A stretch of 64,000 nucleotides of DNA. It comes from Vicinamibacterales bacterium. Lineage in GTDB: Bacteria > Acidobacteriota > Vicinamibacteria > Vicinamibacterales > UBA8438. Numbering within the stretch: the first letter of the stretch is position 1; each line of letters starts with the position of its first letter. The DNA is taken from positions 559,698 to 623,697 of the forward strand of contig CBDCCY010000002.1 in assembly GCA_965215155.1 (NCBI GenBank), given 5' to 3'. Made by a program: the position numbers and the translations under genes. Under the pieces are notes generated by a model. That model was not told the origin of the DNA, did no database searches, and saw only the letters and a program-made list of their open reading frames with translations. This document shows positions 1-64,000 of this stretch, piece after piece.

Positions 1-720
1 TCGATGGGCCTCGCGGCCGAAGCGGTCGTCGAGCGCTACGGCGTCAGCCGCGAGGACCAGGACAGCTTCGCGGCCGGCAGCCACCAGAAGGCGGCCGCGG
101 CCATCGACGCCTGCTGGTTCAAGGACGAGATCCTGCCGGTGGAGATCCCGCAGCGGCGCGGCGATCCGATCCGACTGGAGTACGACGAGGGCGTGCGGCC
201 CGATTGCACCGCCGCGTCGCTCGGGCGGCTGCGGCCGGCGTTCAAGAAGGACGGCGGCACCGTGACGGCCGGAAACGCGCCCGGCGTGAACGACGGCGCG
301 GCGGCGGTCGTGGTCATGGCGGCAGAGAAGGCGGAGGCGCTCGGGGTGGAGCCGCTGGCCCGCATCGTCGGCCAGGCCGTGACCGGCCGGCCGGCCAAGT
401 GGCTGCTGATGACCCCGGTCGAGGCGGTTCGGAAGGTGCTGGCGAAGGTCGGCTGGCGCCTCGACGACGTCGACCTGATCGAGCTCAACGAGGCCTTCTC
501 GGCCCAGGCGGTCGCGGTCATCCGCGAACTCGGCGCGGATCCCGCCCGCGTCAACGTCAACGGCGGCGCGGTCGCCCTCGGCCATCCGATCGGCGCGAGC
601 GGCGCCCGCATCCTGACGACGCTGCTCTACGCGCTCCGGAACCGCGGTCTGAAGCGGGGCATCGCCACGCTCTGCCTGGGCGGCGGGAACGGCGTGGCCC
701 TCGCGGTCGAGCGCGTCTGA
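1..720 (+). CDS. acetyl-CoA C-acetyltransferase (thiolase), 5' end cut by window edge
   Basis: ORF 4..720. C-terminal thiolase signatures [28 protein letters not shown] and CLGGGNGVA. The reading frame is open from base 1. Confidence 0.9.
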
Positions 721-743
721 CCTCGGTCACGCATCGTCCGGCG

Positions 744-1817
744 TCAGTCACGCATCGTCCAGAAGGCGATGCCCCCGGCCTGCTTGCCGACGTTGGCGGT
801 GCCGACGCGCTCGCCCGTCGGCACGTGGTAGACCTCGACCGTGCCCGGCTCGCTGCCGACGCCTTCCAGCGTGACGAAGGCGTACCGGCCGTCCGGCGTG
901 ATGACGACCCCGTGCGGAATGGTGCGCGTGGTCGCGACGCGCGCGCGTTCCTCGCCGGTCGCGAGATCCCAGAAGCCGACGGCGGCTCCCCCCTTGTAGG
1001 TGGCCACCAGCGTCGACCCGTCGGGAGTCACGTCGAGGTTGTACGGCCCCGCCCCGGTCTCGAACGTCCGGTCCACCGTCCACGTCGCGAGGTCGACTTC
1101 GAAGATGCGCGCCACGTTGTTCCCGGTGACGTAGACCTTGCCGCCCGCCGTCGGGGCGGTCACCCAGGTCGGCTGCACGCCGGCGCCGAGCGGGAGGCGG
1201 CGGCGCACCGCGAACGCGAGCGCGTCGACCTCGACCAGTTCGGAGTCCATCATGTTGACGGAGTAGTGGCGCGTCCCGTTACGGTCGAAGCGCGACCCGT
1301 GCGGCATGACGCCGGTCGGGATGCGGGCGACCTCGATCATCGTCTCCGCTTCCACGGCGGAGATCGTGCTCGGCTCCATCGCCCCGTGCAGGTTGAAGTT
1401 GACGACGTACAGCAGGCCGGTTGCCGGCGAGACCGCGAGCGTGGCCGGGAACAGGCCGAGGGTGACGTCGCCGGCCCACAGGTCGGTACCCGTCTCGTAC
1501 TTGTGCACGGAACCGAACGGGAAACCGTGCGCGATGGCGACGTACCAATGGCGGCCGTCGGGGCTCACGGTGATCCCGTGCGGCCCCTCGGTCTCGGTCG
1601 GATAGCTGCCCACCGTCACCGTCTTCACGACCTCCACGCCGCCCGGGCCGTAGCGGACGACGGAGACCTCGTCGTCCGACTCGGCGCAGACGTACACGTA
1701 GTAGCTGTGCGGCGGCGTCCCGGGCGTGGCCCCGGCGCTCTCCGGAGCGGCGGCGGCACCCGTGAGGACGGCCGCGAGCAGGGTCGCCGCCCGACGGCCG
1801 GCGCGCGGAGTCGTCAT
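744..1817 (-). CDS. exported YVTN-type beta-propeller repeat protein
   Basis: Frame of ORF 744..2417, with the start moved to ATG 1817, which gives the signal-like MTTPRAGRRAATLLAAVLTGAAAA. Recurrent PHG..SPDG and TPDG motifs. The longer ORF head is Arg/Ser-rich junk. Confidence 0.7.
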   Translation of the reverse strand: MTTPRAGRRAATLLAAVLTGAAAAPESAGATPGTPPHSYYVYVCAESDDEVSVVRYGPGGVEVVKTVTVGSYPTETEGPHGITVSPDGRHWYVAIAHGFPFGSVHKYETGTDLWAGDVTLGLFPATLAVSPATGLLYVVNFNLHGAMEPSTISAVEAETMIEVARIPTGVMPHGSRFDRNGTRHYSVNMMDSELVEVDALAFAVRRRLPLGAGVQPTWVTAPTAGGKVYVTGNNVARIFEVDLATWTVDRTFETGAGPYNLDVTPDGSTLVATYKGGAAVGFWDLATGEERARVATTRTIPHGVVITPDGRYAFVTLEGVGSEPGTVEVYHVPTGERVGTANVGKQAGGIAFWTMRD

Positions 1818-1827
1818 CGCTGCACCC

Positions 1828-3900
1828 CTACTGCGGCTCGCCGATGATGCGCGCAGGCCCGCTGCGCTCCACGAGCCGCACGGCCCACAAGCCGCTGTTG
1901 TAGTCCGTGAAGAAGATGTGGCCCTTGTACGGCTGCGGTCCCCAGACGAACGGGGCGTTGGCGACGAAGCCATCCGGATCGAAGGGCACGAACATCGCGA
2001 TCTCGCGGCCCTGCCGGTACAGGTCGCCGAGGAGCTCGCCGGAGACGTCGACGACGCGGAGGCCGCCCGGATAGTAGTAGCCCACGTAGAGGACGTCGTC
2101 CTCCACCCAGAGGTTGTGCGACCCGGCCTCCGGAACCTGATAGCGCGCCACCTCGCGCGGGTCGTCCCAGTCGCTCCAGTCGATGACATGGATCCAGCCG
2201 GCGGTTCGCATCGGCGTACCGCCGCCCTCGTCCCGCTCGACGCCCGAGGCGCCGTAGGGGTACGCCTCGTCGCCCGCGAAGAGGTAGAACGTACCGGTGG
2301 AGCGGCTCTTGTAGGGAAACGCGGCATGGTTCCAGCCGCTCGGATAGGCGTAGCGCCCGAGCTCGACCGGCCTCTGCGGCGTTCCGCCCCGGCCGCCGCC
2401 GCCGACGTCGAACGCAACGACCCCGTCGGTCCAGTTGGAGGAGAAGGCCACGCCGTCGGTCACCCAGACGTCGTGGACGGCATGACCGGGCGTGTCGAGC
2501 TCGACGCGCCCCACGCGCTCCGGGTTCCGGGGATCCTCGATGCTGACGATGTCGTAGCGGCGCCCGGCGCTCAGGGCATAGACGTGGTCCTCGTCGATGA
2601 AGACGTTGTGGACGCCCCCCGTCAACTGATCGGTGAACTCCGACAGCACCGGCACGCCCTCCCGCGGGTTGCCGACGCCGAGGACGACGAAGCCGTTGCG
2701 CCGATTGGATGCACCCTCGCGGCTGATGACCGCGATGTCCCCCGCCGCCGACACCTTCACGTCGTTCACCGAGCGCGCGTCGACCTGCGGTGCATGGAGC
2801 CTCTCGATCCGCGACGGATCGGTGACGTCCCAGACGTAGGCGTGGCCGTCGGCGCCCCACGTGCCGGTGATCGCGTAGTCGCGGCCGTCCGTCCCTTCCC
2901 AGACCCACAGATCCGACGAACGGCGATCGAGCACCCGGCCGCGGCCGACCACCTCGATGCCCCGGCGGACGTCCCGCGGCGTAATCGCTACCGTCTTCGT
3001 CGCCGAATGGGCTCCCGTGGTTGCCACTACCGTGTACGTGCCGGACCTCTCCGCCACGAACCGTCCGTCCTCGCTGATGTGGGCCGGCGAGCCGGCCGCG
3101 ATGATCCCGGGCGCGGTCTCGCCGCCGACCGCGAACTGGACCGGCATTCCCCGGACGGCCAGCCCGCGCGCGTCGCGGGCGGAAGCCGTGAAGCGGATCA
3201 CGTCCCCCGTCCGACCGCCCTCCGCGCTGGCGTCGAGATCGAGAGCGGTCGTGGGGTTGTCCTCGACCTCGATCGACAGGGTATCGAGCACGTCCCCGGC
3301 CCGGGCGGTGATGTCGACGGCTCCGGGGCGGCCGAGCGTCAGGAAGCCGAACCCGTCGATCGCGGCCGTTCGAGAATCGCTGCTGCCGAAAACGACCGGG
3401 ACATCGTCGCGCGTCGTGCCGGTCGCGTCGACGACCGTCGCCCGCACGCGGGGTCGGGTGCCGACGTAGAACCTCGGGGGAACGTCGTGGAACGACACGC
3501 GCTCCACCGGCGGCAGCGGCACCGTGACGGCAATCTCGGCTCGGGCCCGCATCTCCCCCCGCGGGCTCCGGTCCGTCGGATCGGCCGGCACGAGCGCGAC
3601 GAGCGTGAACTCGCCGGGGCGGTAGGCCTCCACCTCACCGGCCTGCGTGACCCCTACACTGGCGCGCGCACGGGAGTAGAAGACGACCGTTGCGTCGTCG
3701 ACGACGTCGCCGTCGGCATCGCGGACCGTCGCGGCCAGCGTCTGCTTCCCCCCGACCTCCAGCGTCACGGACTCCGGCTCGACGGTCACCGTCCAGGCCC
3801 GTTCCTCGCCCTCCTGCTGTCCCGTCGCCGCACCTGCCGGAAGCGGAGCCGAGAGAAAGGCCGCGGCGGCCAGCAACGCGGCGCAGCGGGATCCTGTCAC
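1828..3900 (-). CDS. exported protein with N-terminal Ig-like (Big_2-type) repeats and a LVIVD-type propeller
   Basis: Frame of ORF 1828..3972. GTG 3900 is preceded by AGGAGGAG. Signal peptide CAALLAAAAFLSAPLPAGA. Ig-like repeats are followed by motifs such as DIVSIEDPRNP and LRVVDVSGE. Confidence 0.65.
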   Translation of the reverse strand: MTGSRCAALLAAAAFLSAPLPAGAATGQQEGEERAWTVTVEPESVTLEVGGKQTLAATVRDADGDVVDDATVVFYSRARASVGVTQAGEVEAYRPGEFTLVALVPADPTDRSPRGEMRARAEIAVTVPLPPVERVSFHDVPPRFYVGTRPRVRATVVDATGTTRDDVPVVFGSSDSRTAAIDGFGFLTLGRPGAVDITARAGDVLDTLSIEVEDNPTTALDLDASAEGGRTGDVIRFTASARDARGLAVRGMPVQFAVGGETAPGIIAAGSPAHISEDGRFVAERSGTYTVVATTGAHSATKTVAITPRDVRRGIEVVGRGRVLDRRSSDLWVWEGTDGRDYAITGTWGADGHAYVWDVTDPSRIERLHAPQVDARSVNDVKVSAAGDIAVISREGASNRRNGFVVLGVGNPREGVPVLSEFTDQLTGGVHNVFIDEDHVYALSAGRRYDIVSIEDPRNPERVGRVELDTPGHAVHDVWVTDGVAFSSNWTDGVVAFDVGGGGRGGTPQRPVELGRYAYPSGWNHAAFPYKSRSTGTFYLFAGDEAYPYGASGVERDEGGGTPMRTAGWIHVIDWSDWDDPREVARYQVPEAGSHNLWVEDDVLYVGYYYPGGLRVVDVSGELLGDLYRQGREIAMFVPFDPDGFVANAPFVWGPQPYKGHIFFTDYNSGLWAVRLVERSGPARIIGEPQ

Positions 3901-4132
3901 GTCGCCCTCCTCCTGATCGTGTCCGCGCACGGAACGCGGGCCACGCGCGCCGCCTCGGCGCCCGGGCCTCACGCAGGATCAGCGTAACATCCCTTGAGGA
4001 TTTCCGCCGGCTGCAGTTCCTGCCCGGCGGGGCGGCGACGGAGCATGCGAGAATTGCATCGCGGAGCCCATGGGGCGAAAGTCCGCCTCTCGGGTAAGGC
4101 ATTTGTAATCACTCATATAGGGTTTCCTGACG

Positions 4133-4161
4133 TAGACGTTTTCGCTTCTCCGTGGTATGGT
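4133..4161 (+). promoter_or_regulatory. candidate sigma70-type promoter upstream of recA (TAGACG-N17-TGgTATGGT)
   Basis: Lies in a local low-GC patch 4100-4165. A -35-like TAGACG, a 17-nt spacer and an extended -10 TGGTATGGT sit about 60 nt before the recA ATG. Pattern match only. Confidence 0.3.
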
Positions 4162-4220
4162 ACGGCTCTCGCATCAGTCGTGGCGAGTCGCCGCGACCCG
4201 CGGCGCGAACGGGAGCCAGC

Positions 4221-5288
4221 ATGCCGACACCGACCGACCGTCTCGAACGGGAGCGAACCAAGGCCATCGACATCGCCGTCGGCCAGATCGAAAAGCAGTT
4301 CGGCAAGGGCTCGATCATGCGGTTGGGCCAGGACGGCGCCCTGACGGGCGTCACCAGCATCTCGACCGGGGCGATAAGCATCGATTACGCGCTCGGCGTC
4401 GGCGGTGTGCCCCGTGGCCGCGTGGTCGAGATCTACGGTCCGGAGGCATCCGGCAAGACGACGCTCGCCCTCCAGGTGATCGCCCACGCGCAGAAGCGCG
4501 GCGGCAACGCGGCGTTCGTCGACGCCGAGCACGCGCTCGACCCGACCTACGCGACCCGCCTCGGGGTCGACCTCGACAACCTGCTCGTCTCGCAGCCGGA
4601 CCACGGCGAGCAGGCCCTGGAGATCGTCGAGGTCCTCGTCCGCTCCGGAGGCGTCGACGTAGTGGTCGTCGACTCGGTTGCCGCGCTCGTGCCCCGCGCC
4701 GAGATCGAGGGCGAGATGGGCGAGGCCCAGGTCGGCCTCCAGGCGCGCCTGATGTCCCAGGCCCTGCGCAAGCTGACCGGCGTCGTCGCGAAATCGAAGA
4801 CGTGCCTCATCTTCATCAACCAGCTTCGCGAAAAGATCGGCGTCATGTTCGGCAACCCCGAGACCACGACCGGGGGACGCGCCCTGAAGTTCTACTCGTC
4901 CGTCCGGATCGACATCCGCCGGATCGGCGCCATCAAGGACGGGGAGCGCGTGGTCGGGGGCCGCACGCGCGTCAAGGTGGTCAAGAACAAGGTGGCTCCG
5001 CCGTTCCGGGTGGCCGAATTCGATGTCGTGTACGGGGAAGGGATTTCCCGCGAAGGCGACCTCCTCGACCTTGCCGTCGACCGGCGGATCGTCGAGAAGA
5101 GCGGCGCCTGGTTCTCGTACGACGGCGAGCGGCTCGGCCAGGGACGCGAGAACGTGAAGGGACTGCTCCGCCAAAAGCCGGAACTCTTCCAGGTGATCGA
5201 GCAACGCGTCCGGGCGGATCTGGGCCTCCAGGGCGAGGCCCCGGCGGCGCAGCCGGCCGCGGCACCCGCCCTGGAGTCTGCGCGGTAG
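4221..5288 (+). CDS. recA: recombinase RecA
   Basis: Frame of ORF 4152..5288. Start at ATG 4221 ([36 protein letters not shown]). Walker [10 protein letters not shown]. Conserved [22 protein letters not shown]. Confidence 0.97.
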
Positions 5289-5328
5289 AAGGGCGCGGCC
5301 GCCCGCCGCCGAAGGGCGCGCGGTCGAG

Positions 5329-5745
5329 CTACGGCGGAGACCCGGGGGGTTGCGGCGTCCGCTTCACTACGAACACCAGTTCGCCGGGCCGCATCAGGCC
5401 CAGTTCCTCACGCGCGACCGCCTCGATCGCGCGCGGGTCCTCGCGCAGCCGGCGGACCTGTTCGCGCAGCGCCGCGTTTTCCCGCCGGATGTCCGCAATG
5501 CTTGCGGTCAAGGCGCCATGCGCCCGACCCGCCGTCAGTCTGGCAAACAGGCCGCTCTCTCCGGCCAACGCGTTCGCGACGAGCATGCTGGCTACGAAGA
5601 TGAGCAGCCAGCGCGTCCTCCGGCGCTTCAGGTTGCGTCGAGCGACGCCGACGAGGGGGGCGGCCGGGTCGGGCGGCTCGTCGACCGATTCGGGCTGGCC
5701 CACCGGGGCGAGCCCCGACAGGCCCAGAGTGCTCAGCTTACTCAC
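5329..5745 (-). CDS. septum formation initiator (FtsB/DivIC-like) protein
   Basis: Tail of ORF 5329..7260. GTG 5745 overlaps the upstream stop as GTGA. One TM segment (WLLIFVASMLVANALA) followed by the coiled coil IADIRRENAALREQVRRLREDPRAIEAVAREELGL. Confidence 0.65.
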   Translation of the reverse strand: MSKLSTLGLSGLAPVGQPESVDEPPDPAAPLVGVARRNLKRRRTRWLLIFVASMLVANALAGESGLFARLTAGRAHGALTASIADIRRENAALREQVRRLREDPRAIEAVAREELGLMRPGELVFVVKRTPQPPGSPP

Positions 5746-7253
5746 GGCGAAGAAGGGTACTCCATCGTGAACGGGTCCGGCAGCGGGATTCGGGTCGGCG
5801 CGCCGTCGGCCAATCGGTCGAGCGTGTAGTCCGGGTTGTCCGGGTCGCCCTCCGCAATCGTCGCCAGGTCGCCGACGACGAGAAGGACGAGCTGGTCGGG
5901 GTGCAGGTACTCGCGCGCCACACGGAGGACGTCGTCGGCCGTCACGGCGGCGATCCGCTCGCGGTAGGTCGCGATGTACGACGGATCGCGCCCGGTGTAC
6001 TCGTCGTTGGCGAAGAGGCCGGCCGTGGACGCGGCGCTCGAGAAGTTGCGGCTGAACGTCTCGACGAACGAGGCAATCGAGGTGTTGAGCTCCGCCTCCG
6101 AGACCGGTTCGGACCGGATGCGCTCGATCTCCTCCAGCACGATGGCTGCGGCGCGCGCGACGGTCTCGCTCCGCGACTGGAAGCTGGCGCGGAACGTCCC
6201 CTCGTAGTACGTGCCGAGCGCGAAGGACGAGTAGGCCCCGTAGGCCAGTCCCTCGTCGGACCGAATCCGGGTCAGCAGGCGGGCGCTGAAGCCGCCGCCG
6301 CCCAGGATGTCGTTCATCACGATCAAGGCGTAGCGGTCGGGGTTGTCGCGCGTCGTGCCGAGGTGCCCGATCGATACGCGCCCCTGGTTGACGTCGTCCT
6401 TGTCGACGACGTACAGGCCGCTCTGCGGCTGGTGGTTCGGCAACGGTACGGCGGCGACGGCCGCGGCGGTCGCGGGCCAACCGTCGAGGCGGGCCTCGAT
6501 CCTCGGCAGGATCTCCTCCGGCTCGACGTCGCCGGAGATCGCGAAGACGAAGCGGCCCGGGTGGTAGTGCTCGCGGTGGAACGCGACCAGGTCGTCGCGC
6601 GTGATGCCGTCCACGTCCGCCTGCGTGACCGGCCGCGTCGTGAAGTGTCCGTCCCCGCGCAACAACCGGCGCCACTCCCGCTGCTCGATGCCCTGCGTGC
6701 TGTCGTTCCGCCGTTCCATCTGCTGCAGGAGCTGGCTCTTCGCCAGGTCGAGCCGATCCGGGTCGAACCGCGGCGAGCGCAGCATCTCGAAGAAGAGATC
6801 GAGCGTCTGGTCGAGGTCCTTCGTGAGGCAGTTCATGCTGGCGCGCCCGACGGTGTCGTCGATGCCGGAGCGCAGGTTCGCAGCCAGGAACGCCACCTCC
6901 TCGTCGAAATCCCCGGGTGCGAGGCCGGCCGTGCCGCCGGCGCGCATCTGGCCGCCGACGAGCGACGCCAGCCCGGCCTTGCCGGGCGGCTCCAGGTAGG
7001 AGCCGGTGCGCACGAGCACGCTGACGGTGACCAGCGGCAGCGTGTGGTCCGGAACGACGAACGCAACGACACCGTTCGACAGGACGTGCCGGTGGCTCGC
7101 CGCGTCGGGCGGGTCGAACTCCAGCGGCTCGAAGTGGAGGTCGCTGGGATGGGCCGGAATCGGTTGGGCGCCGGCAGGCGCCGGCGGCCACACGGCAAGC
7201 GCGAGCAGGCAAGCGGCCGCAAGCGCGCCGCGGAACGGACGCGCGCCCGTCAT
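5742..7253 (-). CDS. M16-family peptidase, non-catalytic type (no HxxEH)
   Basis: ORF 5742..7253. Signal peptide. M16 fold motifs are present but the zinc motif is absent. The start overlaps the upstream gene stop (ATGA at 7250-7253). Confidence 0.8.
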   Translation of the reverse strand: MTGARPFRGALAAACLLALAVWPPAPAGAQPIPAHPSDLHFEPLEFDPPDAASHRHVLSNGVVAFVVPDHTLPLVTVSVLVRTGSYLEPPGKAGLASLVGGQMRAGGTAGLAPGDFDEEVAFLAANLRSGIDDTVGRASMNCLTKDLDQTLDLFFEMLRSPRFDPDRLDLAKSQLLQQMERRNDSTQGIEQREWRRLLRGDGHFTTRPVTQADVDGITRDDLVAFHREHYHPGRFVFAISGDVEPEEILPRIEARLDGWPATAAAVAAVPLPNHQPQSGLYVVDKDDVNQGRVSIGHLGTTRDNPDRYALIVMNDILGGGGFSARLLTRIRSDEGLAYGAYSSFALGTYYEGTFRASFQSRSETVARAAAIVLEEIERIRSEPVSEAELNTSIASFVETFSRNFSSAASTAGLFANDEYTGRDPSYIATYRERIAAVTADDVLRVAREYLHPDQLVLLVVGDLATIAEGDPDNPDYTLDRLADGAPTRIPLPDPFTMEYPSSP

Positions 7254-9010
7254 CGTTCACCTCCGAGCTCCGCGAGACGCCGCTCGAGCAACTCCTGCAG
7301 CGCGTCGGCCATGTCCTGGCTCTCCGGCGGCAACTGGGCGCGCATCTGATCCGCCTGCGCGAGGAACTGGCGCAACTGCTCCTCCCCCATCTGCCCCATC
7401 ATGGCCCGCAACTGCTCCACCTGCTGCCGCTCCTCGTCGCTCAGGCCCGCCAGCAGCGGATCCGGCTCGGCGTCGTCGCCGCCTTCCCGGTAGTAGACGG
7501 CGACCGCGCGCGACTCCGGCGTGAAGTACTTCTGCGCGACGCGCATGACGTCGGCCGCGGTGACGGCGTCGTAGAGCGCCGGATCCGAGTTGATGTGTTC
7601 CCAGCCTCGATTGCCCTCCCGTATCAGCAACTGCATCATCAACTGGAAGTTGCCCTGGAGGCCGCGGAAGTTGCCCGCCGCGTTCTGATTCTTGACCTTC
7701 TGGAGCTCCCGGTCCCCGACGGGCTCGGTCTTCAGCCGCTCGAGCTCCGCGTAGATCGCCTGCTCGACCTCTTCGGGCGTCCGCCCCTGCCGCGCCGTGC
7801 CGCGCAGCTCGAACATGCCCTCGAAGCTGAATCCCGCCTGGCCGCCCGACGCCCGGGTGGCGACCTCCTGCTCCTCGACGAGCGCCTTGTAGAGCCGCCC
7901 CGTGCGGCCGTTCAGGAGTTGCCCGAGGACGACCAGGGCCGGCTCGTCGACGTGGCCGTCGCGCACCGAGTGGTAGCGGATCGCCACCTGCAGGTTGGTG
8001 TCGGCATGGGCCACCATGCGCGTCTCGGCGAGCTGCGGCATCTCCCGCGTCCGGGGTTCCTGCGGCGGGCGCGCGCCGCGCTCGAGCCGGCCCAGGTAGC
8101 GCTCGGCGAGCGCGATCGCCTGGTCCGGGTCGAAGTCGCCGACGAGCGCCGCCGCGAGGTTGTTGGGCGCGTAGTAGACGTCGAAGAACGCCAGGGCCTC
8201 GTCGCGCGTGAGGCCTTCGAGGTCGCTCGGCCAGCCGATGACCGGCGTGGCGTAGGGCGAAGACTGCCAGAAGAGCGAGTTGAACTGTTCCTCGAACTTC
8301 CCTATCGGCGTGCTGTCGATCCGCAGCCGCCGCTCCTCGTGCACGACCGACCGCTCGGCGTAGAACTCGCGGAAGACCGGGTTGGCGAGCCGGTCGCTCT
8401 CCATCCAGAACCAGAGCTCGAGCTTGTTGGCCGGGACGTTGACGAAGTAGATCGTGAAGTCGTAGCTGGTCCCGGCGTTCATGCCCGACGCGCCCTGGCC
8501 GGTGTAGATGCGGCTGAAGTCCTCCTTGATCAGCAGATCGCTCTGCCGGGCCAGCAGCTCCTCGAACTCCGCCAGCAGCTCCTGATGCCGCGGCGTGCGC
8601 ACGGCGGGGTCGTCCGCGTCCTCGATCTGCCCCAGCTCGTAGGCCCGCTCCAGCTCCATCTGGGCGCTCTGGATCGCCGCCCGCAACTCGTCGAGGCGGG
8701 CGATGATCTGCAGGTCCTCCTCGATGTTCCGGGTGCCTATCGTCCGCGTCCCCTTGAACATCATGTGCTCGAAGAGGTGCGCCACGCCGGTGATGCCCGG
8801 CCGCTCGTAGACCGATCCGACCTTCGCGATCCAGCCCGCCGCGACGTTGGGGTCGCCGGGGCGCGGCACGAGCAGCAGGGTCAGGCCGTTGTCGAGCGTG
8901 TGCTCGATGACCTGCACGTCCTGCGCCGCGGCCGGGCCGGCGACGAGGACGGCGGCAAGCGTGAGCGCCGAGGGCAGGCGCCGCGACATCCGTGAGATCC
9001 TCTGCGACAT
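7250..9010 (-). CDS. M16-family zinc peptidase (pitrilysin-like), catalytic type
   Basis: Frame of ORF 7250..9061. Start at ATG 9010 (MSQRISRMSRRLPSALTLAAVLVAGPAAAQ). HxxEH zinc motif within GVAHLFEHMMFKG. Confidence 0.85.
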   Translation of the reverse strand: MSQRISRMSRRLPSALTLAAVLVAGPAAAQDVQVIEHTLDNGLTLLLVPRPGDPNVAAGWIAKVGSVYERPGITGVAHLFEHMMFKGTRTIGTRNIEEDLQIIARLDELRAAIQSAQMELERAYELGQIEDADDPAVRTPRHQELLAEFEELLARQSDLLIKEDFSRIYTGQGASGMNAGTSYDFTIYFVNVPANKLELWFWMESDRLANPVFREFYAERSVVHEERRLRIDSTPIGKFEEQFNSLFWQSSPYATPVIGWPSDLEGLTRDEALAFFDVYYAPNNLAAALVGDFDPDQAIALAERYLGRLERGARPPQEPRTREMPQLAETRMVAHADTNLQVAIRYHSVRDGHVDEPALVVLGQLLNGRTGRLYKALVEEQEVATRASGGQAGFSFEGMFELRGTARQGRTPEEVEQAIYAELERLKTEPVGDRELQKVKNQNAAGNFRGLQGNFQLMMQLLIREGNRGWEHINSDPALYDAVTAADVMRVAQKYFTPESRAVAVYYREGGDDAEPDPLLAGLSDEERQQVEQLRAMMGQMGEEQLRQFLAQADQMRAQLPPESQDMADALQELLERRLAELGGER

Positions 9011-11706
9011 GGTGCAAGACTCCACCGCGTGAGTGTGGCACAGTCGCCGAGCCGACGCCAAGCTGCGGACCCTTGCCCGGCGCCGCCCGGTGCGGTATGT
9101 TGGTAGTTCTCTCCGCTCGCGGTCAGCGACCCGCGCCGAGGTAGCTCAGTTGGTAGAGCACATGACTGAAAATCATGGTGTCGCCAGTTCGATTCTGGCC
9201 CTCGGCACCACCCTTTCCCTTTCGAGCGGCCCTTGGTGAACCGAGGGCTGCTGCTGCCCGCCGGGACCTTGAACGTCCGGCCAACCACGGCCTCCGCCAC
9301 CCGGCCGCCCACGGCGTCGGCCCGCGACTGGGTTCCGCGGCGTTGCGATTCGCCCGGTCTGGGCATTCGGTAGCCGACGCCCCGCTCATTGCGGACGTAG
9401 GCCGGGTTGGCCGCGTCGTCCCCCAGCTTGCGGCGCAGGCTCTTCACGATGGCCCGTACCACCCTCGGGTCGCCCGAGCCCCGATTGCGCCTCCCCCACG
9501 CCCGGCCCAGCAGCGATTCGTACGTCACGACCCGTCCGGCACTGGTCGAGAGCACGCGGAGCACCTCGAACTCGGTGACCGTCAAGGTCACGGGGCGGTC
9601 GGCCACGGTCACGCGGCGTTCCTCGTAGTGAATCGCCAGGTCCCCCAGCAGGAATGGCTCCGGCTCGACCCGACGGCGCAGCGCCGAGCGCACTCGCGCC
9701 GTCAGCTCCGACGGAGAGAACGGCTTGACGATGTAGTCGGCAGCTCCCGCATCCAGCGCCCGGACGATGGTCTCGTCCCTACCGTAGGCCGAGATGAAGA
9801 TGACCGGCAGATCCTCGAGCTCGCGCACGCCTTCCATCAACTTGATGCCGTCGGTGTCCGGCAGCACCAGGTCCATCAGGACGAGCCGGGGCTCGTACGT
9901 CCTGACGAGGCCGGGCAGCGCCTCCGGGTCGCCGGTCACGACTGGAGCATAGTCCGCCTCGACCAGGGCGTCCCGAACGTACCCCAACGAGTGCGGGTCG
10001 TCGTCGACCACGAGGATGCGCGTACGCTCCTTCCCCTTGCGGGCGCGGCGCGAGCGGCCCGGAACGGAGCCGGCGGAGTCGGCGGGTGCCTCGGCCACCG
10101 GCAGGGTGAATGTGAACCGCGTGCCGCGCCCCGCCCCGCCGCTCTCCGCCCAGATGCGGCCTCCGTGCGCCTCTACCAGCCCCTTGCATATGGCCAGGCC
10201 CAGGCCGGAGCGACCGAGCCGACCCTCGCCCCTTCCGGCAGCCGCGCTGTCGTACTTGCGGAACAGGTGCGGCAGCCGGTCCGGCGGCACGCCGCGGCCC
10301 CGGTCGGCAACCGAGACCGCCACATGCAGGCCGTCACGCACGGCGGCGATCCGGATCGGAGACGACTCGGGAGAATGCCGCGATGCGTTCGAGAAGAGGT
10401 TGCTGAGGACCTGGACGATGCGTCCCGAGTCGGCCATCACCCGCGGCAGGTCCTCCGGCAGGTCAATGTCCAGAACGTGCTCGCCGCCGCCGCCGAGGAA
10501 GGTGTTCCTGGCCTGGTCCACCACGCGGGCCACCTCCGTCGGCTCGGGCGAGACCGACAGCGTGCCCGTCTCGATGCGCCCCTGGTCCAGCAGATCGCCG
10601 ATCAGCCCGAGCATCTGGTCGGCCTGCTCGTCGATGACCCGGAAGAACTGTCGCGTCTCCGCCAGATCCGGGGCCCGCGACGCGCCCAACACGGCGACTG
10701 CCGAGCCCTTGATGGAGCTCAGCCGCGTTCGCAGCTCGTGGCTCACCATCCCCAGGAACTCGGCCCGCTGGCGCTCCAGTTCCTGCAGCGGCGCCAGGTC
10801 CTGCATGGTGACCACCATCGACTCGACCGTGCCATCGGCCGAGCGGATCGGCGTCGCGTTGACCAGCGTCGTCACGCTCCGGCCGTCAGGGACGGTCAGC
10901 GTGATCTCCTCGGCGCGCACCGTCTCGGGGCTGCTCAGTTGCCCCGCCATCGGGAACTCCGTCAGGGTGACCTCGCGCCCGTCGCCGCGGCGGCAGGTAA
11001 TCACGTCGAGCAGCTCCTCCACCGCGCCCCCCGGCATACGCAGGCGCTCGACGATCCGCCGGGCCTCCCGGTTGAACGATACGGGCCTGCCGCTCCCGCC
11101 GTCGAAGACGACGACGCCTACCGGCGAGGTTTCGACCAGAGCCTCCAGGTCGGCCCTGGCCCGCCGCTCGTCCCGGTGCGTGCGGGCGTTGGCGATGGCC
11201 GTCGCGGCCTGCGACGCGAACAGGACCAGAACCTCCTCGTCGGCGCTCGTGAACTCCGGTCCGCCCTCCTTCTCGCCGAGAAAGAAATTGCCGCCGTGCA
11301 CGTCGCGGTGGCGCATAGGCGTGCACTGCATCGTCTTCGACACAATCAGCTCGGTCGAGAAGCCGAGTTCCCGGACATAGGCCAGCAGGTCGGGCACTCT
11401 CAACGGCTCCCGCAGGTCCCGGAAGTGCGCGAACAGGCGCAGCCCGTCGGGCCACTCGACCATTGCCGCGTGCTGGCGGGGCGTCAGGCCGGCGCTGACG
11501 AGGTCTTGCGGCTCTCCGGCGTCGTCGACTGTCGCGATCAAGCCGTAGCGGGCGCCGGTCAGCGCGCGGGCGCTGTCGACGATCTCCCGCAGGACGGTCT
11601 CGAGGTCGAGGCTGGCGCTGACGCGCAGGACGGCTGCGCACAGGTTCGAGATGCGGTCCTCGAGCGTCTCGATCCGTCGGCGCAGTTCATCGGGACTCTC
11701 CTTCAC
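8881..11706 (-). CDS. soluble hybrid sensor histidine kinase fused to a complete OmpR-type response regulator (GAF-PAS-HisKA-HATPase-REC-wHTH), with an anomalous 160-codon tail
   Basis: Frame of ORF 8881..12219. GTG 11706 is preceded by AAGGAGGGG. H-box MVSHELRTRLSS, G-box SGLGLAICKGLVEAHGG, REC ILVVDDD...LVLMDLVLPDTDG, wHTH ending GVGYRM at about 9364. The frame then stays open through antisense tRNA-Phe to 8881. Confidence 0.75.
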   Translation of the reverse strand: MKESPDELRRRIETLEDRISNLCAAVLRVSASLDLETVLREIVDSARALTGARYGLIATVDDAGEPQDLVSAGLTPRQHAAMVEWPDGLRLFAHFRDLREPLRVPDLLAYVRELGFSTELIVSKTMQCTPMRHRDVHGGNFFLGEKEGGPEFTSADEEVLVLFASQAATAIANARTHRDERRARADLEALVETSPVGVVVFDGGSGRPVSFNREARRIVERLRMPGGAVEELLDVITCRRGDGREVTLTEFPMAGQLSSPETVRAEEITLTVPDGRSVTTLVNATPIRSADGTVESMVVTMQDLAPLQELERQRAEFLGMVSHELRTRLSSIKGSAVAVLGASRAPDLAETRQFFRVIDEQADQMLGLIGDLLDQGRIETGTLSVSPEPTEVARVVDQARNTFLGGGGEHVLDIDLPEDLPRVMADSGRIVQVLSNLFSNASRHSPESSPIRIAAVRDGLHVAVSVADRGRGVPPDRLPHLFRKYDSAAAGRGEGRLGRSGLGLAICKGLVEAHGGRIWAESGGAGRGTRFTFTLPVAEAPADSAGSVPGRSRRARKGKERTRILVVDDDPHSLGYVRDALVEADYAPVVTGDPEALPGLVRTYEPRLVLMDLVLPDTDGIKLMEGVRELEDLPVIFISAYGRDETIVRALDAGAADYIVKPFSPSELTARVRSALRRRVEPEPFLLGDLAIHYEERRVTVADRPVTLTVTEFEVLRVLSTSAGRVVTYESLLGRAWGRRNRGSGDPRVVRAIVKSLRRKLGDDAANPAYVRNERGVGYRMPRPGESQRRGTQSRADAVGGRVAEAVVGRTFKVPAGSSSPRFTKGRSKGKGWCRGPESNWRHHDFQSCALPTELPRRGSLTASGENYQHTAPGGAGQGSAAWRRLGDCATLTRWSLAPCRRGSHGCRGACPRRSRLPPSSSPARPRRRTCRSSSTRSTTA
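9135..9210 (+). tRNA. tRNA-Phe (anticodon GAA), CCA encoded
   Basis: Hand-folded 76-nt cloverleaf. Acceptor GCCGAGG/CCTCGGC, D arm GCTC-AGTTGGTA-GAGC, anticodon arm CATGA-CTGAAAA-TCATG, T arm GCCAG-TTCGATT-CTGGC, discriminator A, then CCA. Confidence 0.93.
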
Positions 11707-11825
11707 TATCCCCTCCTTGCCGGACGTGGCGCGCGCCTTCCCGCCGCGAGTTGCCACATATTCACATAAAGATCGCCATGCCGTCTCTCGCCGTCGCCCA
11801 CAAATCACACGCCTCTGAGATGCTA

Positions 11826-12983
11826 GTGTCCAACGCCTGAAGTTCTTGACCAGTAGAATCGGCTCGTGGTACGGTCGGCCCGGAAGCGAGGAGGGCCGTG
11901 CCGAACCATTACACACGAGAGGTCCCGGAGGTCTCGGACGCACAGCGCGAGGAACTGGAGGGTTGGCTGCGCCGGCGCAATACCGCGCAGGCTCTGGCCC
12001 TGAGGGCACGCATCGTGCTGCAGAGCGCCGCGGGACGGAGCGACCAGGTCGTGGCGCAGGCTCTGGGCACGACGCGGGCCACGGTCGGCAAGTGGCGGCG
12101 GCGGTTCCTGCGCAACGGCTGCGACGGCTTGCTGGACGAACCACGGCCGGGCGCGCCGCGCCGGGTGTCGGACGAGGACGTCGAACGGGTCGTGGTCCGG
12201 ACGCTGGAGACGACCCCACGGGGGGCGACGCATTGGAGCCGGGAGTCGATGGCCCGAGCCTGCGGGCTGAGCGCTTCGACCGTCGGCCGCGTGTGGCGCG
12301 CGTTCGCGCTCAAGCCCCATCGCAGCGAGACCTTCAAGCTGTCGCGAGACCCGTTGTTCATCGAGAAAGTGCGCGATATCGTGGGGCTGTACCTGCATCC
12401 GCCGGAGCGAGCGGTGGTGCTGTGTGTGGATGAGAAGTCGCAGATCCAGGCGTTGAACCGTACCCAGCCGGTGTTGCCGATGCGTCCGGGAGCACCGGAG
12501 CAGCGGACACACGACTATCGACGGCACGGCACGACCTCGTTGTTCGCGGCCCTGAACACCGCCACCGGCGAGGTGATCGGCAGGTGCTTTCGGAAGCACC
12601 GCTCGGTGGAGTTCAAGCGCTTCCTCGCCGTGATCGACAAGGCGGTGCCGCCCGACCTCGACATCCACCTGGTGCTGGACAACTACGGCACGCACAAGAC
12701 GGCGATGATCCACGACTGGCTGGCACGGCGTCCTCGGTATCACCTGCACTTCACGCCCACGAGCGCATCGTGGCTCAACCAGGTAGAGCGTTGGTTCGCC
12801 GAGATCACCCGGCAGCAGATCCGGCGTGGAACCCATCGCAGCACCCAAGCACTCGAGGCGGCGATCAAGGAGTACCTGGCGGTCTACAACGAAGACCCCA
12901 AGCCCTTCGTCTGGACGAAGACCGCCGAGCAGATCCTGGAATCCCTGAAGCGTTACTGCTCACGTATTTCTGACGGTGCACAC
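11826..12983 (+). mobile_element. IS630-family insertion sequence, copy 1 (intact), 1158 bp
   Basis: Ends GTGTCCAACGCC... and ...GGTGCACAC form imperfect inverted repeats. The element is flanked by TA at 11824-25 and 12984-85 inside a reconstructed CTAG target. A second copy lies at 31565..32720. Confidence 0.85.
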
Positions 12984-12986
12984 TAG
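11898..12986 (+). CDS. IS630-family DDE transposase
   Basis: ORF 11898..12986, 362 aa. N-terminal HTH followed by a DDE region ([32 protein letters not shown]). The stop TAG (12984-86) is supplied by the duplicated target TA plus the flanking G. Confidence 0.9.
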
Positions 12987-13249
12987 CAGGCCGTGGACGA
13001 AGGTCTTCCCGGCAGCAGGAGCGGCAGCCGTTGATGGAGCGCCGTAGCCCCTGTCCCCGGCGGATTCGGCGATCGACGCCTCAGGAGCGCGAATCGGATC
13101 GCGATCGGAGGCTCCAGAAGCGGCTCAGGGCGAGTTCGGCGGGCTTGCGGCTCGGTGGAATGAACCGGACACCGTCGGACACGTACCGGTAGCAGCGGGA
13201 GTCCCTGTTGCCCTCCCAGCCCGGGACCGGCAGTCGCAGCCTGCCGGAC

Positions 13250-15189
13250 TCACCGGGAGCCGGGCGCCAGCGACGTGAAGGCCCCCAGCGCGAAGACCCA
13301 GGGATAGAGCGCCTCGGAGTACCAGAGCTTCGCGAAGTACAGCCCGATGGGCTTCGGGGCGATCCGCCGCCCGCCGTCGGTGGCGTCGATCAACCAACGC
13401 ACACCGCCGGTGACGGCCGCGCCGAGACCGGGAACGGCGGCGGCACGCGGGAGGCGCCGGAGGGTCTCCAGCGCCGAGACCGCGACCGCCGTCTCCTCGA
13501 TGGACGGCGGCACGCCGAGCGCGCCACCCCAGCCCCCGTCGGTTCCCTGCGCGCCGACCAGCCAGCGGGCGGCGCGGACCTCGGTCGCGAGCGCCGCTTG
13601 GGCGTCGGGCAGGGCGGCGAGCCCCTCCAGCACCCGCGCCGTCCCGTAGACCGGATTGGCGTCGTCCGGGGCGCTCTGGTTGCCGAACCAGAGCGGAATC
13701 CAGGACCCGTCCGGCCGCTGCGCCCGCTCCAGGAACCGGATGGCCCGCCGCATGGCGCGCTCGGTGCGCAGCCGCAGAGCGGCCGGCAATGCCCCCCGCC
13801 ACGCGCTCCAGGCCCGTAGCGTGTGCGCGGTCAGGTCGGGGCTGCTGCGGTCGAACGGCAGCGCTCCCCAACCGCGGCAGAAGGTCGGGATGCCGCCGTC
13901 CGCGTTCTGCAGATCGAGGAGCCAGCCGATCCCGGCGCAGGCGGCCCGGCGGTGCTCCGCAGCGTCGGCGTCGAGCGCGTGGAGCGCGAGCAGCGCCCCC
14001 GGCGTGTCGTCGGCGTCCGGCACTCCCCCCGGCAGGTCGGTCCAGGCCCAGCCACCGGGGGCGGCGTCGGTGTAGACGTGTCGTTCCCGGTACTGCTGAT
14101 CGAGCAGCCAGCGGCTGAGTGCTTCGATTCCCCGGGGGCCGAGCCGAGCCCGCCAGTCCGGGCGACGAGACAACGCGTTGACGCTGAGCGTCGTAACCCA
14201 GGTGGCCAGGTTCGTATCGATGGGCCAGCTTCCGTCGGCGCGCGCCGAGCGCTCCAGGAACGCCACGCCGCGATCCACCACCGGATGGGCCGCTTCTCCG
14301 GCCGCCACGAGACTCATGACGACGAAGCTCGTGAGCGGCGTCGCCTCCAGGAAGCCTCCTCCCCGCGGCTGGATCGCCTCCAGCCGGCGCAGGGTCCGGC
14401 GGCGCGCCGCCCGGCGCACGAGGCGCGCCAGCGGGTTGCGCGTGGGGCGCTGCCGGTGACGCGCCTGCCCGATGGCGATCAGGGCCGGGAGGGCGTAGCT
14501 GACGACCGGAAGCCGCAACCAGCGGTAGAAGGCCGGCGGCACCGCGGCCAGCTCGTACGGGAGCTGCGGCACATGTCGCCATCCGCTGCCGATCCTGCCG
14601 CTCTCGTCCCGCGGCGCACGCCCCCCCCCCCTGCGTACCCTCGCAGCAACCCGGCCAGCGCGAGCACGGTGAGGATCGGGACCGAGAACGTGCGGTCCTT
14701 GCCGTAGCGCCGGCTGATCGTGCGCGCGAGCGGTTGCGGCTCCAGGCTGCCGGCGTCGCGCAGCATACGGTTGCGGACACGCTCGAGCGCCGCGCGGTGT
14801 GCAGCGTCGCCGTTGCCGGCGATGGTCAGCGCGGCCCAGACCAGGGCGGTCGTGCTGACGTTGCTCGGACTGTCGGTCGTATCGCCCCAGCCGCCATCCG
14901 CGCCCTGCGTCGCGACCAGCCACGCGAGGCCGTTGCGGACCAGCTCTTCGAGCGCCCGGCGGGGCCGGTCGCGGCCGACCAGTGCGAGCGCGATCGCGGC
15001 CGTGGCGGTCGCCAGCGCGGACGACGACAGCTCCCCGGTCCAGTGGCCGTCCGGCGTGCGGGCCCCGAGCGACCTCGCGATCAATCGCTCGAGCGTGTCG
15101 CGGCACTCCGCGGGCCGGACCGTCGCCGGGGGGTCCGTCGCGGGAGGAACGCTCGCCGCCGACGCCGGCGGATCCGGATTTCCGCTCAC
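13250..15189 (-). pseudogene. class II terpene cyclase (squalene-hopene-cyclase-like), frameshifted in a G11 run
   Basis: The N-terminal part is in the frame of ORF 14479..15798, starting at GTG 15189 (GTGA overlap with the upstream stop). The C-terminal part is in the frame of ORF 13250..15106. DxDDT-type motif DADDTPGALLAL and QW-like repeats. The frames switch at C11 (plus strand) 14621-14631. Confidence 0.75.
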
Positions 15190-16064
15190 AGGCTCAGGTG
15201 CCCCAGCGCGAGCAGGGCATAGAAGGTGTACTCGCAGTCCTGCACGTCGTCGCCCCAGTTGCCGTAGAAGCCCCCGGTGTTGGTCCAGAGACTGTCGACG
15301 AAGTCGAGGCAGGACTCCTTGAGCGGCTCGAGCGGCGTGTGCGCGCCGGCGAGCGCGTGGAGCGCGGTGGCGGTGGAGAGCAGGTCGGGGATGGGCGTCG
15401 CCGCCGACGCACAGAACCCGCCCCCCGGCAGGTGACGAGCACGGAGCCACGCGACGGCCCGCGGATCGGCGGGACGGGCAAGGCGCCGCTGGACGGTCAA
15501 CGCGGCCGCGGTCGGGGGCGTCAGGCCGTCCGCCGAGCCCGGCCGATTGCCGTAGCCGCCGTCCGCCGCGCGCAGCGCGGCCAGGGAATCGGCAAGCCGA
15601 TCGGGCTCGGCGAGCGGGACGCCCAGGTCCTCGTAGGCCCCGAGGGCCAGGAAGGAACCGTACGCGGTCCCGTGTTCCGACCCGCCGGTCGGGCTGTAGC
15701 CGCCGTCCGGCGTGCGATAGGCCTCGAGCCGTTCGACGAGCGCGCCCGCCGGCGCCTCGCCCGCGGCACCGATGTCGGCCCAGCAGCGGGCGAGGCACGC
15801 GGTGTGCACGAAGTCGAGCTCGGCCGGGTCGTCGTGGCGCTCCAGGTAGCGCCGCACCCCTGCGGACGGCAAGGTGCGCCGCAGTGCCGTCAGCGCCTCG
15901 AGTCCGAAGACGGTGTAGTAGAGGTCGCTCGCGCCGCCGCGATCCTGGAAGCCGCCGTCCGGATTCAGCCGTGCCGCAAGGAACTCCGCCGTCAGGTCCG
16001 CCGCGTCACCGAGCAGCGTCGGCGACAGCCTGGCCACCTGCAGCATTTCGAGCCTCAAACTCAC
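15186..16064 (-). CDS. prenyltransferase/squalene-oxidase-repeat (alpha/alpha-toroid) protein
   Basis: ORF 15186..16064. Repeated PDGGF/ADGGY/LPGGGF/NTGGFYG motifs with aromatic spacing typical of the toroid repeat. The start is uncertain, since the ORF overlaps the upstream gene end by 59 nt. Confidence 0.6.
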   Translation of the reverse strand: MSLRLEMLQVARLSPTLLGDAADLTAEFLAARLNPDGGFQDRGGASDLYYTVFGLEALTALRRTLPSAGVRRYLERHDDPAELDFVHTACLARCWADIGAAGEAPAGALVERLEAYRTPDGGYSPTGGSEHGTAYGSFLALGAYEDLGVPLAEPDRLADSLAALRAADGGYGNRPGSADGLTPPTAAALTVQRRLARPADPRAVAWLRARHLPGGGFCASAATPIPDLLSTATALHALAGAHTPLEPLKESCLDFVDSLWTNTGGFYGNWGDDVQDCEYTFYALLALGHLSL

Positions 16065-17775
16065 TGCACCAGCCCTGGATCTCGACGCTGAAGATCTTGC
16101 CCACGACCCGGCGCAGCAGTCCCTTGAGGCTGGGGTTGGTCAGGCCGGGCAGACAGCGGATCGCCTCCTCCTTGTAGCCTTCCATCAGGCGGCGGCTGCG
16201 GCCGGCGGCGTCGAAGCGCTCGAGCAGCTCGCGCACCTCGTTGGAGCGGCCGCCGACGGCCTGCTCGCGACGCCACGCGGCCTCGAGCACCGACCGCGCC
16301 TCGGGCTCGGACTTCGCCTGCTCGTAGCCGACGGCGAGCGGCAGGGAGGGGCGCAGGGCCGCCACGTCGTCCGGCGCGTCGGCGGACGGCTCGAAGTCGT
16401 CGAGGTCGTCCCGGATCTGATAGGCGATGCCCAGCGCGTCGCTGTAGGCCCGCAGCTTGTCGAACACCTCCGGCTCGGCCCGGGCGCAGGCCGCGCCGAG
16501 CTCGAGCGCGACGCCGAACGCGGGCGCGGTCTTCTGCCGGAAGATCTGCAGCACCTGCTGCGAGCCGAGAGGCCGCGGGCGGCGCGCCCAGGCGAGCTCC
16601 TCGCCCTGTCCGAGACAGAGGGTGCGGTGCCCGCGGGCCGCGATGGCCATCATCTCGGCGCGGGTCTCCGGCGCGAAGTCGCACTCCGCAAGCAGCCGGT
16701 AGCCCTCGCCCACGAGGAGATCGCCCACGTTCAGCGCCGCCGGGACTCCGTGCGAGGCATGCAGCGTCGGCTCGCCGTAGCGGAGCGCGTCGCCGTCCTC
16801 GATGTCGTCGTGCACCAGGGAAGCCTTGTGGAAGCACTCCACCGCCACCGCCACCTTCCTGAGCGCGTCCGGAGGCGACGTGTGCGGGTCGTCCTGAAGG
16901 GCCTGATGCACGCAGACCGTGAGGAACGGACGCCAGCGCTTGCCGGCGCGGGTCAGCTCGCCGCGGGCCAGCGTCTCCGTCTCGCCCTCGGGCGGGCCGC
17001 CGAACAGCTCGTCGAGCGCCGCCGGGGCGAACCAGCTCTCGACGTCCTTGCGCAGCGCGTCGAGATCGAGCCGCCGGGTCCGGTCGTCGCTCGTGGCGTG
17101 GATGAAGTCCCAGACCCATTCGACGTCGACGCCGGTGTCCTTGCAGTCGTCCTGCAGCAGCGGGATCGCCACGCCGGGGATGGCCGCCGCCTCCATGTAG
17201 GGGAAAGCGCGCTCGAGCACCGAGAGGCAGCTCACGCCGACGATCGCCTCGATCTTGCCGGTCTGGATGAGCGCCATCACCAGCGCCGAGCCCTCCGCGA
17301 CGAGCACCGCGTAGCCGAGCTTCTCGGCTTCCTCCTGCAGGTCCTGGATGGTGCACAGGCCGCACTGCTTGCAGAGCAGGCCGAACTCCTCGAACGGGGC
17401 GGGGCAGCGATCCTCCACCCGCAGGCACTTCGGCAGCAGCAGCAGGCGCCGGTCGTAGGGGACGGTGGCGAGATGCTCGCGCCACGTCTCGTTGCCGAGC
17501 AGCACGCCGAGGTAGTCGAGGTACTTGGCGTCGATGCCGTGCGCCCGCGCGATCTCCTCGGAGCGGGTGCGCAGCTCGTCCAGCACCAGCGGCGGCGTGA
17601 TCTCGCTCTGCCGCGCCGCCACGTAGGCCCGGACCTGCTGCAGCATCACCTCGCGCTCCGTCCGGGTCTGCGGGATGTTGTCCTGCGGCGGCCGCATGGC
17701 CGTCGGCGGCACGGCGCGAGGGAGGGTTACGACCGGCAGTGGGTAACTCACGGGCCCTTCCGTTGATGTCGGCAT
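16006..17775 (-). CDS. DUF116-like Cys-rich domain fused to a polyprenyl (trans-isoprenyl) diphosphate synthase
   Basis: ORF 16006..17775. The N-terminal half has LLLLPKCLRVEDRCPAPFEEFGLLCKQCGLCTI and VGVSCLSVLE (DUF116 pattern). The C-terminal half has both Asp-rich motifs, LVHDDIEDGD and QIRDDLDDF. The start codon choice is uncertain. Confidence 0.75.
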   Translation of the reverse strand: MPTSTEGPVSYPLPVVTLPRAVPPTAMRPPQDNIPQTRTEREVMLQQVRAYVAARQSEITPPLVLDELRTRSEEIARAHGIDAKYLDYLGVLLGNETWREHLATVPYDRRLLLLPKCLRVEDRCPAPFEEFGLLCKQCGLCTIQDLQEEAEKLGYAVLVAEGSALVMALIQTGKIEAIVGVSCLSVLERAFPYMEAAAIPGVAIPLLQDDCKDTGVDVEWVWDFIHATSDDRTRRLDLDALRKDVESWFAPAALDELFGGPPEGETETLARGELTRAGKRWRPFLTVCVHQALQDDPHTSPPDALRKVAVAVECFHKASLVHDDIEDGDALRYGEPTLHASHGVPAALNVGDLLVGEGYRLLAECDFAPETRAEMMAIAARGHRTLCLGQGEELAWARRPRPLGSQQVLQIFRQKTAPAFGVALELGAACARAEPEVFDKLRAYSDALGIAYQIRDDLDDFEPSADAPDDVAALRPSLPLAVGYEQAKSEPEARSVLEAAWRREQAVGGRSNEVRELLERFDAAGRSRRLMEGYKEEAIRCLPGLTNPSLKGLLRRVVGKIFSVEIQGWCSEFEARNAAGGQAVADAAR

Positions 17776-17832
17776 TTGTCGCGCCTGGCGTAGAAATTGA
17801 CTGGTTGCGGGCCCGGAAGTCCGGGTCGCCCG

Positions 17833-18797
17833 CTAGCTGTAGGCCCCGAACCCGAAGAACCAGTGCTTCTTGGCGAACGCGTACGCCCAGTGCTCCTCCG
17901 GGATCTCGTTGCCCGGGTCGTACTGGCTGCTCCGCGGCGTCAACTCCGCCAACTCCGCGGACGCCGTCTGCCGCTGCGTCGTATCCCGCGCCCCGTGGCG
18001 CGCCACGAGCTCGCGGACCAGATCCGGGCGTTCCAGCACGATGCAGCCGCGCGTGGTCCGCGCCGCCGTCTCGCGGAAGTCCTTGAGGAACGACGAATTC
18101 GTCATCGTCTCGTAGACGCTCGGCCGATCATGGACGGTCTCGGTCGCGAACTGGATGATCGGACACGGCTCGATGTCCCCGTACGGACTGATGTGGTGGC
18201 TGACGCCGGTGGCCATCGGGCAGAGCGCCTGTCCCTCGTCGTCCCAGTAGGCGTCGACGATGGCGATCGGCAGCTTCGCGCGCATGCCGACGATGAAGCG
18301 GCGCACGCGGAGCACCTCCTCGGGGGTCAGCGCGATCTCGGCCGTCGGCTGCGGGCCGACGACGCGGTACGTGTGGAACCAGGCGTAGTGGACGCCGAGG
18401 TCGATGAGCCGCCGCAGCCACGATTCCTGCACCAGGTCGTCGATGTTCGTCTTGCACACGCTGGTGGCCACGCCCGTCACCAGGCGATTCCGGGTGCACG
18501 CTTCCAGCCCCGCCAGCGACTTGTCGAGGACGGCCGTCCGGCCGCGGCGCTCGTCGCTCACCACGCTGGTCCCCTCGATGCTGACCAGCGGGGTCACGTT
18601 GCCCAGGCGCCGCAACTCGGCCGCCCGCGCGTCGTCGATCAGGTGGCCGTTGGTGAAGAGCTGGAAGTAGCAGTCCGGGTGCGCTGCGAACAGGTCGAAC
18701 AGGTCGGGGTGCAGCAGCGGCTCGCCCCCCAGGATGCCGAAGTAGCTGTTGCCGTGCCGCTTGGCGTCGCCGACGATGCGGTCGAGCTCGTCGATCT
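17833..18797 (-). pseudogene. radical SAM enzyme, C-terminal about 320 codons only (5' part displaced to 40393..40587)
   Basis: Frame of ORF 17833..18615, which stays open upstream to about 18797 and reads EIDELDRIVGDAKRHGNSYFGILGGEPLLHPD...FTNGHLI...VSIEG. There is no CxxxCxxC here. Upstream of 18797 the frame is antisense junk. Confidence 0.7.
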
Positions 18798-18800
18798 CGG

Positions 18801-19583
18801 ATGACCTGGGCGGAGGCCCGCGGGGCGTTCGCCTACTACCTGCCCGACCTCCCGCTGCTCGGCGGCACGGTGCGCGACCGCGCCATGCGCTGGCTCGAGC
18901 CGGAGAACTTCGGGTACGCCCGCTTCGATCGGAACAATCCGGAGGGGTTCTACCGTCGCACCAAGAACCAGACAGGGGAAGTGGCGGCGCGCGCGGATCA
19001 GCTCGACCCGCAGTGGCGGCTGGTCATAGAGCACCCCGAAGGCGGGCGCCTCTCGGGCATGCAGGTGACGCGCGACACCGTCCTGAAGCGGGCGGCGGCC
19101 GACCAGATACGCGCCGACTGGCTCAAGCAGGGCATCCTGACGGCGGCGTTCGCCGCACGCGGCGCCGGCCTGTCCGTAGGAAGCTGCTCTTCCATCGTCG
19201 GCCCGGCGGGCGAGCGCTACGGCTGGAAGATCGGGTGGCCGGTGAGTCAGGCCTGCGCGCTTGCCCAGGAGTGGGTGCTCCTGTTCGTTCCGCTCGCCGG
19301 CGTGATGATTGTCCTCGCCTGGCGGCGCCGGGACATCGCCTCGGCCCTGCTGCTGGCGCCCATCGTCTACGGCTTCGGCATCCACGCGGTGGCGACGCAC
19401 TTCATCGAGCGCTACTCGCGGCCCCTTATCCCGGTCCTGGTGGTGGTGGCCGCGCTGGCGGCCCAGGAAGGCTGGCGCCGGTTCCAGGGCGCCCGGCAGC
19501 GGCGGCGGGCCGGCGGAGCCGGCAGCCAGCCCGCGGCCGGAGTCGGCGACCGGACACGGGCGGCCGGCGTCACCGATCGCTGA
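18801..19583 (+). CDS. membrane protein, possibly the C-terminal part of a GT-C (family 39/83-like) glycosyltransferase; possibly 5'-truncated
   Basis: ORF 18801..19583. A soluble region is followed by two C-terminal TM helices and HFIERYSRPLIPVLVVVAALA. It abuts the truncated radical SAM fragment back-to-back and is followed 10 nt later by a GT2 gene. Confidence 0.35.
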   Translation: MTWAEARGAFAYYLPDLPLLGGTVRDRAMRWLEPENFGYARFDRNNPEGFYRRTKNQTGEVAARADQLDPQWRLVIEHPEGGRLSGMQVTRDTVLKRAAADQIRADWLKQGILTAAFAARGAGLSVGSCSSIVGPAGERYGWKIGWPVSQACALAQEWVLLFVPLAGVMIVLAWRRRDIASALLLAPIVYGFGIHAVATHFIERYSRPLIPVLVVVAALAAQEGWRRFQGARQRRRAGGAGSQPAAGVGDRTRAAGVTDR

Positions 19584-19593
19584 CCCCGAGACG

Positions 19594-20529
19594 ATGTCGC
19601 AAGCATCCCATCCGGCGGGACGCCGCCCCGAATCGCTGCTGGTGATAATCCCGGCATTCAACGAGGAGGAGTCCATCGGTGAGGTGGTGGCCGGGGTCCG
19701 GGAGTGCGCCGGCCGCCTGGCCGAGTCGGGACTCCGGATGCAGGTCTGCGTCATCGACGACGGCTCCACCGACGACACGGCCGGGGCCGCGCGTACGGCC
19801 GGCGCCGATCAGGTCCTGGTCCACGGCCGCAACCTCGGGTGCGGCGCCGCCGTCCGCAGCGGGCTGCTCCACGGCCGCCAGCAAGGGGCCGACATCGCGG
19901 TCAAGCTGGACGGCGACGGCCAGCACGACCCGGCGGACATCCCCGAGCTGCTCCGTCCCATCCTCGAGGACCGCGCCGACGTCGTCTACGGGAACCGGTT
20001 CTCGCGCATCACTTACCGCATGCCCTTCGTGCGGCGCGTCGGCAACTCGCTCTTCCGCGGGTTGATGCGCTGGCTGACCCACTGGGACGTCAAGGACTCG
20101 CAGCCCGGCATGTTCGCCGTCAACGACGCCTACCTGCAGGTCTGCTTCATCCCCGGCGACTACAACTACACCCAGCAGGTGCTGCTGGACGCCTACCTGA
20201 AGGGGATGCGGTTCGACTGGGCGCCGATAGCGTTCCACCGGCGGAAGGCCGGCGAGTCGTTCGTCTCGCTCAAGTACCCGTTCAAGGTGCTGCCGCAGAT
20301 CCTGATGCTGATGGTCCTCGTCCGCCCGCTCAAGGTCTTCCTGCCGGTGGCGGCGTTCTTCCTGGCGGCCGCCGGCATCGTCTTCGTGGTGGAGCTGGCG
20401 CTCTGGTTCGCCGGGTACACGGCGCGGCCGGTCGAGAACTCCAACCTCGTGCTGGGCATGGCCATGTTCGGCCTGAACACCGGGTTCTTCGGGCTGCTCG
20501 CCGAGATCGTCGTGCGCCGCACGTCGTAG
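19594..20529 (+). CDS. family 2 glycosyltransferase (polyprenol-phosphate sugar transferase-like) with C-terminal TM helices
   Basis: Frame of ORF 19309..20529, ATG 19594. LLVIIPAFNEEESIG, VIDDGSTDDT and KLDGDGQHDP (DxD region), then two TM helices. Confidence 0.8.
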   Translation: MSQASHPAGRRPESLLVIIPAFNEEESIGEVVAGVRECAGRLAESGLRMQVCVIDDGSTDDTAGAARTAGADQVLVHGRNLGCGAAVRSGLLHGRQQGADIAVKLDGDGQHDPADIPELLRPILEDRADVVYGNRFSRITYRMPFVRRVGNSLFRGLMRWLTHWDVKDSQPGMFAVNDAYLQVCFIPGDYNYTQQVLLDAYLKGMRFDWAPIAFHRRKAGESFVSLKYPFKVLPQILMLMVLVRPLKVFLPVAAFFLAAAGIVFVVELALWFAGYTARPVENSNLVLGMAMFGLNTGFFGLLAEIVVRRTS

Positions 20530-20572
20530 GCGCATTCGCCTGAGCCCCAGCACCCACCGCCCCAGTGACCTT

Positions 20573-20599
20573 GCGCGCCCTCACGGGCGCGTTGGGAGT
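20573..20599 (+). repeat. partial copy of a dispersed REP-like element (GCGCGCCCTnnCGGGCGCGTTGGGAGT)
   Basis: Near-identical to 42956-42985 and, in inverse orientation, to 62325-62357. It sits just after the GT2 stop and is cut off by the transposase fragment. Confidence 0.6.
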
Positions 20600-20602
20600 T
20601 TC

Positions 20603-21220
20603 CTCCGAAGCTCACCTCGGCGGCGGTCCATCCCACCCGCCGCGTGACGGCGGGCGATAGCGAGGTACCGTGCAGACCCAGGGCCTGGTCGCGCGGGCAC
20701 ACCCCCTTGCGGCAGGCGTCACAGTGGTAGTAGGCGCGCTGCAGGGTCACCGGCCCCAACAGCGTGGTGAACGTCTTCGGGCGACGGCCGGCGTAGCGCG
20801 CCCGCCGGCCGCAGGCGCACGCGGTGGTCGAACCCGAATGGTCGGAATCGTCCGCGTTGCAGCGCTGCGCCATCCACTGCGCGGCGATGTCGAGGCTGCG
20901 GTGACGGACTGCCTGCTCCAGCGCTTCGAAATCCGCCGCGTCGACGGGCCCGGGACCGATGAGCGCATCGACTTCGGCCCCGATGGCGGCTACGAGCGCT
21001 GCGCCCGAGCCGCTTCCAAGGCCCGGTCCGCCGTGGCGAGCGCGCGGCGGCGAACCGTCTGCACGAACGTCTCGAAGTCCTGCGGAGTCCCGCTCCTCTG
21101 GCTCAGGAACGCGTCGAGGTCGGCTTCCACCGCCGACCGCAAGGCGGCGAACAGCTCCTTCCGGGAGCCCCCTTTTTCCGCCGCGTCAGCAATCCGTTCC
21201 GGCATCTGCGCCTCGGGCAT
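20603..21220 (-). pseudogene. ISKra4-like (zinc-ribbon type) transposase, N-terminal fragment, frameshifted and 3'-truncated
   Basis: ORF 20990..21220 (MPEAQMPERIADAAEKGG...FETFVQTVRRRAL) continues in another frame as ...FEALEQAVRHRSLDIAAQWMAQRCN...CACGRRARYAGRRPKTFTTLLGPVTLQRAYYHCDACRKGVCPRDQALGL...AAEVSF. Similarity stops at about 20603. Confidence 0.5.
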
Positions 21221-21445
21221 GGTCGGAGTCCTCCCTACCCGACGTATCGGTCGATCAGCGCTCGCTCGATACCCCGTACGGCAAGACCCTCAACTTTCTT
21301 GTCGTGCACCCAGGAGGCGGACGGGGAAGAGGCAGAAGCATGGGAGGATCGAGGGATCGCGGACAATCAGATGGGGGCACGGACGGAGAACAGGCCGGAG
21401 GCGGAGAGCACGGACGACACGATGCGCAGCAGGGCAGCGACGGTG

Positions 21446-21775
21446 AGAGTGTGATCCAACCTGTCGTCTGATCACAACAAGGACCGAGGCGAACTTACAC
21501 CGATGATGCCGCAGTAAGGGTGTAAGGAGGACAGGCGGCCGAACTTACACTTCCAGTCACACCTGAACTTACACCCGGCAACCAGCCAAGTCGTTTCCTA
21601 TCAACAGATTCCCACATCACAGACCCACCCCCACGTGCAGACAAAAGGGTCGGGTGGGAGTAGGGGAGCGACCACGCGGAAACCTGGCGGTTTCCGGCCC
21701 CCGCCGGTGCTCCTCCGTCACACCTGCGGGGTCGCGGTCGCTCCCCTTGAAATTGTCCCTCCAGGAAGGGTGAGA
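21446..21775 (+). repeat. repeat X, uninterrupted copy (X-A): hairpin, AACTTACAC iterons and an 84-nt multi-hairpin block
   Basis: Matches 26696-26848 plus 29678-29852 at most positions by eye. Contains TGTGATC-N13-GATCACA (21450-21476), AACTTACAC at 21492, 21542 and 21566, and an inverted GTGTAAG at 21520. Confidence 0.8.
21663..21746 (+). other. 84-nt structured block inside X-A (outer 11-bp stem enclosing two hairpins); function unknown
   Basis: GGGGAGCGACC...GGTCGCTCCCC outer stem. Inner GGAAACC-tggc-GGTTTCC hairpin. Inner CCCCGC...GCGGGG hairpin. The paralogous block is 29744-29827, where the third stem is a perfect 12 bp. Confidence 0.4.
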
Positions 21776-22321
21776 ACCTGCCGTCTCCGCCGGCCGGCCG
21801 GCTCGCGTCGCTCGCCAGCGTCGGGCCATGAACGCTGCCCCGCCTGCGGCGCTCTCCGGCAGCGCGTGCAGGTCGGGCGGAGCCGGCCGGCGGCTTCCAC
21901 CAGAGGCGGGTAGCTACGGGACGGCCGGCGTGTCAACGCGCTTCGCACGTTCTCCGCTGCGCTTCGACCCTGTCGGGTGACACACCGTCCGCCCCTCCGC
22001 TCAGACAGCCGTTGTGGGCCTTGCGGCCCGGCCTGGACGGGAACCGTCCCGTCGTCCCACTCGGCTCGCCCGCGGATGGACCCCCGATGCGGAAAAATGC
22101 GGGCGGCGAGATTTTTCTTTGCCCGTGCAGGTCGCTTCATAGAGTGCGGAAAGGTGCTCATCCGGTCCTGTCCAGTCTCAGCAGGTCGGAAGGCGCCCAG
22201 AAGGGTCTAATCCGTGCAAAGTGCTGCATTGCATGGGTTTGCGCTGTTTGTGGTACGTTGTTCTCCGAACCGCGGGGCGTGATATCGCCGCGCAATCCCG
22301 CCATCTCAAGGAGGGCTGAAG

Positions 22322-22570
22322 ATGACCACGAACCGAGACTTCACCCGCCGGCGTGCGAGCGTCGGAAACCCCCTGCCCAGGCTGCTCACCCTGCGCGACG
22401 TGACCGAGCTGACGGCCCTGTCCCGCTCGGCCGTCTACGCGCTGATGAGCGAGTCCAGGTTCCCGAAGCCGCTCCGCGTCGGCAGCCGCGCCGTCCGGTG
22501 GGTCGAGCACGAGGTGCTCGACTTCATCGCCACCCGCCCCCGCGCCGGCTCGGAGCGGCCCACTCGGTAA
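22322..22570 (+). CDS. AlpA-family HTH regulator/excisionase
   Basis: ORF 22322..22570 preceded by AAGGAGGG. LLTLRDVTELTALSRSAVYALMSESRFPKPLRVGSRAVRWVEHEVLDFI matches the AlpA/prophage CP4-57 regulator pattern. Confidence 0.8.
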   Translation: MTTNRDFTRRRASVGNPLPRLLTLRDVTELTALSRSAVYALMSESRFPKPLRVGSRAVRWVEHEVLDFIATRPRAGSERPTR

Positions 22571-22575
22571 CGGCC

Positions 22576-24477
22576 ATGCTCGACCTGCTCGACCGCCTGG
22601 AGGGCGTCAGGGAGTCGGGTGCGGGCTGGACCGCGCGATGCCCGGCGCATGCCGACCGCCGGGCATCGCTCGCGGTCGGCCGCGGCGACGACGGCCGCTG
22701 GCTCCTGAAGTGCCACGCCGGCTGCGCGTTCGGCGCCGTCGTCGGCGCGCTCGGCATCGACGCCCGCGACCTCTTCCCCTCGAACGGACACCGCCACCCG
22801 CCCGCGCGGCGGGAGGCGGCCGTCTACGACTACGACGGCGTGTTCGAGGTGGTCCGCTACGAGCCGAAGGACTTCCGGCAGCGGCGGCCGGACGGGCGAG
22901 GCGGCTACCTGTGGAACCTCGACGGCATCACGCCGCGGCTCTATCGCCTGAACGACCTGGCCGGCCGCGATGCGGCCGTCGTGGTCGAGGGCGAGAAGGA
23001 CGTGGACCGGCTGTGGTCGCTCGACCTGCCGGCGACCTGCAACGCGGGCGGAGCCGGCCAGTGGAGGTCCACGCATGCCGAGCAGCTCAAGGTTGCCGGC
23101 GTGCGGTCGGTGGTCGTCGTTCCCGATGCCGACGACGCGGGCCGGAGACATGGTCAGGCGGTTGCGCGAGCGTGCGCAGCGGCCGGACTGCGGGCGCGGA
23201 TCGCCGCGCTGCCCGACGGACCCAAGGACATCTGCGCGTACCTTGACGACGGTCACGACAAGCGCGAGCTGGCGGAGGTGATCGCCGCTGCCGAGTCGTA
23301 CGACGGGGCCGCCGACCTGCCGGCCGGGGTCGTGCGGTTGAGTGACGCCGATGTCGAGGGTACGGCGGCCGAGGGACCGCCGGCCGTCGCGCGGCTGATC
23401 GCCCACGCGGGGCGGGTCACGTTGCTGCACGCGCGGGAGAAGGCCGGCAAGAGCACGCTGATCGGCGCCGCGGTGGCCGCCGTCACCCGCGGGCGGTCGT
23501 TCCTGGGCATGCCCACCGTTGCGGGCGACGTGCTGTGGGTCGGCGAGGAGGCGGCCTCGGATGTCAAGGCGCGGCTGTTCCAGTGGGACGCGGACCTGGA
23601 ACGGGTGTACTTCGTCGGCCGGCCGAGCCGGGACCTGGAGCACGAGGCGTCGCTGCGACGGCTGGTCGAGCGGCTGCGGCCGGTGTGGGTCGTCATCGAC
23701 ACCTGGTCGCACTACCTCCAGGTCCATCGCGTGAAGGACACGGCCGGCCCCGGCGAGCAGGGGCTGCTGATCGGCGAGGTCGTCAGTCTGGCCCGCGAGT
23801 CCGGGTCGGCGTTCGCCGTCTCGCACCACAACCGGAAGAACCCCAGCGCCAGCGCCGAGTCCGGCGACGCGGAGGGCGAGTACCGGGACTCGACGGCGAT
23901 CGGCGCGGCCGTGGACATGATCGTGTCGTTGAGCCGGGCGAAGATGCCGCGGGCGCGGCGCCTCACGCCGTCCGGCCGCTGGCCCGAGGAGCCGCTGACC
24001 GTCGTCCTCGAGCCGGGCGTCGGCTACGAGCTGGCGCCGGACCTGGAGGAGGACGAACAGGCCCGTGCGGACGGCAAGCCGCCGGCCCGCCCGCTCCCGG
24101 AACGCGCGCTGCTGCACCTGCTCCGGTGCGATCCGCTGGCCCGGCCTCATGCGAGCACCCTGGCCGACGCGCTCGATTGCAGCGGACGGCGGTACCAGGA
24201 CCTGCGCGCGGCGCTCGATGCGCTGCTCGACGACGGGCTCGTCGACCACGCCCAGCGCCCTGGCGCGACGAAGCAGCGGGACCGGGGCTACGCACTGACC
24301 GCCGAAGGCCGCGAGCGGGCCGAGGCTCTCCGCGACCAGTCGATTTCCGCGATTTCCACCAAGGGAAACGGGGCGGAAACGCTCGGGAACACGCCGGGAA
24401 ATCCAACTCGATTTCCATTTCCGCGATTTCCCCCCCAGGGGGTGGGCGGAAATGGAAATGGAAATCGAACTGCTTGA
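22576..24477 (+). CDS. bifunctional primase (zinc-binding + Toprim) / RecA-like AAA (RepA/AAA_25-type) replication protein
   Basis: Frame of ORF 22012..24477, ATG 22576, 5 nt after the alpA stop. CPAHADRRASL...KCHAGC; Toprim VVVEGEKDVD...VVPDADDAGRRHG; P-loop-like AREKAGKSTL. The last about 45 codons run through the iteron array. Confidence 0.75.
   Translation: MLDLLDRLEGVRESGAGWTARCPAHADRRASLAVGRGDDGRWLLKCHAGCAFGAVVGALGIDARDLFPSNGHRHPPARREAAVYDYDGVFEVVRYEPKDFRQRRPDGRGGYLWNLDGITPRLYRLNDLAGRDAAVVVEGEKDVDRLWSLDLPATCNAGGAGQWRSTHAEQLKVAGVRSVVVVPDADDAGRRHGQAVARACAAAGLRARIAALPDGPKDICAYLDDGHDKRELAEVIAAAESYDGAADLPAGVVRLSDADVEGTAAEGPPAVARLIAHAGRVTLLHAREKAGKSTLIGAAVAAVTRGRSFLGMPTVAGDVLWVGEEAASDVKARLFQWDADLERVYFVGRPSRDLEHEASLRRLVERLRPVWVVIDTWSHYLQVHRVKDTAGPGEQGLLIGEVVSLARESGSAFAVSHHNRKNPSASAESGDAEGEYRDSTAIGAAVDMIVSLSRAKMPRARRLTPSGRWPEEPLTVVLEPGVGYELAPDLEEDEQARADGKPPARPLPERALLHLLRCDPLARPHASTLADALDCSGRRYQDLRAALDALLDDGLVDHAQRPGATKQRDRGYALTAEGRERAEALRDQSISAISTKGNGAETLGNTPGNPTRFPFPRFPPQGVGGNGNGNRTA
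24335..24470. repeat. iteron-like array of GATTTCC/GGAAAT(C) motifs ending in a 59-bp imperfect palindrome (24409-24467) with a C7/G5 centre
   Basis: CGATTTCCATTTCCGCGATTTCCCCCCCAGGGGGTGGGCGGAAATGGAAATGGAAATCG, with at least 10 motif copies across the interval. Lies between the convergent primase and integrase genes. Confidence 0.75.
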
Positions 24478-24536
24478 GGGTCGATCTCTGGGCGGAGTCG
24501 GGGGCCACGGACCCCACGTCACGGAATCGGAATCCG

Positions 24537-25784
24537 TCACCGGCGCAGGGGGATGACCTGCCCCCGCTCCTCACCGAGATAGGCGCCCCAATCGTCCATG
24601 AGGCGTCGGCGGCGCGCGAACAGGTCGGACCGCGCGTAGGCCGCCTCGACCTGATTCCGCACCTTGTGGGCCAGCGCCGCCTCGACGACCTCACGCGGGT
24701 GGTCGGTCTCTTCGGCCGCCCAGTCCCGGAAGCTGGACCTGAAGCCATGCGGCACCGCCGCGATGCCCAGGTCCCGGATGAGCTTCGAGACCGCGGCGTC
24801 ATCGAGCGCCTTCCCGCGGACGCTCGGAAAGACCAGCCCGGCGAACTCGGGCCGGGTCGCGACGCCGCGGAGCTGCTCCGACTCGCGCAGGACCCCGGCC
24901 GCCCGGCCGCACAGCGGCACCCGGTGCTCGCGTTGCGCCTTCATCCGCGCCGCCGGAACCGTCCACACCCGCGCGACAAGGTCGACCTCGTCCCACGTCG
25001 CCCCCCGCGCCTCGCCGGACCTCGCGGCCGTCAACACGAGAAACTCGAAGGCCAGCTTCGTCCCGAGCCACGCATCCGAGCGCTGAACGGCCGCAACCGC
25101 GGCGGCGACCTCGCCGTGCGGCAGCGCCGCCCGGTGCTGCACGAGCACGGGACGCTTCGGCAGCGCCGCCGTGACCGCGTCGCCGGCTGGATTGTCGCTG
25201 CGGTAGCCCTGCGCGATGGCCCACCGCATGACCGTGCCGATGCGATGGCGCACCGACCGCGCCATCGCGTGCTTGCGCGTCCAGATGGGCAGCAGGACCG
25301 TCATGACGTCGGCCGTCGTCACCTGGTCGACGCTCTTGCCGCCGAGGTGCGGAAGCACATGGTCGCGCAGGCTCGCCCGCCACTGCTTCGGGGTCTTGCC
25401 GGCCCGCCACGCCTCCCCGTGGATGGCGATCACCTGCTCGACCGCCTCCTCGAACGTCGGGATCCCCTCGGAGCGGCGCCGGTCCGCGAGCGGGTCTCCG
25501 CCCTCGCGGGCGGCCTTGCGGTTGGCGAGCGCCTTCTCGCGGGCCTCGGCCAACGACACCAGCGCGTAGCTGCCGAGACCGAGCGCGCGGGACCGCCCGC
25601 GGATGACCAGCCGTTGCACCCAGCGGCGCGCCCCGGACGGGTCGACGTGCAGATAGAGGCCATTCCCGTCAGCGTAGCGGCCCGCCTCGGCGACCGAACG
25701 GCAGAAGGCGGCGGAGAGCGCCTTGTCGGGATGGCGGCCCCTGCGCTTGGTGGCTCGGGGTTTCCTGGGCAGGTCCATCGTCAT
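24537..25784 (-). CDS. int: P4-type tyrosine integrase (DUF4102-like N-terminus + phage integrase catalytic domain)
   Basis: ORF 24537..25784. GNGLYLHVDPSGARRWVQRLVIRGR (arm-binding type N-terminus). Catalytic LTAARSGEARGATWDEVDL, HGFRSSFRDWAAE and VEAAYARSD. Confidence 0.88.
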   Translation of the reverse strand: MTMDLPRKPRATKRRGRHPDKALSAAFCRSVAEAGRYADGNGLYLHVDPSGARRWVQRLVIRGRSRALGLGSYALVSLAEAREKALANRKAAREGGDPLADRRRSEGIPTFEEAVEQVIAIHGEAWRAGKTPKQWRASLRDHVLPHLGGKSVDQVTTADVMTVLLPIWTRKHAMARSVRHRIGTVMRWAIAQGYRSDNPAGDAVTAALPKRPVLVQHRAALPHGEVAAAVAAVQRSDAWLGTKLAFEFLVLTAARSGEARGATWDEVDLVARVWTVPAARMKAQREHRVPLCGRAAGVLRESEQLRGVATRPEFAGLVFPSVRGKALDDAAVSKLIRDLGIAAVPHGFRSSFRDWAAEETDHPREVVEAALAHKVRNQVEAAYARSDLFARRRRLMDDWGAYLGEERGQVIPLRR

Positions 25785-25916
25785 CTATCCCATTCCCAAT
25801 TCTCTCGCGGAATATAGCGAAAGTGTGGAGACGGGTCAAGACGACGGAGCGGGAGTAGTGGCCTTTTACTACGGTATTCAGTGCGTATTTCGCAGCACGG
25901 CGCGGAACGGCGCTGG

Positions 25917-26117
25917 ATGGCGAAAGTCGGCTTTCGGTCCTCGTTCCGGGACTGGGCGGCCGAGAAGACCGACCATCCGCGCGAGGTCATCGAGGCGGCG
26001 CTGGCGCACGCGGTCGGCAACAAGGTCGAGGCGGCGTACGCAAGGTCGGACCTGTTCGAGCGGCGGCGGACTCTGATGAACGACTGGGCGGCCTACGTCG
26101 ATCGGGGTCGGCCGTGA
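25917..26117 (+). pseudogene. C-terminal remnant of a second, related integrase gene in inverted orientation
   Basis: Part of ORF 25881..26117. KVGFRSSFRDWAAEKTDHPREVIEAALAHAVGNKVEAAYARSDLFERRRTLMNDWAAYV parallels the last about 65 residues of the intact integrase. Diverged at DNA level (roughly four fifths identical by eye). Confidence 0.75.
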
Positions 26118-26147
26118 TGGCGATCAGCGAGTTGGCCACGACCGCCG

Positions 26148-26295
26148 CGGTTCGATTTCCATTTCCATTTCCGCCCACCCCCCAGGGGGGAAATCGTGGA
26201 AATGGAAATCGAGTTGCGCTTCCCGTCGAGTTCCGGTGCGCTTCCGGCCTGTTTCCATTGGGGAAATCGAGGAAATCGCCTGGCGAGGCGAACCA
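26148..26295. repeat. inverted second copy of the iteron array/palindrome (palindrome 26153-26211)
   Basis: GTTCGATTTCCATTTCCATTTCCGCCCACCCCCCAGGGGGGAAATCGTGGAAATGGAAATCGAGTT is the near-exact reverse complement of 24404-24470. Further GGAAATCG/GTTTCC motifs continue to about 26295. Confidence 0.75.
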
Positions 26296-26473
26296 CACCG
26301 GCCGCCGGCGTGGTGTTGGGGCAACTACGGGCCGGAAGCCAGCTTCCGGCCCGTGGACGGACCGGCAGCCCACCACGTCCCTCGAACCCACGGTCGAACA
26401 CGGCAGCTCCGAGCCCTCGGGTACAGTGGGTCCAGTGATACGAGCCAGAGCAGCGGAACGGAGTCGCGGAGAT

Positions 26474-26530
26474 GCGTTTACCGTTTACGCGTTTCCACCC
26501 CCCCCTGTGGAAACGGTAAACGCGTAAACG
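26474..26530. repeat. second palindrome built from GTTTAC(C/G) units around a C-run
   Basis: GCGTTTACCGTTTACGCGTTTCCACCCCCCCCTGTGGAAACGGTAAACGCGTAAACGG. Same architecture as the GGAAAT palindrome (repeat arms, homopolymer centre). Confidence 0.6.
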
Positions 26531-26695
26531 GATGGGAGGCGCCGCCTCGGCGAGCGCAAGACTCGTGCTACCGATCCGGTTGGGAGACGACGGTCACGGA
26601 GATCAACGGGAACGGACGCGGCGAACGTGACGGAGACCGGGCGCGGGATGAGAATCGAGGTCACGAAGGGACGACGATGGAGACTGGGAACGGGA

Positions 26696-26848
26696 CGAGA
26701 GTGTGATCCACTCCGCGGCCCGATCACAGCCAGGACCGAGGCGAACTTACACCGATGGTGCCGCAGTAAGGGTGTAAGGAGGATAGGCGGCCGAACTTAC
26801 ACCCCCAGTCACACCTCAACTTACACTCGATAACCAGCCAAGTCCTTT
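26696..26848 (+). repeat. repeat X, copy B, left part (ends at the ISKra4-like insertion)
   Basis: Collinear with 21446-21597 of X-A, including the hairpin (26702-26728) and three AACTTACAC iterons. Terminates in AAGTCCTTT, the duplicated target. Confidence 0.8.
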
Positions 26849-26915
26849 GGGTGCGGCTCTTCTTCGTCGGCGGTCCAGAGATGTCCAAGGGTTGCTGCGA
26901 GCAGCAGGGCAAGAG

Positions 26916-28529
26916 CTACTTGACCCGTCGAAGACGGGGGGAGGAGGGCGGTGGGGACGGCTCGGTGACGGGTGGTGCTATCCCGTCAGCATAACGTTGG
27001 GCGTGGTTCCGTTCGTACTCGCGCGCCTCGTGGAAGTCCCAGTAGGCATCGAAGTCGCCGCTGGCTCGTAACGCTCGCAGCTTCAGGACCGCCTCGGCGC
27101 CGACCAGCCGCCAGCGGGCGCCGGTCAACTCCATCCGGTCGCGGACCAGGTGCCGGCACGCCCCCTCGATCACCCCCGTGGCGATGGGATAGCCCGCCGC
27201 GAGGTAGCGGTCGTAGTGTAGATACGGCCCATACTTCAGCAGGTAGTCGGCGCACGTGTCGACCGGCTTGCGGAGGTCGGGCGGCAGGCGGGCGACGGTG
27301 GCCGCTCGGCGCATTGCCGCCGCCACCCACCGGGCCTTGCCTTCGAGAATGCGTCGCACCCGCGTCCAAGCCCAGTATTCCCGCTCGAGGCTCTCCTCGC
27401 GATGGAACACCTGTGCCGCCTTCCAGACGTACTCGACCACGTGGATGATGTCGAGCACCACCGTGACGTCGACGCCGTACGCGGCGGCGCCCGCCTCCAC
27501 GAGGTCGAGCTGCATCTCGGCGCCGTCGACGAGCACGACCCAGCTCTTGACGCGCTCGGGGTCCCGGCGGTCCGCTTCCAGCAGCGCCTCCGCGACCACC
27601 TCCGCCGGCTCCCGTTCGAGGCTCGCCCAGACCCGTTTCGCCACCGGGCGAGGTCGCACGAGCGGGGGCCTGGACTTCTTCGTCCGGGTCCTGGCCACCG
27701 GCGAGCGGGGCATCAGGCTCTGCAGGAACTCCTCCGGGCTCCGCACGAACGGCGCGACCGTGTAGACGGCGGCCACCGTCGCCATGCGCTTCGCGTGCTT
27801 CTTCTCACCCGGCTGGAGACGCGGGAACCAGGCGAGCTGCTCGCGTTGCCGCCGGCGCCGCTCCGCCGCCCGCCGCGTCGCCTCGCGCAGGTCCTCGCGG
27901 TGCAGCACCACGCCCTTGCCGTCGAACGTGAGCACCAGAACCGACCCCTCCGGCGACGGCTCGCCCGCCGCCGCGCGGCGCGCCTCGTAGAAGGCGTCGA
28001 AGTCCTCCGCCGCGCGAGCTGCCAACTGTTCCGCCTGCCGCTTCGGCACCTCCGCTCCGGTATGGCGAGACAGATCGAACAGCGCTTCGTCGAACGACCG
28101 CGACGCGGCCGCCTCCGCCACCCGCCGGCGCACCTCGAGCGAGTACCGCTCCGGCGGCAGGTTGAGCGACGCATCCAGCGGATGCAGACTCTCGTGACCC
28201 GCACGCGCGTAGCCCACGCGCTCGACTTCCACCGTGCCGAAGGTCGTCTCCAGGTGTCGTTCGTGCACGCGCCGTTCCCCGCGCTCGACCCCATCGGCCC
28301 CCGCGACCGGACCGGCCGCCTCTCCCGGGCTGCGCTGGTCGAGGTGCCCCTGCAGGAGCTTGCGCAGCAACTCCTGGCCCCGCCGATTCAGCTCCCGTTC
28401 CAGGTCGCTCTCACTCATCTGCTGCGCTTCGCGCGACGAGAGGTAGGCTTTGGCATCCGCGTATACGGCGTCCGCCGCCGCATACGGCGCCGGGTCGGAG
28501 GGAGCGCCGCGGTCGGCGACGACTCGCAT
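26916..28529 (-). CDS. ISKra4-family transposase
   Basis: ORF 26916..28529, 537 aa. C-terminal pattern GYPIATGVIEGACRHLVRDRMELTGARWRLVGAEAVLKLRALRASGDFDAYWDFH is typical of this family. The start is 3 nt after the DUF4338 stop. Confidence 0.8.
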   Translation of the reverse strand: MRVVADRGAPSDPAPYAAADAVYADAKAYLSSREAQQMSESDLERELNRRGQELLRKLLQGHLDQRSPGEAAGPVAGADGVERGERRVHERHLETTFGTVEVERVGYARAGHESLHPLDASLNLPPERYSLEVRRRVAEAAASRSFDEALFDLSRHTGAEVPKRQAEQLAARAAEDFDAFYEARRAAAGEPSPEGSVLVLTFDGKGVVLHREDLREATRRAAERRRRQREQLAWFPRLQPGEKKHAKRMATVAAVYTVAPFVRSPEEFLQSLMPRSPVARTRTKKSRPPLVRPRPVAKRVWASLEREPAEVVAEALLEADRRDPERVKSWVVLVDGAEMQLDLVEAGAAAYGVDVTVVLDIIHVVEYVWKAAQVFHREESLEREYWAWTRVRRILEGKARWVAAAMRRAATVARLPPDLRKPVDTCADYLLKYGPYLHYDRYLAAGYPIATGVIEGACRHLVRDRMELTGARWRLVGAEAVLKLRALRASGDFDAYWDFHEAREYERNHAQRYADGIAPPVTEPSPPPSSPRLRRVK

Positions 28530-28532
28530 CGC

Positions 28533-29423
28533 TCAAGGCTCCCGCAGCCGCCGCTGCGCATCCCGAACCAGAGGATAGACCAGGACCGTCTTGGGCGCCG
28601 CGCCGGCACGACGGCCGTGCCGGTCCATGCGCCCGCGACCGCTCGTCGCGCCCAACGCGACCCAGTTGGCGGCACGGTAGCAACCCCCGTGGTGGCGGCG
28701 CGCGTCCACCAGCGTCTCCACCAGCCACGGCTCGAGGTGGTACCGGCGCGCCCAGTCCGCCACCAACCGACCGAGGCCACGCGCCAACACCGCGCTGGCC
28801 AGGTTCTTCACCCCGACCCACGGCAGCAACAGGAAGCGGCTGTTGTTGACCACCCGCTGCAGATTCCGCGCCCGCGTCCCATCGTCCCAGCCCACCCAGC
28901 GGTCCCGCACCGCCATGCGCCACGCCGGGCTCGAGAACTGCAGGCAGCCCACCACCGCGCGGACCGGCTTCGACGCATACACCAGATACCGCAGGTGCGC
29001 GCCGAACGGAACCGTGTGCCCCAGGTAGTGGTAGCGACCCACCAGCTCCCGGAACAGCAGCCGCTGCGCGGGCTCCTGCACCAACTCGACCTCCAGCGGC
29101 TCGATGTCGCGGACGCTCCCGACGAGCGAACGTCCCGGCTCCCCCACCGCCGTCCGGGGAACGCGGGTCACCGAACCGACCACGCGCCCCCGCCGCTTGT
29201 CCGGCAGCATCAGCGCCCCCTCCGCGTCGAGCCGTTCCAGGAACTCCCGGCACTCCCGCGCCTTCAGCCTCCCGTTCGGACGCCGCCACCGCAACAGCTC
29301 GCACACCGTGCGCGCCAGCTCCATCCGGCTCAAGCCCGAGCAATCCCGCACGACCTCGCGCATCAGCGTCACCTCGCGGTCGCTGAACGCACGTCCCGAG
29401 AAACTCGTCGTCGCCACGGCCAT
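28533..29423 (-). CDS. DUF4338 domain protein (same domain as Druantia DruA), IS passenger/accessory gene
   Basis: Frame of ORF 28533..29525, likely start ATG 29423 (MAVATTSFSGRAFSDREV). Motifs GRYHYLGHTVPFGAHLRYLV, VVNNSRFLLLPWVGVKNLAS and GGCYRAANWVALGATSGRGR. Confidence 0.75.
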   Translation of the reverse strand: MAVATTSFSGRAFSDREVTLMREVVRDCSGLSRMELARTVCELLRWRRPNGRLKARECREFLERLDAEGALMLPDKRRGRVVGSVTRVPRTAVGEPGRSLVGSVRDIEPLEVELVQEPAQRLLFRELVGRYHYLGHTVPFGAHLRYLVYASKPVRAVVGCLQFSSPAWRMAVRDRWVGWDDGTRARNLQRVVNNSRFLLLPWVGVKNLASAVLARGLGRLVADWARRYHLEPWLVETLVDARRHHGGCYRAANWVALGATSGRGRMDRHGRRAGAAPKTVLVYPLVRDAQRRLREP

Positions 29424-29668
29424 CGCGGGAAGGCGTCTCCCTTCCCACCACACCGTAGCAAGCGCCGCGCGAAATGTCCAGGGGCGCCGGAGAAACAGGC
29501 CACAGCGCCTCAGCGCCGTGGTCACCGGCTCCGGTCGGCTGCTCGAAGGGCCCGGTGGGGACGCTGGTCCGGTGCTGTCCCCGCCAGAATGCCCCCAACT
29601 GAGAGGGGGCGCGGAGATAAACCACTATCAGTCAATGAGATAGCTCTCTACGGAAAAGAGCCGCACCC

Positions 29669-29852
29669 AAGTCCTTTCATATCAACAGATTCCCACATCA
29701 CAAACCCGCCCCCACGTACAGACAAAAGGGTCGGGGGGGAGTAGGGGAGCGACCACGCGGAAACCTGCCGGTTTCCGGCCCCCGCAGGTGTTCCTCCGTC
29801 ACACCTGCGGGGTCGCGGTCGCTCCCCTGGAATTGTCCCTCCGGGAAGGGGG
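29669..29852 (+). repeat. repeat X, copy B, right part (resumes after the IS)
   Basis: Collinear with 21589-21775 of X-A, including the 84-nt hairpin block (29744-29827). Diverges from X-A after GTCCCTCC(A/G)GGAAGGG. Confidence 0.8.
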
Positions 29853-29918
29853 GACAGGCGCTTGCAGCGCCTGCACGGGCCGGCTGCCATGCTCTGCCCG
29901 TGTCCGAAGGCACCCTGA

Positions 29919-30225
29919 CGGAAGGCGGCGCTCGTCGAGGAGGTGGCCGACGCCGCCGGCCTCACGAAGAAGCGCGCCGAGATCATCGTCGACACCCTGT
30001 TCGACAGCATCGCCGAGGCGCTCCGCCACGGGGAGAGGTCGAAGTCCGCGGCTTCGGCAGTTTCCGTCTCCGGCGGCGCGCGCCGCGCCGGGGCCGCAAC
30101 CCCAGGACGGCGACCGGGTGGACGTGCCGTCGAAGCACGTCGCCTACTTCACGTCCGGCAAGGAGCTGAAGGAGCTGATCAACCGGGACCCGGCCCTGCC
30201 GGTGCCGCCGCCGTTGTCCGAGTAG
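29919..30225 (+). pseudogene. IHF/HU-family DNA-binding protein gene with no start codon and two 1-bp frameshifts
   Basis: Three frames join to read RKAALVEEVADAAGLTKKRAEIIVDTLFDSIAEALRHGER / VEVRGFGSFRLRRRAPRRGRNPRT / GDRVDVPSKHVAYFTSGKELKELIN. Each shift is a missing G in a short G run (near 30034 and near 30108). An in-frame TGA lies immediately upstream. Confidence 0.75.
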
Positions 30226-30282
30226 CTGGCGTCGAAGCGTCGCTCCGTCGTCCGCGGCCGGTCCGGTCGCACGGCGCCCGCC

Positions 30283-30395
30283 AACGCGCGTGGACAGCCT
30301 CTGCGAGGGGCGTGTCAAGACTCGATCAAGCGCCGTTACGTAACGCTACTCAAATGAACGCGCGTGGATAGCCTCTGCGAGCGGCGTGTCAAGAC
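30283..30395 (+). repeat. two 39-bp direct repeats (37/39 identical), 74-bp period, in the intergenic region upstream of the GT2 gene
   Basis: AACGCGCGTGGA(C/T)AGCCTCTGCGAG(G/C)GGCGTGTCAAGAC at 30283-30321 and 30357-30395. Each carries TTGACA on the minus strand. Confidence 0.7.
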
Positions 30396-31561
30396 GCTGC
30401 GGTCTTCCGCGGGATCTGTTAGGACGGTGACGGAAACTACGTTGCCACGTTCGCGGGCGCGAGCCCCGGAATCACGGGCCTGGGGCGTCACGCCAGTTGG
30501 CAAAGTTGTATCGATCGCTGTCCTTACGGTATCCTTTCCGATACAGCCCGCGCGTGCCGCGGCCGCTCTCTCGCTACCGAGCGAGAACGCTTGAGCGGGG
30601 GGCGGGGCCGTTGTGGGCAACGCGAATCATGGTTTCTCCACGTCATCCCGTCGAACCCGACGTTCGCGCCGGAGACCCGGAAATCCGTCCGAGCGGCCTC
30701 GCGACGCCGTTCCCATCGGTGTCGGTCATTCTCCCGGCCCGCGACGCCGAGGAGAGCATCGGGAAGGCGCTCGACTCGGTGTTGGCTCAGGACTACAACG
30801 GTTCGGTGGAGGTGATCGTTGCCGACGGGTCCGACAACACCGCCACGTCGGACCTGGTTCGGCGGCTGTATCCGACGGTGACACTGATTCCCAATCCGCA
30901 ACGTGTCATCGGGTATGGCATCCAGGCGGCGTTGCGGGTGGCGACCGGAGAGATCGTCGCACGCTGCGACGCCCATACGACCTGGCCGCCTGGATACCTG
31001 CACCGGGCGGTAGAGACGCTGCAGAGAACCGGGGCGGCCAACGTCGGCGGCCGACAACGACCGGTCGGCACCACGTTCTTCGAGCGCGCGGTGGCGCTGG
31101 CGATGACCACGCCGCTGGGGACGGGGCCTGTTCGCTACCGGCTGGGGGGCCTCGAGGGCCCCGTCGAGACCGTCTACCTCGGCGTGTACCGACGTGACAG
31201 GCTGGCCGCGGTGGGCAGTTACGCCCCCGACATGGTCCGGGGCGAGGACTATGATCTCAATACCCGGCTGCGGATGCACGGGGAAACGGTGTGGTTCGAT
31301 CCCGAGCTCGTGGTCGACTATCGGCCGCGCGGCACCCTGCGGGACCTCGTCCGACAATATTTTGGCAACGGCCGTTGGAAGCGGGTGGCGTTGCTACGAC
31401 AACCGACGGCGCTGCTGCCCCGGCACGGCGGCGGCTTGCTGCTGCCCCGGCACGGCGCCGGCCCGCTGCTGCTGCTTGGGTTGGCGGCCTCCGCGGTCCT
31501 CTTCTGGGCCGGCGCTCCTGGGGCGGCGGCGTTGCCGCTCACGTATGTAGTCACCTTGGCC

Positions 31562-32648
31562 CTAGTGTGCACCGTCAGAAATACGTGAGCAGTAACGCTT
31601 CAGGGATTCCAGGATCTGCTCGGCGGTCTTCGTCCAGACGAAGGGCTTGGGGTCTTCGTTGTAGACCGCCAGGTACTCCTTGATCGCCGCCTCGAGTGCT
31701 TGGGTGCTGCGATGGGTTCCACGCCGGATCTGCTGCCGGGTGATCTCGGCGAACCAACGCTCTACCTGGTTGAGCCACGATGCGCTCGTGGGCGTGAAGT
31801 GCAGGTGATACCGAGGACGCCGTGCCAGCCAGTCGTGGATCATCGCCGTCTTGTGCGTGCCGTAGTTGTCCAGCACCAGGTGGATGTCGAGGTCGGGCGG
31901 CACCGCCTTGTCGATCACGGCGAGGAAGCGCTTGAACTCCACCGAGCGGTGCTTCCGAAAGCACCTGCCGATCACCTCGCCGGTGGCGGTGTTCAGGGCC
32001 GCGAACAACGAGGTCGTGCCGTGCCGTCGATAGTCGTGTGTCCGCTGCTCCGGTGCTCCCGGACGCATCGGCAACACCGGCTGGGTACGGTTCAACGCCT
32101 GGATCTGCGACTTCTCATCCACACACAGCACCACCGCTCGCTCCGGCGGATGCAGGTACAGCCCCACGATATCGCGCACTTTCTCGATGAACAACGGGTC
32201 TCGCGACAGCTTGAAGGTCTCGCTGCGATGGGGCTTGAGCGCGAACGCGCCACACGCGGCCGACGGTCGAAGCGCTCAGCCCGCAGGCTCGGGCCATCGA
32301 CTCCCGGCTCCAATGCGTCGCCCCCCGTGGGGTCGTCTCCAGCGTCCGGACCACGACCCGTTCGACGTCCTCGTCCGACACCCGGCGCGGCGCGCCCGGC
32401 CGTGGTTCGTCCAGCAAGCCGTCGCAGCCGTTGCGCAGGAACCGCCGCCGCCACTTGCCGACCGTGGCCCGCGTCGTGCCCAGAGCCTGCGCCACGACCT
32501 GGTCGCTCCGTCCCGCGGCGCTCTGCAGCACGATGCGTGCCCTCAGGGCCAGAGCCTGCGCGGTATTGCGCCGGCGCAGCCAACCCTCCAGTTCCTCGCG
32601 CTGTGCGTCCGAGACCTCCGGGACCTCTCGTGTGTAATGGTTCGGCAC
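31562..32648 (-). pseudogene. IS630 transposase, frameshifted (2-bp deletion in a GCGCGCG run)
   Basis: ORFs 32115..32648 and 31562..32194 together equal the copy 1 protein. Copy 1 reads GTGTGGCGCGCGTTCGCG and copy 2 reads GTGTGGCGCGTTCGCG (about 32258-32262). Confidence 0.85.
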
Positions 32649-32720
32649 GGCCCTCCTCGCTTCCGGGCCGACCGTACCACGAGCCGATTCTACTGGTCAA
32701 AAACTTCAGGCGTTGGACAC
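31565..32720 (-). mobile_element. IS630-family insertion sequence, copy 2, 1156 bp, inverted relative to copy 1
   Basis: Same termini as copy 1. TA at 31563-64 and 32721-22. The reconstructed target is GCC-CTAG-TGT inside the GT2 gene. Differs from copy 1 by a 2-bp deletion and at least one substitution. Confidence 0.85.
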
Positions 32721-32877
32721 TAGTGTCTCTGGTGGTCGGCGTTCGTCGCCGTTCGTGCGCCGCGTTGCTGCTCCCGCTGGTCTTGGCGACGATGCATCTG
32801 AGCTGGGCGGTCGGTTTCTTTACCCCGTTGGGGCGCCGGGGTCGCGGCCGGCGACCGACGCGGTCGGCGGAACCGCG

Positions 32878-34029
32878 ATGAAGTCGGAGCAGGGTCGCGG
32901 CGATCGATGGCCGAAGATTCTGATCGTCGGTCCGCTAGGCTCCGGGGAGTCCGCCACCAACGTGATTGGAGGGAACAAGGTTTCGTGCGACGACCTGGTC
33001 CATGAATTGGAGATGCGAGGTTTCGAGCTGGATATGGTCGATACCTCGGGACGCGTGACCAATCTCCCCCGCTGGAAAGTCCAGGCGAGTCGTCTTGCGA
33101 GGTTCCTGCGGATGGTCCGAGGTGTCGTGAAGAAGATCCGGCACTCGCAGCTCGTCTTCGTGTTCATTGCTCCCTCTTCCGCGACGGTCGTCGCTTCGTC
33201 GGCCTGGATTCTCTGCAGAATAGCCCGTCGCCCCTTGGTGCTGCGGTTGTCCGGGGCCGATCTCGATTCCGTGTATTGCAAGTACGGTGCCCCGGCCCGC
33301 TGGCTGGCGGATCGCACCTGGATGCGCTGTTCGCTGATGTACGTCGAAACACAGCGGTTGCGCCGGATCTTCGACAACCGAACCAGTTGTCGCTGGTTGC
33401 CCAACATAAGGAACGTCGAGGCGCATGCTGCGGTCGGGCGCGAGGAGCGTCACAAGAAGGAGATCCGCAAGCTGATCTTCATCTCCCGACTGCACATGGA
33501 CAAGGGGCTGGCCGAGGCGCTCCGTGCTTGCCGCGACTTGCCGGACCACTGTCATCTCCAGGTGTTCGGACCACGCATGTCCGACACGGACTTTTCCCTG
33601 TTCGCGGGGCATCCCAGGGCGAGCTACTGCGGCGTTCTGCAGCCCGAGGAGGTGCCGCAGGTCATGCGCGACCATGACGTGCTGCTGTTTCCCAGCTACT
33701 ACCCGATGGAGGGTTATCCCGGCGTCATCATCGAGGCCTTTCAGTGCGGCTTGCCGGTCATCGCCGCCAGGTGGCGAGACGTTCCGGAACTCGTCGAGCA
33801 TGAGGAGAACGGCCTGGTGGTGGAACCGCGCTCCGCTGCGGCCGTGCGGTCTGCAATCGAACGGTTGCTGAACGATCCCGGTCTGTATCGGCGGCTTTGC
33901 GAGGGTGCGCGGCGGCGCGGCGACGACTTCCGCAGCAAGAACTGGTTCGGGCCCGTCGCCGAGGACCTGCGCGCGCTGACGCTGGGTACTGGGGCGATAG
34001 CGACCGGAACGTATCTCTCGAAGCGGTGA
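32878..34029 (+). CDS. family 4 (GT-B) glycosyltransferase
   Basis: Frame of ORF 32713..34029, ATG 32878. C-terminal GT4 signature DVLLFPSYYPMEGYPGVIIEAFQCGLPVIAARWRDVPELVEHEENGLVV. Confidence 0.8.
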   Translation: MKSEQGRGDRWPKILIVGPLGSGESATNVIGGNKVSCDDLVHELEMRGFELDMVDTSGRVTNLPRWKVQASRLARFLRMVRGVVKKIRHSQLVFVFIAPSSATVVASSAWILCRIARRPLVLRLSGADLDSVYCKYGAPARWLADRTWMRCSLMYVETQRLRRIFDNRTSCRWLPNIRNVEAHAAVGREERHKKEIRKLIFISRLHMDKGLAEALRACRDLPDHCHLQVFGPRMSDTDFSLFAGHPRASYCGVLQPEEVPQVMRDHDVLLFPSYYPMEGYPGVIIEAFQCGLPVIAARWRDVPELVEHEENGLVVEPRSAAAVRSAIERLLNDPGLYRRLCEGARRRGDDFRSKNWFGPVAEDLRALTLGTGAIATGTYLSKR

Positions 34030-34066
34030 GCAGCCCCGATCGGCAACACAGGCGCGGCTGGAGCGC

Positions 34067-35422
34067 TCAGCGGGCGCCGAGGACAACGCGGAATGTCCGC
34101 CAGGCGTGGACGGCGTCGTCAGGCCGCGGCAGCCAGATTGAAGGCCAGCGCATGCGAGCAGCTATTCCGAACGCCGCCGCGAGCAGGATGAGTCGGCAGA
34201 TCATGCCCAGGGTCAGCCCCCAGGCAGCGGCCGCTACGCCGACCGCCGGATAGAGCACGGAAATCGCAACAAGATTCGCCGCCAGTCCCAGGGAGAAAGC
34301 GCAGGAACAGACGCCCGGGCGATCGATACCCTTGAAGTATGTTCCGAGTATGCCGGCGCAGGCACAGGCGAGCACTCCGGGGGCGAGGATCCACAGCAGC
34401 GGGACTACCGGCAGGAAGGCTCCGGGGAACAGGATTCGAACCAGCGGCGTGCTGATCGCGAGCAGGAGGAGAATCGCGGCCACGGTACTGCACGACACGA
34501 CCCGCAGGCAGAGCGCCGTCAAATCCGGGCGGCCGCTGCCTGCGATGCGGGGCAGCAGCGCGTTGCCGACCGCGTCGGAGATCATGCGAAGCCGGAACAT
34601 GAGCGCGTGCGCGGTTGCGAACAGGCCGATTTCCGCCGGGCTCGCGATCAGCCCGAGAAGGAGAACGCCCGCGCTCATTTCTAGCTCGCCGGCTATGCCC
34701 GCGGGGTGAAATCGCAGACCGTACGCGATGACTCGCGTGGAGACGGTGCGGAGCGGATTCACCAGAACCAGCCCGTGATGGCGCCGCAGGTACCACGCGC
34801 ACAAGGCCACGGTGCAACCGTGCGCGGCGGCGACCGCGAGCACGGCGCCGTCCACGCCGAGTCCCGATAGCCGCACGAGGACAAGAAGAACGAGGGCGTT
34901 CACGGCGAGGTGAAGCAGGGTGAACACCGCGAGACGTCCGAAGTGGCGGAGGGCCGCGAGTTGACGCTCCATGGCGCCCGAGAACGCCATGAGCGGAACC
35001 AGGGCAAGCGCCAAAAAGAAGGTACGCGTGTCCGCCTGCTGAAAGAAGGCCATCTCACCGTGGACCAACGGGATCGCCAGGGAGACGGCCAGGGCTCCGC
35101 CGACGAGGCAGATCGCGAGGGCGGCGCCGACGCCTTCCGAGACGGTCGCCTGTCTCGTGATGACGAAGTACTGCGCGCCTTCTCGCGCCCCCGGCGTGAA
35201 GAGCACGCTGAGAAAACTCGCGAACACGACGCACAGGGCGAAGCTGCCGCGGCCTGCCGGCAACAGCATGTAGGCCAGAAGACTCTGGATCGCGAGGCCC
35301 ACGACGACCTTGCCGACACGGGTCGCGAACACGATGGCTGCGTCCCGCCCGCCGGTCGTGTGCGGACGTCGTGGTGTATGGGGCTTTTCCGGTGTCACGG
35401 CTGCGACGTTTTCTGGCGCCAC
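34067..35422 (-). CDS. polysaccharide flippase (Wzx/MOP superfamily-like) multi-pass membrane protein
   Basis: ORF 34067..35422. About 12 hydrophobic segments, with the N-terminal pattern typical of oligosaccharide flippases. The start is uncertain. Confidence 0.6.
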   Translation of the reverse strand: MAPENVAAVTPEKPHTPRRPHTTGGRDAAIVFATRVGKVVVGLAIQSLLAYMLLPAGRGSFALCVVFASFLSVLFTPGAREGAQYFVITRQATVSEGVGAALAICLVGGALAVSLAIPLVHGEMAFFQQADTRTFFLALALVPLMAFSGAMERQLAALRHFGRLAVFTLLHLAVNALVLLVLVRLSGLGVDGAVLAVAAAHGCTVALCAWYLRRHHGLVLVNPLRTVSTRVIAYGLRFHPAGIAGELEMSAGVLLLGLIASPAEIGLFATAHALMFRLRMISDAVGNALLPRIAGSGRPDLTALCLRVVSCSTVAAILLLLAISTPLVRILFPGAFLPVVPLLWILAPGVLACACAGILGTYFKGIDRPGVCSCAFSLGLAANLVAISVLYPAVGVAAAAWGLTLGMICRLILLAAAFGIAARMRWPSIWLPRPDDAVHAWRTFRVVLGAR

Positions 35423-35577
35423 GCCAGTTGCTCGAACAACGCGACGTACGCGTCGGCGGCTTTCTCGGGTGAGAAGTCGGCGGCTCGCGCCCGCAGCGCT
35501 TTCTCCGGCGGGTGCTCGCCGCGCAGGGTCTTGACCAACTGTATTCGGTTAGCGGGTGATTTCCCAATAGACACGGG
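35395..35577 (-). pseudogene. C-terminal remnant of a glycosyltransferase gene
   Basis: Tail of ORF 35395..36087. Only ...NRIQLVKTLRGEHPPEKALRARAADFSPEKAADAYVALFEQLA looks protein-like. Upstream sequence switches to IS66-related DNA at about 35580. Confidence 0.4.
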
Positions 35578-35840
35578 CTGAGAGTGGACTTGGAGTGCGG
35601 AGGTTTCAGCGCGTCGACGCGGTGGCTGGAACCGACAGTGTGTTCGCGCGGCTTGCCTCCCCCGTCGCGATGCCACGGACACCGAACGCCAAGCCGGCGC
35701 GCGGGAGCATCGGCGCCGATTTCTCCGTGAAGTCCGGTGGCGACCGCGGGCTGCCGCGGGCGGTGCGGTCGTCCGCCTCCTGCGGCGGGGCGCCACGGGG
35801 ACCGGTCGCCCGTCGAGGTCGTATGTCGGACGTTGCCGGC

Positions 35841-36353
35841 CTACGGGAGCGGCGGCGGAAGGCCGAGGAGCTCGGGGACAACGGGCTCGACCGCGCGCAA
35901 CATCGCGGCGATCAGCGGAGGCAGGTCGAGGCCGCGTTGGCGCGCGGTGCGCACGACGCTGGCCAGGACCTGCTGGGTGTCGGCGCCGTGGCGGGTGCGG
36001 TTGCCGCCGCACACCTTGCGGATGACCACGGCGGGCCGGAGGGCCTGTTCGGCGCGCCAGTTGGTGGCGTCGAGCGAAGGGTCCCACAAGAATAGGAACA
36101 CAGCCGGGAATTCGGTGGCCAGGTGCGCCGCGAAACGCTCGGCGTCGTCCAGCGGCGGCGGGGCGTCGACCAGCCGCCCGAGCCGGGCCGTGAGTCGGCC
36201 GCGGGCCGTGGCCATCCCGTGCTCGCTCAGCGCTCCCGCGTTGCAGCGGTCCCGCAGGTCGAGACCGGCCCGCAGGACCGCCGCCACGTCGCCCGCCCAG
36301 GGACTGTTCGGATAGTCCTCCCGGAGCTGCTTGCAGCGTTGTAACAGGTGATT
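35841..36353 (-). pseudogene. IS66-family transposase (TnpC), 3' fragment downstream of the RIT insertion
   Basis: ORF 35841..36287 extended upstream reads NHLLQRCKQLREDYPN...FLFLWDPSLDATNWRAEQALRPAVVIRKVCGGNRTRHGADTQQVL. It continues the HQTCLNH ending of the fragment at 39740..40392. Confidence 0.75.
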
Positions 36354-36462
36354 CTTATTCCGATATCGGAATAAGAACCACTATGCCGATGTCAGGATTA
36401 TTCCGATGTTGGTGCAGACGCCCCTGTTGTTGGCGGCATCTGCACCAAACTGATCGGCATAA

Positions 36463-37452
36463 TCACAGCCCTTCGAGAAAGGCCAGGAGCGCGTCGGATG
36501 GTTGATAGCGGCCCCCGCGGACTTCGGCTGGGGTGGTCCTTGCGAGCGCCCGTTCCTTCAGGGCGAGGTCGGCATGGATGTAGATGTCGGTGGTGCGGAC
36601 GTGTTCGTGTCCGAGCCACAGGGCGATGACGGTGTTGTCGACCCCGGCGTGCAGCAACCGCATGGCTGCGGTGTGACGCAGCGTGTGCGGGGTGACGGTC
36701 TTCTCGCGGAGCGATGGGCAGGCGTGGGCCGCAGCAGCCACGTGCGTCGTGACGCGTTGCGCGAGGGCGTCTCGGCTGAGCGGTTTGCCTGTCCGCGTAG
36801 GGAAGACTGGTGCCTCTGGTGAGCTGGCGCATTCGGCCAGCCAGGCACGCAGGGCGGCGGCCACCGGCTTGGTGAGCGGAGTGACCCGGTGCTTGCGCCC
36901 TTTTCCAAGGCAGTGGACGTGCGCACCTCGCGCCAAGTGCAGGTCCGTGCAGCGCAGGCCGGTGAGTTCGGCGGCGCGCAATCCGGTCTGGATCGCGAGC
37001 GCGAGGAGAGTGTGGTCGCGGCGCCCGGTCCACGTGGTGCGGTCGGGGGCGGCGAGCAGGGCGTCGACTTCGAGGTCGGACAGGAAGGTCACGAGCCCAC
37101 GTGGACCGCGCGTGGGGGGCATCGCGAGTACGCGGGCAATGACGGCTGCCTGCTCGGGATGCTCCAGTGCGGCATAGCGGAACAGGGCATGAATGGCCGA
37201 CAACCGCGCGTTGCGGGTGCGCGCGGTGTTCGCGCGGTCGTGCTCGAGGTGGGCCAGGAATCGTCCGATGAGGGGTGCGTCGAGATCGCCGAGTTCCAGG
37301 TCCGAGGGGGCCTTGGCGAGGTGGACCGCGGCAAAGCGGACGAGCATCCGCCACGCGTCGCGGTAGGCAGCGACCGTGTGCGGGCTGGCGTGGCGCTGGT
37401 GCACGAGCCGCTCGGTGAAGAACGCCTGGAGCGTGGGAGCAAGGGCGCTCAT
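36463..37452 (-). CDS. tyrosine recombinase, third gene of the trio (RitC position)
   Basis: Frame of ORF 36463..37737. ATG 37452 overlaps the upstream stop (ATGA). Catalytic region HTLRHTAAMRLL and GHEHVRTTDIYIH. Confidence 0.8.
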   Translation of the reverse strand: MSALAPTLQAFFTERLVHQRHASPHTVAAYRDAWRMLVRFAAVHLAKAPSDLELGDLDAPLIGRFLAHLEHDRANTARTRNARLSAIHALFRYAALEHPEQAAVIARVLAMPPTRGPRGLVTFLSDLEVDALLAAPDRTTWTGRRDHTLLALAIQTGLRAAELTGLRCTDLHLARGAHVHCLGKGRKHRVTPLTKPVAAALRAWLAECASSPEAPVFPTRTGKPLSRDALAQRVTTHVAAAAHACPSLREKTVTPHTLRHTAAMRLLHAGVDNTVIALWLGHEHVRTTDIYIHADLALKERALARTTPAEVRGGRYQPSDALLAFLEGL

Positions 37453-38375
37453 GCTGAGGCCCCCAGATGGCGTTCGAGGCGGTCTGAGGCCAACTGCATC
37501 AATGCCGGTGCCGCCGACAGGTACCAGTATGTGTACTTGGGGTCGGCGTGCCCGAGATAGGTGGCCAGGAGCGCGATTCGCGCCGCCGGATTCTGGCCCT
37601 GTCGGTAGGCGTCGAGCAGCGTGCACGTCGCGAACCGATGTCGGATGTCGTGCAGCCGTGGCCGACAGGCGGCTGCGTGCGGCCGGAGGCCCGCGCGCTG
37701 GACCAGGGTGCGGAACGTCTGCTGTACATTGCGGCACAGCAGCCTCGTGCCCGCGGTAGAAACGAACAGCGCGGCGGTGTCCCGGGCCGCCAGCCGGTCC
37801 GCGCGGAGCAGATACTGCTGGACCGCGGCGCTGGCTGTGGGGTGCAGCGGAAGTGCACGGGACTTGTCGAATTTGCCGTGGCGGACGGTGATCAGCCCCT
37901 GCTCGGCGTCGAAATCGTGCCGATCGAGCGCGATGGCTTCACCGACGCGCATCCCGGTCACGACCAGCAGACCGATCAGGGTCCGATACGTTGCGGCCCG
38001 ATGCCCGGTGCGCAGCCCCGATGTGGCGACCAGCAGGGCCGCGATGTCTTCGTCGGTGTAGGGGTACGGCGTGGCGCGCTGGGCGCGCGCCTGCAACAGG
38101 TCGGCGGGCGGTATCTCGGTTGCCGGGTCGATCGTGCGCACGAAGGTCGCGAAGCCGCGGACGACGGTGAGTCGGCTGGCCCACCACGCCCTCGGGTCCT
38201 TCCCGGCGGGGAGTGTCGCCCAGGCGAGGGCGGTCTCGGTGCGCAGGCGCGTCTCCCCGCGGTCTTCGAGATAGGTCAGGAATTGCGCGAGGAGCTTCTC
38301 CGCGCGCGCCAAGCGGTAGCCCAGCGCCCGGCGCATCGTCAGATAGTCGGCCAGGGCTTGACGCAGGAAGGTCAT
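37449..38375 (-). CDS. tyrosine recombinase, second gene of the trio (RitB position)
   Basis: Frame of ORF 37449..38393. ATG 38375 overlaps the upstream stop (ATGA). HDIRHRFATCTL and LGHADPKYTYWYL. Confidence 0.8.
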   Translation of the reverse strand: MTFLRQALADYLTMRRALGYRLARAEKLLAQFLTYLEDRGETRLRTETALAWATLPAGKDPRAWWASRLTVVRGFATFVRTIDPATEIPPADLLQARAQRATPYPYTDEDIAALLVATSGLRTGHRAATYRTLIGLLVVTGMRVGEAIALDRHDFDAEQGLITVRHGKFDKSRALPLHPTASAAVQQYLLRADRLAARDTAALFVSTAGTRLLCRNVQQTFRTLVQRAGLRPHAAACRPRLHDIRHRFATCTLLDAYRQGQNPAARIALLATYLGHADPKYTYWYLSAAPALMQLASDRLERHLGASA

Positions 38376-39592
38376 GCTGCACCTCCAGGCCACGCGCGTG
38401 CGATCGTGCGCAGGGCGTCATGGTCGACCTTCGCGTAGATCGCCGTGGTCTGCAGGCGGGCGTGACGCAGGAAGTGCTGGATCTCGGACAGGGGGGCGCC
38501 CGCTCGGAGCAGTTGCGTTGCCGCGAAATGACGCAACCGATGTGCGTGGACGACGCCGAGGCCGGCTCGCTGCGCGGCGGCGGCCACAATCTGCGTGACC
38601 CCGGTCGGGCTCAACGGGCCCAGAGGCGCGACCAGGCGGACGAAGACGGTGCGCCCCTGCGCCCGGGTCGGCCGTTGGCGGAGATATGCGGCCACCGCGT
38701 TGCCCACATCGGTCGGGAGAGGCATGCGCTCGGCCCGATTCCCCTTGCCGTGTACGACGACCTCGCCGGCGCGCCAGTGCACGTCGTCGAGACGCAGGGT
38801 CGCCACTTCGGCGGCCCGCAGGCCGAGGCGGGCCAGCGTGGTGATGACCGCAAAGTCGCGGCGCCCTCCCAGCGTCCGGGGGTCGCACGCGGCGAGCAGT
38901 CGCCGGACGTGGTCGGGCTCGAGGCGCGGCGGAAGCGCCACCAGTCGTCGGCCGGCTACCGACGGGACGGCCGTCGCCAGCGAACGCTGGACCACCCCGG
39001 TGACATGCAGGAAGACCAGCAGCGAGCGCAGTGCGGTCGACGTCAGTTGCGCGGCCCGGCGGGATTGCTCGGCACAGCGCGCCACCATGAACGCAGTCAC
39101 GTCGGCCTCACCGAGTTGCTCGAGGTCCAGCCCGAGGCCGTCGGCCGAGATGCAGCCGCGCAGAAAGGGGCGGACCGCATCGACGTAGCCCTGGGCGGTG
39201 GCTTCGCCCAGACCCCGTTCCACGGTGAGGTAGTGCCGGTAGAGCACCAGGGTCTTGTCCACGGGCCCTGTCGGGATGGGCGTCGTCGCAGGCGGGATCG
39301 CGCCACGAGCCCGGAGGTACGTCAGCAACGGGCGCAGCGCCTTGCCCGTCAGATGCCTCTTGTAGCCGGCCTTCTGCCGTGCTTGCAGAAACTGCTGCGT
39401 TCGCTCTGGCAGGTCGCCGATGTCGAGGCCTCTTGCCTGCAGCCACCGGCTGACGGCCGACGCCAGAGACAACTGCGTCCGCAGCGAGCGCGGTGTGTAG
39501 CCTTGCTGCGCAAGCTCCGTCGCGAAGCCCGCCGCGAACGGCTTGAGCGAACCAGCGATGGCGACGACGGGAACGCGTGACGGATCACTCAT
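38372..39592 (-). CDS. tyrosine recombinase, first gene of the trio (RitA position)
   Basis: ORF 38372..39592. HRLRHFAATQLL and LRHARLQTTAIYAKV. SAM-like N-terminal domain. Confidence 0.8.
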   Translation of the reverse strand: MSDPSRVPVVAIAGSLKPFAAGFATELAQQGYTPRSLRTQLSLASAVSRWLQARGLDIGDLPERTQQFLQARQKAGYKRHLTGKALRPLLTYLRARGAIPPATTPIPTGPVDKTLVLYRHYLTVERGLGEATAQGYVDAVRPFLRGCISADGLGLDLEQLGEADVTAFMVARCAEQSRRAAQLTSTALRSLLVFLHVTGVVQRSLATAVPSVAGRRLVALPPRLEPDHVRRLLAACDPRTLGGRRDFAVITTLARLGLRAAEVATLRLDDVHWRAGEVVVHGKGNRAERMPLPTDVGNAVAAYLRQRPTRAQGRTVFVRLVAPLGPLSPTGVTQIVAAAAQRAGLGVVHAHRLRHFAATQLLRAGAPLSEIQHFLRHARLQTTAIYAKVDHDALRTIARAWPGGAA

Positions 39593-39739
39593 GAGAGCCT
39601 CCTCTCTCGTGGGTCGTGAGAGAAGAGTCTCCGTCCGTCAGCGCGCGGTGATTATCCGGATCGTCTCGTCGAAGACGCCCTGCACGACCGGGACATCAGG
39701 GCGGACATCGGAATAATCCCGACATCGGCATAGTGGTTC

Positions 39740-40392
39740 AGACACGTTTGGTGCAGGCCGTCGTAGCAGCGATACGGCGCCCATCCGTCGCGCACGAGCA
39801 CGCCGACGTAGTCGGTCCCCAGCACCGTGGCGGCATCGGCGAACCCGCGGCCGGGGCAGATGGCGTAGACCGTCGTCTCCGGCGTGACGAACGTCCACAG
39901 CCAATGGCGCTCGCCGCCGACGCGCCAGCCCGTCTCGTCCGGCGTGACCACGGGCGCGTTGCGGACCTGCTCGCACAGTTCCGTGTAGGCCGGCGCGGCG
40001 GCACGGGCCGCCCGGTGCAGCACGTGGGCCAGCCCGCCCGGCGTCACCTGCAGCCCGAACGTGGTCCGCAGCAGGTGCGCGACCTTCGCCAGCGGCACCC
40101 CCATCTCCGTGTGCAGCTCGACCAACAGCGCCACGACCGCGGGACCGAGCTGCACGCCCGCCGCCCCCAGCGCGTCCGAGGTCTGCAGCTCGTGGCGGCC
40201 CTGCACCCGCCGCTGACACCGCGTGCAGTGACCAACCTCGATGGCAAAGCGCCGCACCACCGGGCGCACCACCGGCAGGTCTTCCTGATACTGCGACGCC
40301 TCGCGGGTCCTTTCGACCGCGCCGCCGCAGTCCGGACATTCCCTCGGAATCGGCGCCGCGTGGGTCTCGTCGACCTGCGCCGGACGCCGGCG
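39740..40392 (-). pseudogene. IS66-family transposase (TnpC), middle fragment, lacking about the first 100 codons
   Basis: Part of ORF 39652..40587. PRECPDCGGAV...GHCTRCQRRV...VVTPDETGWRVGGERHWLWTFVTPETTVYAICPGRG...VLVRDGWAPYRCYDGLHQTCLNH. Fused upstream in-frame to radical SAM sequence. Confidence 0.75.
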
Positions 40393-40587
40393 GCAGCCAT
40401 GGCAGCGCAACTGGCAGCCCGAGATGACCGAGATGAAGAGGAACGGCGGGAAGTGCTCGCCCCGCTTGAGCCGCCGCTTGTAGAGCTGCACGGAGCGGAC
40501 GCCCTTGACGCCCATGTTCCAGACCAGCTTGCGCAGGGCGCGCGGGTCGGGCTCCGTCAGCATCCGCCGGGCGAGTCCGAGCACCAC
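40393..40587 (-). pseudogene. radical SAM enzyme, N-terminal about 65 codons with the CxxxCxxC motif (rest at 17833..18797)
   Basis: Start of ORF 39652..40587: MVLGLARRMLTEPDPRALRKLVWNMGVKGVRSVQLYKRRLKRGEHFPPFLFISVISGCQLRCHGC. Similarity then switches to IS66 TnpC. The start is 4 nt after the upstream gene stop. Confidence 0.7.
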
Positions 40588-40591
40588 CTGG

Positions 40592-41494
40592 TCAGCCCTC
40601 CTGCCGCGCCGCCGCGGCGTCGATGGCGGCCTGGGCGCGCGCCTTGGCCGCCTCGGCCTTGGCCTGGATGTCCTCGAGGGTCGGCAGGCTCGCCAGCACC
40701 TCGGCCGGAATGTCGAGGTTCTCCTGCAGCTTGACGAGGCACTTCTGGCGCTCCTTGAGCGCCCGCTCCTCGTCGCGCTCCTTCGAGAAGCGCGACTTCG
40801 CCTTCGCGCTCCGGTCGCGCAGCGCGGCGTAGATGTCGCCGCCGAGCAGGGCCGAGATATCGACCTTCATCGCCTCCCGGCGCACGTCCTCCGCCTGGAT
40901 CTCGCCGCCGTGAATCGGCCCGTGGCGGTACTTGGGGAAGAGGATCGCCACCTCGGGGCAGACGCGAGAGCAGGCGGGGCAGTCGGTCTTGCAGTTGTCG
41001 TGGTTCTGGACCTGGATCTGGCCGCCCTTCGAGACGCCGTAGACGTCGAAGAGACAGAAGCTGAGGCACTGCATGCAGTTGGTGCAGCGGTCGAAGTCGA
41101 TGACCGGGAACCAGGGCTTCCAGGCGCCCGGCTCGCGGACGTCGCACTCGGCCCGGATGGCGTCCACCAGGGCCGCCACCGCGTCCGGCGTCCGGCCGCC
41201 GATGTCCCGGAACCACACACGGCCGCCGGAATCGGCGGCGGCCTCCGCGGGCTGCGGCTCCGTGAAGCGGCCCAGCACGGCCAGCACGTTCCCGTTGTCC
41301 TTCACCGCGGGCTTCACCGCGCGCGGGGGCGCGCCTGCCGCACCACCCGCCCCGATCCGCGTCACGCGGTAGCCCTTGTCGAGCAGCGTCTGCAGCACGT
41401 CGAAGCGATGCGCCGCGTCCAGCGGCTTGGCCCCGCGGCCTTCGTACAGCGCCACCCGCAGCACGGGCAGCGACAGGGCGCCGGCGCCGCTCAT
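40592..41494 (-). CDS. 4Fe-4S dicluster ferredoxin-domain protein with N-terminal and C-terminal extensions
   Basis: Frame of ORF 40592..41809. ATG 41494 overlaps the upstream stop (ATGA). CTNCMQCLSFC and CKTDCPACSRVCP cluster motifs. Lys/Glu-rich coiled C-terminus. Confidence 0.7.
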   Translation of the reverse strand: MSGAGALSLPVLRVALYEGRGAKPLDAAHRFDVLQTLLDKGYRVTRIGAGGAAGAPPRAVKPAVKDNGNVLAVLGRFTEPQPAEAAADSGGRVWFRDIGGRTPDAVAALVDAIRAECDVREPGAWKPWFPVIDFDRCTNCMQCLSFCLFDVYGVSKGGQIQVQNHDNCKTDCPACSRVCPEVAILFPKYRHGPIHGGEIQAEDVRREAMKVDISALLGGDIYAALRDRSAKAKSRFSKERDEERALKERQKCLVKLQENLDIPAEVLASLPTLEDIQAKAEAAKARAQAAIDAAAARQEG

Positions 41495-41856
41495 CGGTCG
41501 CCGCCTCCATCGTCCCGGTTCAGCATCGCCTCCGCCACGGCCTCGGCCGTCTCTTCGCGCATGTTGAGAATCGTCGCCCTTTCCTTGTCCAGCGGCGTCC
41601 CGGCCGACGAGAAGAGCCAGCGCACCGCGCGCGGGTAGCAGGCGGCAATCGTCACCTCGCGCCCCCCCGCAATCTCCGCCAGCCGCGGATCCCGCCGCGC
41701 CGACATCTCGCACAGATCGGGCACGGCGTCGAAATCGGCCCCGGACGCCGCCAGCGCCTCCAGCGCCCCGTCCTTCACCTTGCGCGGCACCACGCGGGCG
41801 TAGGCGCAACGGCAGTAGACCAGGTTGGGCGCGGCGGTCGCTTCGGAATCGGCCAT
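41491..41856 (-). CDS. small four-cysteine protein of unknown function
   Basis: Frame of ORF 41491..41955. ATG 41856 overlaps the upstream stop (TGATG). MADSEATAAPNLVYCRCAYARVVP...VPDLCEM...IAACYPRAV. No family recognised. Confidence 0.5.
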   Translation of the reverse strand: MADSEATAAPNLVYCRCAYARVVPRKVKDGALEALAASGADFDAVPDLCEMSARRDPRLAEIAGGREVTIAACYPRAVRWLFSSAGTPLDKERATILNMREETAEAVAEAMLNRDDGGGDR

Positions 41857-43082
41857 CACACCGTCGCCAGACGATAGGTGGGGGTCGGCCGGGACGGCCG
41901 GAAGTGCTCGATGTGCTCGATCTCGGCCCGGCGGTCCGGTCCCGCCGCCTCCCACGCGGAGAACGCCGCGAGCGCCGCCTCGCGCAGCCGCGGAGGCTCG
42001 TGCTCGGCGCGCAGGTTGACGATCAGCTCCGCCGCATCGACCGGCTCCTTGAGCGAGTGGGCGAGCTCGGCCCGCCGATCGCCCGCGACCAGGTTGAGGA
42101 CCGCGATGTCCGCGGGCAACTCGTCCGCCGTCAGCGTCATCTTGAGGTGGGCGATCTCCCCCGCGCCGACGGCATCCGCCATGCCCGCCGCGAGGTCGCG
42201 AAGCAGCGCGTTTCCGTCGAACGGCACCGCGGACGACACGCGCACCGTGGCGTTCAGCCAGCCGAGCAGGGCTTCGCCCTCGGCGTAGGCATCGTAGTCC
42301 ACTTCCGGCGCCGTCCCGAGACCCATCGCGCCGCGGGTCACCCGCTCCACCCAGGGTCCCAGCCCGTCGCCCTCGCGCGCCGACATCGCCAGCACCTCCG
42401 CCTGCGGATAGCGCTCCTCCAAAGCATCGCGCAACCGCCCGAGGCGCGCCCCATCCAGCAGATCGACCTTGTTGACCACGATGACGTCCGCCTCCGCGAG
42501 CTGCCGGTCGTATACGTAGCGCACCTTCTGCGAGAACGAACGGCCTGTCTCCAGCCTCAGCACCCGCAGGGCGCGGAGCGGATCGACGAGCACGCTCAGC
42601 GGCGCGATCTCGAAGGCGTCACCGTACATCCGGCGCAACGGATAGCTGACGGCGGCCCTGAGGTCGGTGCAGCTCCCGACCGGCTCGGCAAGGAATACGT
42701 CCGGGCGCGCCTCTGCGTTCAGTCGGTCCGCGGCCTCCATCAAGGTGTTGAACCGGCAACAGAAGCAGCCGCCGGTGATCTCCTCCACCGGAAAGCCCTG
42801 CGCGCGGGCCAGCGCGGTGTCGACGAGCCCGACGCTCTGGTCGTTGGTGATCAGCCCGACCCGCCGTCCGCGGTCGGTCAGCAGGCGCGCGAGCCGGACG
42901 ATGGCCGTCGTCTTGCCGGCCCCGAGGAAGCCGCCGACCATGACGTAGCGCGCTCGCGCGCCCTGGCGGGCGCGTTGGGAGTCTGCGCTCGCGCGAAGCA
43001 CCCTTGACGAGCGTTCTGCGGCGCAGACTCCTGGCGCGCCGTCCGGCGCCGTCGTCCCGCGTTGCGTCTCGTCTCCCGTCAT
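41856..43082 (-). CDS. G3E-family P-loop GTPase, COG0523/CobW-like (GCxCC motif)
   Basis: ORF 41856..43082. GGFLGAGKTT, EITGGCFCC and VVNKVDLL. The N-terminal about 45 codons are encoded by a REP-like element, so the true start may be internal. Confidence 0.75.
   Translation of the reverse strand: MTGDETQRGTTAPDGAPGVCAAERSSRVLRASADSQRARQGARARYVMVGGFLGAGKTTAIVRLARLLTDRGRRVGLITNDQSVGLVDTALARAQGFPVEEITGGCFCCRFNTLMEAADRLNAEARPDVFLAEPVGSCTDLRAAVSYPLRRMYGDAFEIAPLSVLVDPLRALRVLRLETGRSFSQKVRYVYDRQLAEADVIVVNKVDLLDGARLGRLRDALEERYPQAEVLAMSAREGDGLGPWVERVTRGAMGLGTAPEVDYDAYAEGEALLGWLNATVRVSSAVPFDGNALLRDLAAGMADAVGAGEIAHLKMTLTADELPADIAVLNLVAGDRRAELAHSLKEPVDAAELIVNLRAEHEPPRLREAALAAFSAWEAAGPDRRAEIEHIEHFRPSRPTPTYRLATV
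42956..43031 (+). repeat. REP-like composite element (GCGCGCCCTGGCGGGCGCGTTGGGAGTCTGCGC ... GCGCAGACTCC)
   Basis: 11-bp inverted repeat GGAGTCTGCGC/GCGCAGACTCC separated by about 30 nt, plus the GCGCGCCC-N4-GGGCGCG hairpin. Same family as 20573-20599, 47942-48109 and 62281-62357. Confidence 0.6.
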
Positions 43083-43555
43083 TCCCCGTCACCCTCGCGG
43101 CGGCTCTCCAGCATGCGATCGATGGTCGCGTCGAGCACGTGCACGTACTCGTCGACGTCCAGGCTGGCCGGATCCGGCGACCCCTCGACGGCGTAGAGCC
43201 AGCCCTCGTCGTACGGTGCGGACTCGACGAGCGTGATGTCGGCGTCGAGCGCCGCGTTGGCTCCGCCGAAGCGGCCCGACGCCACGGCGTAGATGTCCGA
43301 GACGGCCTTGAATCCCTCGATCGAGCCGATCCGCTGCCCCAGTTGCACAGGCTCGCCCGGCGCCAGCGCGAAGGAGCATTCTACTAGGTCGCCCAGCATG
43401 CGGGTGGCGAAGGTGGTCAGGCCGACGCGCCAGCCGCCGGCGGCCGCCCGGGTGAGCCAGTAGTGCGACCGCGTGAACCGGTGGCCGGCGGGCAGGCGCG
43501 TCGCGAACCGGGAACGCCGGTAGCGGACGAAGCGGCTCGCGGGCGGCGTCGTCAT
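43079..43555 (-). CDS. glycine-cleavage H-protein-like lipoyl-carrier domain protein
   Basis: Tail of ORF 43079..44689. ATG 43555 overlaps the upstream stop (ATGA). HYWLTRAAAGGWRVGLTTFATRMLGDLV and IGSIEGFKAVSDIYA, with the lysine at the lipoyl-attachment position. Confidence 0.75.
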   Translation of the reverse strand: MTTPPASRFVRYRRSRFATRLPAGHRFTRSHYWLTRAAAGGWRVGLTTFATRMLGDLVECSFALAPGEPVQLGQRIGSIEGFKAVSDIYAVASGRFGGANAALDADITLVESAPYDEGWLYAVEGSPDPASLDVDEYVHVLDATIDRMLESRREGDGE

Positions 43556-44754
43556 GACGGCCGCGGCGTCGCGGGGACGGCGCCGGCCAGCAGAGCGCCG
43601 GTCATCGCCTCCAGATCGGGCGGGTCCGAGAGATGGCACCACGAGAGCCGCACGGCGCCGGCTTCCTCGTCCGGCGGGAGGCCCATCGCGGCCAGCACGT
43701 GGCTGCAGGTGTACGCCTGCGAGGTGCAGGCGGCGCCGTCCGAAATGGCGACCAGCCCGGCCCACGCCTCGATGAGGGCGTCCTTGTCCCAGCCCGGGAT
43801 CGAGAGATTGACGATGTACGGCAGCCGGCGCTGGGGATCGCCATGCACGCGCGGCGCGAGCGGCGCCAGTCCCGCGAGCAGGCGCTCCCCGAACGCGGCG
43901 GCCGCGGCGAGCCGCGCGTCGTGCTCGTCGAGAGCCAGTTCGGCGGCCTTGCCGAACGCGGCAATCAGGCCGACCGGCAGCGTGCCGGGCCGCAACCCCA
44001 GCTCCTGCCCCCCGCCGTACAGCAGGGGCGTCAGCGGGGGACGGGCGCCGCCCCGATGCCGGGCGAGCAGGGCGCCGACGCCCTTGGGGCCACAGATCTT
44101 GTGGCCGCTGGCGCTGATCAGGTCGACCCGCGGGTGCCGCAGCGCGTCGAGCGCCTTGCCGAATCCCTGCGCGGCATCGACGTGCAGGATGGCCGGCGAG
44201 CCGGCGAGCCGGTCGGCGATTTCCGCAATCGGCTGCTCGACGCCGGTCTCGTTGTTCACGTGCATCACGGATACGAGCAGCGTGTCGGGTCGCACCGCCG
44301 CGACCACGCGTTCCGGGTCGATCCAACCCCCGGGCTCCGCATCCAGCAGCGAAAGCTCGAACCCGCGCGAGGCGAGCACGCGCAGGGGCTCCAGCACGGC
44401 GTGGTGCTCGATCTTCGTGCCGACGAGGTGCATGCGCCGCTCCCCGCGCCCGTACGACTCCAGGCCGAGGATGGCGAGGTTGTTGGACTCCGTGGCGCCG
44501 CTCGTGAAGACGACCTCGTTGCGGCGGACGCCGGCTACCCGGGCTACGTGGGCGCGAGCCCGCTCCACCGCCTGCCGCGCGGTCCGACCGTAGTCGTGCG
44601 TCCGGCTTCCGGCGTTTCCGAAGTCCACCTCGGCATAGCGGCGGAGTTCCGCCTGCACCCGCGGGTCGAGGGGGCAGGTGGCAGCGCAATCCAGATAGAC
44701 TGGCCCGGACCGGTCAGGCGGTGGCACGGTGGCTCCGGATTGTACCCGCAGCAT
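43552..44754 (-). CDS. class V aminotransferase, NifS/IscS-like cysteine desulfurase
   Basis: Frame of ORF 43552..45438, ATG 44754. YLDCAATCPLDPRV, FTSGATESNN, PLP-lysine motif SASGHKICGPKGVGAL and LRPGTLPV. Confidence 0.8.
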   Translation of the reverse strand: MLRVQSGATVPPPDRSGPVYLDCAATCPLDPRVQAELRRYAEVDFGNAGSRTHDYGRTARQAVERARAHVARVAGVRRNEVVFTSGATESNNLAILGLESYGRGERRMHLVGTKIEHHAVLEPLRVLASRGFELSLLDAEPGGWIDPERVVAAVRPDTLLVSVMHVNNETGVEQPIAEIADRLAGSPAILHVDAAQGFGKALDALRHPRVDLISASGHKICGPKGVGALLARHRGGARPPLTPLLYGGGQELGLRPGTLPVGLIAAFGKAAELALDEHDARLAAAAAFGERLLAGLAPLAPRVHGDPQRRLPYIVNLSIPGWDKDALIEAWAGLVAISDGAACTSQAYTCSHVLAAMGLPPDEEAGAVRLSWCHLSDPPDLEAMTGALLAGAVPATPRPS

Positions 44755-44793
44755 CGGCGCCCCGCAGTCCTGCGGGCCGGTGGCCGGTCGCCC

Positions 44794-45522
44794 ATGCGCT
44801 TCGAGGACCACGGCTCGGTTCCGCCCGAGCGCGGCCTGGCAATCGAGATCGACGCGTTGCGCGCGCTGGCACGGGCCTCCGCGCGACGGCCGCTGCCCCC
44901 CCAGAGGGAGCCGCTCGCACCGGCGGAGCCGGTCGGCCCGACCGCGTCGCGGCCCTGGGATGCGCGGCTGGGCGCGCAGGCCGCCGAGCGTCTGCTGGTC
45001 TGGGAATCGGCGCGCCCCGCCGTGGTCCTGCCGCGGCTGGGCAATCCGCACCGGTGGGTCCGCGCAACCGCGTGTGCCGCGCTCGACGTCCCGCTGCTCC
45101 ACCGGGACTCGGGAGGCGGGGCGGTGGTCGTCGGACCCGGATGCTTGAGCTTCGCCCTGGTCCTGTCGCTCGATGCGCGCCCCCGGCTGGCGGATGTCGC
45201 GCGCAGCTACGACTGGCTGCTCGCCCGGGAGGCCGGCGCCCTGGCCCTCGGTGGAATCGCCGTCCGCTCGACCGACCTCGCCCTCCGCGATCGGAAGTTC
45301 GCGGGGCACGCCCAGCGCCGGGTCGGCGGCGCTCTGCTGCACCACGGAGTGCTGCTCTACGACTTCGACCTCGACTTGATCGGCCGGCTGCTGGCCGAAC
45401 CCCCGCGTGCACCGGAGTGGCGCCGGTCCCGGAACCACCGCGAGTTTCTGACCAACGTGCCCCTGTCACGGTCCGCGATCGTGCGCCGCCTGCAGCATCT
45501 CCCGACCGCCCTGCAGCGGTGA
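44794..45522 (+). CDS. lipoate/octanoate-protein ligase family (LplA/LipB BPL_LplA_LipB domain) protein
   Basis: Tail of ORF 43633..45522, ATG 44794 (start uncertain). RDSGGGAVVVGPGCLSFALVL and DLALRDRKFAGHAQRRVGGALLHHGVLLYDFDL. Divergent from the desulfurase gene with a 39-bp gap. Confidence 0.65.
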   Translation: MRFEDHGSVPPERGLAIEIDALRALARASARRPLPPQREPLAPAEPVGPTASRPWDARLGAQAAERLLVWESARPAVVLPRLGNPHRWVRATACAALDVPLLHRDSGGGAVVVGPGCLSFALVLSLDARPRLADVARSYDWLLAREAGALALGGIAVRSTDLALRDRKFAGHAQRRVGGALLHHGVLLYDFDLDLIGRLLAEPPRAPEWRRSRNHREFLTNVPLSRSAIVRRLQHLPTALQR

Positions 45523-45526
45523 ATTC

Positions 45527-45597
45527 GTGCTCCGCAAGCACGGCCGTGCGGCCGCGTTCCGCTGCTGGACGGCCGCGTTTCGCTGCCGGCGGAGCAC
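45527..45597. terminator. nested inverted-repeat structure between convergent genes (possible bidirectional terminator)
   Basis: GTGCTCCGC...GCGGAGCAC 9-bp arms enclosing the GCACGGCCGTGC palindrome and a duplicated CGGCCGCGTT(C/T)CGCTGC. No T-tract. Confidence 0.3.
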
Positions 45598-45708
45598 GTC
45601 CGGAAGAAGCGCGCGGACCGGCTCGCCGCCACCGTGCGGGCATCGCGCTCGATCGCGCCCGACCGGGGAACGGGCGCGGGGCTCGACCGGCGCCGACGAC
45701 TGACGGGT

Positions 45709-47847
45709 TCAGCGGATCGCGTCCTCGGGGAGCCGCAGCGCCACCAGCGCCCCAGGCTGCCCGCGCCGGGCGCTCCCCGCCTGCATCAGGACGTACTGCA
45801 CCCCGCGGTGCAGGTAGGTCAGCATGCCGTACTGGCCGGGGATCGGGACCTCGACGCTGGCCAGCACCTCCCCCGTGCGCTTGTCGCGCGCCCGCAGCAA
45901 CGGACGCCCGCTCTCGCCGAGTTCCGCCTCGCCCCGGAGGTCCTCTGTCGTCTGCACCAGCAGCTCGCCCATGACCATCTGGATCGAGCGCCCACTGCCG
46001 CCGAGGTTGGGGAGGTCGACGCCGGCCAGCCGGGGATGGTCGCGGAATCGCTCGGGCGTCTCGCCGATCGGGACGTCCCACAGCTTCTCGCCGGTGTTCA
46101 TGTCGTAGGCCGCCAAGGCCTGGAACAGCGGCCGGTAGAACGGCAGGCCGTCGATCGTGGCCGGGAACTCGGCCGGGCCGCCGGGGGCCCAGGCGGCCAC
46201 CGTCGTGCCGGTGGTGGGCGTGTGCCGCTCGCGGCCCCGCCAGGCCTCGGCCGACAACCCCGGCAACCCGCGCTCCACGTCCACTCCGTTGGTGGGCACC
46301 AGGAACCGCGGCGCGCTGCACACCCGGTTGTGCGGCGCGTACAGGATGCCCGTGGTCGGGTCGGCGACCGGCGGATGGTAGATGTTGAGCCCGCCCATGC
46401 ACCCGATCACGTTGCGGTAGTCGTTGTCGTGCGGATACGGGAGCGGCGGCACGTAGAGCCCGCCGGCCCGGAACTCGCTCAGGATCTCGAGCGCTTCCTG
46501 CTTCAGCTCCGGCGTGAAGTCGAGGACGTAATCCTCGGTCAGGCCGTCGACCACGATCGGGTCGAGCGGCTCGGGGCGCGTGGGGTACGGCTGCGTGGAC
46601 GCAGTGTAGTTGCCCGGCACCTGCGTCTGCATGACGGGGCGCTCCTCGATCGGCCAGAGCGGCTCGCCCGTGGCCCGGTTGAAGGCGAACACCAGCCCCT
46701 GCTTCGTGTTCTGGACGAGCGCCGGCACCCGCTCGCCGTCGACGGTCAAGTCCAGCAGGATCGGCGCGGTCGGCAGGTCGTAGTTCCACTGGTCGCTGCG
46801 GTGGATCTGGAAGTGCCACCGCCGCTCGCCGGTCGCCACATCCAGAGCGAGGACGCTCCCTCCGAACAGGTTGTGGCCCGGCCGGTGGCCCGTGTAGGAC
46901 TGGACCGTCGAGGCGTTGGTGACCAGGTAGACGAGCCCCAGCTCGGGGTCGGCCGACGCCGGCGCCCACGTCGACATGTCGCCCGACCAGCGCCAGGCGT
47001 CGTTCTCCCAGGTCTCGTGGCCGAACTCTCCGGGCCGGGGAATGACGTGGAATTTCCAGAGCACCGCGCCGCTCCGGGCGTCGATGCCCAGGATGTCGCC
47101 CGGCACGTTCTCGATCCGCGTCTGGTCGTAGCTCGGCTCGTGACCCACGAGCACCACGACCACGCCGTTGACCACGATCGGCGGCGACGAGGCGGTGACC
47201 ATACCGAGCTGCCGGGGAATCCCGTGATCCGGGTCGTAGGGGCCGTCCCACGCCAGCCAGGGGGCCCAGTCGGCGACGAGGGGCGGGATGAGATCGACGA
47301 CGCCGGTGGGCGAGAAGCTGTCGATCCCGACCTCGGCACCCCACCCCTCGAGCGGACGCCCGGTCCGGGCGTCGAGCGCCCAGAGGAAGAACGCGGGCGA
47401 GGTTACGAAGACGACGCCTCTTCCGTCCACTTCCGCATAGGCGACCCCCTTGCCGAAGTCGGTGCGCGGCGAGCGGAGGTAGCGCATCGTCTCCGGCTCG
47501 CGGAAGGTCCAGCGCGTCTCGCCGGTGGCGGCGTCGATCGCCACCACCTGGCGCCGTTGGCCGGCGACGGTGTAGAGGACGCCGTCGGCAAAGACCGGGG
47601 TGGCCCGCACGGTGTACTCGACGCCGGGTCCGAAGTTGTCGCCGCGCCAGATCCAGGCCACCTCGAGGTCGGCGAAATTGCCGGCGTCGATCTGCGTGAG
47701 CCAGGGATTGGAGCGGGTGTGGCCGGCGTCGCCGCCCAGGTAGCGCCACTGGCCGTCCTCGACGCCCGGAAGCTGCGCGGCGCCCGGGGACGCCAGCCCC
47801 AGCATGAAGACTGCGGCCAGGAGGCCGGCCGTACGACATCGCGTCAT
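45709..47847 (-). CDS. PQQ-dependent dehydrogenase (quinoprotein beta-propeller), exported
   Basis: Frame of ORF 45709..48246, ATG 47847 (MTRCRTAGLLAAVFMLGLASPGAAQ). Propeller W-motifs (ATGETRWTF, ARSGAVLWKF, ATGERRWHFQ, NTGEKLWD). Confidence 0.75.
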   Translation of the reverse strand: MTRCRTAGLLAAVFMLGLASPGAAQLPGVEDGQWRYLGGDAGHTRSNPWLTQIDAGNFADLEVAWIWRGDNFGPGVEYTVRATPVFADGVLYTVAGQRRQVVAIDAATGETRWTFREPETMRYLRSPRTDFGKGVAYAEVDGRGVVFVTSPAFFLWALDARTGRPLEGWGAEVGIDSFSPTGVVDLIPPLVADWAPWLAWDGPYDPDHGIPRQLGMVTASSPPIVVNGVVVVLVGHEPSYDQTRIENVPGDILGIDARSGAVLWKFHVIPRPGEFGHETWENDAWRWSGDMSTWAPASADPELGLVYLVTNASTVQSYTGHRPGHNLFGGSVLALDVATGERRWHFQIHRSDQWNYDLPTAPILLDLTVDGERVPALVQNTKQGLVFAFNRATGEPLWPIEERPVMQTQVPGNYTASTQPYPTRPEPLDPIVVDGLTEDYVLDFTPELKQEALEILSEFRAGGLYVPPLPYPHDNDYRNVIGCMGGLNIYHPPVADPTTGILYAPHNRVCSAPRFLVPTNGVDVERGLPGLSAEAWRGRERHTPTTGTTVAAWAPGGPAEFPATIDGLPFYRPLFQALAAYDMNTGEKLWDVPIGETPERFRDHPRLAGVDLPNLGGSGRSIQMVMGELLVQTTEDLRGEAELGESGRPLLRARDKRTGEVLASVEVPIPGQYGMLTYLHRGVQYVLMQAGSARRGQPGALVALRLPEDAIR

Positions 47848-47941
47848 CGTGATCCTCCGCGTCCCTCCCGGATCCCGGGTGGACTGACCGGGATGGCCCC
47901 GACGTGGACGCCGACGCGCGCCCGACGCTTCGCCGGCCCCG

Positions 47942-48109
47942 CCTCGCCCGCCAATCGTCGCCTGGCGGCTCCGCCTGGCGCCCAGCCAGGCCTGCAGGAG
48001 TCCGCGCCGCCTTGCGCCGCAGACTCCTCGCCCGCCAATCGTCGCCTGGCGGCTCCGCCTGGCGCCCAGCCAGGCCTGCAGGAGTCCGCGCCGCCTTGCG
48101 CCGCAGACT
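47942..48109 (+). repeat. perfect tandem duplication of an 84-bp REP-like unit
   Basis: 47942-48025 equals 48026-48109 base for base. The unit contains GCCTGGC...GCCAGGC and AGGAGTCCGCGCCGCCTTGCGCCGCAGACTCCT hairpins. Intergenic. Confidence 0.9.
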
Positions 48110-48110
48110 C

Positions 48111-49559
48111 CTACTGCGAGTCGTCCTCCGCGGCGGCCGCCGCGCGATCCGCAGCCAGATCCTCGTACTCGGCGTCTTCGAGATAGGTGATGCCGATCCA
48201 GGCGTGGGACATCTCGTCGACGCCGCGCGCGCCGAACACCACCCACTGGTCGGGGTCGGGGTTGATCCGGTTGGCCGCCGTGTTATCCCACTTCGCGCGC
48301 AGCATCAGGACCGTACCCTTCGGGAGCAGCGGCTGCGCGTCGTCGTCGTAGACGTAGGCGATCTGCCAGTTGTGGTCGTAGCGGTTGACGCTGCTGAGCA
48401 GCTCGCGCCGGCCGTCCGGATAGAGCGCCGCCATCGACATCTCGGTACCCCGCATGTGCATGTGGGGCCGGAAGCTCTGGATCAGCGCCGGCCGGTCCAG
48501 GACGTACTGGTCCTCGAGCACGAGGTGCCCGTGCGGCGGGATGAGGATGTCGCTGGCCCGCAAGCGCTCACGGTGCGTGCCGTCGACGTAGAACTGCCGC
48601 TCGCCGACGGTCACCCGGGCCGGCGCCTCGCCCTCGGGATAGAGCCACACGCCGACCTCTGCGACCTCCGTCACCTCCTCGCCCACGGGGAAGTAGTGGA
48701 GGCTGAAGCGGACCGTGCCCGGCCCCGGCGGCAGCAGCTTGCCGACCCCCTCCGGCAGGATGTCCCACCGCTTGCCGATCCCCATCCCCACCAGCCGCAC
48801 CGACGGCGGCCGCTCCTCCCCCTCGGCCGGCTCCGCACTCCGCAGCACGGCGTGGCCGTGGTGCGTGACTCTCATGCCGAGCGGGTAGGACGGCTTGAAC
48901 TCGGCCGCGCGGATGTAGCGGGGCACGTCGAAGCCCTCGAACTCCAGCTCCGGCGACCACCACTGGTCCTGGCCGTTGGCCACCACGTGGTAGGGCGTCG
49001 AGCGCACGACGAAGTCGGGCGGGCGGCCCAGGGTGGCCTCCACCTCCCAGGCGTCGGCAGGCAGGAACGCCAGCGGCTCGGGCAGATCGGCGGGTTCGCC
49101 CCGGGGTGCGCCCGCGTCCACCCACCGGACCACGGTGTCGATCTCGTCCGCCGTCAGCGAGATGTCGTTCTTGTAGTCCTGTATGCCCACGGTCGGATCG
49201 AGGTGCCAGGGGGGCATCAGGCGCCGCGCCACCCGATCCCGGATGCTGCGCGCCCAGGGGCGCACGTCGCGATACGTGAGCAGCGACATCGGCGCAATGC
49301 CGGCGGGCTGGTGGCAGTGCTGACACGAGCGCTGCAGGATCGGCGCGACGTCCCGGCTGAACGTCGGCGCGGCGTCGGCCGCCCCGAAGACGGCCGTGGT
49401 GCCGCCCTGTGCCAGGACCCCGCCAGCAGCCGCCACGAGCAGCAACGCCGCAAGCCCCGATACGGCCGCCGGCCGTCCGTGCCGCCATCCCGTAACCGGG
49501 CTCTCGCCACCGGCTGCCCGATCGCTCCGTGCAACCACCCACCTGCGCGCCGTGCCCAT
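48111..49559 (-). CDS. exported c-type cytochrome domain fused to a copper-monooxygenase-like (DBH/PHM-type) domain
   Basis: Frame of ORF 48111..50018, ATG 49559. Heme motif CQHCH. His clusters VTHHGHAV and FRPHMHMRGTEMS. Confidence 0.6.
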   Translation of the reverse strand: MGTARRWVVARSDRAAGGESPVTGWRHGRPAAVSGLAALLLVAAAGGVLAQGGTTAVFGAADAAPTFSRDVAPILQRSCQHCHQPAGIAPMSLLTYRDVRPWARSIRDRVARRLMPPWHLDPTVGIQDYKNDISLTADEIDTVVRWVDAGAPRGEPADLPEPLAFLPADAWEVEATLGRPPDFVVRSTPYHVVANGQDQWWSPELEFEGFDVPRYIRAAEFKPSYPLGMRVTHHGHAVLRSAEPAEGEERPPSVRLVGMGIGKRWDILPEGVGKLLPPGPGTVRFSLHYFPVGEEVTEVAEVGVWLYPEGEAPARVTVGERQFYVDGTHRERLRASDILIPPHGHLVLEDQYVLDRPALIQSFRPHMHMRGTEMSMAALYPDGRRELLSSVNRYDHNWQIAYVYDDDAQPLLPKGTVLMLRAKWDNTAANRINPDPDQWVVFGARGVDEMSHAWIGITYLEDAEYEDLAADRAAAAAEDDSQ

Positions 49560-49603
49560 GGTCTGCCTCTCTCTCGCCGGGTCTCCCAGTCGGCCGTCAG
49601 CGG

Positions 49604-50491
49604 TCACGGAGCGACCGCGATCGGCACGAACCCGTTGGTCCAGCAGCACTGGAACTCGAACTCCCGAACCACGTTGAACGCCAGCACCCGCAGCAGATAC
49701 GCGCCCGGCTCGGAGAAGGTCACCGCCGTGGTCACCTCCGCCCCGCCCTCCTGCGCCCAGGCGTCCGCCTCGACACGGGCGGTCCGCGCGGCGAAGGTAG
49801 CGTCGCCGGGACCCTGGTGCTTGAACCACTTGACGTTGATCGGACGCCTGTCCGCCGCGGCAACGGCGTCGCGGCCCACCCAGGCTCGAAGAACGAGCGG
49901 CACCCCCACCTGCGCCTGCCGCGCCTCGCCGGTGATCCCGTGCGGGCCGCGCCCGGCTCGCCCGCCGGACGCCCAGGCGACGAGCGGCGACATGCTCGAG
50001 CGACCGGGGAACTCCCACCCGGCCAGCTCGTAGGCAGGGCTGGTCAGCCGCCCCGGCACGGAGAGCGTCTGTCCGCGCGTGCGAAGCGTCCAGACCACGT
50101 CGCGGTCGCCGAAGTCGGCCGGCACCGTCACGGTGAAGGCGCCCCAGTGGCGCCGATCCTGGTCGGGGACGGGCTCGAAGCGGGTCGGCTGCCGCCCGTC
50201 GAGCTCGGCCGGCGCGATGAAGTTGTCAGGTCCCAGCGGGACTTCCAGCGTCTCCTCGGTGTTCACGTTGAAATAGCCGAACGACAGCTCGAAGGTGCCG
50301 TCGGGGTTCCGGTACCACCCCTCGAAGATCGGCACGACGGGACCGCCCGACGGCCGCAACAACTGGACCTCGAACTGCGTCTCGCCCGGGTTTGCCACCC
50401 GCCGCTCCGACGCCCGCTGCGCGGCGAGCCCCGCCGTACCCAGCGCCATCGTCGCCGCGAGGGCGACCGCCCGCGGTCCAATCCGTTGCAT
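49604..50491 (-). CDS. exported hypothetical protein
   Basis: ORF 49604..50527, likely start ATG 50491 (MQRIGPRAVALAATMALGTAGLAAQ). No family recognised. Strong third-position GC. Confidence 0.5.
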   Translation of the reverse strand: MQRIGPRAVALAATMALGTAGLAAQRASERRVANPGETQFEVQLLRPSGGPVVPIFEGWYRNPDGTFELSFGYFNVNTEETLEVPLGPDNFIAPAELDGRQPTRFEPVPDQDRRHWGAFTVTVPADFGDRDVVWTLRTRGQTLSVPGRLTSPAYELAGWEFPGRSSMSPLVAWASGGRAGRGPHGITGEARQAQVGVPLVLRAWVGRDAVAAADRRPINVKWFKHQGPGDATFAARTARVEADAWAQEGGAEVTTAVTFSEPGAYLLRVLAFNVVREFEFQCCWTNGFVPIAVAP

Positions 50492-50903
50492 CGTGTCCCG
50501 CCACGCCCCGGCCGGACCGGAAGCCACCTCGTCGAACGGAGGGCCCCATCATAGCGCATGGTCCGTCCCCTCTTCGGGCGTCGTCCTGCCGTCCTCCACG
50601 CGGCGGGCGGTACTACACGGGGCGACAGCGGCTCGAAGTCGAGTGCGGACGCGGTTCCAGGTCGCGCGGGGGCCGCTCCCGCGCCCACCGCCTCGTCGTG
50701 TGAAGTGCCGCACCCGCGAGCCGCTTGACACCCGCGTTCACGGGGATGAAGATGCCGGGGAGGCCGCAGGGTTCCGTGTCTCGCACAGCACGGGCGCGTT
50801 CCGCGGTCCGGCGGCCGCGCGTGCCGACGCCGGTCAGGTCCGCCGCCCGCTCGAGCGTACCGGGACACGCGGCGCCGCGGAGGACGTCCGACTCGGAGGG
50901 TCG

Positions 50904-51308
50904 ATGGCGTTTGGCGAGGACGTGAAACGCGCCGCCTATCGGCGGGCCAACGGACAGTGTGAGTGCATGCGCCAGTCCTGCATGGCGCACTACGCGGGCC
51001 GATGTACGAGATCGTTGGCGGATGGATGGCGCGCTCACCGCGTCGATCCGGACGGCCCGGAATCGATGGACAACTGCGAAGCGCTCTGCATTCCCTGCTA
51101 CGAGGCGGAGAGCGCCAGACTTCCGCCGGCCCGATTCCGACCCAGGCGGCACTCCATGCCCGACGCGACCCCGCGACCCCACGCCCCGGAGGCTACTTCG
51201 ATCCGCGGTGGTGCCGGCGTGGTCGGAGGCCCGGCACGCGTCGACCGGAACGTAGGCGACGCGCCCCGCACTGCGCCCCCGCCCGCGCGCGGCGACCCGG
51301 ACGACTGA
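50904..51308 (+). CDS. small HNH-like nuclease-motif protein with a Pro/Arg-rich tail
   Basis: Tail of ORF 50295..51308, ATG 50904. RRANGQCECMRQSC...HRVDPDGPESMDNCEALCIPCY resembles the C-C...H...N...C-C HNH arrangement. Confidence 0.4.
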   Translation: MAFGEDVKRAAYRRANGQCECMRQSCMAHYAGRCTRSLADGWRAHRVDPDGPESMDNCEALCIPCYEAESARLPPARFRPRRHSMPDATPRPHAPEATSIRGGAGVVGGPARVDRNVGDAPRTAPPPARGDPDD

Positions 51309-51462
51309 CTCCACAGCGCACGCTACGCGCCTGCTGCACGATGCCGGTCCCACTGCTCGGTTCGGGGAGGCGGGATTGCGCGGGCGGAGAAGCGGCGACG
51401 GAAGGAAGCTGCTACGGCTCCGAGGCGCTGCGAAGGTCGACGACCCGCCCGGTGCGGTGGAG

Positions 51463-52179
51463 CTACAGTACCAGGCGACCGCCGAGCTGCATGTCCCGCA
51501 GCCGGAACTTCTTCTTGATCTCGGTGAGGGGGCCGAGCCTGGTGATGAACTCGACGTCACGGTCGTCGAGCGTGATGCCATCGGTGCGCGGGAACCGGAA
51601 GAGAGCGCGGATCGACTGATCGTCGTCTCGCTGCAGGACGATCTCGTCCGCTGCGATGGGCGGCCCGTTCCGTCGTTTCAGCATCGTCTCGGCCTTGACC
51701 CCATCGATCATGCGGCCGAGCAGAGCGAACGGGGACGGCAACCCGACTACCGCCACGGTGTAGAAGGGATCATCCTCGGCGAGGAAGTCCCTGCCGTCCG
51801 GCGGGACCGGCGCGCCGCGGCCGATTACGGCCCGGACGACCGCCTGGCGCACCGGGAGGGCGTTGATCCACAGGACGGTAACGGCCGTGCGCCGGATGCC
51901 GGCGAACTGCTGCGCATCGGCCTCGCCGGGCCGCGGAGGTGCGCCCGCCCCCCCGAAGCCGAAGGGGTCGGGGGCGAGGTAGTAGCCGCTTGCCGACTCT
52001 TCCCGCAACCCGCCCATCACGATGTTGACCCGCTTCGCCCACGGCGAATCGGTCAGCATCTTGCGGACTTCCTTGTCCGACCAGGTGGTGAAGTCCCTCG
52101 CGTCCCAGAAGTCGGCGGCGACGAGGGCCACCCCGGCCAGGAGCCAGACACCGAGGGTGATGCTCACCGGGCGTCGCAT
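51463..52179 (-). CDS. exported protein of unknown function, tandem paralog 1
   Basis: Frame of ORF 51463..52290, ATG 52179. ADFWDARDFTTWSDKEVRKMLTDSPWAKRVNIVMGG and the C-terminal KKKFRLRDMQLGGRLVL are shared with the next gene. Confidence 0.6.
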   Translation of the reverse strand: MRRPVSITLGVWLLAGVALVAADFWDARDFTTWSDKEVRKMLTDSPWAKRVNIVMGGLREESASGYYLAPDPFGFGGAGAPPRPGEADAQQFAGIRRTAVTVLWINALPVRQAVVRAVIGRGAPVPPDGRDFLAEDDPFYTVAVVGLPSPFALLGRMIDGVKAETMLKRRNGPPIAADEIVLQRDDDQSIRALFRFPRTDGITLDDRDVEFITRLGPLTEIKKKFRLRDMQLGGRLVL

Positions 52180-52291
52180 GGCCACTCGTCGCTCCGGGCT
52201 CGCTCCGACCGTCAGCGGCGACCGCCGCACGGACCGTACCCCGGCCGCGAGACGCCCGCCTCCACCGCGGCGCGGACCGGTGTCAGGCAAG

Positions 52292-53002
52292 TTACAGCAG
52301 GAGACGACCGTCGACCTGCATGTCCCGCAGGCGGAACTTCCGCTTGATCTCGGTTATGGAACCGAACTTGGTGCTGAACTCGACCTCGCGGTCGTCGAGG
52401 GTGAGCGGCTCGTCGCGCGGGAACATGAACATCACCCGGATCGACTGGTCCTCTTCCCGCAGGAACCCGATGTCGATGGGCGGGATCGGAGCCCTGTCCT
52501 CGGGCTTCAGCGTCGTCTCGGCCAGTACTTCGTTGACCATCTGCCCGAGCACCTGGAAGGCCGGCGGCAGACCGAGCACCGCTACGGTGTAGAACGGGTC
52601 CTCCTCCGACAGGAACTGCCGGCCCTCCGGAGGGACCGGAGCGTCGCGCCCGATGAGGCCCCGGACCAGTGCCCGTCGGACCGGCAGGGAGTTGATCCAG
52701 ACGACGGAGACTCTCGTGCGCCGGATGCCGCCGAACCCGTCGCCTCCGCGGCCGCCGCCCCGCACCGCACCCCCGCCGCCCCCGACGCCGAAGCCGCCGC
52801 CGGTGAACTGGCTGTCCTGCTCCTCCTGGAGCCCGCCCATCACGATGTTGACCTGCTTGGCCCACGGCGAGTCGGTCAGCATCCTCTGGACCTCGCGGTC
52901 CGACCAGTTCGTGAACTCCTTGTCCTCCCAGAAGTCGGCGGCCACGAGAGCCGCGCACGCCACGAGCCAGACGCCGAGCGTCCCGATCAGCTTGCCTCGC
53001 AT
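52292..53002 (-). CDS. exported protein of unknown function, tandem paralog 2
   Basis: Frame of ORF 52292..53128, ATG 53002 preceded by AAGGAGG. ADFWEDKEFTNWSDREVQRMLTDSPWAKQVNIVMGG ... KRKFRLRDMQVDGRLLL. Confidence 0.6.
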   Translation of the reverse strand: MRGKLIGTLGVWLVACAALVAADFWEDKEFTNWSDREVQRMLTDSPWAKQVNIVMGGLQEEQDSQFTGGGFGVGGGGGAVRGGGRGGDGFGGIRRTRVSVVWINSLPVRRALVRGLIGRDAPVPPEGRQFLSEEDPFYTVAVLGLPPAFQVLGQMVNEVLAETTLKPEDRAPIPPIDIGFLREEDQSIRVMFMFPRDEPLTLDDREVEFSTKFGSITEIKRKFRLRDMQVDGRLLL

Positions 53003-53198
53003 CCCCGTCCTCCTTGCTCTCTCCTGGTCACCCGGCGCAGGGCATGACCGCGAGGCGCCCACGGAAGGCCGCCGGCGCGGCCGCGCTCCCGGCAATGGGA
53101 GCCACTGCTCGTAGCGTATCGGAAACACCGATCGTCGGTCCAGAGGCCCCCGCCGGCGGAGCCTGGCAACTGCACGGACGCCGGTCTCGACGCCGCGC

Positions 53199-54113
53199 TC
53201 ACGGGTCGAGCCGCCGGTCGGGAAACAGCCGCGTCAGACCGATGCCCGCCCGCTCGACGCGGACCGTCACGGTATCCCCCGGCGGATCGGGGCGTTCGTA
53301 GACCACCCGGTACCGGCTCGACAGGTCCTCGTGGCGGATCCCCATGTCGGTCGCCAGGGCCGCCATGGCCTCCGCCATCGCGGTAGCGATGACGACGGAG
53401 GTGTACCGTCCGCCCGTGTCGCCCGCCAGGTCGGGGGCCAGCCCGCTTACCGACCCGTCGGTGTCGCGCCCCCGGACGTACCAGTGGACCACGTGCACGA
53501 TCACCCCGGCGGCCCGCAGGCGGTTGATGAACCGCACGTACCGCCGGTCGTTCATGAATCCGCTCGCCTCGCCGGTGCTGGTGACCAGGGCGACGAAGAC
53601 CGGCCACGCCTCGTCGCCGCCGTAGCGCCGCTCCAGAGTCTCGCGGATCCCGTCCGCGAGGCGCACACCGCCCGTTTCGTCCGGGAAGAGGGACGCGCCC
53701 GCGGACAACAGGGCCGCGCGATCCGTAGTGAACTCGACGTGCTGGCGGACGTGTCCGCCGATGGTGAACAGGCCGACTTGGTGTGGGGGCGGCAGCGACT
53801 CCAGGAACGCCGCGACCGCGTCGCGGAGCGCGTTGACGGCATGGCCGGCCCGAATCGACTCGCCATTGTCGACCAGGAGCGCGACCCGCATCGGCTCCGT
53901 GCCCGCCGTGGCCGACACGACCCGCGCGCGGCGCCCGCCCTCGAAGACGCGAAACTCCTCGGGCGCGAGGTCGGCCAGCGGCCGGCCGAGCACGTCCAGC
54001 ACGCGAACGTAGACGACGTTCCGGTCCTGCGCGAACGCAACCGGGGCGGCCGCGAGACCCGCGGCGAGGACGAGAACGCCGGCCGCCATCCGAGCCCCTG
54101 CCTGGCGCGGCAT
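53199..54113 (-). CDS. VWFA-related exported protein (TIGR03436-like), tandem paralog 1 of 4
   Basis: Frame of ORF 53199..54224, ATG 54113. Shared pattern V.V.D..GRP..DL...EF.V.E.G....V......EPM...LLVDNG...FTIGG...YERPDPPG. Confidence 0.65.
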   Translation of the reverse strand: MPRQAGARMAAGVLVLAAGLAAAPVAFAQDRNVVYVRVLDVLGRPLADLAPEEFRVFEGGRRARVVSATAGTEPMRVALLVDNGESIRAGHAVNALRDAVAAFLESLPPPHQVGLFTIGGHVRQHVEFTTDRAALLSAGASLFPDETGGVRLADGIRETLERRYGGDEAWPVFVALVTSTGEASGFMNDRRYVRFINRLRAAGVIVHVVHWYVRGRDTDGSVSGLAPDLAGDTGGRYTSVVIATAMAEAMAALATDMGIRHEDLSSRYRVVYERPDPPGDTVTVRVERAGIGLTRLFPDRRLDP

Positions 54114-54297
54114 CGTCGATCCTCTCACCCGCCGCAGTCGTCGCACCGACTCGCCGCCGCGGCAAGCCGAGGCACCGGATCCTGCGGGCGGGACCGCAGT
54201 GCGATCGGATGGGCGCGCGCCCACAATCGTCGCCTGACGGCTTCGCTCGGTGCCCGGTCAATCCTGCGGCGTCCGCGCCGGTCCACGGCGCAGACGC

Positions 54298-55212
54298 CTA
54301 CCGGTCCAGGTCTCGATCCGGATACAGGCGCACGCCGACCGCCGGGCGCGTCACGCGGACCCGGACGCGCCGCCCCGGCGGATCGGGGCGCTCGTAGACC
54401 AGGACGTAGCGACTCGACATCTCTTCGTAATGGGCGCCCAGTTCAGCTCCGAGCTCCGCCATCGCGTTGACCATGCCGGTGGCTACCGCGAGCGAGCGGT
54501 AGCGGCCGCCGGTGTTCCCGGTCAGGTTGACGGCGAAGCTCGTCGCCGAGTCGGGCCGGTCGCGCCCCGCCGCCGACCACTGCACGACGTGAATCATCAC
54601 GCCAGCCGCGCGCAGATCGTTCACGAATCGCAGGAAGCGCCGATCGTTCATGAAGGCGCTCGCCTCGGGGGCATCGCTCAGGAGCGCCACGAAGACCGGC
54701 CAAGCCTCGTCCCCGTCGTAGCGCCGGTCGAGCGTCTCCCGGATCGCGTCGACGAACCGGACGCCGCCCGCCTGGTCGGTGAAGATGCTGCGCCCGGTTT
54801 CGATCAGCTCCTCCCGGTCGGTGGTGAAGTCGACGAGCCGACGCACCTGGCCGCCGATCGTGAACAAGCCGACGGCATGCTGCGGCGGCAGGGCCTCGAG
54901 GAAAGCGGCCACTGCGTCGCGTAGCGGATTGACGGCCTGACCGGCCCGCATCGCGTCGCCGTTGTCGACCAGCAGGGAGATCTTCATCGGCTCGGAGCCG
55001 TTGCGGACGGCAACGACGCGCCCTTCGCGCCCGCTCTCCTCGACCTCGAACTCGTCCTGCGTCACGTCTGCCACCGGCCGGCCGGCCAGGTCCATCACGT
55101 GCACGTAGCCGACCCGGACCTCTTGCGCGGACGCAAGCGGGACGGCGAGCCCGACGACGACGCTCACGACCAGGACCGTGCGCCGTGCGCGCCGGCTCAT
55201 CCTTCCGACCAT
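54298..55212 (-). CDS. VWFA-related exported protein, tandem paralog 2 of 4
   Basis: Frame of ORF 54298..55269, ATG 55212 preceded by GAAGGAG. Same pattern as 53199..54113. Confidence 0.65.
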   Translation of the reverse strand: MVGRMSRRARRTVLVVSVVVGLAVPLASAQEVRVGYVHVMDLAGRPVADVTQDEFEVEESGREGRVVAVRNGSEPMKISLLVDNGDAMRAGQAVNPLRDAVAAFLEALPPQHAVGLFTIGGQVRRLVDFTTDREELIETGRSIFTDQAGGVRFVDAIRETLDRRYDGDEAWPVFVALLSDAPEASAFMNDRRFLRFVNDLRAAGVMIHVVQWSAAGRDRPDSATSFAVNLTGNTGGRYRSLAVATGMVNAMAELGAELGAHYEEMSSRYVLVYERPDPPGRRVRVRVTRPAVGVRLYPDRDLDR

Positions 55213-55294
55213 GGTTCGACTCCTTCGTCGATCGCGTCCTGCGTCGATCGTGTCCCGCATCAGGAGCAAGCGCAGCGCGGCACCCGCCTGCCGA

Positions 55295-56320
55295 TCAAGG
55301 GTCGATCGCGCGGTCGCGGTACAACTGCAGCGCGACAGCGGGCCGCGTTACCCGCATCATGACTCTCCGTCCAGGGGGGTCCGGCCGCTCGTAGGTCAGC
55401 ATGTAGCGAGTCGACACCTCGTCGTAGTGGGCCCCGATGTCGGCCGCAAGGTCCGTCATGGCGCCGACCATGCCGGTCGCCGCGGCGACAGAAACGTATC
55501 GCCCCCCGGTGACCTCGGTGAGGCTGAGGGCGATCGTGTGTGTTGCCGACGTCCCGCGGCCGCCCGCGTCCCGATCCACGAGCGACCGCCGTCCGCGCTC
55601 GGCGAATCTCTCCCCGGAAGGACCGGCTGCGCCGAACGCGCCCACGCCGAATCCCTCCTCCCGCAGCACGCGGCGGGCGCTGTTCCACTGCACGACGTGA
55701 ACGATCGCGCCGCGTGCCCGCAGCGACTCGACGAAACGCCGGTACCGCCGCTCGTTCAGGAACGCGCTCGCCTCCCCGGAGTCGGTGATCAGGGCGACGA
55801 AGACCGGCCACACCTCGTCCTCGTCGTAGCGGCGCTCGAGGGTCTCCCGGATCGAGTCCACGAAGCGGACGCCGTCGGTCTCGTCGGTGAAGAGCCCCCT
55901 GGCTCGTTCGACGAGCTCCCCGCGGTCCGTCGTGAAGTCAGCGACCTGGCGAATCTGGCCGCCGATGGTGAACAGGCTGACGAGGTGCTGCGGCGGAAGC
56001 GTCTCGAGGAATCCCGCAACGGCGTCCCGCATCGGATTGACGGCCTGGCCGGCGCGCATCGCCTCGCCGTTGTCGACGAGCAACGCGACCCGCATCGGCT
56101 CGGTGCCGACGCGCACCGACACCACCCGGCCCGGGACCCGGTCCTCCGCCACCTGAAACTCCTCCGGTGCGAGGTCGGTCACCGGTTGCCCCTGCTGGTC
56201 CAGGACCTGGACGTAGGCCACGCGCTGCTCCTGGGCCGCGGCCCCGCCCGCGAGAGCGATGCACGCGATCGCCGCCGCCACGACCGTCCACGCTCGCACG
56301 CTGCGGATTCGATACGCCAT
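55295..56320 (-). CDS. VWFA-related exported protein, tandem paralog 3 of 4 (carries an extra about 35-residue insert)
   Basis: Frame of ORF 55295..56413, ATG 56320. Same pattern, plus an insert around VLREEGFGVGAFGAAGPSGERFAERGRRSLVDRD. Confidence 0.65.
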   Translation of the reverse strand: MAYRIRSVRAWTVVAAAIACIALAGGAAAQEQRVAYVQVLDQQGQPVTDLAPEEFQVAEDRVPGRVVSVRVGTEPMRVALLVDNGEAMRAGQAVNPMRDAVAGFLETLPPQHLVSLFTIGGQIRQVADFTTDRGELVERARGLFTDETDGVRFVDSIRETLERRYDEDEVWPVFVALITDSGEASAFLNERRYRRFVESLRARGAIVHVVQWNSARRVLREEGFGVGAFGAAGPSGERFAERGRRSLVDRDAGGRGTSATHTIALSLTEVTGGRYVSVAAATGMVGAMTDLAADIGAHYDEVSTRYMLTYERPDPPGRRVMMRVTRPAVALQLYRDRAIDP

Positions 56321-56446
56321 GAGTCCTACCCTTTCCTGTTCGCCCGGGATCGTCCCGGACCGCCGGGTGCTTCCACGTCGCTCGGATTCGGTGCGCCGGT
56401 CGCCGACCGCCATCGTCCTCCCGTGTTCCGTGCAAGGTCCTCGCCG

Positions 56447-57361
56447 CTACGGCATGCTCCGGTCACCGAAGAGCTGCAGGTTGACCCCGGGGCGGGTCAC
56501 GCTCACGGACACGCTCTGCCCCCCCGGATCGGGACGCTCGTAGATCACGCGGTAGCGTATCGACGCCTGCTCCCAGTGGGTCGCCATGTCGGCCGCGAGC
56601 TGTCGGAGGATGTCCTCATATGCGGTCGCGGCTGCTATCTGCGCGTACCGGCCGCCGGTGTTCTCGGCCAGGTTGATGGCATAGCCGGTTGAAGTCTGCG
56701 CCCGCGTGCCCCCGGCCCCGCGCGAGCTCCAGAGTACGGAATGTACGGTCACGCCGCCGGCGAGCAAGTCTCCGACCCAGCCCATGAAACGGTCCTCGTT
56801 CATGAATGCGCTCTGCTCGATCCCATCGGTCAGGATCGCGACGAAGATGGGCCACGCTTCGTCACCGTCGAACCGCCGATCCCAGGTCTCCCGAACGCCG
56901 TCGATGAAGCGGACGCTGCCGGCGTTGTCGACGTGCAGGTCCGCGACCTCCTCGAGCAGCTCGGCCCGGTCGGTCGTGAAGCCGACGCGCCGGAACACCT
57001 GGCCGCCGATCGTGAACAGCCCGATCTCGTGCTCGGGCGGGATCGTCTCGATGAACCCCGTGACCGCGGCGCGCAGGGGGTTGATCGCCTGCCCCATGCT
57101 GATTCGGCGCCCGTTGTCGACCAGCAGGGCGATCTTCATCGGCTCGGTCCCGACCTCGGCCGAGACGACCTCGGCGGCGTTCCCGTCCTCGCTGACCTGG
57201 AACTCCTCCGGCGTGAGATCGGTCACCGGTTGGCCCGTCTGGTCGATGACCGCCGCGTAGATCAGGCCGAGCTCCTGGGCCGATGCGGCGCCCGCCAGAC
57301 CGATTCCCGCCAGGCAGGCGGCTACCGCGACCGCCGCGCGCAGCGTAACGAAACGACGCAT
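56447..57361 (-). CDS. VWFA-related exported protein, tandem paralog 4 of 4
   Basis: 3' part of the 1183-aa ORF 56447..59998, ATG 57361 preceded by AAGGAGG (MRRFVTLRAAVAVAACLAGIGLAGAASAQ). The rest of the long ORF is antisense to hisC and the hydrolase gene. Confidence 0.65.
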   Translation of the reverse strand: MRRFVTLRAAVAVAACLAGIGLAGAASAQELGLIYAAVIDQTGQPVTDLTPEEFQVSEDGNAAEVVSAEVGTEPMKIALLVDNGRRISMGQAINPLRAAVTGFIETIPPEHEIGLFTIGGQVFRRVGFTTDRAELLEEVADLHVDNAGSVRFIDGVRETWDRRFDGDEAWPIFVAILTDGIEQSAFMNEDRFMGWVGDLLAGGVTVHSVLWSSRGAGGTRAQTSTGYAINLAENTGGRYAQIAAATAYEDILRQLAADMATHWEQASIRYRVIYERPDPGGQSVSVSVTRPGVNLQLFGDRSMP

Positions 57362-57529
57362 GCTCGACCTCCTTGCATTCGCGGCGTTCCCGCGATTCCT
57401 CATCGCGTGCCGCTCCGACTCTCCGGACCTCTCCAACTCGCCGCGCGGGCGGTGGACCGGGTTCGCCCACAGTATATAGGCCGGCCCCGCGGTTCGAGCC
57501 CGTTCGCCGCTACAATGACGCAGGCCCGC

Positions 57530-58582
57530 ATGTCGCTCTTCCGACCGGCGATCGACGCTCTCGACGGCTATGTGCCGGGCGAGCAGCCGGACCAGCCGGA
57601 CGTCGTCAAGCTCAATACCAACGAGAACGCGTATCCGCCGAGCCCGCGGGCGCTCGAGGCGCTGCGCGCGGTCGACGCGGACCTCCTGCGGCGCTATCCG
57701 CACCCTGCCGCCGACGAGTTCCGCCGGAGCGCCGCGGCGGCGCTCGGCATCGAGCCGGGGTGGATTCTGGCCGGCAACGGAAGCGACGACCTGCTGACGA
57801 TGCTGATGCGCGCCGTCGCCGCCCCCGACCGCGCGGTCGCGTACCCCGCCCCCACATATGTGTTGTACCGCACGCTGGCCGCGATGCAGGAAGCGCCGGT
57901 CATCGAGACGCCGTTCGACGACGCGTATACGCTGCCGCTGGACGCCCTGGCGCGGGCCGCGGCGGCGCTCACGATCGTCGCCAACCCCAACAGCCCCTCC
58001 GGCACGGCGGCCCCCCTCGACGCACTCGACGCGCTGGCGGCGCGGCTCGACGGCGTGCTCGTCATCGACGAAGCCTACGTGGAGTTCGGCGACGGCTCGG
58101 CCCTCGATCTCGTTCGCAGATGCGACCGGGTCGTCGTGCTGCGAACGCTCTCGAAGAGCCACGGGTTGGCCGGCCTGCGCCTCGGATTCGCCGTCGCCCA
58201 GCCGTCGCTCCTCGCCGGGCTCGCCAAGGTCAAGGACAGCTACAACGTCGATGCCGTCGCGGCGCGCGTGGGGGCCGCCGCCATCCGCGACGTCGACTAC
58301 ACGCGTGGCACGGTGGCCCGCATTCGAGGCGCGCGGCGGCGACTGACCGCCTCGCTCACCGCTCTCGGGTTCCGCGTCTGGCCGAGCCAGGCCAACTTCG
58401 TGCTCGCCCGCCCCCCGGACGGGGGGGCCCGGCGCCTGCACGAGGGCCTGCGGTCCCGAGGCATCCTCGTCCGCTACTTCGACGAGCCCCGCCTGGCCGA
58501 TACGCTGCGCATCACGGTGGGGACCGAGGCGCAGAACGAGCACCTGACGGCGACCCTGGCCGCCCTGCTGCGGCCGTCGTGA
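57530..58582 (+). CDS. hisC: histidinol-phosphate aminotransferase
   Basis: Frame of ORF 56741..58582. MSLFRPAIDALDGYVPGEQ...KLNTNENAYPPSP...NPNSPSG...DEAYVEF...RTLSKSHGLAGLRLG. The alternative ATG 57515 lies within a TACAAT box. Confidence 0.88.
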   Translation: MSLFRPAIDALDGYVPGEQPDQPDVVKLNTNENAYPPSPRALEALRAVDADLLRRYPHPAADEFRRSAAAALGIEPGWILAGNGSDDLLTMLMRAVAAPDRAVAYPAPTYVLYRTLAAMQEAPVIETPFDDAYTLPLDALARAAAALTIVANPNSPSGTAAPLDALDALAARLDGVLVIDEAYVEFGDGSALDLVRRCDRVVVLRTLSKSHGLAGLRLGFAVAQPSLLAGLAKVKDSYNVDAVAARVGAAAIRDVDYTRGTVARIRGARRRLTASLTALGFRVWPSQANFVLARPPDGGARRLHEGLRSRGILVRYFDEPRLADTLRITVGTEAQNEHLTATLAALLRPS

Positions 58583-58723
58583 AAGCCTGCCGCGCGGGCA
58601 CGACGCTTCACCGCACGACGCTATAATGCGCCCCTGCGCCCGCCGCGGGTGGCGCGGGCGCCGGCATCGGCATCGGCAATGGCTCGCGGCCCGCTCCGCC
58701 GCCGGCCCGGGAAGGAACTCCAG

Positions 58724-59791
58724 ATGCTCCGCTCTTGCCTTGCGGCCGCGGTCGGCGTCCTGATCATTCCGGCTGGCCCGATCGGCAGTGCCGCCGGGAA
58801 CCCCACCGAAGGCTCCGCGCCGACCGCCGCGGTCGGGCAGTCCGACGTCGACCGCTACGAGCTCGACCGGGCGCGCAAGGTTCGCCGCGACCGCACGCTG
58901 CGCACGCTGAGCGAGGGCGTGCTCAGGATGCGGAAGCTCACCTACCGCAGCCGCATCGGTGACCTGGACATTCCCTTCTACCTGTTCGAGCCGCTGGAAC
59001 TGCGCCGGGACCGGGGCCACGCGGCCCTCATCTGGATTCACGGGGGCGTGCACGGAGACTTCGATCCGTCCTACTTCCCGTTCGTCAAGGAGGCGGTCGA
59101 CCGAGGCTACGTCGTGCTCGCGCCCGAGTACCGCGGCAGCACGGGCTACGGCCGTCGCCACCACGAGGCGATCGACTACGGCGGCTTCGAGGTCGACGAC
59201 TGCCTGACCGCCCTGGACTACCTGCGCGCCGAGCTCCCGCACGTCGATCCGGAACGCGTGGGCGTGATCGGGTGGAGTCATGGGGGCTTCATCGCGCTCC
59301 ACTCGGTCTTCCGCGACCAGACGTCGTTCCGGGCCGCCGCGGCCCTCGTGCCGGTCACCAACCTGGTGTTCCGCCTCTCCTACAAGGGCCCCCGCTATGC
59401 ACGCCACTTCATCAGCCAGCCCCGCATCGGCGGCCCGGTGTACGCACGGCGGGACGTCTACGTCGAGCGCTCGCCGCTCTACCACGTCGACCGGCTCGCG
59501 ACGCCGCTCCTCGTGCATGTGGCGGACAACGACCGGGACGTCAACTTCGTCGAGGCGCAGCAGCTCATCCATGCGCTCGAGTACCTGAAGCCGAAGCTGG
59601 CCGAGACGCGCATCTACCGCGACCCGCCCGTCGACGAGTTCGGGGGCGGACACCGCTTCAACCGGCGCGTCGACCGCGCGAACGGCTACCGGCGGGTCGA
59701 CAGCCCGCACCAGCGGGACTCCTGGAACCGCATCTGGACGTTCCTCGAGTGGCACCTCCGCCCGTACCGGACGACACCCCTCGCCCGGTGA
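58724..59791 (+). CDS. exported alpha/beta hydrolase, S9 prolyl-oligopeptidase/dienelactone-hydrolase type
   Basis: Frame of ORF 58649..59791, ATG 58724 after GGAAGGAA. Nucleophile elbow GWSHGG. IWIHGGVHG. Catalytic-type D and H downstream (VADNDRDV, GGGHRF). Confidence 0.75.
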   Translation: MLRSCLAAAVGVLIIPAGPIGSAAGNPTEGSAPTAAVGQSDVDRYELDRARKVRRDRTLRTLSEGVLRMRKLTYRSRIGDLDIPFYLFEPLELRRDRGHAALIWIHGGVHGDFDPSYFPFVKEAVDRGYVVLAPEYRGSTGYGRRHHEAIDYGGFEVDDCLTALDYLRAELPHVDPERVGVIGWSHGGFIALHSVFRDQTSFRAAAALVPVTNLVFRLSYKGPRYARHFISQPRIGGPVYARRDVYVERSPLYHVDRLATPLLVHVADNDRDVNFVEAQQLIHALEYLKPKLAETRIYRDPPVDEFGGGHRFNRRVDRANGYRRVDSPHQRDSWNRIWTFLEWHLRPYRTTPLAR

Positions 59792-59878
59792 ACCGCGACG
59801 CCTCCCCGACCGGGTCGCCGACGGGCGGCTGCCGGCCCCCTCAAGCCCGGCGCGCGACGGCCGATACGTCCACCAGAG

Positions 59879-60142
59879 ATGGTGCACTTTGCGAGACGGC
59901 GGTTGGGCCGGCGGGAGCAGCTCACCGTGCGCACCGCTCCGACGCTCAGCGGCCACCGCATCGTCGTCGGCCATCCGGATGGCCGGCGGGTGGTGCACGA
60001 CTTCCCCGACTACTCCGCCCGCTATCTCGGCACGATCGCGATTCAGGCGGAGTTGCTCCGGGACGGGTGGAGACCGGTGCGACCGCCCCGGCGTCGGACC
60101 GCCGCGGTCTGCGGCCGGCCCGTCGGCGCCGCGCGGACGTGA
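59879..60142 (+). CDS. hypothetical small protein
   Basis: ORF 59879..60142 fills an otherwise empty gap. Third-position GC bias is consistent with coding. No motif recognised. Confidence 0.3.
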   Translation: MVHFARRRLGRREQLTVRTAPTLSGHRIVVGHPDGRRVVHDFPDYSARYLGTIAIQAELLRDGWRPVRPPRRRTAAVCGRPVGAART

Positions 60143-60180
60143 GCCGCGGCCGGCCGGGTACGACGCGGATCGAACCGACG

Positions 60181-60807
60181 ATGGGCGCGTCGCGGCTCAT
60201 CGCGCTGGACGTCGCGCTCCTGCTGCCCCGCGCGGCGGCGGTCTCGTTGGGGCGGCTGAACGCTCGGCTTCGGCCTCCGCCCGCAGGTTTCGCCTTCGAC
60301 GACACCCACCTGCCCCACGTCACGCTCGTCCAGCAGTTCGTCCGGGCGGCCGACCTGGACGTCGTTCTGCCCGCGCTCGGCGGGGTCGCCTCGCGGATGC
60401 CACCGATCCGGCTGCGCAGTGTCGGGCTGCGCCGCGGCCGCACGACCACGAGCCTCGGAGTCGACGGAGGGGCCGCGCTCCGCCGCCTGCACTATCACCT
60501 CCTTGAGCGTCTCGAGCCCCATGCGGCGCCGCCGGCCGGTGCCTCGGCGTTCGTGGCCGAGGGCGAGCCCCCCCGCGACGGCGACATCGACTGGGTCGCG
60601 CACTTTCGCACGCAGGCGGCGGGAGCACGCTTCGAGCCGCACGTCACCCTGGGCGTCGGCGCGCTCGGCGTCGCCGCGCCGCGGATCGCGTTCACGGCCA
60701 CCGAGCTGGCGGCCTGCCATCTCGGCCGCTTCTGCACCTGCCGGCGTGTCCTGGGCGCATGGGGACTCGGGGGCTCGGCGGAGGCGCCCGCGGAGTCCGC
60801 ATCGTGA
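60181..60807 (+). CDS. 2H phosphoesterase superfamily protein (LigT/2'-5' RNA ligase-like)
   Basis: Tail of ORF 59272..60807, ATG 60181. Two HxT motifs, HVTLV and HVTLG, at the expected spacing. Confidence 0.65.
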   Translation: MGASRLIALDVALLLPRAAAVSLGRLNARLRPPPAGFAFDDTHLPHVTLVQQFVRAADLDVVLPALGGVASRMPPIRLRSVGLRRGRTTTSLGVDGGAALRRLHYHLLERLEPHAAPPAGASAFVAEGEPPRDGDIDWVAHFRTQAAGARFEPHVTLGVGALGVAAPRIAFTATELAACHLGRFCTCRRVLGAWGLGGSAEAPAESAS

Positions 60808-61217
60808 CGGTCGCCCTGGTGGGGCTGGCCGCGGTGGGGCTGCTCATCGCGTCGTACTTCACGGCGGTCGCCTATCGCTGGATGCGGCCGGACGCGCGCT
60901 GGATCCCCCCTTTCTGCCGCCTGGGCGAGGCGACGTGCGCGTCGATCGTCTTCACCCCCGCGGCCCGCGTGTTCCGCGTGCCCAACTCGCTGCTGGGCCA
61001 GCTCTACTACGCCTCGCTGCTCGCCGGCGCGCCGGCCGGCGCCCTCGACGAGCCGCGGCTGCGGCTCGTCTGGCTCGCGGCGAGTCTCGTCACGGTCGGC
61101 CTGGGCGCGTACCTGACGTGGTCGCTGCTGTTCGTGATCCGCGTCGCCTGCGTGCTCTGCTTCACGTCGCACGCGATCAACGCGGTTATCCTCGGCCTGC
61201 TGCTCCTGGGGATCTGA
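60804..61217 (+). CDS. vitamin K epoxide reductase (VKOR) family membrane protein
   Basis: Frame of ORF 60759..61217. GTG 60804 overlaps the upstream stop (GTGA). FCRLGEATCASIV and CVLCFTSHAIN cysteine pairs in a 4-TM layout. Confidence 0.65.
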   Translation: MTVALVGLAAVGLLIASYFTAVAYRWMRPDARWIPPFCRLGEATCASIVFTPAARVFRVPNSLLGQLYYASLLAGAPAGALDEPRLRLVWLAASLVTVGLGAYLTWSLLFVIRVACVLCFTSHAINAVILGLLLLGI

Positions 61218-61262
61218 CCGACCGGTTCCCCCGATGCGGCAAGCTGCGTGCGGGAGGCTCCC

Positions 61263-62282
61263 ATGAATGAGCAGCAGTGGTACGTGGCGCCGCACGGCAA
61301 TCAGATCGGACCGATTCCCCGCTCGGAGGTCGAGTCGATGCTGCGGAACGGCAGCATCGACGGCGACACCCACGTGTTCCGCCCGGGGCTGAGCGGCTGG
61401 ATGCGGCTGCGCGACGTGCCGCAACTCGCCGGCGCGGTGGCACCGGTGGACGCCGCGGTCGTGCCGCACCCGCCCGGCCGGGCCGCGCACGAGATCGACT
61501 TTCGGATCGAGGGCACGGAGATGCAGTTCGTCGAGGTGGCCCTCGATCCCGGCGAAAGTGCGGTGGCCGAGGCCGGGGCCATGATGTACATGACGTCCGG
61601 CATCCGCATGGAGACCGTCTTCGGCGACGGGAGCGAGCGCAGGCAGTCCGGCATCGTCGGCACGCTCCTCGGTGCCGGCAAGCGCCTCCTCACCGGCGAG
61701 AGCCTGTTCATGACCGTGTTCACGAACGAAGGCCCGGGACTGCAGCGCGTCGCGTTCACCGCCCCGTACGCGGGGAAGATCCTGCCGATGGACCTTGCGA
61801 CCCTCGGCGGCGAGCTCGTCTGCCAGCGGGACGCGTTCCTCAGCGCCGCGAAGGGCGTGTCGATCGGCATCGCGTTCCAGAAGAAGATCGGGGCCGGCCT
61901 GTTCGGCGGCGAGGGGTTCATCATGCAGCGGCTCGAGGGCGACGGCCTCACCTTCGTGCACGCCGGCGGCACGGTCAAGCTGCTGGAACTCGGGCCCGGC
62001 GAGACGCTGCGCATCGACACCGGCTGCCTCGTGGCGCTCGAGCCGCGGGTCAGCTACGACGTGCAGTTCGTGGGCGGCATCAAGAGCGCGCTGTTCGGCG
62101 GCGAAGGCATCTTCTTCGCGACGCTCTCCGGCCCCGGGCGCGTCTGGCTGCAGTCGCTCCCGCTGAGCCGGCTGGCCGACCGCATCTACAAGGCCGCGCC
62201 GCAGACCGGCGGGCGGCGCCAGGGAGAGGGTTCCGTGCTCGACCACCTCGGCGGCCTCGGCAACCTCATCGACGGCCGCTAG
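61263..62282 (+). CDS. GYF_2 (DUF4339)-like N-terminal domain fused to an AIM24/DUF124 family domain
   Basis: Frame of ORF 61248..62282, ATG 61263. QWYVAPHGNQIGPIPRSEVESMLRNGSIDGDTHVFRPGLSGWMRL followed by AIM24-type GESLFMTVF...GEGFIMQRLEGDG...GEGIFFATLSGPGRVWLQSLP. Confidence 0.7.
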   Translation: MNEQQWYVAPHGNQIGPIPRSEVESMLRNGSIDGDTHVFRPGLSGWMRLRDVPQLAGAVAPVDAAVVPHPPGRAAHEIDFRIEGTEMQFVEVALDPGESAVAEAGAMMYMTSGIRMETVFGDGSERRQSGIVGTLLGAGKRLLTGESLFMTVFTNEGPGLQRVAFTAPYAGKILPMDLATLGGELVCQRDAFLSAAKGVSIGIAFQKKIGAGLFGGEGFIMQRLEGDGLTFVHAGGTVKLLELGPGETLRIDTGCLVALEPRVSYDVQFVGGIKSALFGGEGIFFATLSGPGRVWLQSLPLSRLADRIYKAAPQTGGRRQGEGSVLDHLGGLGNLIDGR

Positions 62283-62357
62283 GAGTCTGCGTCGCAGAAC
62301 CTGCCATCGGGGACTCCGTGCCAGCGCAGACTCTCAACGCGCCCGTCAGGGCGCGCC
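62281..62357 (-). repeat. REP-like composite element, inverse orientation
   Basis: AGGAGTCTGCGTCGCAGA ... CGCAGACTCTCAACGCGCCCGTCAGGGCGCGCC is the reverse-complement pattern of 42956-42990. It starts at the stop codon of the AIM24-like gene. Confidence 0.6.
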
Positions 62358-62471
62358 AGGAGCGCCGTTGGCGGTCGGGTCGTACGATATAGTGTGCGTT
62401 CGGCCGGCGGGCGGGCGCCCCCGGCCACCGCCCGCGGGGCGGCGATTCGGAGGGGTCCAGACAAGACGAGG

Positions 62472-62930
62472 ATGCAAATGAAGGCACGACGGCTCGGACG
62501 ATGGAACGGAACGGTCACGGTGGCGTCGCTGGCGCTGGTCGCCGCGGGGGCATTCTGGAGCGGCACGGCGGCGCAGGATCGCACCGTCTGGGACGGCGTC
62601 TTCACCGAGGAGCAGGCGACGCGCGGCATGGCCACCTACGAGCAGGAATGCTCGCAGTGCCACCTCGAAGACCTGCTCGGCGACGGGATCGCTCCGGCGC
62701 TGATCGGCGCCCCGTTCCATTTCCGGTGGAGCGATCTGTCCGTCGGCGACATGCTCGTCGCCATCCGCACGACGATGCCGCAGGGTGCGCCGGCCAGCCT
62801 GAGCCCGCGGGCGTACGCCGACATCGTCGCCTACATGCTGAAGGTCAACGACTTCCCCGCCGGCGACACGGAGCTCCCGACCAGCGTCGACGACCTCGAG
62901 GGCATCATCATCGTCGAAGACGCTCCCTGA
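62472..62930 (+). CDS. exported monoheme c-type cytochrome
   Basis: Frame of ORF 62394..62930, ATG 62472. Signal peptide, heme motif CSQCH, distal Met region TTMPQG. Confidence 0.7.
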   Translation: MQMKARRLGRWNGTVTVASLALVAAGAFWSGTAAQDRTVWDGVFTEEQATRGMATYEQECSQCHLEDLLGDGIAPALIGAPFHFRWSDLSVGDMLVAIRTTMPQGAPASLSPRAYADIVAYMLKVNDFPAGDTELPTSVDDLEGIIIVEDAP

Positions 62931-63087
62931 AGGAGCACGGCACCGACAACCGACAACGCGGCGGTGCGAGGGCCGGAGAGCGGCCCGGCCCTCGCACCGC
63001 CCCGCACCTCCCGCGTTCCAGCCGCAACCGGATTGCCTGCCCACCCCGCTGCCGGCTCCGGCACGGCCGGATGACCCGGAGCCTGCG

Positions 63088-63984
63088 TCAGAGCGGCGAG
63101 TCGGGCAGTCGGCGGGCCTTCGGGCCGTCGTACACGTGCCGGGCCGGGTCTATCGACCGCATGGCTGCCTCCCGCCGCTGCTCCTCGAGCGAGTGCGCGA
63201 CGAGTCCGGGAACGCGCGCGATCGTGAACAGCATCGTCGCGGTCTCGGCATCGAAACCGATGTCGCCGCAGACGGCTGCGATCGCCCCGTCGACGTTCAG
63301 CGACACGGGGGCCTTGCCCGACGCGGTGCGGCGCCCGTTCAACTCCTGCTCGAGGGCGCGCGCGAGTTGCGTGTAGGCGCCGTCGACGTCGAGCTCGAAG
63401 GACAACTGCAGCAGCCGGGCCGCGCGCGGGTCGCGCGAGTGGTGGCGATGGCCGAACCCCGGGGGCGCGTCGCCCGTGGGAGTCTCCGTCCAGTGGTCGA
63501 GCAGACGGCGCGCCGCGTCGTCGGGCGAGACCCAGTCGTCGACCAGGGCGATGCCCTCCTCGAGGAATCGGAGGCAGGCCCCGATGCTGCCGCCGCCTCC
63601 GAGCCGGGAGCCCAGCGCGAGCACGCCGGCGGCCGTCGCCGCCCGCGGCGGAGCCCCGGTGCCCGCGACGGTACGCGCCGCGAGCGTCGACGGGGGCTGG
63701 ACGCCGTGATCTATGGCGGAGACGAGCAACGCCTCCATCAGGCGGCCGAACGCGGGCGACGGCGGCTCTCCGGCGAGGAGCAGGTAGATCGCCTCGCCGA
63801 ACGAGAGACGTCCCATGACCTCATCGAGCCGGTAGCCGCGGACGAGGATGCTGTCGGGGCCGATGCGGGTGATTGCCGTTCCCCAGGCGTCCGCCGCCTC
63901 GCCGCCGCCCTGCGGGGACCCGCCGGCGGCGGGCGGCCGGTCGCCGGGCGTCGGCGCAGGCGGAGCCGGGTCGCTTGGGGCCAC
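63088..63984 (-). CDS. citrate-synthase-fold protein, citryl-CoA lyase-like
   Basis: ORF 63088..63984. GFGHRHHSRDPRA and NVDGAIAAV...ARVPGLVAHSLEE motifs of the citrate synthase family in a short (about 300 aa) form. The Pro/Ala-rich N-terminus makes the start uncertain. Confidence 0.6.
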   Translation of the reverse strand: MAPSDPAPPAPTPGDRPPAAGGSPQGGGEAADAWGTAITRIGPDSILVRGYRLDEVMGRLSFGEAIYLLLAGEPPSPAFGRLMEALLVSAIDHGVQPPSTLAARTVAGTGAPPRAATAAGVLALGSRLGGGGSIGACLRFLEEGIALVDDWVSPDDAARRLLDHWTETPTGDAPPGFGHRHHSRDPRAARLLQLSFELDVDGAYTQLARALEQELNGRRTASGKAPVSLNVDGAIAAVCGDIGFDAETATMLFTIARVPGLVAHSLEEQRREAAMRSIDPARHVYDGPKARRLPDSPL

Positions 63985-64000
63985 GGATAGCCTCTCTTTC

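Follow-up and report, generated by a model that had tools for sequence, protein, structure and literature searches.

A 21,593-bp block inside a radical SAM gene of a Vicinamibacterales bacterium, probably joined by illegitimate, microhomology-assisted recombination

In I-SceI experiments with Streptomyces ambofaciens, pieces of endogenous DNA from 30 bp to 18.8 kb in size were captured when double-strand breaks (DSBs) were repaired (PMC5869714), and in Sinorhizobium meliloti non-homologous end joining (NHEJ) by Ku/LigD captured heterologous DNA (PMC6379672). The locus described here, a radical SAM gene interrupted by a 21.6-kb block, shares with such end-joining capture the arbitrary insert ends, a small target deletion, short microhomologies and the lack of a duplication (PMC5869714, PMC6379672). 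It differs from the Streptomyces and Sinorhizobium cases in that it arose naturally, with no induced break, in an uncultured member of the Vicinamibacterales, and the pathway is putative. One of the junctions also has longer homology (10/11 nt) than typical Ku-dependent joins.

Two illegitimate microhomology joins, ectopic DNA in a gene and the loss of few target bases make the locus similar to products of template switching or break-induced replication and of SPDIR/HFIR. However, homology-facilitated illegitimate recombination needs a one-sided homologous anchor, and none was seen at this insert. With IS66 transposition or a composite transposon the locus has in common an IS66 element at one insert border and a disrupted gene. 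Unlike the outcome of IS66 transposition, the left end and first 101 codons of the element are gone, the other border is IS-free, there is no duplication and 32 nt are deleted.

The interrupted gene and its neighbours

In the window, a 64,000-nt stretch of DNA, a single radical SAM gene for a 397-aa protein has its two ends at 40393-40587 and 17833-18799, both on the minus strand. The 5' piece has the GTG start and 65 codons and runs through the CxxxCxxC motif; the 3' piece holds codons 77-397 and the stop, plus 1 nt of codon 76. The pieces are 92-94% identical to uninterrupted 397-aa homologs, and when joined they matched 397-aa proteins with E = 6.5e-253 and 94% identity. In the alignment with these homologs the concatenated pieces lie adjacent within one 397-aa family with zero overlap and 11 residues (WVDVEAPSRKI) are gone, which bears out the proposal, made in an earlier note on this DNA, of a single gene with its halves on the same strand and in order. 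DNA alignments to close sister loci broke at nt 195 and 228 of the gene in 14 out of 14 cases, and hence 32 nt were lost (11 codons); the note had predicted a missing segment of 10-25 codons.

The C-terminal piece matches positions 30-151 of the 166 positions of the Pfam Radical_SAM profile (PF04055), so only the Cys-triad part is missing from it. The cluster motif is present in the 5' piece as CQLRCHGC (CQLRCQGC in relatives). The earlier description of a C-terminal piece without the Cys triad was right, but its end at 18797 was not: the in-frame piece begins at 18798 and homology extends to 18799.

Both neighbours have been kept, as the note had stated. Between the end of a ferredoxin-like gene (40592-41494, minus strand) and the GTG start lie 4 nt, and a gene for a DUF116-polyprenyl synthase fusion (16006-17775, minus strand) follows the 3' piece. 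The empty site that the note had suggested looking for in sister genomes is present, with an intact radical SAM gene between the same neighbours in 14 close Vicinamibacterales relatives; in every relative examined the gene is uninterrupted. The pieces have a dN/dS of 0.09-0.11 (0.07 in an intact pair), which is unchanged, so the insertion is recent.

The radical SAM operon, which also has ferredoxin-like, polyprenyl synthase and terpene-cyclase-like genes, is uncharacterised, and a literature search on it found no account. It is conserved in at least four phyla. With its radical SAM gene knocked out, the source genome is a natural loss-of-function variant for this conserved operon.

The inserted block and its probable source

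The insert comprises window positions 18800-40392 (21,593 bp). It contains the glycosyltransferase genes, the four types of IS remnants and the integrase module that had been noticed before: an IS66, ISKra4 elements (one complete and one remnant), an IS630, a recombinase trio and an integrase/primase module. Of these, one ISKra4 copy, the IS630 and the trio element are complete.

At the right border lies the first fragment of an IS66-family tnpC (39733-40392, minus strand), which begins at codon 102, extends as far as the NH motif and is fused in frame with the radical SAM piece. The transposase gene is itself interrupted by a recombinase-in-trio (RIT) element of 3,378 bp (36355-39732, minus strand). 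Its tyrosine recombinase genes at 38372-39592, 37449-38375 and 36463-37452 (all minus strand) are joined by ATGA overlaps, and its ends are 95-nt imperfect terminal inverted repeats with AAYCAC at both flanks. Exact copies occur on 4-11 other contigs. The 3' part of IS66 follows at 35549-36354 (minus strand); in it the remaining tnpC stops at 35841, and the element reaches its right IS terminus at 35549. The IS66 is without its first 382 bp, which correspond to the left end plus 101 codons, the break being at codon 102 of 489.

The RIT resembles described elements in its size of 3.4 kb, three adjacent tyrosine recombinase genes, 4-nt overlaps, terminal inverted repeats and multi-copy occurrence, and some RITs have been reported inside transposase genes, as the nested one is here (PMC3414803). 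The host phylum, Acidobacteriota, is outside the groups emphasised for RITs in that study (PMC3414803). Unlike a border-forming element, the nested RIT is a passenger and is at neither border of the 21.6-kb block.

Further into the block are genes for a 421-aa multi-pass membrane protein of a polysaccharide locus (34067-35332, minus strand; 97.9% aa identity to a relative's copy), a family-4 (group 1) glycosyltransferase (32878-34029, plus strand) and a family-2 glycosyltransferase (30497-31588, plus strand). Between the latter two a complete IS630-family element (31562-32729, minus strand) is 99.6% identical to an inverted copy outside the block (11817-12986). Inversion between these copies was considered and rejected, because undoing it would place the radical SAM halves on opposite strands. 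The complete ISKra4-family IS (26849-29668, minus strand) encodes a 537-aa transposase and a DUF4338/DruA-like protein and has the terminal inverted repeat GGGTGCGGCTCTT and a 9-bp target duplication, AAGTCCTTT; exact copies of the transposase are found on four contigs. It adjoins a small integrative module (21445-26848) that is bracketed by direct repeats of ~326 bp and carries a Toprim/AAA_25 primase-helicase gene (22012-24477, plus strand), a P4-type integrase gene (24537-25784, minus strand) and a partial inverted duplicate (25929-26283). The left part holds an ISKra4-family transposase remnant (20603-20840, minus strand), a gene for a 311-aa family-2 glycosyltransferase (19594-20529, plus strand), the exact protein of which is also found in donor-type contigs, and the C-terminal 260 residues of a membrane protein (18801-19583, plus strand). 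The full-length protein has 533-550 aa and its first 273 residues are cut at the junction, the block end being codon 274 of the 533-aa version.

Relatives have versions of the block genes with 96-99.5% aa identity on other chromosomes or contigs. This IS66 family also occurs in Vicinamibacterales genomes. A donor-type allele with an intact membrane-protein gene exists on contig L138, which has 99.4% nt identity to window positions 18798-20601. The block is a piece of the polysaccharide-synthesis locus of the lineage itself and is full of mobile elements.

The two junctions

At the right junction the radical SAM gene (GCCAGGGCTGC) and the IS66 tnpC (GCCACGGCTGC) have the stretch GCCATGGCTGC in common (40393-40403, minus strand). 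With a slash marking the end of this stretch, the radical SAM gene reads ...CTGCCAGGGCTGC/TGG, intact IS66 reads ...CCGCCACGGCTGC/CGCC and the window reads ...CTGCCATGGCTGCCGCC. The microhomology is 10/11 nt (p ~3e-4 by simulation), of which 6 exact nt have a simulated p of ~0.003. Past the junction the chimeric ORF runs on from residue 102 as IS66 TnpC, 96% identical to the intact 489-aa protein, in line with the earlier observation that the N-terminal ORF continues as mid-protein transposase sequence. The last three residues (HGC) of what had been taken as the radical SAM N-terminus fall in the sequence common to the transposase. At the position of His in CHGC, 44 of 45 radical SAM homologs have Gln and none has His; judged from these sequences, the His is probably derived from the transposase. 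The T of its CAT codon fits neither set of relatives (CAG in radical SAM genes, CAC in IS66), which requires either a variant in the donor copy or a point change. A search for an IS66 copy with CAT in JGI metagenomes, using a 22-nt pattern, gave 50 matches, none of them IS66-related, and the exact 34-nt pattern spanning the junction was absent from the genome and metagenome contigs searched.

At the left junction the microhomology is CG (18798-18799), the donor reading ...GGGCG/GATGACC and the target ...ATCTCG/ATCTTG. It is only 2 nt long, with a chance expectation of ~20% (p ~0.2). Upstream of the junction L138 continues into the intact 533-aa membrane-protein gene and has only the CG in common with the target. 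Short-read contigs L139 and L140, from two samples and two other assemblies, start exactly at this junction. The idea that the left border is a cryptic end of IS66 was rejected: IS66 ends read TTAGCGGGT..., while the block end reads GATGACCTGG.

Neither border of the block is an IS terminus, as had been noted before; the right end of IS66 is internal (35549) and the other border is in the membrane-protein gene. Both block ends cut genes that are intact elsewhere, tnpC at codon 102 of 489 and the membrane-protein gene at residue 274 of 533, so the earlier description of a 5'-truncated tnpC holds and the suspected truncation of the membrane-protein gene is real (residues 1-273 are lacking). Comparison with the sister loci gave no target duplication flanking the block; 32 nt of target were deleted instead. 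No att-like direct repeats or terminal inverted repeats were found between the two junction regions, and their longest common substring is 8 nt, with a random mean of 7.6.

A single insertion and its alternatives

Microhomology at the junctions (within chance expectation at the left one), the 32-nt loss, no duplication and no end repeats together form the signature of a single illegitimate insertion. We therefore favor, with a probability of roughly 0.6, a reading in which the 21,593-bp segment would have been joined into the radical SAM gene by one illegitimate, microhomology-assisted recombination with a small target deletion. The segment would have been copied or cut from the polysaccharide locus when it already carried IS66::RIT, IS630, ISKra4 and the integrase/primase module; these mobile elements are passengers of earlier, separate insertions. 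A break or stalled replication end may have arisen inside the radical SAM gene at about codons 65-76. One end would then have paired with the 11-nt near-identical stretch of the IS66 transposase gene and the other joined at the 2-nt match within the membrane-protein gene, with loss of 32 nt of target. The joins could stem from the capture of a fragment during alternative or non-homologous end joining, or else from two template switches primed by microhomology; the single event and the choice of repair pathway are what we infer.

The insertion is real and belongs to an already known kind of event. It provides a natural example of a large insertion with no transposase or integrase signature, the junction chemistry of which can be read directly because both parental sequences are recognisable at 95-99% identity. 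Non-homologous joining can, on this reading, shift tens of kilobases within genomes of soil Acidobacteriota. As genome biology the locus is otherwise ordinary, with recent pseudogenisation in a region rich in mobile elements.

Possibly, though we put this forward tentatively, the block is a copy and not a transfer: a dispersed 21.6-kb duplication of the polysaccharide locus of the same genome, placed in the radical SAM gene by two microhomology-primed template switches (MMBIR-like). This is hinted at by sample ERZ21848999, in which the contig over the left end of the block has 7.5x coverage against 4.0x for the contig over the region upstream of the radical SAM gene (~2-fold), with the branch point of the assembly graph exactly at the junction. 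To our knowledge such a process is hardly documented in natural bacterial genomes.

A route of several steps appears unlikely. In its favour, a microhomology deletion that joined the radical SAM gene to an adjacent IS66 would leave exactly the right junction that is observed. IS66 or an IS-bounded unit would have transposed into the gene, after which deletions or IS-IS recombination trimmed the ends, for example when slippage at the 10/11-nt direct repeats, one in the radical SAM gene and one in tnpC, deleted ~400 bp and so created the right junction. The presence of several active multi-copy elements in the region agrees with this. The left end does not: it has no IS terminus and no likeness to the IS66 inverted repeat, and its mid-gene break with 2-nt homology requires an illegitimate join even in a multi-step scheme. 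Furthermore, two independent trims, one taking at least 382 bp from the insert and the other at least 800 bp, must each have ended no more than 32 nt from the original target site, no target duplication survives and at least three events are needed. These routes are less economical because of the extra events and at least one illegitimate junction that is still needed. The earlier note had argued that more than one event was required, such as IS-mediated deletion or recombination. The microhomologies of 10/11 and 2 nt, the 32-nt loss and the lack of a duplication speak against that requirement; several IS-driven steps are unnecessary, and a single illegitimate insertion is the most economical reading.

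It is very improbable that the block is a true mobile or integrative unit whose ends escape recognition and which its own recombinase (the RIT trio or the P4-type integrase) or transposase has moved. Four tyrosine recombinases and several transposases are indeed encoded in the block, but RIT, ISKra4 and IS630 have their own complete ends well inside it, both block ends cut genes intact elsewhere and carry neither inverted nor direct repeats at their termini, and the target is not duplicated or conserved but 32 nt shorter. An assembly artefact, with the contig chimeric at one or both junctions, is slightly less credible still. The right junction does fall in a multi-copy IS66 family; however, two false joins would have had to arise independently within a single gene, at a distance of 32 nt and with order and strand correct, the sequences common to the joins (11 nt and 2 nt) are too short for assembler overlap, the proteins of the window map to an 854-kb contig and the left junction is the exact point at which short-read contigs from two other assemblies break. 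A programmed intervening element such as the sigK skin element or the nifD, fdxN and hupL elements of Anabaena, which a resident recombinase would remove so that the gene is restored, would account for halves on one strand with recombinase genes in the DNA between them, but is refuted by the frame and repeat tests, since precise excision gives 195 + 967 = 1162 nt, which is out of frame and 11 conserved codons short, and border direct repeats are absent. Moreover, no relative carries the element.

Short-read contig L141, which is 100% identical to the first ~95 nt of the 5' piece, was considered as an isogenic empty site. It was rejected as such: its identity to the window is 100% over 2,388 nt, after which the remaining gene is ~10% divergent. 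L141 is probably a mixed-strain path and would be evidence only for a coexisting intact radical SAM allele in its sample.

The split radical SAM gene and its intact counterparts

The earlier note proposed that two same-strand pieces of coding sequence in the window are halves of one radical SAM gene. The minus-strand stretch 40587-40393 codes for VVLGLARR...FPPFLFISVISGCQLRCHGC in a frame that continues into an IS66 transposase, and 18798-17833 encodes EIDELDRIVGDAKRHGNSYFGILGGEPLL... and ends at a stop codon. The joined pieces match 397-aa proteins (E = 6.5e-253, identity 92-94%) and adjoin without overlap, with WVDVEAPSRKI as the sole missing residues, which bears the proposal out. The 3' piece corresponds to positions 30-151 of the 166 in the Pfam Radical_SAM profile, so the Cys-triad part alone is missing from it. 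DNA alignments to relatives (L001-L003 and eleven more Vicinamibacterales loci) all end at gene nucleotide 195 and restart at nucleotide 228. Therefore exactly 32 nt were lost and the insert spans 18800-40392 (21,593 bp).

An empty site was looked for in relatives, and the gene is uninterrupted in fourteen close ones (flanks with 81-91% nucleotide identity) and in 66 more distant genomes. Their gene order is lipoate-ligase-like, cysteine desulfurase (DndA-like), GcvH-like, CobW-like, 122-aa protein, ferredoxin-like, radical SAM, DUF116-polyprenyl synthase, prenyltransferase-like and squalene-hopene-cyclase-like. The parts of this operon in the window lie at 13241-18799 and 40393-45522, with counterparts in L001-L003 and L008-L087. 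In the window the ferredoxin-like gene still ends 4 nt before the 5' piece, and the 3' piece is still followed by the polyprenyl synthase gene (88% and 92% amino acid identity to L001, respectively). The ferredoxin-radical SAM-synthase core occurs in 63 of 80 genomes from Acidobacteriota, Planctomycetota, Verrucomicrobiota and Armatimonadota. The radical SAM protein has no named NCBIfam family and a literature search on the operon found no paper; the operon is conserved and apparently uncharacterised.

The two junctions

Few homologs exist for the ORF that begins at 18801, and all of these reach far upstream. Exact-sequence look-ups led to a donor-type contig, L138, with 99.4% identity to window 18798-20601. 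Its upstream continuation spans an intact 533-aa membrane-protein gene, which is followed by the identical family-2 glycosyltransferase (GT2) gene. The membrane-protein gene of the block lacks residues 1-273. At the left junction the donor reads ...GAGTACGGGCG followed by GATGACC, the target ...GTCGATCTCG followed by ATCTTG, and the window ...GTCGATCTCGGATGACC. This comparison places the left join at a 2-nt CG overlap, which alone is not significant (p ~0.2). Two short-read contigs (samples ERZ21848999 and ERZ21849000) start exactly at this CG, as expected from an assembly-graph branch between donor and insertion contexts. Since a contig in sample ERZ21848999 is 100% identical to the upstream 2.39 kb of the window, the strain of the window is present there.

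That short-read contig (L141, ERZ21848999 NODE_19766) has 100% identity to window 42880-40493; beyond this it diverges by about 10% and runs on through an intact radical SAM gene. It probably represents a mixed-strain assembly path, and the sample contains an intact allele alongside the strain of the window. At 19223-19240 a compensating +4/-4 indel pair relative to the donor-type contigs L138-L140 replaces GRSVGW by GWKIGW within the truncated membrane protein, which may be a genuine variant or an error of the long-read consensus.

At the right border, the transposase fragments flanking a 3.4-kb insertion rejoin to 388 aa that align at 96% identity with residues 102-487 of an intact 489-aa IS66-family transposase encoded by a single ORF. 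Compared with two intact copies, this IS66 has its right terminus at window 35549 and lacks the first 382 bp, i.e. the left end and 101 codons. The junction falls in sequence common to both genes: radical SAM relatives read CTGCCAGGGCTGC followed by TGGGTG, intact IS66 copies CCGCCACGGCTGC followed by CGCCGG, and the window CTGCCATGGCTGCCGCCGG. A simulation based on these sequences gave p ~0.003 for six exactly matching bases at a random junction and p ~3e-4 for 10/11 matching bases. The radical SAM-tnpC fusion is in frame because both genes carry the microhomology in the same codon phase. The anatomy described in the earlier note was largely right, and the split is real. The His of its 'CHGC' most simply comes from the transposase, which reads GRHGC and then RRRP across the junction; CQGC is present in 44 of 45 radical SAM homologs and His in none. 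The T of CAT at this junction differs from radical SAM and IS66 relatives alike. No IS66 copy with CAT was found in JGI metagenomes with a 22-nt pattern, whose matches were unrelated to IS66.

Mechanism and consequence

The block shows no sign of transposition or site-specific integration: its borders have no IS termini, no target duplication surrounds it, and the borders share no repeat beyond chance (longest common substring 8 nt, random mean 7.6). The arbitrary mid-gene donor end points, the 32-nt target loss and the microhomology at the scars form a signature of illegitimate joining. Such joining has experimental precedents: in Streptomyces, stretches of endogenous DNA from 30 bp to 18.8 kb long were inserted during double-strand break repair (PMC5869714), and Ku/LigD joining in Sinorhizobium captured heterologous DNA (PMC6379672). 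We favour a single-event insertion, in which a fragment would have been captured at a break or two template switches would have occurred. The several events that the earlier note considered necessary are not required, since a single illegitimate insertion fits both junctions. Transposition of IS66 into the radical SAM gene and a subsequent ~400-bp slippage deletion between the 10/11-nt repeats could also produce the right junction, but this route ranks second because the left junction would still be an illegitimate join and more events are needed. Excision cannot rebuild the gene because the 1162 nt of the two pieces are out of frame.

The disruption is recent: dN/dS of the pieces against L001 is 0.09-0.11, the same as for an intact pair (0.07) and the neighbours, and neither piece carries a frameshift or stop. 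Since the 3' piece has no Cys triad and the 5' piece runs into a broken transposase, the split enzyme should be inactive. The insert now separates the downstream terpenoid genes from their upstream partners by 21.6 kb. A known class of event has recently turned the gene into a pseudogene, and the case is well resolved here.

Contents of the block and other repeats

The block comprises the truncated membrane-protein gene, the GT2 gene, an ISKra4 remnant, a primase-helicase and P4-type integrase module between ~326-bp direct repeats, a complete ISKra4-family IS (26849-29668) with a 9-bp target duplication AAGTCCTTT, a second GT2 gene, a complete IS630 element (31562-32729), a family-4 glycosyltransferase gene, a 421-aa membrane-protein gene, and the IS66 remnant with a recombinase-in-trio (RIT) element (36355-39732), whose genes overlap at ATGA and whose inverted repeats are 95 nt long. 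Since the ends of every complete element lie within the block, these elements represent earlier, separate insertions. Versions of the membrane, glycosyltransferase and integrase genes with 96-99.5% amino acid identity occur on other large contigs of relatives, and the IS66 family is resident in Vicinamibacterales genomes; the block is thus a segment of the polysaccharide locus native to the lineage.

The RIT site in the IS66 transposase gene lies in a conserved ...CLNH/LLQRC motif with AAYCAC on both flanks. The inverted repeats are imperfect and contain TTATTCCGAT sub-repeats, the ritC-side end carries a perfect 22-nt palindrome CTTATTCCGATATCGGAATAAG, and the RIT proteins have exact copies on 4-11 other contigs. 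The complete ISKra4-family IS, whose transposase is multi-copy, has a second gene with a Pfam DruA/DUF4338 domain. This domain is named after the Druantia defence system; the gene appears to be an IS accessory gene here. The integrase-module repeats (21445-21770 against 26697-26848 plus 29669-29850) are 88-93% identical, and the 3' ends of primase and integrase have an inverted partial duplicate adjoining the module (24336-24746 against 25929-26283), which suggests that integration occurred repeatedly or in tandem. Two 39-nt copies with 95% identity, separated by 74 nt, lie at 30283-30395, upstream of the second GT2 gene.

A second complete IS630 copy (11817-12986) is inverted relative to that in the block and 99.6% identical. 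Recombination between the copies would invert the intervening 18.6 kb, which holds the left third of the block together with the terpenoid genes and the 3' piece of the radical SAM gene. Elsewhere in the window, a sequence is perfectly duplicated in tandem at 47942-48112 (84-nt period, 87-nt copies, 3-nt overlap), and 51461-57310 contains a series of ~1-kb paralogous repeats with 69-75% identity, which are tandem paralogous genes.

Follow-up and report, generated by a model that had tools for sequence, protein, structure and literature searches.

A non-coding module with a covariation-supported fold and a repeat array in small integrative elements of Vicinamibacterales

A small integrative element nested in older mobile DNA

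The window, by which we mean the whole 64-kb stretch of Vicinamibacterales DNA that was analysed, carries a compact set of mobile-element genes. An alpA gene of the excisionase/transcription regulator family (22322-22570, plus strand) is followed by a primase-helicase gene (22576-24477, plus strand), whose product combines a zinc-finger-like N terminus, a Toprim domain, a RepA/DnaB-like AAA_25 domain and a C-terminal winged-helix-like domain, the last being a weak match. A P4-type tyrosine integrase with an Arm-DNA-bind_3 arm-binding domain is encoded convergently to the primase (24537-25784, minus strand). Upstream of alpA lies X-A (21446-21771), a complete copy of a non-coding module, X, with 59.5% G+C against 70.7% for the window; a truncated ISKra4-like gene abuts it on the left. 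The second copy, X-B, is split into a left part that carries the palindrome and repeats (26697-26848) and a right part (29678-29851, minus strand, or to 29858 with its copy of the folded element M2) by an insertion of 2820 bp (26849-29668, minus strand) with 13-bp inverted ends GGGTGCGGCTCTT, a 9-bp target duplication AAGTCCTTT and genes for proteins of 537 aa (no match in Pfam) and 330 aa (DruA/DUF4338). Once the insertion is taken out, X-A and X-B align over about 326 bp with about 91% identity, and their similarity ends abruptly at both edges, as expected of the paired repeat proposed in the original prediction. Homology of the unit resumes past a variable gap in a segment of the form GGCGTGTCAA...GGGTGACAC (21910-21990; 30283-30401). 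This "D4-like" segment (TAGCTACGGG...GGCGTGTCAAC...GGGTGACAC at 21910-21990; copies 3' of X-B at 30283-30321 and 30357-30395, with the segment extending to 30401) is always found on the side of X that bears hairpin P0 and is akin to the right end of an IS110-family element. A decayed HU/IHF-like gene (29900-30225, plus strand) also lies 3' of X-B, and the sole Rfam match in the window is a tRNA-Phe (9135-9207).

The relationship of the two copies is clarified by a metagenome-assembled genome (CBDCCO010000007) that holds at least seven copies of the element at 99% identity. X-A stands upstream of alpA in all seven. Downstream, an intact X-B is present in four copies and missing from two (L004 and L012), and another (L006) has a different, 78% identical X that belongs to another element. 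Since complete, 99% identical alpA-primase-integrase copies carry X-A without X-B, the two X copies must reside in different elements. When copies with different flanks were compared, identity stepped from about 75% to 100% at positions 4040-4057 of L012, which is where homology to a second integrase ends (residue 354); residues 347-403 of that integrase resume to the right of the element. The step and the integrase break together define a unit of about 5.3 kb, inserted at the HGFR motif of another integrase gene. In the window, the right attachment core GCGAAAGTCGGCTTTCGG (25920-25937) accordingly coincides with the codons for the HGFR motif in a second integrase gene, which is interrupted there, and is followed by the remains of the target element (25929-26283). 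These comprise the C-terminal codons of the second integrase (25929-26111, plus strand) and the 3' end of a second primase gene, which is inverted and bears GATTTCC repeats (26147-26283). Further on, a palindrome GCGTTTACCGTTTACGCGTTTCCAC...GTGGAAACGGTAAACGCGTAAACGG (26474-26530) is a fragment of the 3' end and origin array of a third primase, of the type found in L009. X-A lies 826 bp inside the left end (attL) of the 5.3-kb element. In the window, as in its counterpart L005, some 700 bp at the left of the element have been lost to the ISKra4-like remnant. X-B lies beyond the right end, in older material in which the displaced integrase C terminus and fragments of two different primase 3' ends are also found. 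A descent of the X-B element from an L001-type copy by one deletion was considered and is refuted by this patchwork, because of which we claim no more for X-B than membership of an older, degraded element. By these sequence comparisons, the 5.3-kb element sits within an integrase gene that belongs to an older, degraded element, and it is to this older element that X-B is assigned.

Close relatives of the primase are confined to genomes of Vicinamibacterales (Acidobacteriota). The layout is of the satellite type, with int, alpA, a fused pri-rep gene and an origin-like array after rep. The 5.3-kb element itself lacks genes for packaging, and in a relative whose primase is 57% identical (L111) genes for a terminase-like protein, capsid, protease and portal lie upstream of alpA-primase-integrase. 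These capsid-type genes, together with the pri-rep-ori layout, make the family look satellite-like, with the 5.3-kb element as its minimal form.

The repeat array and the folded element

X has two parts. The first, M1, includes the palindrome TGTGATC-N13-GATCACA (21450-21476), whose half-sites belong to the GTGTRAS/TGTGAT motif family. The three AACTTACAC words (at 21492, 21542 and 21566, 50 and then 24 bp apart) are present as first described, and so is GTGTAAG in inverted orientation at 21520. That description was narrower than the actual repeat: the words are members of a GTGTRAS family that reads on the minus strand. The array (21492-21574, minus strand) includes a tandem of GTGTAAG, GTGTGAC and GTGTAAG at 12-bp phase (21544-21574), the inverted copy (21520-21526) and a further direct copy (21494-21500), and an extra GTGTRAS word sits at the tip of the long hairpin P3 (21717-21723). 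The array is not a product of chance, since 12 of the 14 GTGTRAS matches of the window fall within the two X copies. Next to it, TATCAACAGATTC (21599-21611, plus strand) agrees at 12 of 13 positions with the IHF consensus WATCAANNNNTTR, and this IHF-like motif sits in a 40-bp patch with 47.5% G+C against the 70.7% of the window. In X-B the insertion point adjoins the same patch, the target duplication ending at 29677 and the motif occupying 29680-29692. A hairpin, H4 (CCCACCC...GGGTGGG; 21624-21658, minus strand), stands between the patch and the folded junction; all X types have a hairpin at this position, with differing sequence. Read along the folded strand, every X has the same order: the junction, H4, the G+C-poorer patch, three tandem GTGTRAS words in 12-bp phase, and then the inverted copy, the further direct copy and the palindrome of the same half-sites.

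The repeat word itself drifts among elements (GTGTAAG, GTGTGAC, TGTAAK, GTGTGATC). In three different elements a related word, TGTAAST, sits 14-22 bp inward of the left crossover, with the same orientation and with A+T-rich DNA after it. Estimated from base composition, the probability of a chance match in so short a stretch is about 1 in 1000 per element. Its place beside the att crossovers points to a recombination protein, either the arm domain of the integrase or AlpA, as the binder of the repeats, and these words make such a protein the most likely, if putative, ligand of the GTGTRAS sites. In line with a binder of this kind, the type of X tracks alpA (96% vs 61%) and the integrase, not the primase. 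The L009 element, with alpA at 96% and integrase at 92-98% identity but a primase at only 77%, has the window type of X, whereas L001 and L007, with primases of about 90% identity, have another type. Identifying the binder by co-variation across four elements gave an ambiguous answer, as L001 and L007 have identical AlpA proteins and integrase arm domains at 98% identity, yet their repeat words (GTGTGAC vs TGTAAK) differ by one base. Among the same number of elements, the wing of the primase winged helix correlates with the repeat word in an anecdotal way.

The second part, M2 (21658-21778, minus strand; about 120 nt), consists of a hairpin, P0 (about 21756-21771), and a three-way junction, P1/P3/P2. 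The 84-nt block for which a fold had been proposed (21663-21746) lies within it and is well folded, with z scores against shuffled sequences of -5.2 (X-A) and -7.3 (X-B). Its three-way junction stands as proposed; the strand does not, the better-folding strand being the minus strand and not the one written, and the additional conserved hairpin P0 belongs to the structure too. P1 has 11-13 bp, P2 reads GGAAACC-N3/4-GGTTTCC, and P3 has 11-13 bp and an invariant loop (GUGACGGAGGAAC on the minus strand).

A pattern derived from the block was run on public metagenomes and returned 16 true copies and 13 chance matches, giving 17-18 distinct variants from genomes and metagenomes. In an alignment of 17 sequences, 91.6% of the cells are paired and both sides have changed in 17 of the 39 pairs, in support of both the hairpin and the junction. 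The covariation score of 0.267 compares with 0.126 in shuffles and was reached by none of 500, and sliding the partners by 1-3 columns lowers the pairing to 36-52%. RNAalifold recovered the same helices de novo from six full-length X copies. A raw MAFFT alignment of eight blocks gave a different fold, owing to misalignment of the 3' strand of P1, and the 17-sequence alignment with explicit structure was used instead. The folding strand is equally well marked. The reverse complement is the more stable in 17 of 17 variants (by 7.7 kcal/mol on average), and folding z scores are -5.2/-6.3/-7.8 in the minus orientation vs -3.4/-3.4/-4.8 in the opposite one. There are 26 G.U cells against 9 A.C cells, most of the latter being alignment slips by inspection, and this asymmetry identifies the minus strand of the window as the strand that folds. 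M2 is under selection for base pairing on the window minus strand. Its structure and strand specificity call for a single-stranded molecule, although a folded single strand of DNA would yield the same covariation, and the same asymmetry as G.T, as an RNA. The stems are also unusually conserved in sequence, GGGAGCG/CGCTCCC and AAACC/GGTTT being invariant. As the variants all come from one narrow clade, independent substitutions are few; the invariant stem sequences also fit recognition by a protein.

M2 is new, in that no counterpart of X's structured element turned up among the RNA families and annotated sequences of the libraries searched. Rfam 15 gave no match at E<=10 for positions 21300-22400 and chance-level matches only for L083 and L003, and X scored no better than chance with any Rfam family, C4/CI RNA and int-alpA included, whichever strand was used. 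IMG/VR (2.9 million viral contigs), scanned with two patterns, returned either nothing or chance palindromes that the covariance model rejected, and blastn of X against 50,697 phage records and 72,556 plasmids found no match. With the covariance model of M2, the matches in the window are the two X copies only (X-B at 29739-29858, 118 bits), and one diverged copy was found in a second integrase element at L001, whose P3 tip carries that element's own word, GTGTGATC; 68 loci with more distant primase relatives gave no match. Consensus scans for a promoter or terminator at X found none on either strand, with the proviso that acidobacterial promoters may not fit such a scan, and the alignment upstream of P0 holds no conserved box or sequence. 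Two readings of the invariant loop were tried and rejected. Its GGAGG has no correctly spaced GG-N10-GC by eye, as a sigma-54 promoter would need, and the Shine-Dalgarno-like word is followed by no start codon, again by eye, which disposes of a small open reading frame. The idea of an RNA guide in the style of IS110 bridge RNAs, with X loops matching an element's own att core, also failed: a 3x6 comparison showed no diagonal excess, the longest matches being 6-8 nt everywhere (with one 11-nt run of G+C only).

The distribution of X and a likely replication origin

The original prediction read X-A and X-B as an iteron-type origin and its partner site, like the P4 ori/crr pair, serving the adjacent primase-helicase. 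A pair of this kind finds no support, the two copies being assigned to different elements and L004 and L012 having X-A only. The 40-bp patch with 47.5% G+C beside the repeats is at most suggestive of the A+T-rich unwinding stretch of an iteron origin. As for the origin, a denser repeat array is found at the 3' end of the primase gene, where six exact GATTTCC/GGAAATC words and close variants form two dyad-symmetric clusters around C7AG5, inside the last codons (24335-24470). The window has 19 matches to these words vs 3.6 expected, five of them in the inverted remnant at 26154-26277. Arrays of the same kind, with lineage-specific words, occupy the equal position in L001/L007, in L009/L010/L112 (GTTTCC/GTTTAC) and in L111, with its 57% identical primase. 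Relatives of 33-40% identity from other phyla have unrelated dense repeat words at +1640 to +1930 from the primase start, and in L110 the dense array lies at +2425. An array at the primase 3' end is thus seen in most relatives checked, down to 33% identity, and its words follow the primase lineage. We propose this array as the most likely candidate for the replication origin, a layout of pri-rep then ori having been shown experimentally for PICIs (PMC6092414).

The distribution of X is of another kind. It accompanies all primases of at least 75% identity for which enough upstream sequence is available and is absent from L110 and L111, whose primases are 68% and 57% identical. In L001, L007 and L008 the whole unit is inverted relative to alpA-primase with its internal order kept. 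The L001 element, with a primase of 89-90% identity, splits a TonB-dependent receptor gene between direct repeats CTGCTCAAG and has X 170-780 bp inside attL; the second integrase element at this locus splits the same gene at another motif. The genes 3' of X vary (alpA, HU, type I restriction-modification), and in at least five contexts X occurs without a detectable primase on the contig (2-11 kb around X), namely the L001 second element, the restriction-modification islands L091 and L096, L083/L106 and L104. Given its absence at more distant primases, its inversion and the independence of its type from that of the primase, X is probably not the origin.

Some of these contexts are instructive in themselves. 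In L083 and L106 an X-like module has on one side a gene for a hybrid histidine kinase and on the other a sigma-54 activator gene truncated to its 3' half, and the block is nearly identical in the two although the flanking genes diverge. Type I restriction-modification genes adjoin X in L091 and L096, and HU/IHF-like genes adjoin X-B and the copies in L005 and L105. The L091 copy is a hybrid, its left half being of one X type and its remainder, from GGGAGCGACCC onwards, of the other, followed by the restriction-modification island; in L096 the same island follows a complete X of the element type. L105 and L087 contain the block only, with unrelated sequence up to it. The junctions in L091 and L105 are offset by 8 nt or more and show no dyad symmetry, and no reciprocal junction was found. 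In L095 and L099 the P0 loop is the exact insertion point of an IS110-family element.

A possible regulatory module

We tentatively favour the reading of X as a regulatory module, a new structured small RNA joined to a GTGTRAS array for a recombination protein, while putting it at somewhat less than an even chance. X would then be a self-contained, non-coding control module of small integrative, self-replicating, phage-satellite-like elements of Vicinamibacterales with AlpA, a primase-helicase and a P4-type integrase. M2 would be transcribed to the left, divergently from alpA (from HU at X-B and from hsdM elsewhere), as a small structured RNA or as a domain of an RNA. M1 would provide about seven GTGTRAS-type sites (eight with the P3 tip) and an IHF-like bend site, and the two parts together may form the regulatory switch of the element, placed where phages and PICIs keep a repressor and P4 keeps its CI RNA. 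The inversion of X, the variety of its neighbours and its placement in divergent orientation to alpA, HU or hsdM all suit an autonomous small-RNA gene flanked by operator- or arm-type sites. A structured non-coding RNA, listed among the alternatives of the original prediction, has through the covariation become the leading reading for the block. We take the base pairing, its strand, the element boundaries, the distribution of X and the alternative origin array from the sequences themselves; transcription of M2, a binding protein and a regulatory role are what this model would add.

Known systems offer several partial parallels. In P4 the satellite immunity factor is an RNA, the CI RNA (C4 family of Rfam), and not a protein, and an int-alpA RNA motif was reportedly described by Weinberg in 2017; both are structured non-coding RNAs in the integrase/AlpA control region of satellites or genomic islands. 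X differs from these in being a hairpin and three-way junction fused to a repeat array, in addition to its lack of an Rfam score above chance. Like P4, with its ori/crr pair and alpha protein, the element encodes an integrase, a protein of the AlpA family (Vis being that of P4) and a primase-helicase fusion whose C-terminal domain binds DNA. It also has short words repeated in non-coding DNA and, in the window, two repeat-bearing regions a few kb apart. The likeness ends with the location of the two X copies in different elements, with the independence of X from the primase lineage, its absence from distant relatives and its invertibility, and with the primase-tracking repeat array, which is here at the 3' end of the gene; the helicase type of P4 alpha also differs from RepA/DnaB-like AAA_25. 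PICIs and SaPIs share int, alpA, pri-rep and iterons at the 3' end of the replication gene, and one relative of the element has capsid, protease and portal genes. The SaPI/PICI module places pri-rep before an ori with two sets of iterons (PMC6092414). This likeness concerns 24335-24470, not X, and the 5.3-kb element is far smaller than a PICI, its gene count being nearer that of PICMI, which are minimalist islands (PMC10803314); nor is it known to have a repressor gene or a helper.

The strand preference of M2 would be explained equally by DNA. Minus-strand single-stranded DNA could fold after unwinding, the primase domain using X for priming or helicase loading, while the GTGTRAS repeats and A+T-richer patch would make up a second, crr-like site for the initiator. 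Such a signal suits the covariation and the G.T asymmetry as well as an RNA does, and X is present at all primase loci of at least 75% identity with enough upstream sequence. The order of repeats, 47.5% G+C patch and G+C-rich hairpins is that of an IncQ oriV, which has iterons, an A+T-rich region and ssi hairpins. Like the oriV of RSF1010 with its ssiA and ssiB hairpins, which act as single strands, the element pairs iterons, an A+T-richer stretch and G+C-rich hairpins with a RepA-type helicase domain (AAA_25) and a dedicated primase; unlike it, X has one structured strand, a non-exclusive association with the primase and a separate origin-like array. P2 (GGAAACC/GGTTTCC) resembles the GTTTCC origin words of L009 and L111, but stays constant while the origin words change (GATTTCC vs GTTTCC). 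The family-wide origin array is located elsewhere, and the distribution of X conflicts with a role of this kind, the module being missing at the 68% and 57% primases, present in at least five contexts with no primase detected on the contig and of a type that does not track the primase. We therefore regard a single-stranded DNA signal as unlikely.

Also doubtful, in our estimate, is an attP-type site with arm-type integrase sites, a bend site and a core, into which some family members would integrate when X is already resident; the stems would represent core sites with dyad symmetry or, as happens with tRNA genes, a duplicate of a structured gene used as target. Lambda-type attP has arm-type integrase sites, Xis sites and IHF sites, and X resembles its arms in the three tandem phased repeats, the inverted copy, the IHF-like site and the separate arm-binding domain of the integrase. 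Its repeat motif also adjoins real crossovers, in the TGTAAST word, so that the attachment-site arms named among the first alternatives still stand, though in a weaker version. The HU/IHF-like neighbours, the hybrid X with its restriction-modification island in L091, the block-only copies in L105 and L087 and the P3 loop, invariant as an overlap region would be, could all be accommodated. X itself, however, is internal wherever ends can be defined, 170-830 bp from the crossovers and in either orientation, and the crossovers fall at the integrase HGFR motif and at two TonB-receptor motifs. The dispersed L091 and L105 junctions with their lack of dyad symmetry, and the missing reciprocal junction, count against integration into X. 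Furthermore, the arms of P1, 60 bp apart, co-vary, and their mismatches are strand-asymmetric, neither of which is predicted by double-stranded sites; a strand-specific three-way junction is absent from attP.

Two further possibilities strike us as improbable. X might be a packaging or transfer signal (cos/pac or oriT) for mobilisation by a helper phage or conjugative element. The packaging-type genes of L111, which give the family its satellite- or PICI-like look, and their absence from the 5.3-kb element agree with this, as do the repeats and bend site, which resemble cosB. Against it, X-like sequence is absent from the 2.9 million viral contigs, 50,697 phage records and 72,556 plasmids, and the strand-specific three-way junction is left unexplained. 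As a comparable long shot, by analogy with attC of integrons, X might be a strand-specific folded-DNA recombination site at which P4-type integrases dock cargo (alpA-primase-integrase, HU or type I restriction-modification genes) serially. In that case the X-bounded units of the window and of L002-L006 would amount to cassettes in a system that resembles an integron but lies outside integrons, a conjecture compatible with the L091 hybrid, the block-only copies of L105 and L087, the placement of cargo always right after P0 and the tolerance of the structure for G.T pairs. Finally, the idea that X is the subterminal part of a transposon, whether the truncated ISKra4-like element or another, was suggested by the gene that abuts X-A on the left and is excluded, because X recurs in many loci without that IS (X-A is unchanged in sequence at seven loci of a related genome, where its left flanks differ or are longer, and X occurs in more than 15 others), the break at 21310 being particular to the window locus and its counterpart L005, and because X does not combine constant linkage to a transposase with terminal inverted repeats.

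The mobile elements of Acidobacteria, a dominant phylum of soil, are almost unstudied. The analysis defines a very small integrative replicon of about 5.3 kb, with AlpA, a primase-helicase and an integrase, of which one genome holds at least seven copies and which inserts in conserved coding motifs, including those of other integrase genes. It places the likely origin of this replicon at the 3' end of the primase gene and describes a structured element that is conserved, backed by covariation and joined to a repeat array, and that had no match in the libraries searched. If M2 is a folded DNA signal, it would bear on how minimal replicons recruit a fused primase-helicase. If the reading as an RNA switch is true, the element would be the second satellite, after P4 with its CI RNA, to use an RNA rather than a repressor protein for its lifestyle decision.

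Copies and target sites of the 5.3-kb element

The element that combines AlpA, the primase-helicase and an integrase is 5.3 kb long and is present in at least seven copies, 99% identical, in one Vicinamibacterales MAG (4045-9374 of comparison locus L012, with further copies at L002-L006 and L011); in the window it lies at 21310-25937. Its insertion target is an HGFR-coding motif in other integrase genes. The element's left arm, which is absent from the window, carries an 8-9-bp GGACCGG microsatellite (L003 4440-4530) whose copy number varies among element copies and within which several rearrangement breakpoints are located. In another comparison locus (L001 1993-15220), two different integrase-bearing insertions cut one TonB-dependent receptor gene into three pieces, both at conserved coding motifs (..LVNG.., direct repeat TGGTCAACGGC; ..LLK.., direct repeat CTGCTCAAG).

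Insertions in and around X

The second copy of the non-coding module X is separated into two parts by a 2.82-kb insertion (26849-29668) that is accompanied by a 9-bp target duplication and whose ends are 13-bp inverted repeats, GGGTGCGGCTCTT. Its genes specify a 537-aa protein for which Pfam gives no match and a 330-aa DruA/DUF4338-domain protein; the insertion may be an undescribed transposable element. In comparison loci (L095 3241-4795; L099; L096 3780-4460), the loop of P0, a conserved hairpin of X, is the exact insertion point of an IS110-family element. At its right end this IS has a copy resembling P0, together with sequence that is related to the D4-like segments beside X-A and X-B. 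Two nearly identical, mutually inverted IS630-like (DDE_3) copies (11817-12986 and 31562-32729) enclose 18.6 kb, with the entire X region inside. The left copy breaks a GAF-PAS-histidine kinase-receiver-Trans_reg_C gene adjoining tRNA-Phe (9135-9210). A terpenoid cluster (squalene-hopene-cyclase-like, prenyltransferase and polyprenyl synthetase/DUF116 genes; 13125-17775) has an IS630-like copy on one side and the element region on the other. Elsewhere in the window are an 84-bp tandem duplication within a coding region (47931-48098) and two tandem paralogous gene families (51461-57250), one with a period of about 0.83 kb and the other with one of about 1.1 kb, whose members are 62-78% identical.

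The region upstream of alpA and the 3' end of the primase-helicase gene

The 400 bp 5' of alpA (21920-22322) show above 95% conservation in a comparison of elements that share only 78% identity in X. Several hairpins lie in this stretch, as does a GAAAAAT...ATTTTTC stem accompanied by a T run, so a long and structured alpA leader is possible.

Across several phyla, the 3' end of the primase-helicase gene carries dense direct and inverted repeats, the words of which are lineage-specific. Such arrays occupy 24335-24470 and 26154-26277 in the window and the equivalent position in comparison loci L021, L024, L026, L032, L043, L058, L061, L063, L110 and L111. The primase-helicase 3' end is likely to be the position of the origin across this gene family.

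Follow-up and report, generated by a model that had tools for sequence, protein, structure and literature searches.

Mirror-image iteron arrays in a Vicinamibacterales genome: probable replication origins of two small mobile elements, one apparently nested in the integrase gene of the other

In the alpha protein of phage P4, one polypeptide unites primase, helicase and, at the C-terminus, a winged helix that binds the origin. The P4 origin consists of short iterons in both orientations, and a second cluster, crr, is required; the helicase belongs to superfamily 3, the capsid genes psu/delta/sid are present, and integration occurs in a tRNA gene. Elements with SSV-type archaeal integrases carry attP inside int, so that their own int gene is split. 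The 'res hunters' Tn5053/Tn402 are DDE transposons that prefer res or par sites.

The origins of SaPIs and other PICIs comprise 6-12 penta- or hexanucleotide iterons which lie directly 3' of rep in two opposed sets and are bound by the C-terminal winged-helix domain of Rep, with an AT-rich centre between the iteron sets of PICI origins (PMC9371898, PMC6092414). According to PMC6092414, PICIs have this layout in common with "no other known bacterial replicon". In helper-embedded PICIs, which carry int, AlpA and pri-rep, the integrase targets late genes of prophages, for example capsid and portal genes (PMC10111431).

The 64,000-nucleotide stretch of Vicinamibacterales DNA analysed here (the window) harbors E1, an element of about 5 kb with AlpA, primase-helicase and P4-type integrase genes and a putative origin. 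The relatives used for comparison are MAG assemblies (loci are numbered with the prefix L), and eight copies at 98-99% identity are found on a single 7.28-Mb Vicinamibacterales MAG contig. The parts of E1 in the window are:

21310-25928, forward strand: E1 body, left-truncated, 98.5-99.2% identical to eight MAG loci
21447-21598, forward strand: E1 upstream region, with AACTTACAC present three times and once more inverted; the region recurs at 26697-26848
22322-22570, forward strand: gene of an AlpA-family regulator/excisionase (PF05930 Phage_AlpA, E=1.7e-16)
22597-24477, forward strand: primase-helicase gene, Toprim_2 and AAA_25 (Pfam and PHROG matches); the tail of the ORF reads through array A
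about 24100-24335, forward strand: predicted winged-helix-like C-terminal domain, within the primase-helicase gene
24336-24473, no strand: array A, proposed as the origin from which E1 replicates, with 12 hexamers of the GGAAAT/ATTTCC type arranged in opposed sets
24408-24470, no strand: imperfect palindrome of 63 nt, 3+3 units around CCCCCAGGGGG
24537-25784, reverse strand: E1 integrase of the P4 type, with Arm-DNA-bind_3, Phage_int_M and Phage_integrase domains and its own box II codons TTC AGG TCC AGC
25811-25839, reverse strand: promoter-like site 5' of int, TTGACC-17-TATATT, a consensus match only

Similar to SaPIs and PICIs, E1 has int, alpA and a primase-helicase gene with the proposed origin directly after it, hexanucleotide iterons within the range of 6-12 in two opposed sets with lineage-specific units (PMC9371898, PMC6092414), and an initiator with a C-terminal winged-helix-like domain, which in E1 is weakly predicted. 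It differs from SaPIs in that an AAA_25 (RepA/DnaB-like) helicase is fused to a Toprim primase, instead of an AAA+ Rep, and from PICIs in the GC-rich centre of the array and in having no known helper phage and an acidobacterial host with 70% GC. Domain searches of the 5-kb E1 found no packaging, interference or repressor genes. With P4, E1 shares the combination of primase, helicase and predicted C-terminal winged-helix-like domain in one protein, iterons in two orientations, and a P4-type tyrosine integrase, as indicated by matches above the cut-offs for PF13356, PF22022 and PF00589 and by the motif HGFRSSFRDW. However, the helicase is of the AAA_25 type rather than superfamily 3, the second array appears to belong to another element, and there is no tRNA target: none of the 13 loci examined, E1 copies included, has an adjoining tRNA gene. 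The recognisable genes of E1 are AlpA, primase-helicase and int, and its domain matches include nothing capsid-related, as would be found in a P4-like satellite.

To the right of the E1 body, the following features are present:

25929-25941, forward strand: attR core GGCTTTCGGTCCT, with a predicted overlap CGGTCC at 25935-25940; E1 copies are identical to here and then diverge
25929-26117, forward strand: 3' fragment of a target integrase gene, residues 347-403 and stop, apparently split by E1 (integrase alignment, PHROG matches, junction comparison)
26147-26283, no strand: array B, origin-type array of a presumably disrupted sibling element, inverted with respect to array A
26466-26541, forward strand: GTTTAC/GTTTCC palindrome (core 26474-26530), putatively the origin palindrome of a third sibling lineage, standing alone here
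26697-26848, forward strand: first half of a second E-family upstream region, which resumes at 29664-30401 and is contiguous in L004, L005 and L009
26849-29663, reverse strand: ISKra4-family insertion sequence (NF033572, 355 bits; PF14236) that splits the second upstream region
26916-28529 and 28533-29624, reverse strand: insertion sequence ORFs for the transposase and a DUF4338/DruA-like protein

Self-comparison of the window gave two inverted-repeat pairs, 24354-24473/26147-26266 (120 nt, 86%) and 24564-24746/25929-26111 (183 nt, 78%). A sequence-only reading of this DNA had described the second array as a near-exact inverted copy of the first. The inverted repeat is real and by global alignment the palindromes (24408-24470 and 26150-26212, 63 nt) are 95.2% identical, but the whole arrays (24336-24473 and 26147-26283) reach just 87.6%, with 81.7% for the units upstream of the palindrome and 79.9% for the integrase 3' coding sequence 24540-24746 against the remnant 25929-26114. 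Arrays A and B together hold 17 GGAAAT/ATTTCC hexamers, as compared to 10 in the other ca. 63.7 kb of the window, and are the most AT-rich DNA locally, their GC content of 56.5% being 14 points below that of the window (70.7%). In relatives from other genomes (L008, L010 and L011), whose arrays are 86-89% identical to array B, the palindrome differs by one base and the adjoining spacer is rich in indels. This supports the earlier proposal of selection on the palindrome, and the array sequence appears to be constrained.

Array A takes the position of a PICI-type origin directly 3' of the initiator gene, where it overlaps the final 45 codons of the primase-helicase ORF. Its 12 units, ordered as two rightward, four leftward, three rightward and three leftward, correspond to the 6-12 iterons with at least two opposed units per side of such origins, and relatives have 3+3. 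The centre, CCCCCAGGGGGTGGGC, is GC-rich and in this respect array A lacks the AT-rich centre of PICI origins; the low-GC relatives L018 and L019 do have AT-rich array centres. For a wider comparison, an array was defined as a stretch of up to 140 nt in which one 6-mer occurs at least five times and in both orientations. In a set of 65 non-redundant loci with distant primase-helicase homologues, 31 of the 72 arrays are located between -300 and +400 nt of the primase stop codon (30 of the 65 loci), against 5.1% expected by length (binomial p = 2e-21). The hexamer units are lineage-specific (ACGACA, TGTAAC, CGTCCC, GGGACA, GGACGA, CGTTCA, TCCGCA), and the design of three units, a spacer and three inverted units is kept in distant relatives despite the change of unit.

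Most likely, each of the mirror-image arrays is the replication origin of its own small mobile element, and the two related elements came face to face when one inserted itself into the other's integrase gene. From position, design and conservation we infer iteron binding, origin function and replication: each array would be a set of opposed hexamer iterons on the 3' end of the primase-helicase gene, bound by the C-terminal winged-helix domain of the primase-helicase as the putative partner, and binding would lead to helicase loading and to melting nucleated at the locally AT-richer spot. The isolated C-terminus matches PadR at E=1.7e-4, under the curated Pfam cut-off. Its AF2 model has the topology H-H-H-strand-strand-H at low confidence (pLDDT 59), and the best Foldseek matches of the model are all winged-helix proteins, none of them significant (E >= 0.1).

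The sequence beside array B was previously taken for the stump of a second module, with an integrase remnant and primase-like sequence. The diverged C-terminal integrase remnant was correctly recognised, since 25929-26099 corresponds to integrase residues 347-403 (82% amino acid identity) and matches integrase PHROGs. For the primase, on the other hand, the sole match comes from translating array B (residues 784-821), and no primase 3' end, whether of the window or of the relatives searched, aligns with 26284-26465. Of the junction thought to be present twice in inverted orientation, the stump of integrase 3' end and array thus exists, without a primase coding remnant. Judged by alignment and junctions, this stump is no decayed duplicate of an E1 module but the displaced 3' end of the target integrase gene, split by E1 insertion, together with the origin of that target element.

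Comparison of the E1 copies locates the junctions. At the right side all copies agree through GGCTTTCGGTCC and then have three different continuations. At the left side of the other copies, attL has GGCTTCCGGTCC and then the E1 left end, and is preceded by integrase gene 5' parts that contain no internal stop codon. These 5' parts are mutually 60-68% identical and therefore represent at least four different split integrase genes, all broken after CAC GGC TTC CGG TC and then joined to one common E1 left end, where the target reading frame enters an unrelated tail of 14-15 codons and a stop. Integrase residue 354 is the last in the left flank and residue 347 the first in the right, with a block, GGCTTYCGGTCC, shared by both junctions as in a site-specific integrative element. 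In L007, from another MAG, both junctions are on one 5-kb contig and the core co-varies, with CGCTCGT on each side. The flanks are not always cognate: the left flank of L001 and the right flank of L013 are non-integrase DNA, and the same 3' stump goes with several distinct 5' parts, so that secondary rearrangements between E1 copies must be assumed. The copy in the window lacks attL and the tract of GGACC repeats present in other copies, the left-end motif was not found anywhere in the window, and its left boundary at 21310, together with that of L004, is unlike other E1 copies; consequently the insertion cannot be reconstructed from the window itself. Searches of viral and metagenome contigs did not find an excised attP junction, nor were an empty site or the circle junction (predicted GCGAAAGTCGGCTTTCGGTCCTGTCTACGGCAAG) found.

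We infer from these junctions that E1 excises and integrates with a specific target. The attachment core GGCTTY-CGGTCC-T would be the coding sequence of HGFRS (box II) in integrase genes of other elements, rather than a tRNA gene. Integration would cut the target integrase, leaving residues 1-354 with a short out-of-frame tail to the left of E1 and residues 347-403, including the region of the catalytic tyrosine, to the right. Because the core is antiparallel to E1's own int, the target element is head-to-head with E1. The target in the window would be a sibling with the same origin type, giving the order primase, origin and converging int of E1, followed by the int 3' end and the origin of the sibling. 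The other intact integrase genes seen in the infested genome have AGGTCC, CGCTCC, CGATCC or CGCTCG at the overlap, and none has CGGTCC; E1 would shield its own int by AGG TCC AGC, which encodes the same amino acids. We lean slightly towards regarding E1 as an 'integrase hunter', a minimal integrative element that replicates itself and uses the box II coding sequence of other elements' integrases as attachment site. The account as a whole, with arrays as origins of PICI/P4-like integrative replicons and E1 nested in a target integrase gene, we consider probable.

The earlier reading left terminator, partition and replication sites as options for the palindrome, and comparison with related elements favours a replication origin. 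A role of the palindromes solely as bidirectional transcription terminators for the converging primase and integrase genes would suit their position and the strong hairpins (folding energies from -22.8 to -41 kcal/mol, z from -4 to -5.9; -22.8 kcal/mol and z = -5.9 for 24408-24470 folded as single-stranded DNA), but these lack a T-tract, a terminator scan gave nothing at the arrays, six units of array A lie beyond the palindrome, the units vary with the protein lineage, and distant relatives keep the hexamers with arms 14-60 nt apart, which is unfavourable for a hairpin. This explanation is quite unlikely, although a terminator role could exist alongside the origin role. A role of the arrays in partition, copy-number control or autoregulation instead of initiation, through binding of the winged-helix domain or of a different protein, is unlikely too: inverted iterons also act as centromeres and operators and the centromere-binding protein AspA is among the fold matches (not significant), but domain searches of the 5-kb E1 reveal no partition ATPase or separate DNA-binding gene, and position, design and local AT-richness of the arrays fit a PICI origin layout.

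Two iteron clusters with the same specificity, 1.7 kb apart, could also form a bipartite system like P4 ori and crr within one element, which seems very unlikely as array B lies beyond the point where E1 copies diverge and is missing beside E1 in L001, L003, L006 and L013, where E1 is equally conserved. An invertible switch, suggested previously and in keeping with the 137- and 183-nt inverted repeats flanking int, is extremely improbable: the window, L002, L004, L005 and L009 are all colinear, the repeats are just 80-88% identical, and there is no invertase-type arrangement. The integrase 3' fragment adjoins E1 in seven of the eight MAG copies, the window and L007, and might thus be part of E1's own attachment site that restores the target, like tRNA 3' ends. 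It is, however, on the wrong side for fusion to the 5' part of the target, the attL frame enters the unrelated tail, and three variants ca. 15% apart occur beside 99%-identical E1 copies, with unrelated DNA instead in L013, which makes this highly improbable.

The GTTTAC palindrome may be a leftover of a further sibling element, as may the second AACTTACAC region. The palindrome, correctly noted before as having the same design with a different unit, is 85-86% identical to L007 3568-3648 and L012 2021-2100, both at a primase 3' end and part of sibling-lineage arrays, and has a fold z of -5.7. The upstream regions are direct repeats of ca. 92% identity, 5252 bp apart, and could be putative operators or integrase arm-type sites. 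The insertion sequence, with terminal inverted repeat GGTGCGGCTCTT and duplicated CAAGTCCTTT, is missing from L004, L005 and L009.

Like helper-embedded PICIs, E1 would target and disrupt a coding gene of another mobile element in a nested layout (PMC10111431). Unlike them, it has no evident helper relationship and its target is an integrase gene, at catalytic-motif codons common to many elements, which explains that at least four different genes are struck in one genome. The split integrase gene with 5' and 3' parts flanking the element resembles the SSV-type situation, except that E1's own int is intact and a foreign int is split. Insertion into recombination loci of other mobile elements is shared with Tn5053/Tn402, whereas E1 is a tyrosine-integrase element aimed at integrase coding sequence.

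The PICI-type origin layout thus appears to occur also with Toprim/AAA_25 primase-helicases, homologues of which are found in loci from Acidobacteriota, Gemmatimonadota, Planctomycetota, Verrucomicrobiota, Bacillota and other phyla, and it offers a simple sequence rule for finding origins in uncultured mobile elements. Targeting integrase genes, as E1 most likely does, is unusual and silences a competitor; a tyrosine-integrase element using the integrase genes of others would represent direct conflict between mobile elements. If true, E1 could land in any resident element whose HGFRS is encoded with CGGTCC, and this would account for a site-specific element being present several times in one genome. 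Each insertion would remove the integrase function of the competitor and immobilise it, and the origin of a sibling victim beside E1 could be fired or titrated by the E1 initiator. Multi-copy 5-kb repeats such as E1 can also drive chromosome rearrangement.

The integrase gene of E1, the mobile element of ca. 5 kb at 21310-25928, lies between two arrays of GGAAAT/ATTTCC hexamers: array A (24336-24473) at the 3' end of the primase gene and array B (26147-26283) in inverted orientation. In a window with about 70% GC, these hexamers occur 17 times within both arrays versus 10 times elsewhere in the 64 kb. A repeat search and global alignments agree with the sequence-only reading that two inverted copies are present:

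24354-24473 / 26147-26266: inverted-repeat segment 1, 120 nt, 86% complementary (repeat search)
24564-24746 / 25929-26111: inverted-repeat segment 2, 183 nt, 78% complementary (repeat search)
24408-24470 versus 26150-26212: 63-nt palindrome, 95.2% identity (global alignment)
Upstream units of array A versus B: 81.7% identity (global alignment)
Whole array, A versus B: 87.6% identity (global alignment)
Integrase 3' coding sequence versus remnant: 79.9% identity (global alignment)

The palindrome is thus better conserved than the flanking coding sequence, as had been proposed, and so is the whole array. The integrase C-terminal remnant on the opposite strand is also real; 25929-26099 corresponds to integrase residues 347-403 with 82% amino-acid identity and matches integrase-related PHROGs. 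A primase 3' end suspected beyond array B found no support in DNA and protein comparison, the sole primase match being translated array. An Rfam scan of 21000-30500 gave no family matches. As a whole, the first observation was mostly correct. The genes of E1 are arranged as follows:

22322-22570, + strand: AlpA-family protein gene
22597-24477, + strand: primase-helicase gene (Toprim_2 and AAA_25), the ORF tail reading through array A
24537-25784, - strand: integrase gene of the P4 type with arm-binding, central and catalytic domains
25839-25811: promoter-like site upstream of the integrase gene

The final structured domain of the primase-helicase gave a weak PadR winged-helix Pfam match, below cut-off. 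A low-confidence AF2 prediction (pLDDT 52-59, single sequence or 19-sequence alignment) has the secondary-structure order of a winged helix, and its top Foldseek matches (DtxR, PadR, MarR and AspA, every E ≥ 0.1) are indicative only; together these weakly suggest that the C-terminus may be a winged helix. A PDB sequence search with the protein and with its C-terminus alone returned nothing relevant. Homologues with 46-73% identity likewise have 'NGN'-type tails at their C-terminus, so these proteins too read into GGAAAT-like arrays. Upstream of alpA, AACTTACAC occurs three times with an inverted GTGTAAG at 21447-21598, and again at 26697-26848, and the related TGTAAGT is present at the left end of E1 (CTTGTAAGTCA); these motifs may serve the integrase as arm-type sites or act as an operator. 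The two regions were rejected as att direct repeats because their identity is 92%, with mismatches spread along them, and because the second is the IS-split upstream region of another sibling. Between alpA and the AACTTACAC region there is an inverted repeat, GGGGAGCGACC...GGTCGCGGTCGCTCCCC (21650-21750), which is kept in the second copy (29725-29828). One E1 copy, L006, carries an insertion of ~1.6 kb (6397-8000; window 22263-22268) either within the alpA region or immediately before it.

The segment 21310-26100 recurs eight times, with 98-99% identity, on a single Vicinamibacterales MAG contig of 7.28 Mb (CBDCCO010000007.1, compared as 18-kb loci L001-L006, L009 and L013). At the right junction every copy agrees through ...GATGGCGAAAGTC GGCTTTCGGTCC, followed by three different continuations: the remnant and array B of the window (window, L002, L004, L005, L009), the 3' end of another integrase and then an unrelated gene without array (L001, L003, L006), or unrelated DNA (L013). 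In L001, which has the second type of target integrase, Pfam searches of the downstream genes gave no informative match. From these three continuations it follows that array B and the remnant are neighbours of E1 and not part of it; the proposed stump of a second module, an inverted integrase 3' end plus array, does exist, but would belong to another element. Targeting of tRNA genes was rejected: none lies near the eight copies, none adjoins any of 13 related loci, and the sole tRNA gene of the window (Phe, 9135-9210) is 15 kb away.

To the left of the copies, tblastn revealed + strand integrase 5' parts that reach residue 353/354 without internal stop codons. These are 60-68% identical to one another and so represent four or more distinct genes, with a 93% variant in addition. 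Each is broken after CAC GGC TTC CGG TC(C), within the HGFRS motif (box II), and continues into one common sequence, TGTCTACGGCAAGTTCTTGTAAGTCATTG..., and then a variable GGACC repeat tract leading into the element. The junctions read:

attL: target ...CAC GGCTTC / CGGTCC / TGTCTACGG... (element)
attR: element ...AAAGTC GGCTTT / CGGTCC / (T/A)CGTTCCGGGACTGG... (target)

The C/T difference directly before CGGTCC appears to be the arm boundary, which would leave a crossover of ~6-7 bp. Such a length is typical of tyrosine recombinases. In L007, from another MAG, both junctions are found in one 5-kb contig with the core CGCTCGT on either side. The expected attP circle junction (GCGAAAGTCGGCTTTCGGTCCTGTCTACGGCAAG) was not found in related loci, viral contigs or metagenome contigs, the attR pattern was absent from metagenome contigs, and no empty site was found. 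The pattern CCATACCGG-N7-CCGAACGCTTAC, considered as a left att site, proved to belong to an IS/MITE in the GGACC tract, as its terminal inverted repeat. This family (CTGTAAGCGTTCGG-N7-CCGGTATGG) occurs repeatedly inside the variable GGACC(C/G)(T/G)(C/G) tract, left of E1 in L002, L005, L006, L009 and L013 (e.g. L013 ~6734-7004; L005 ~5323-7000), which suggests a target preference. Further integrase fragments, all starting at ~residue 99, lie right of the second E-family upstream region (L004 13855-14751, L002 15582-16490, L005 13893-14549, L009 13894-14172) and may represent a second, different junction type within integrase genes.

After the break, the reading frame of the target continues for 14-15 foreign codons to a stop, so the disrupted integrase lacks ~60 C-terminal residues, among them the catalytic-tyrosine region. 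Because the core is antiparallel to E1's own integrase gene, the target lies head-to-head with it. For a sibling target built as 'primase > origin < int', such an insertion would produce the mirror image noticed in the sequence-only reading. We infer, at every functional step, that origins of sibling replicons are juxtaposed by an element inserting into integrase genes. The HGFRS motif of E1 itself is encoded by TTC AGG TCC AGC (24749-24720, - strand), in which AGG, a rare codon (4 of 55 Arg codons), alters the inferred crossover sequence. Other intact integrase genes of the same MAG in the examined loci, small in number, have AGGTCC, CGCTCC, CGATCC or CGCTCG, never CGGTCC; in intact integrases of other MAGs CGGTCC is present. 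The AGG-coded box II could be a lead to self-immunity, and the attL core may be partly derived from the element.

Not all copies fit a simple insertion. The window copy and its positional equivalent L004 are without the left end; the DNA left of 21310 differs, and nowhere does the window contain the left-end motif. Flanks of single copies are not always cognate, and several distinct 5' parts share the same, identical 3' stump. In L001 the left flank (..CGCCGGTCC/AGTCTACGG) is not integrase sequence and the right flank is; L013 shows the reverse. This is compatible with recombination among copies or with a secondary site having been used. The two lie in opposite orientations (4.005 Mb, forward; 5.527 Mb, reversed), as would result if two E1 copies had recombined and so inverted ~1.5 Mb of the chromosome.

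For the arrays, a primase-helicase search yielded 79 loci, of which 65 were not near-identical copies and had a locatable primase stop. With an array defined as a stretch of ≤140 nt in which the same 6-mer occurs at least five times and in both orientations, 72 arrays were found in 891 kb. A position within -300/+400 nt of the primase stop is shared by 31 of these arrays, which come from 30 loci, against a length expectation of 5.1% (binomial p = 2e-21). The unit varies by lineage (ACGACA, TGTAAC, CGTCCC, GGGACA, GGACGA, CGTTCA, TCCGCA, GGAAAT), and a frequent design, with a period of 8-9 nt, has three units, a spacer and three inverted units. In L008, L010 and L011, close relatives that belong to other MAGs, the 63-nt palindrome shows one change only, unlike the indel-rich spacer toward the integrase stop. 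SaPI/PICI origins consist of 6-12 penta- or hexanucleotide iterons directly 3' of rep, half on each side in opposed directions, bound by the winged-helix domain of the Rep C-terminus (PMC9371898; PMC6092414). The layout here matches, with opposed iterons at the initiator gene 3' end; the array centre, however, is GC-rich, and an AAA_25 helicase replaces the AAA+ Rep of SaPI type. The arrays are 14 points below the window in GC, and low-GC relatives have AT-rich centres. The GTTTAC palindrome (26466-26541), which has a strong predicted fold, is 85-86% identical to that at the primase 3' end of L007/L012, siblings with 74-76% primase identity; the 'same design, different unit' noted earlier would therefore be the origin of a sibling with different specificity. 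In L002 a repeated element of 1.7 kb, probably an IS, sits exactly inside this palindrome (12467-14163; window 26485-26488), and it recurs at L001 2884-4586 and in L006.

Other explanations fare less well. That the arrays are a partition or operator site is unlikely, since partner genes are missing. Somewhat less probable still is that the palindromes are transcription terminators only: no T-tract follows the hairpins, a terminator scan finds nothing, and relatives keep the units but not the hairpin geometry. We give very little credence to arrays A and B as a P4-like ori plus crr, as E1 copies without array B are conserved equally well, and equally little to an integrase fragment carried by E1 to repair its target, which would be on the wrong side of E1 and varies in sequence between copies. 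Inversion of the integrase segment, raised in the sequence-only reading, is the most improbable, as five loci are colinear.

The region is a mobile-DNA mosaic amid glycosyltransferase and terpene-cyclase genes. A 2.8-kb ISKra4-family insertion sequence (26849-29663; terminal inverted repeats GGTGCGGCTCTT, duplicated CAAGTCCTTT) contains, beside its transposase, a DUF4338/DruA-like ORF (28533-29624; PF14236, E = 1e-50); this Druantia marker domain inside an IS may bear on the role of DruA-like proteins. Further transposase genes or fragments (11850-12986, +; 31562-32194, -; 35841-36380, -; 20193-20873, -) include two of IS630-type DDE_3, an IS66 fragment and a weak UPF0236/ISKra4-like match. 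A second tyrosine recombinase gene (37449-38393, -; Phage_integrase only, 314 aa) is unrelated to the P4-type integrase.

In its mode of working the module would correspond to the int-alpA-pri/rep-ori core of PICI/P4-like satellites, from which it differs in helicase class, in the absence of helper, packaging or repressor genes and in a location away from tRNA genes. Helper-embedded PICIs integrate into prophage late genes (PMC10111431); the nested integration is alike, but what is hit here is an integrase gene, at a motif common to many elements. They were the nearest case in a partial literature search, which returned no description of elements integrating into integrase genes; absence from such a search does not prove novelty. 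With the proposed origins of sibling replicons and insertion into integrase genes, the biology would be of greater interest than the first observation implied.
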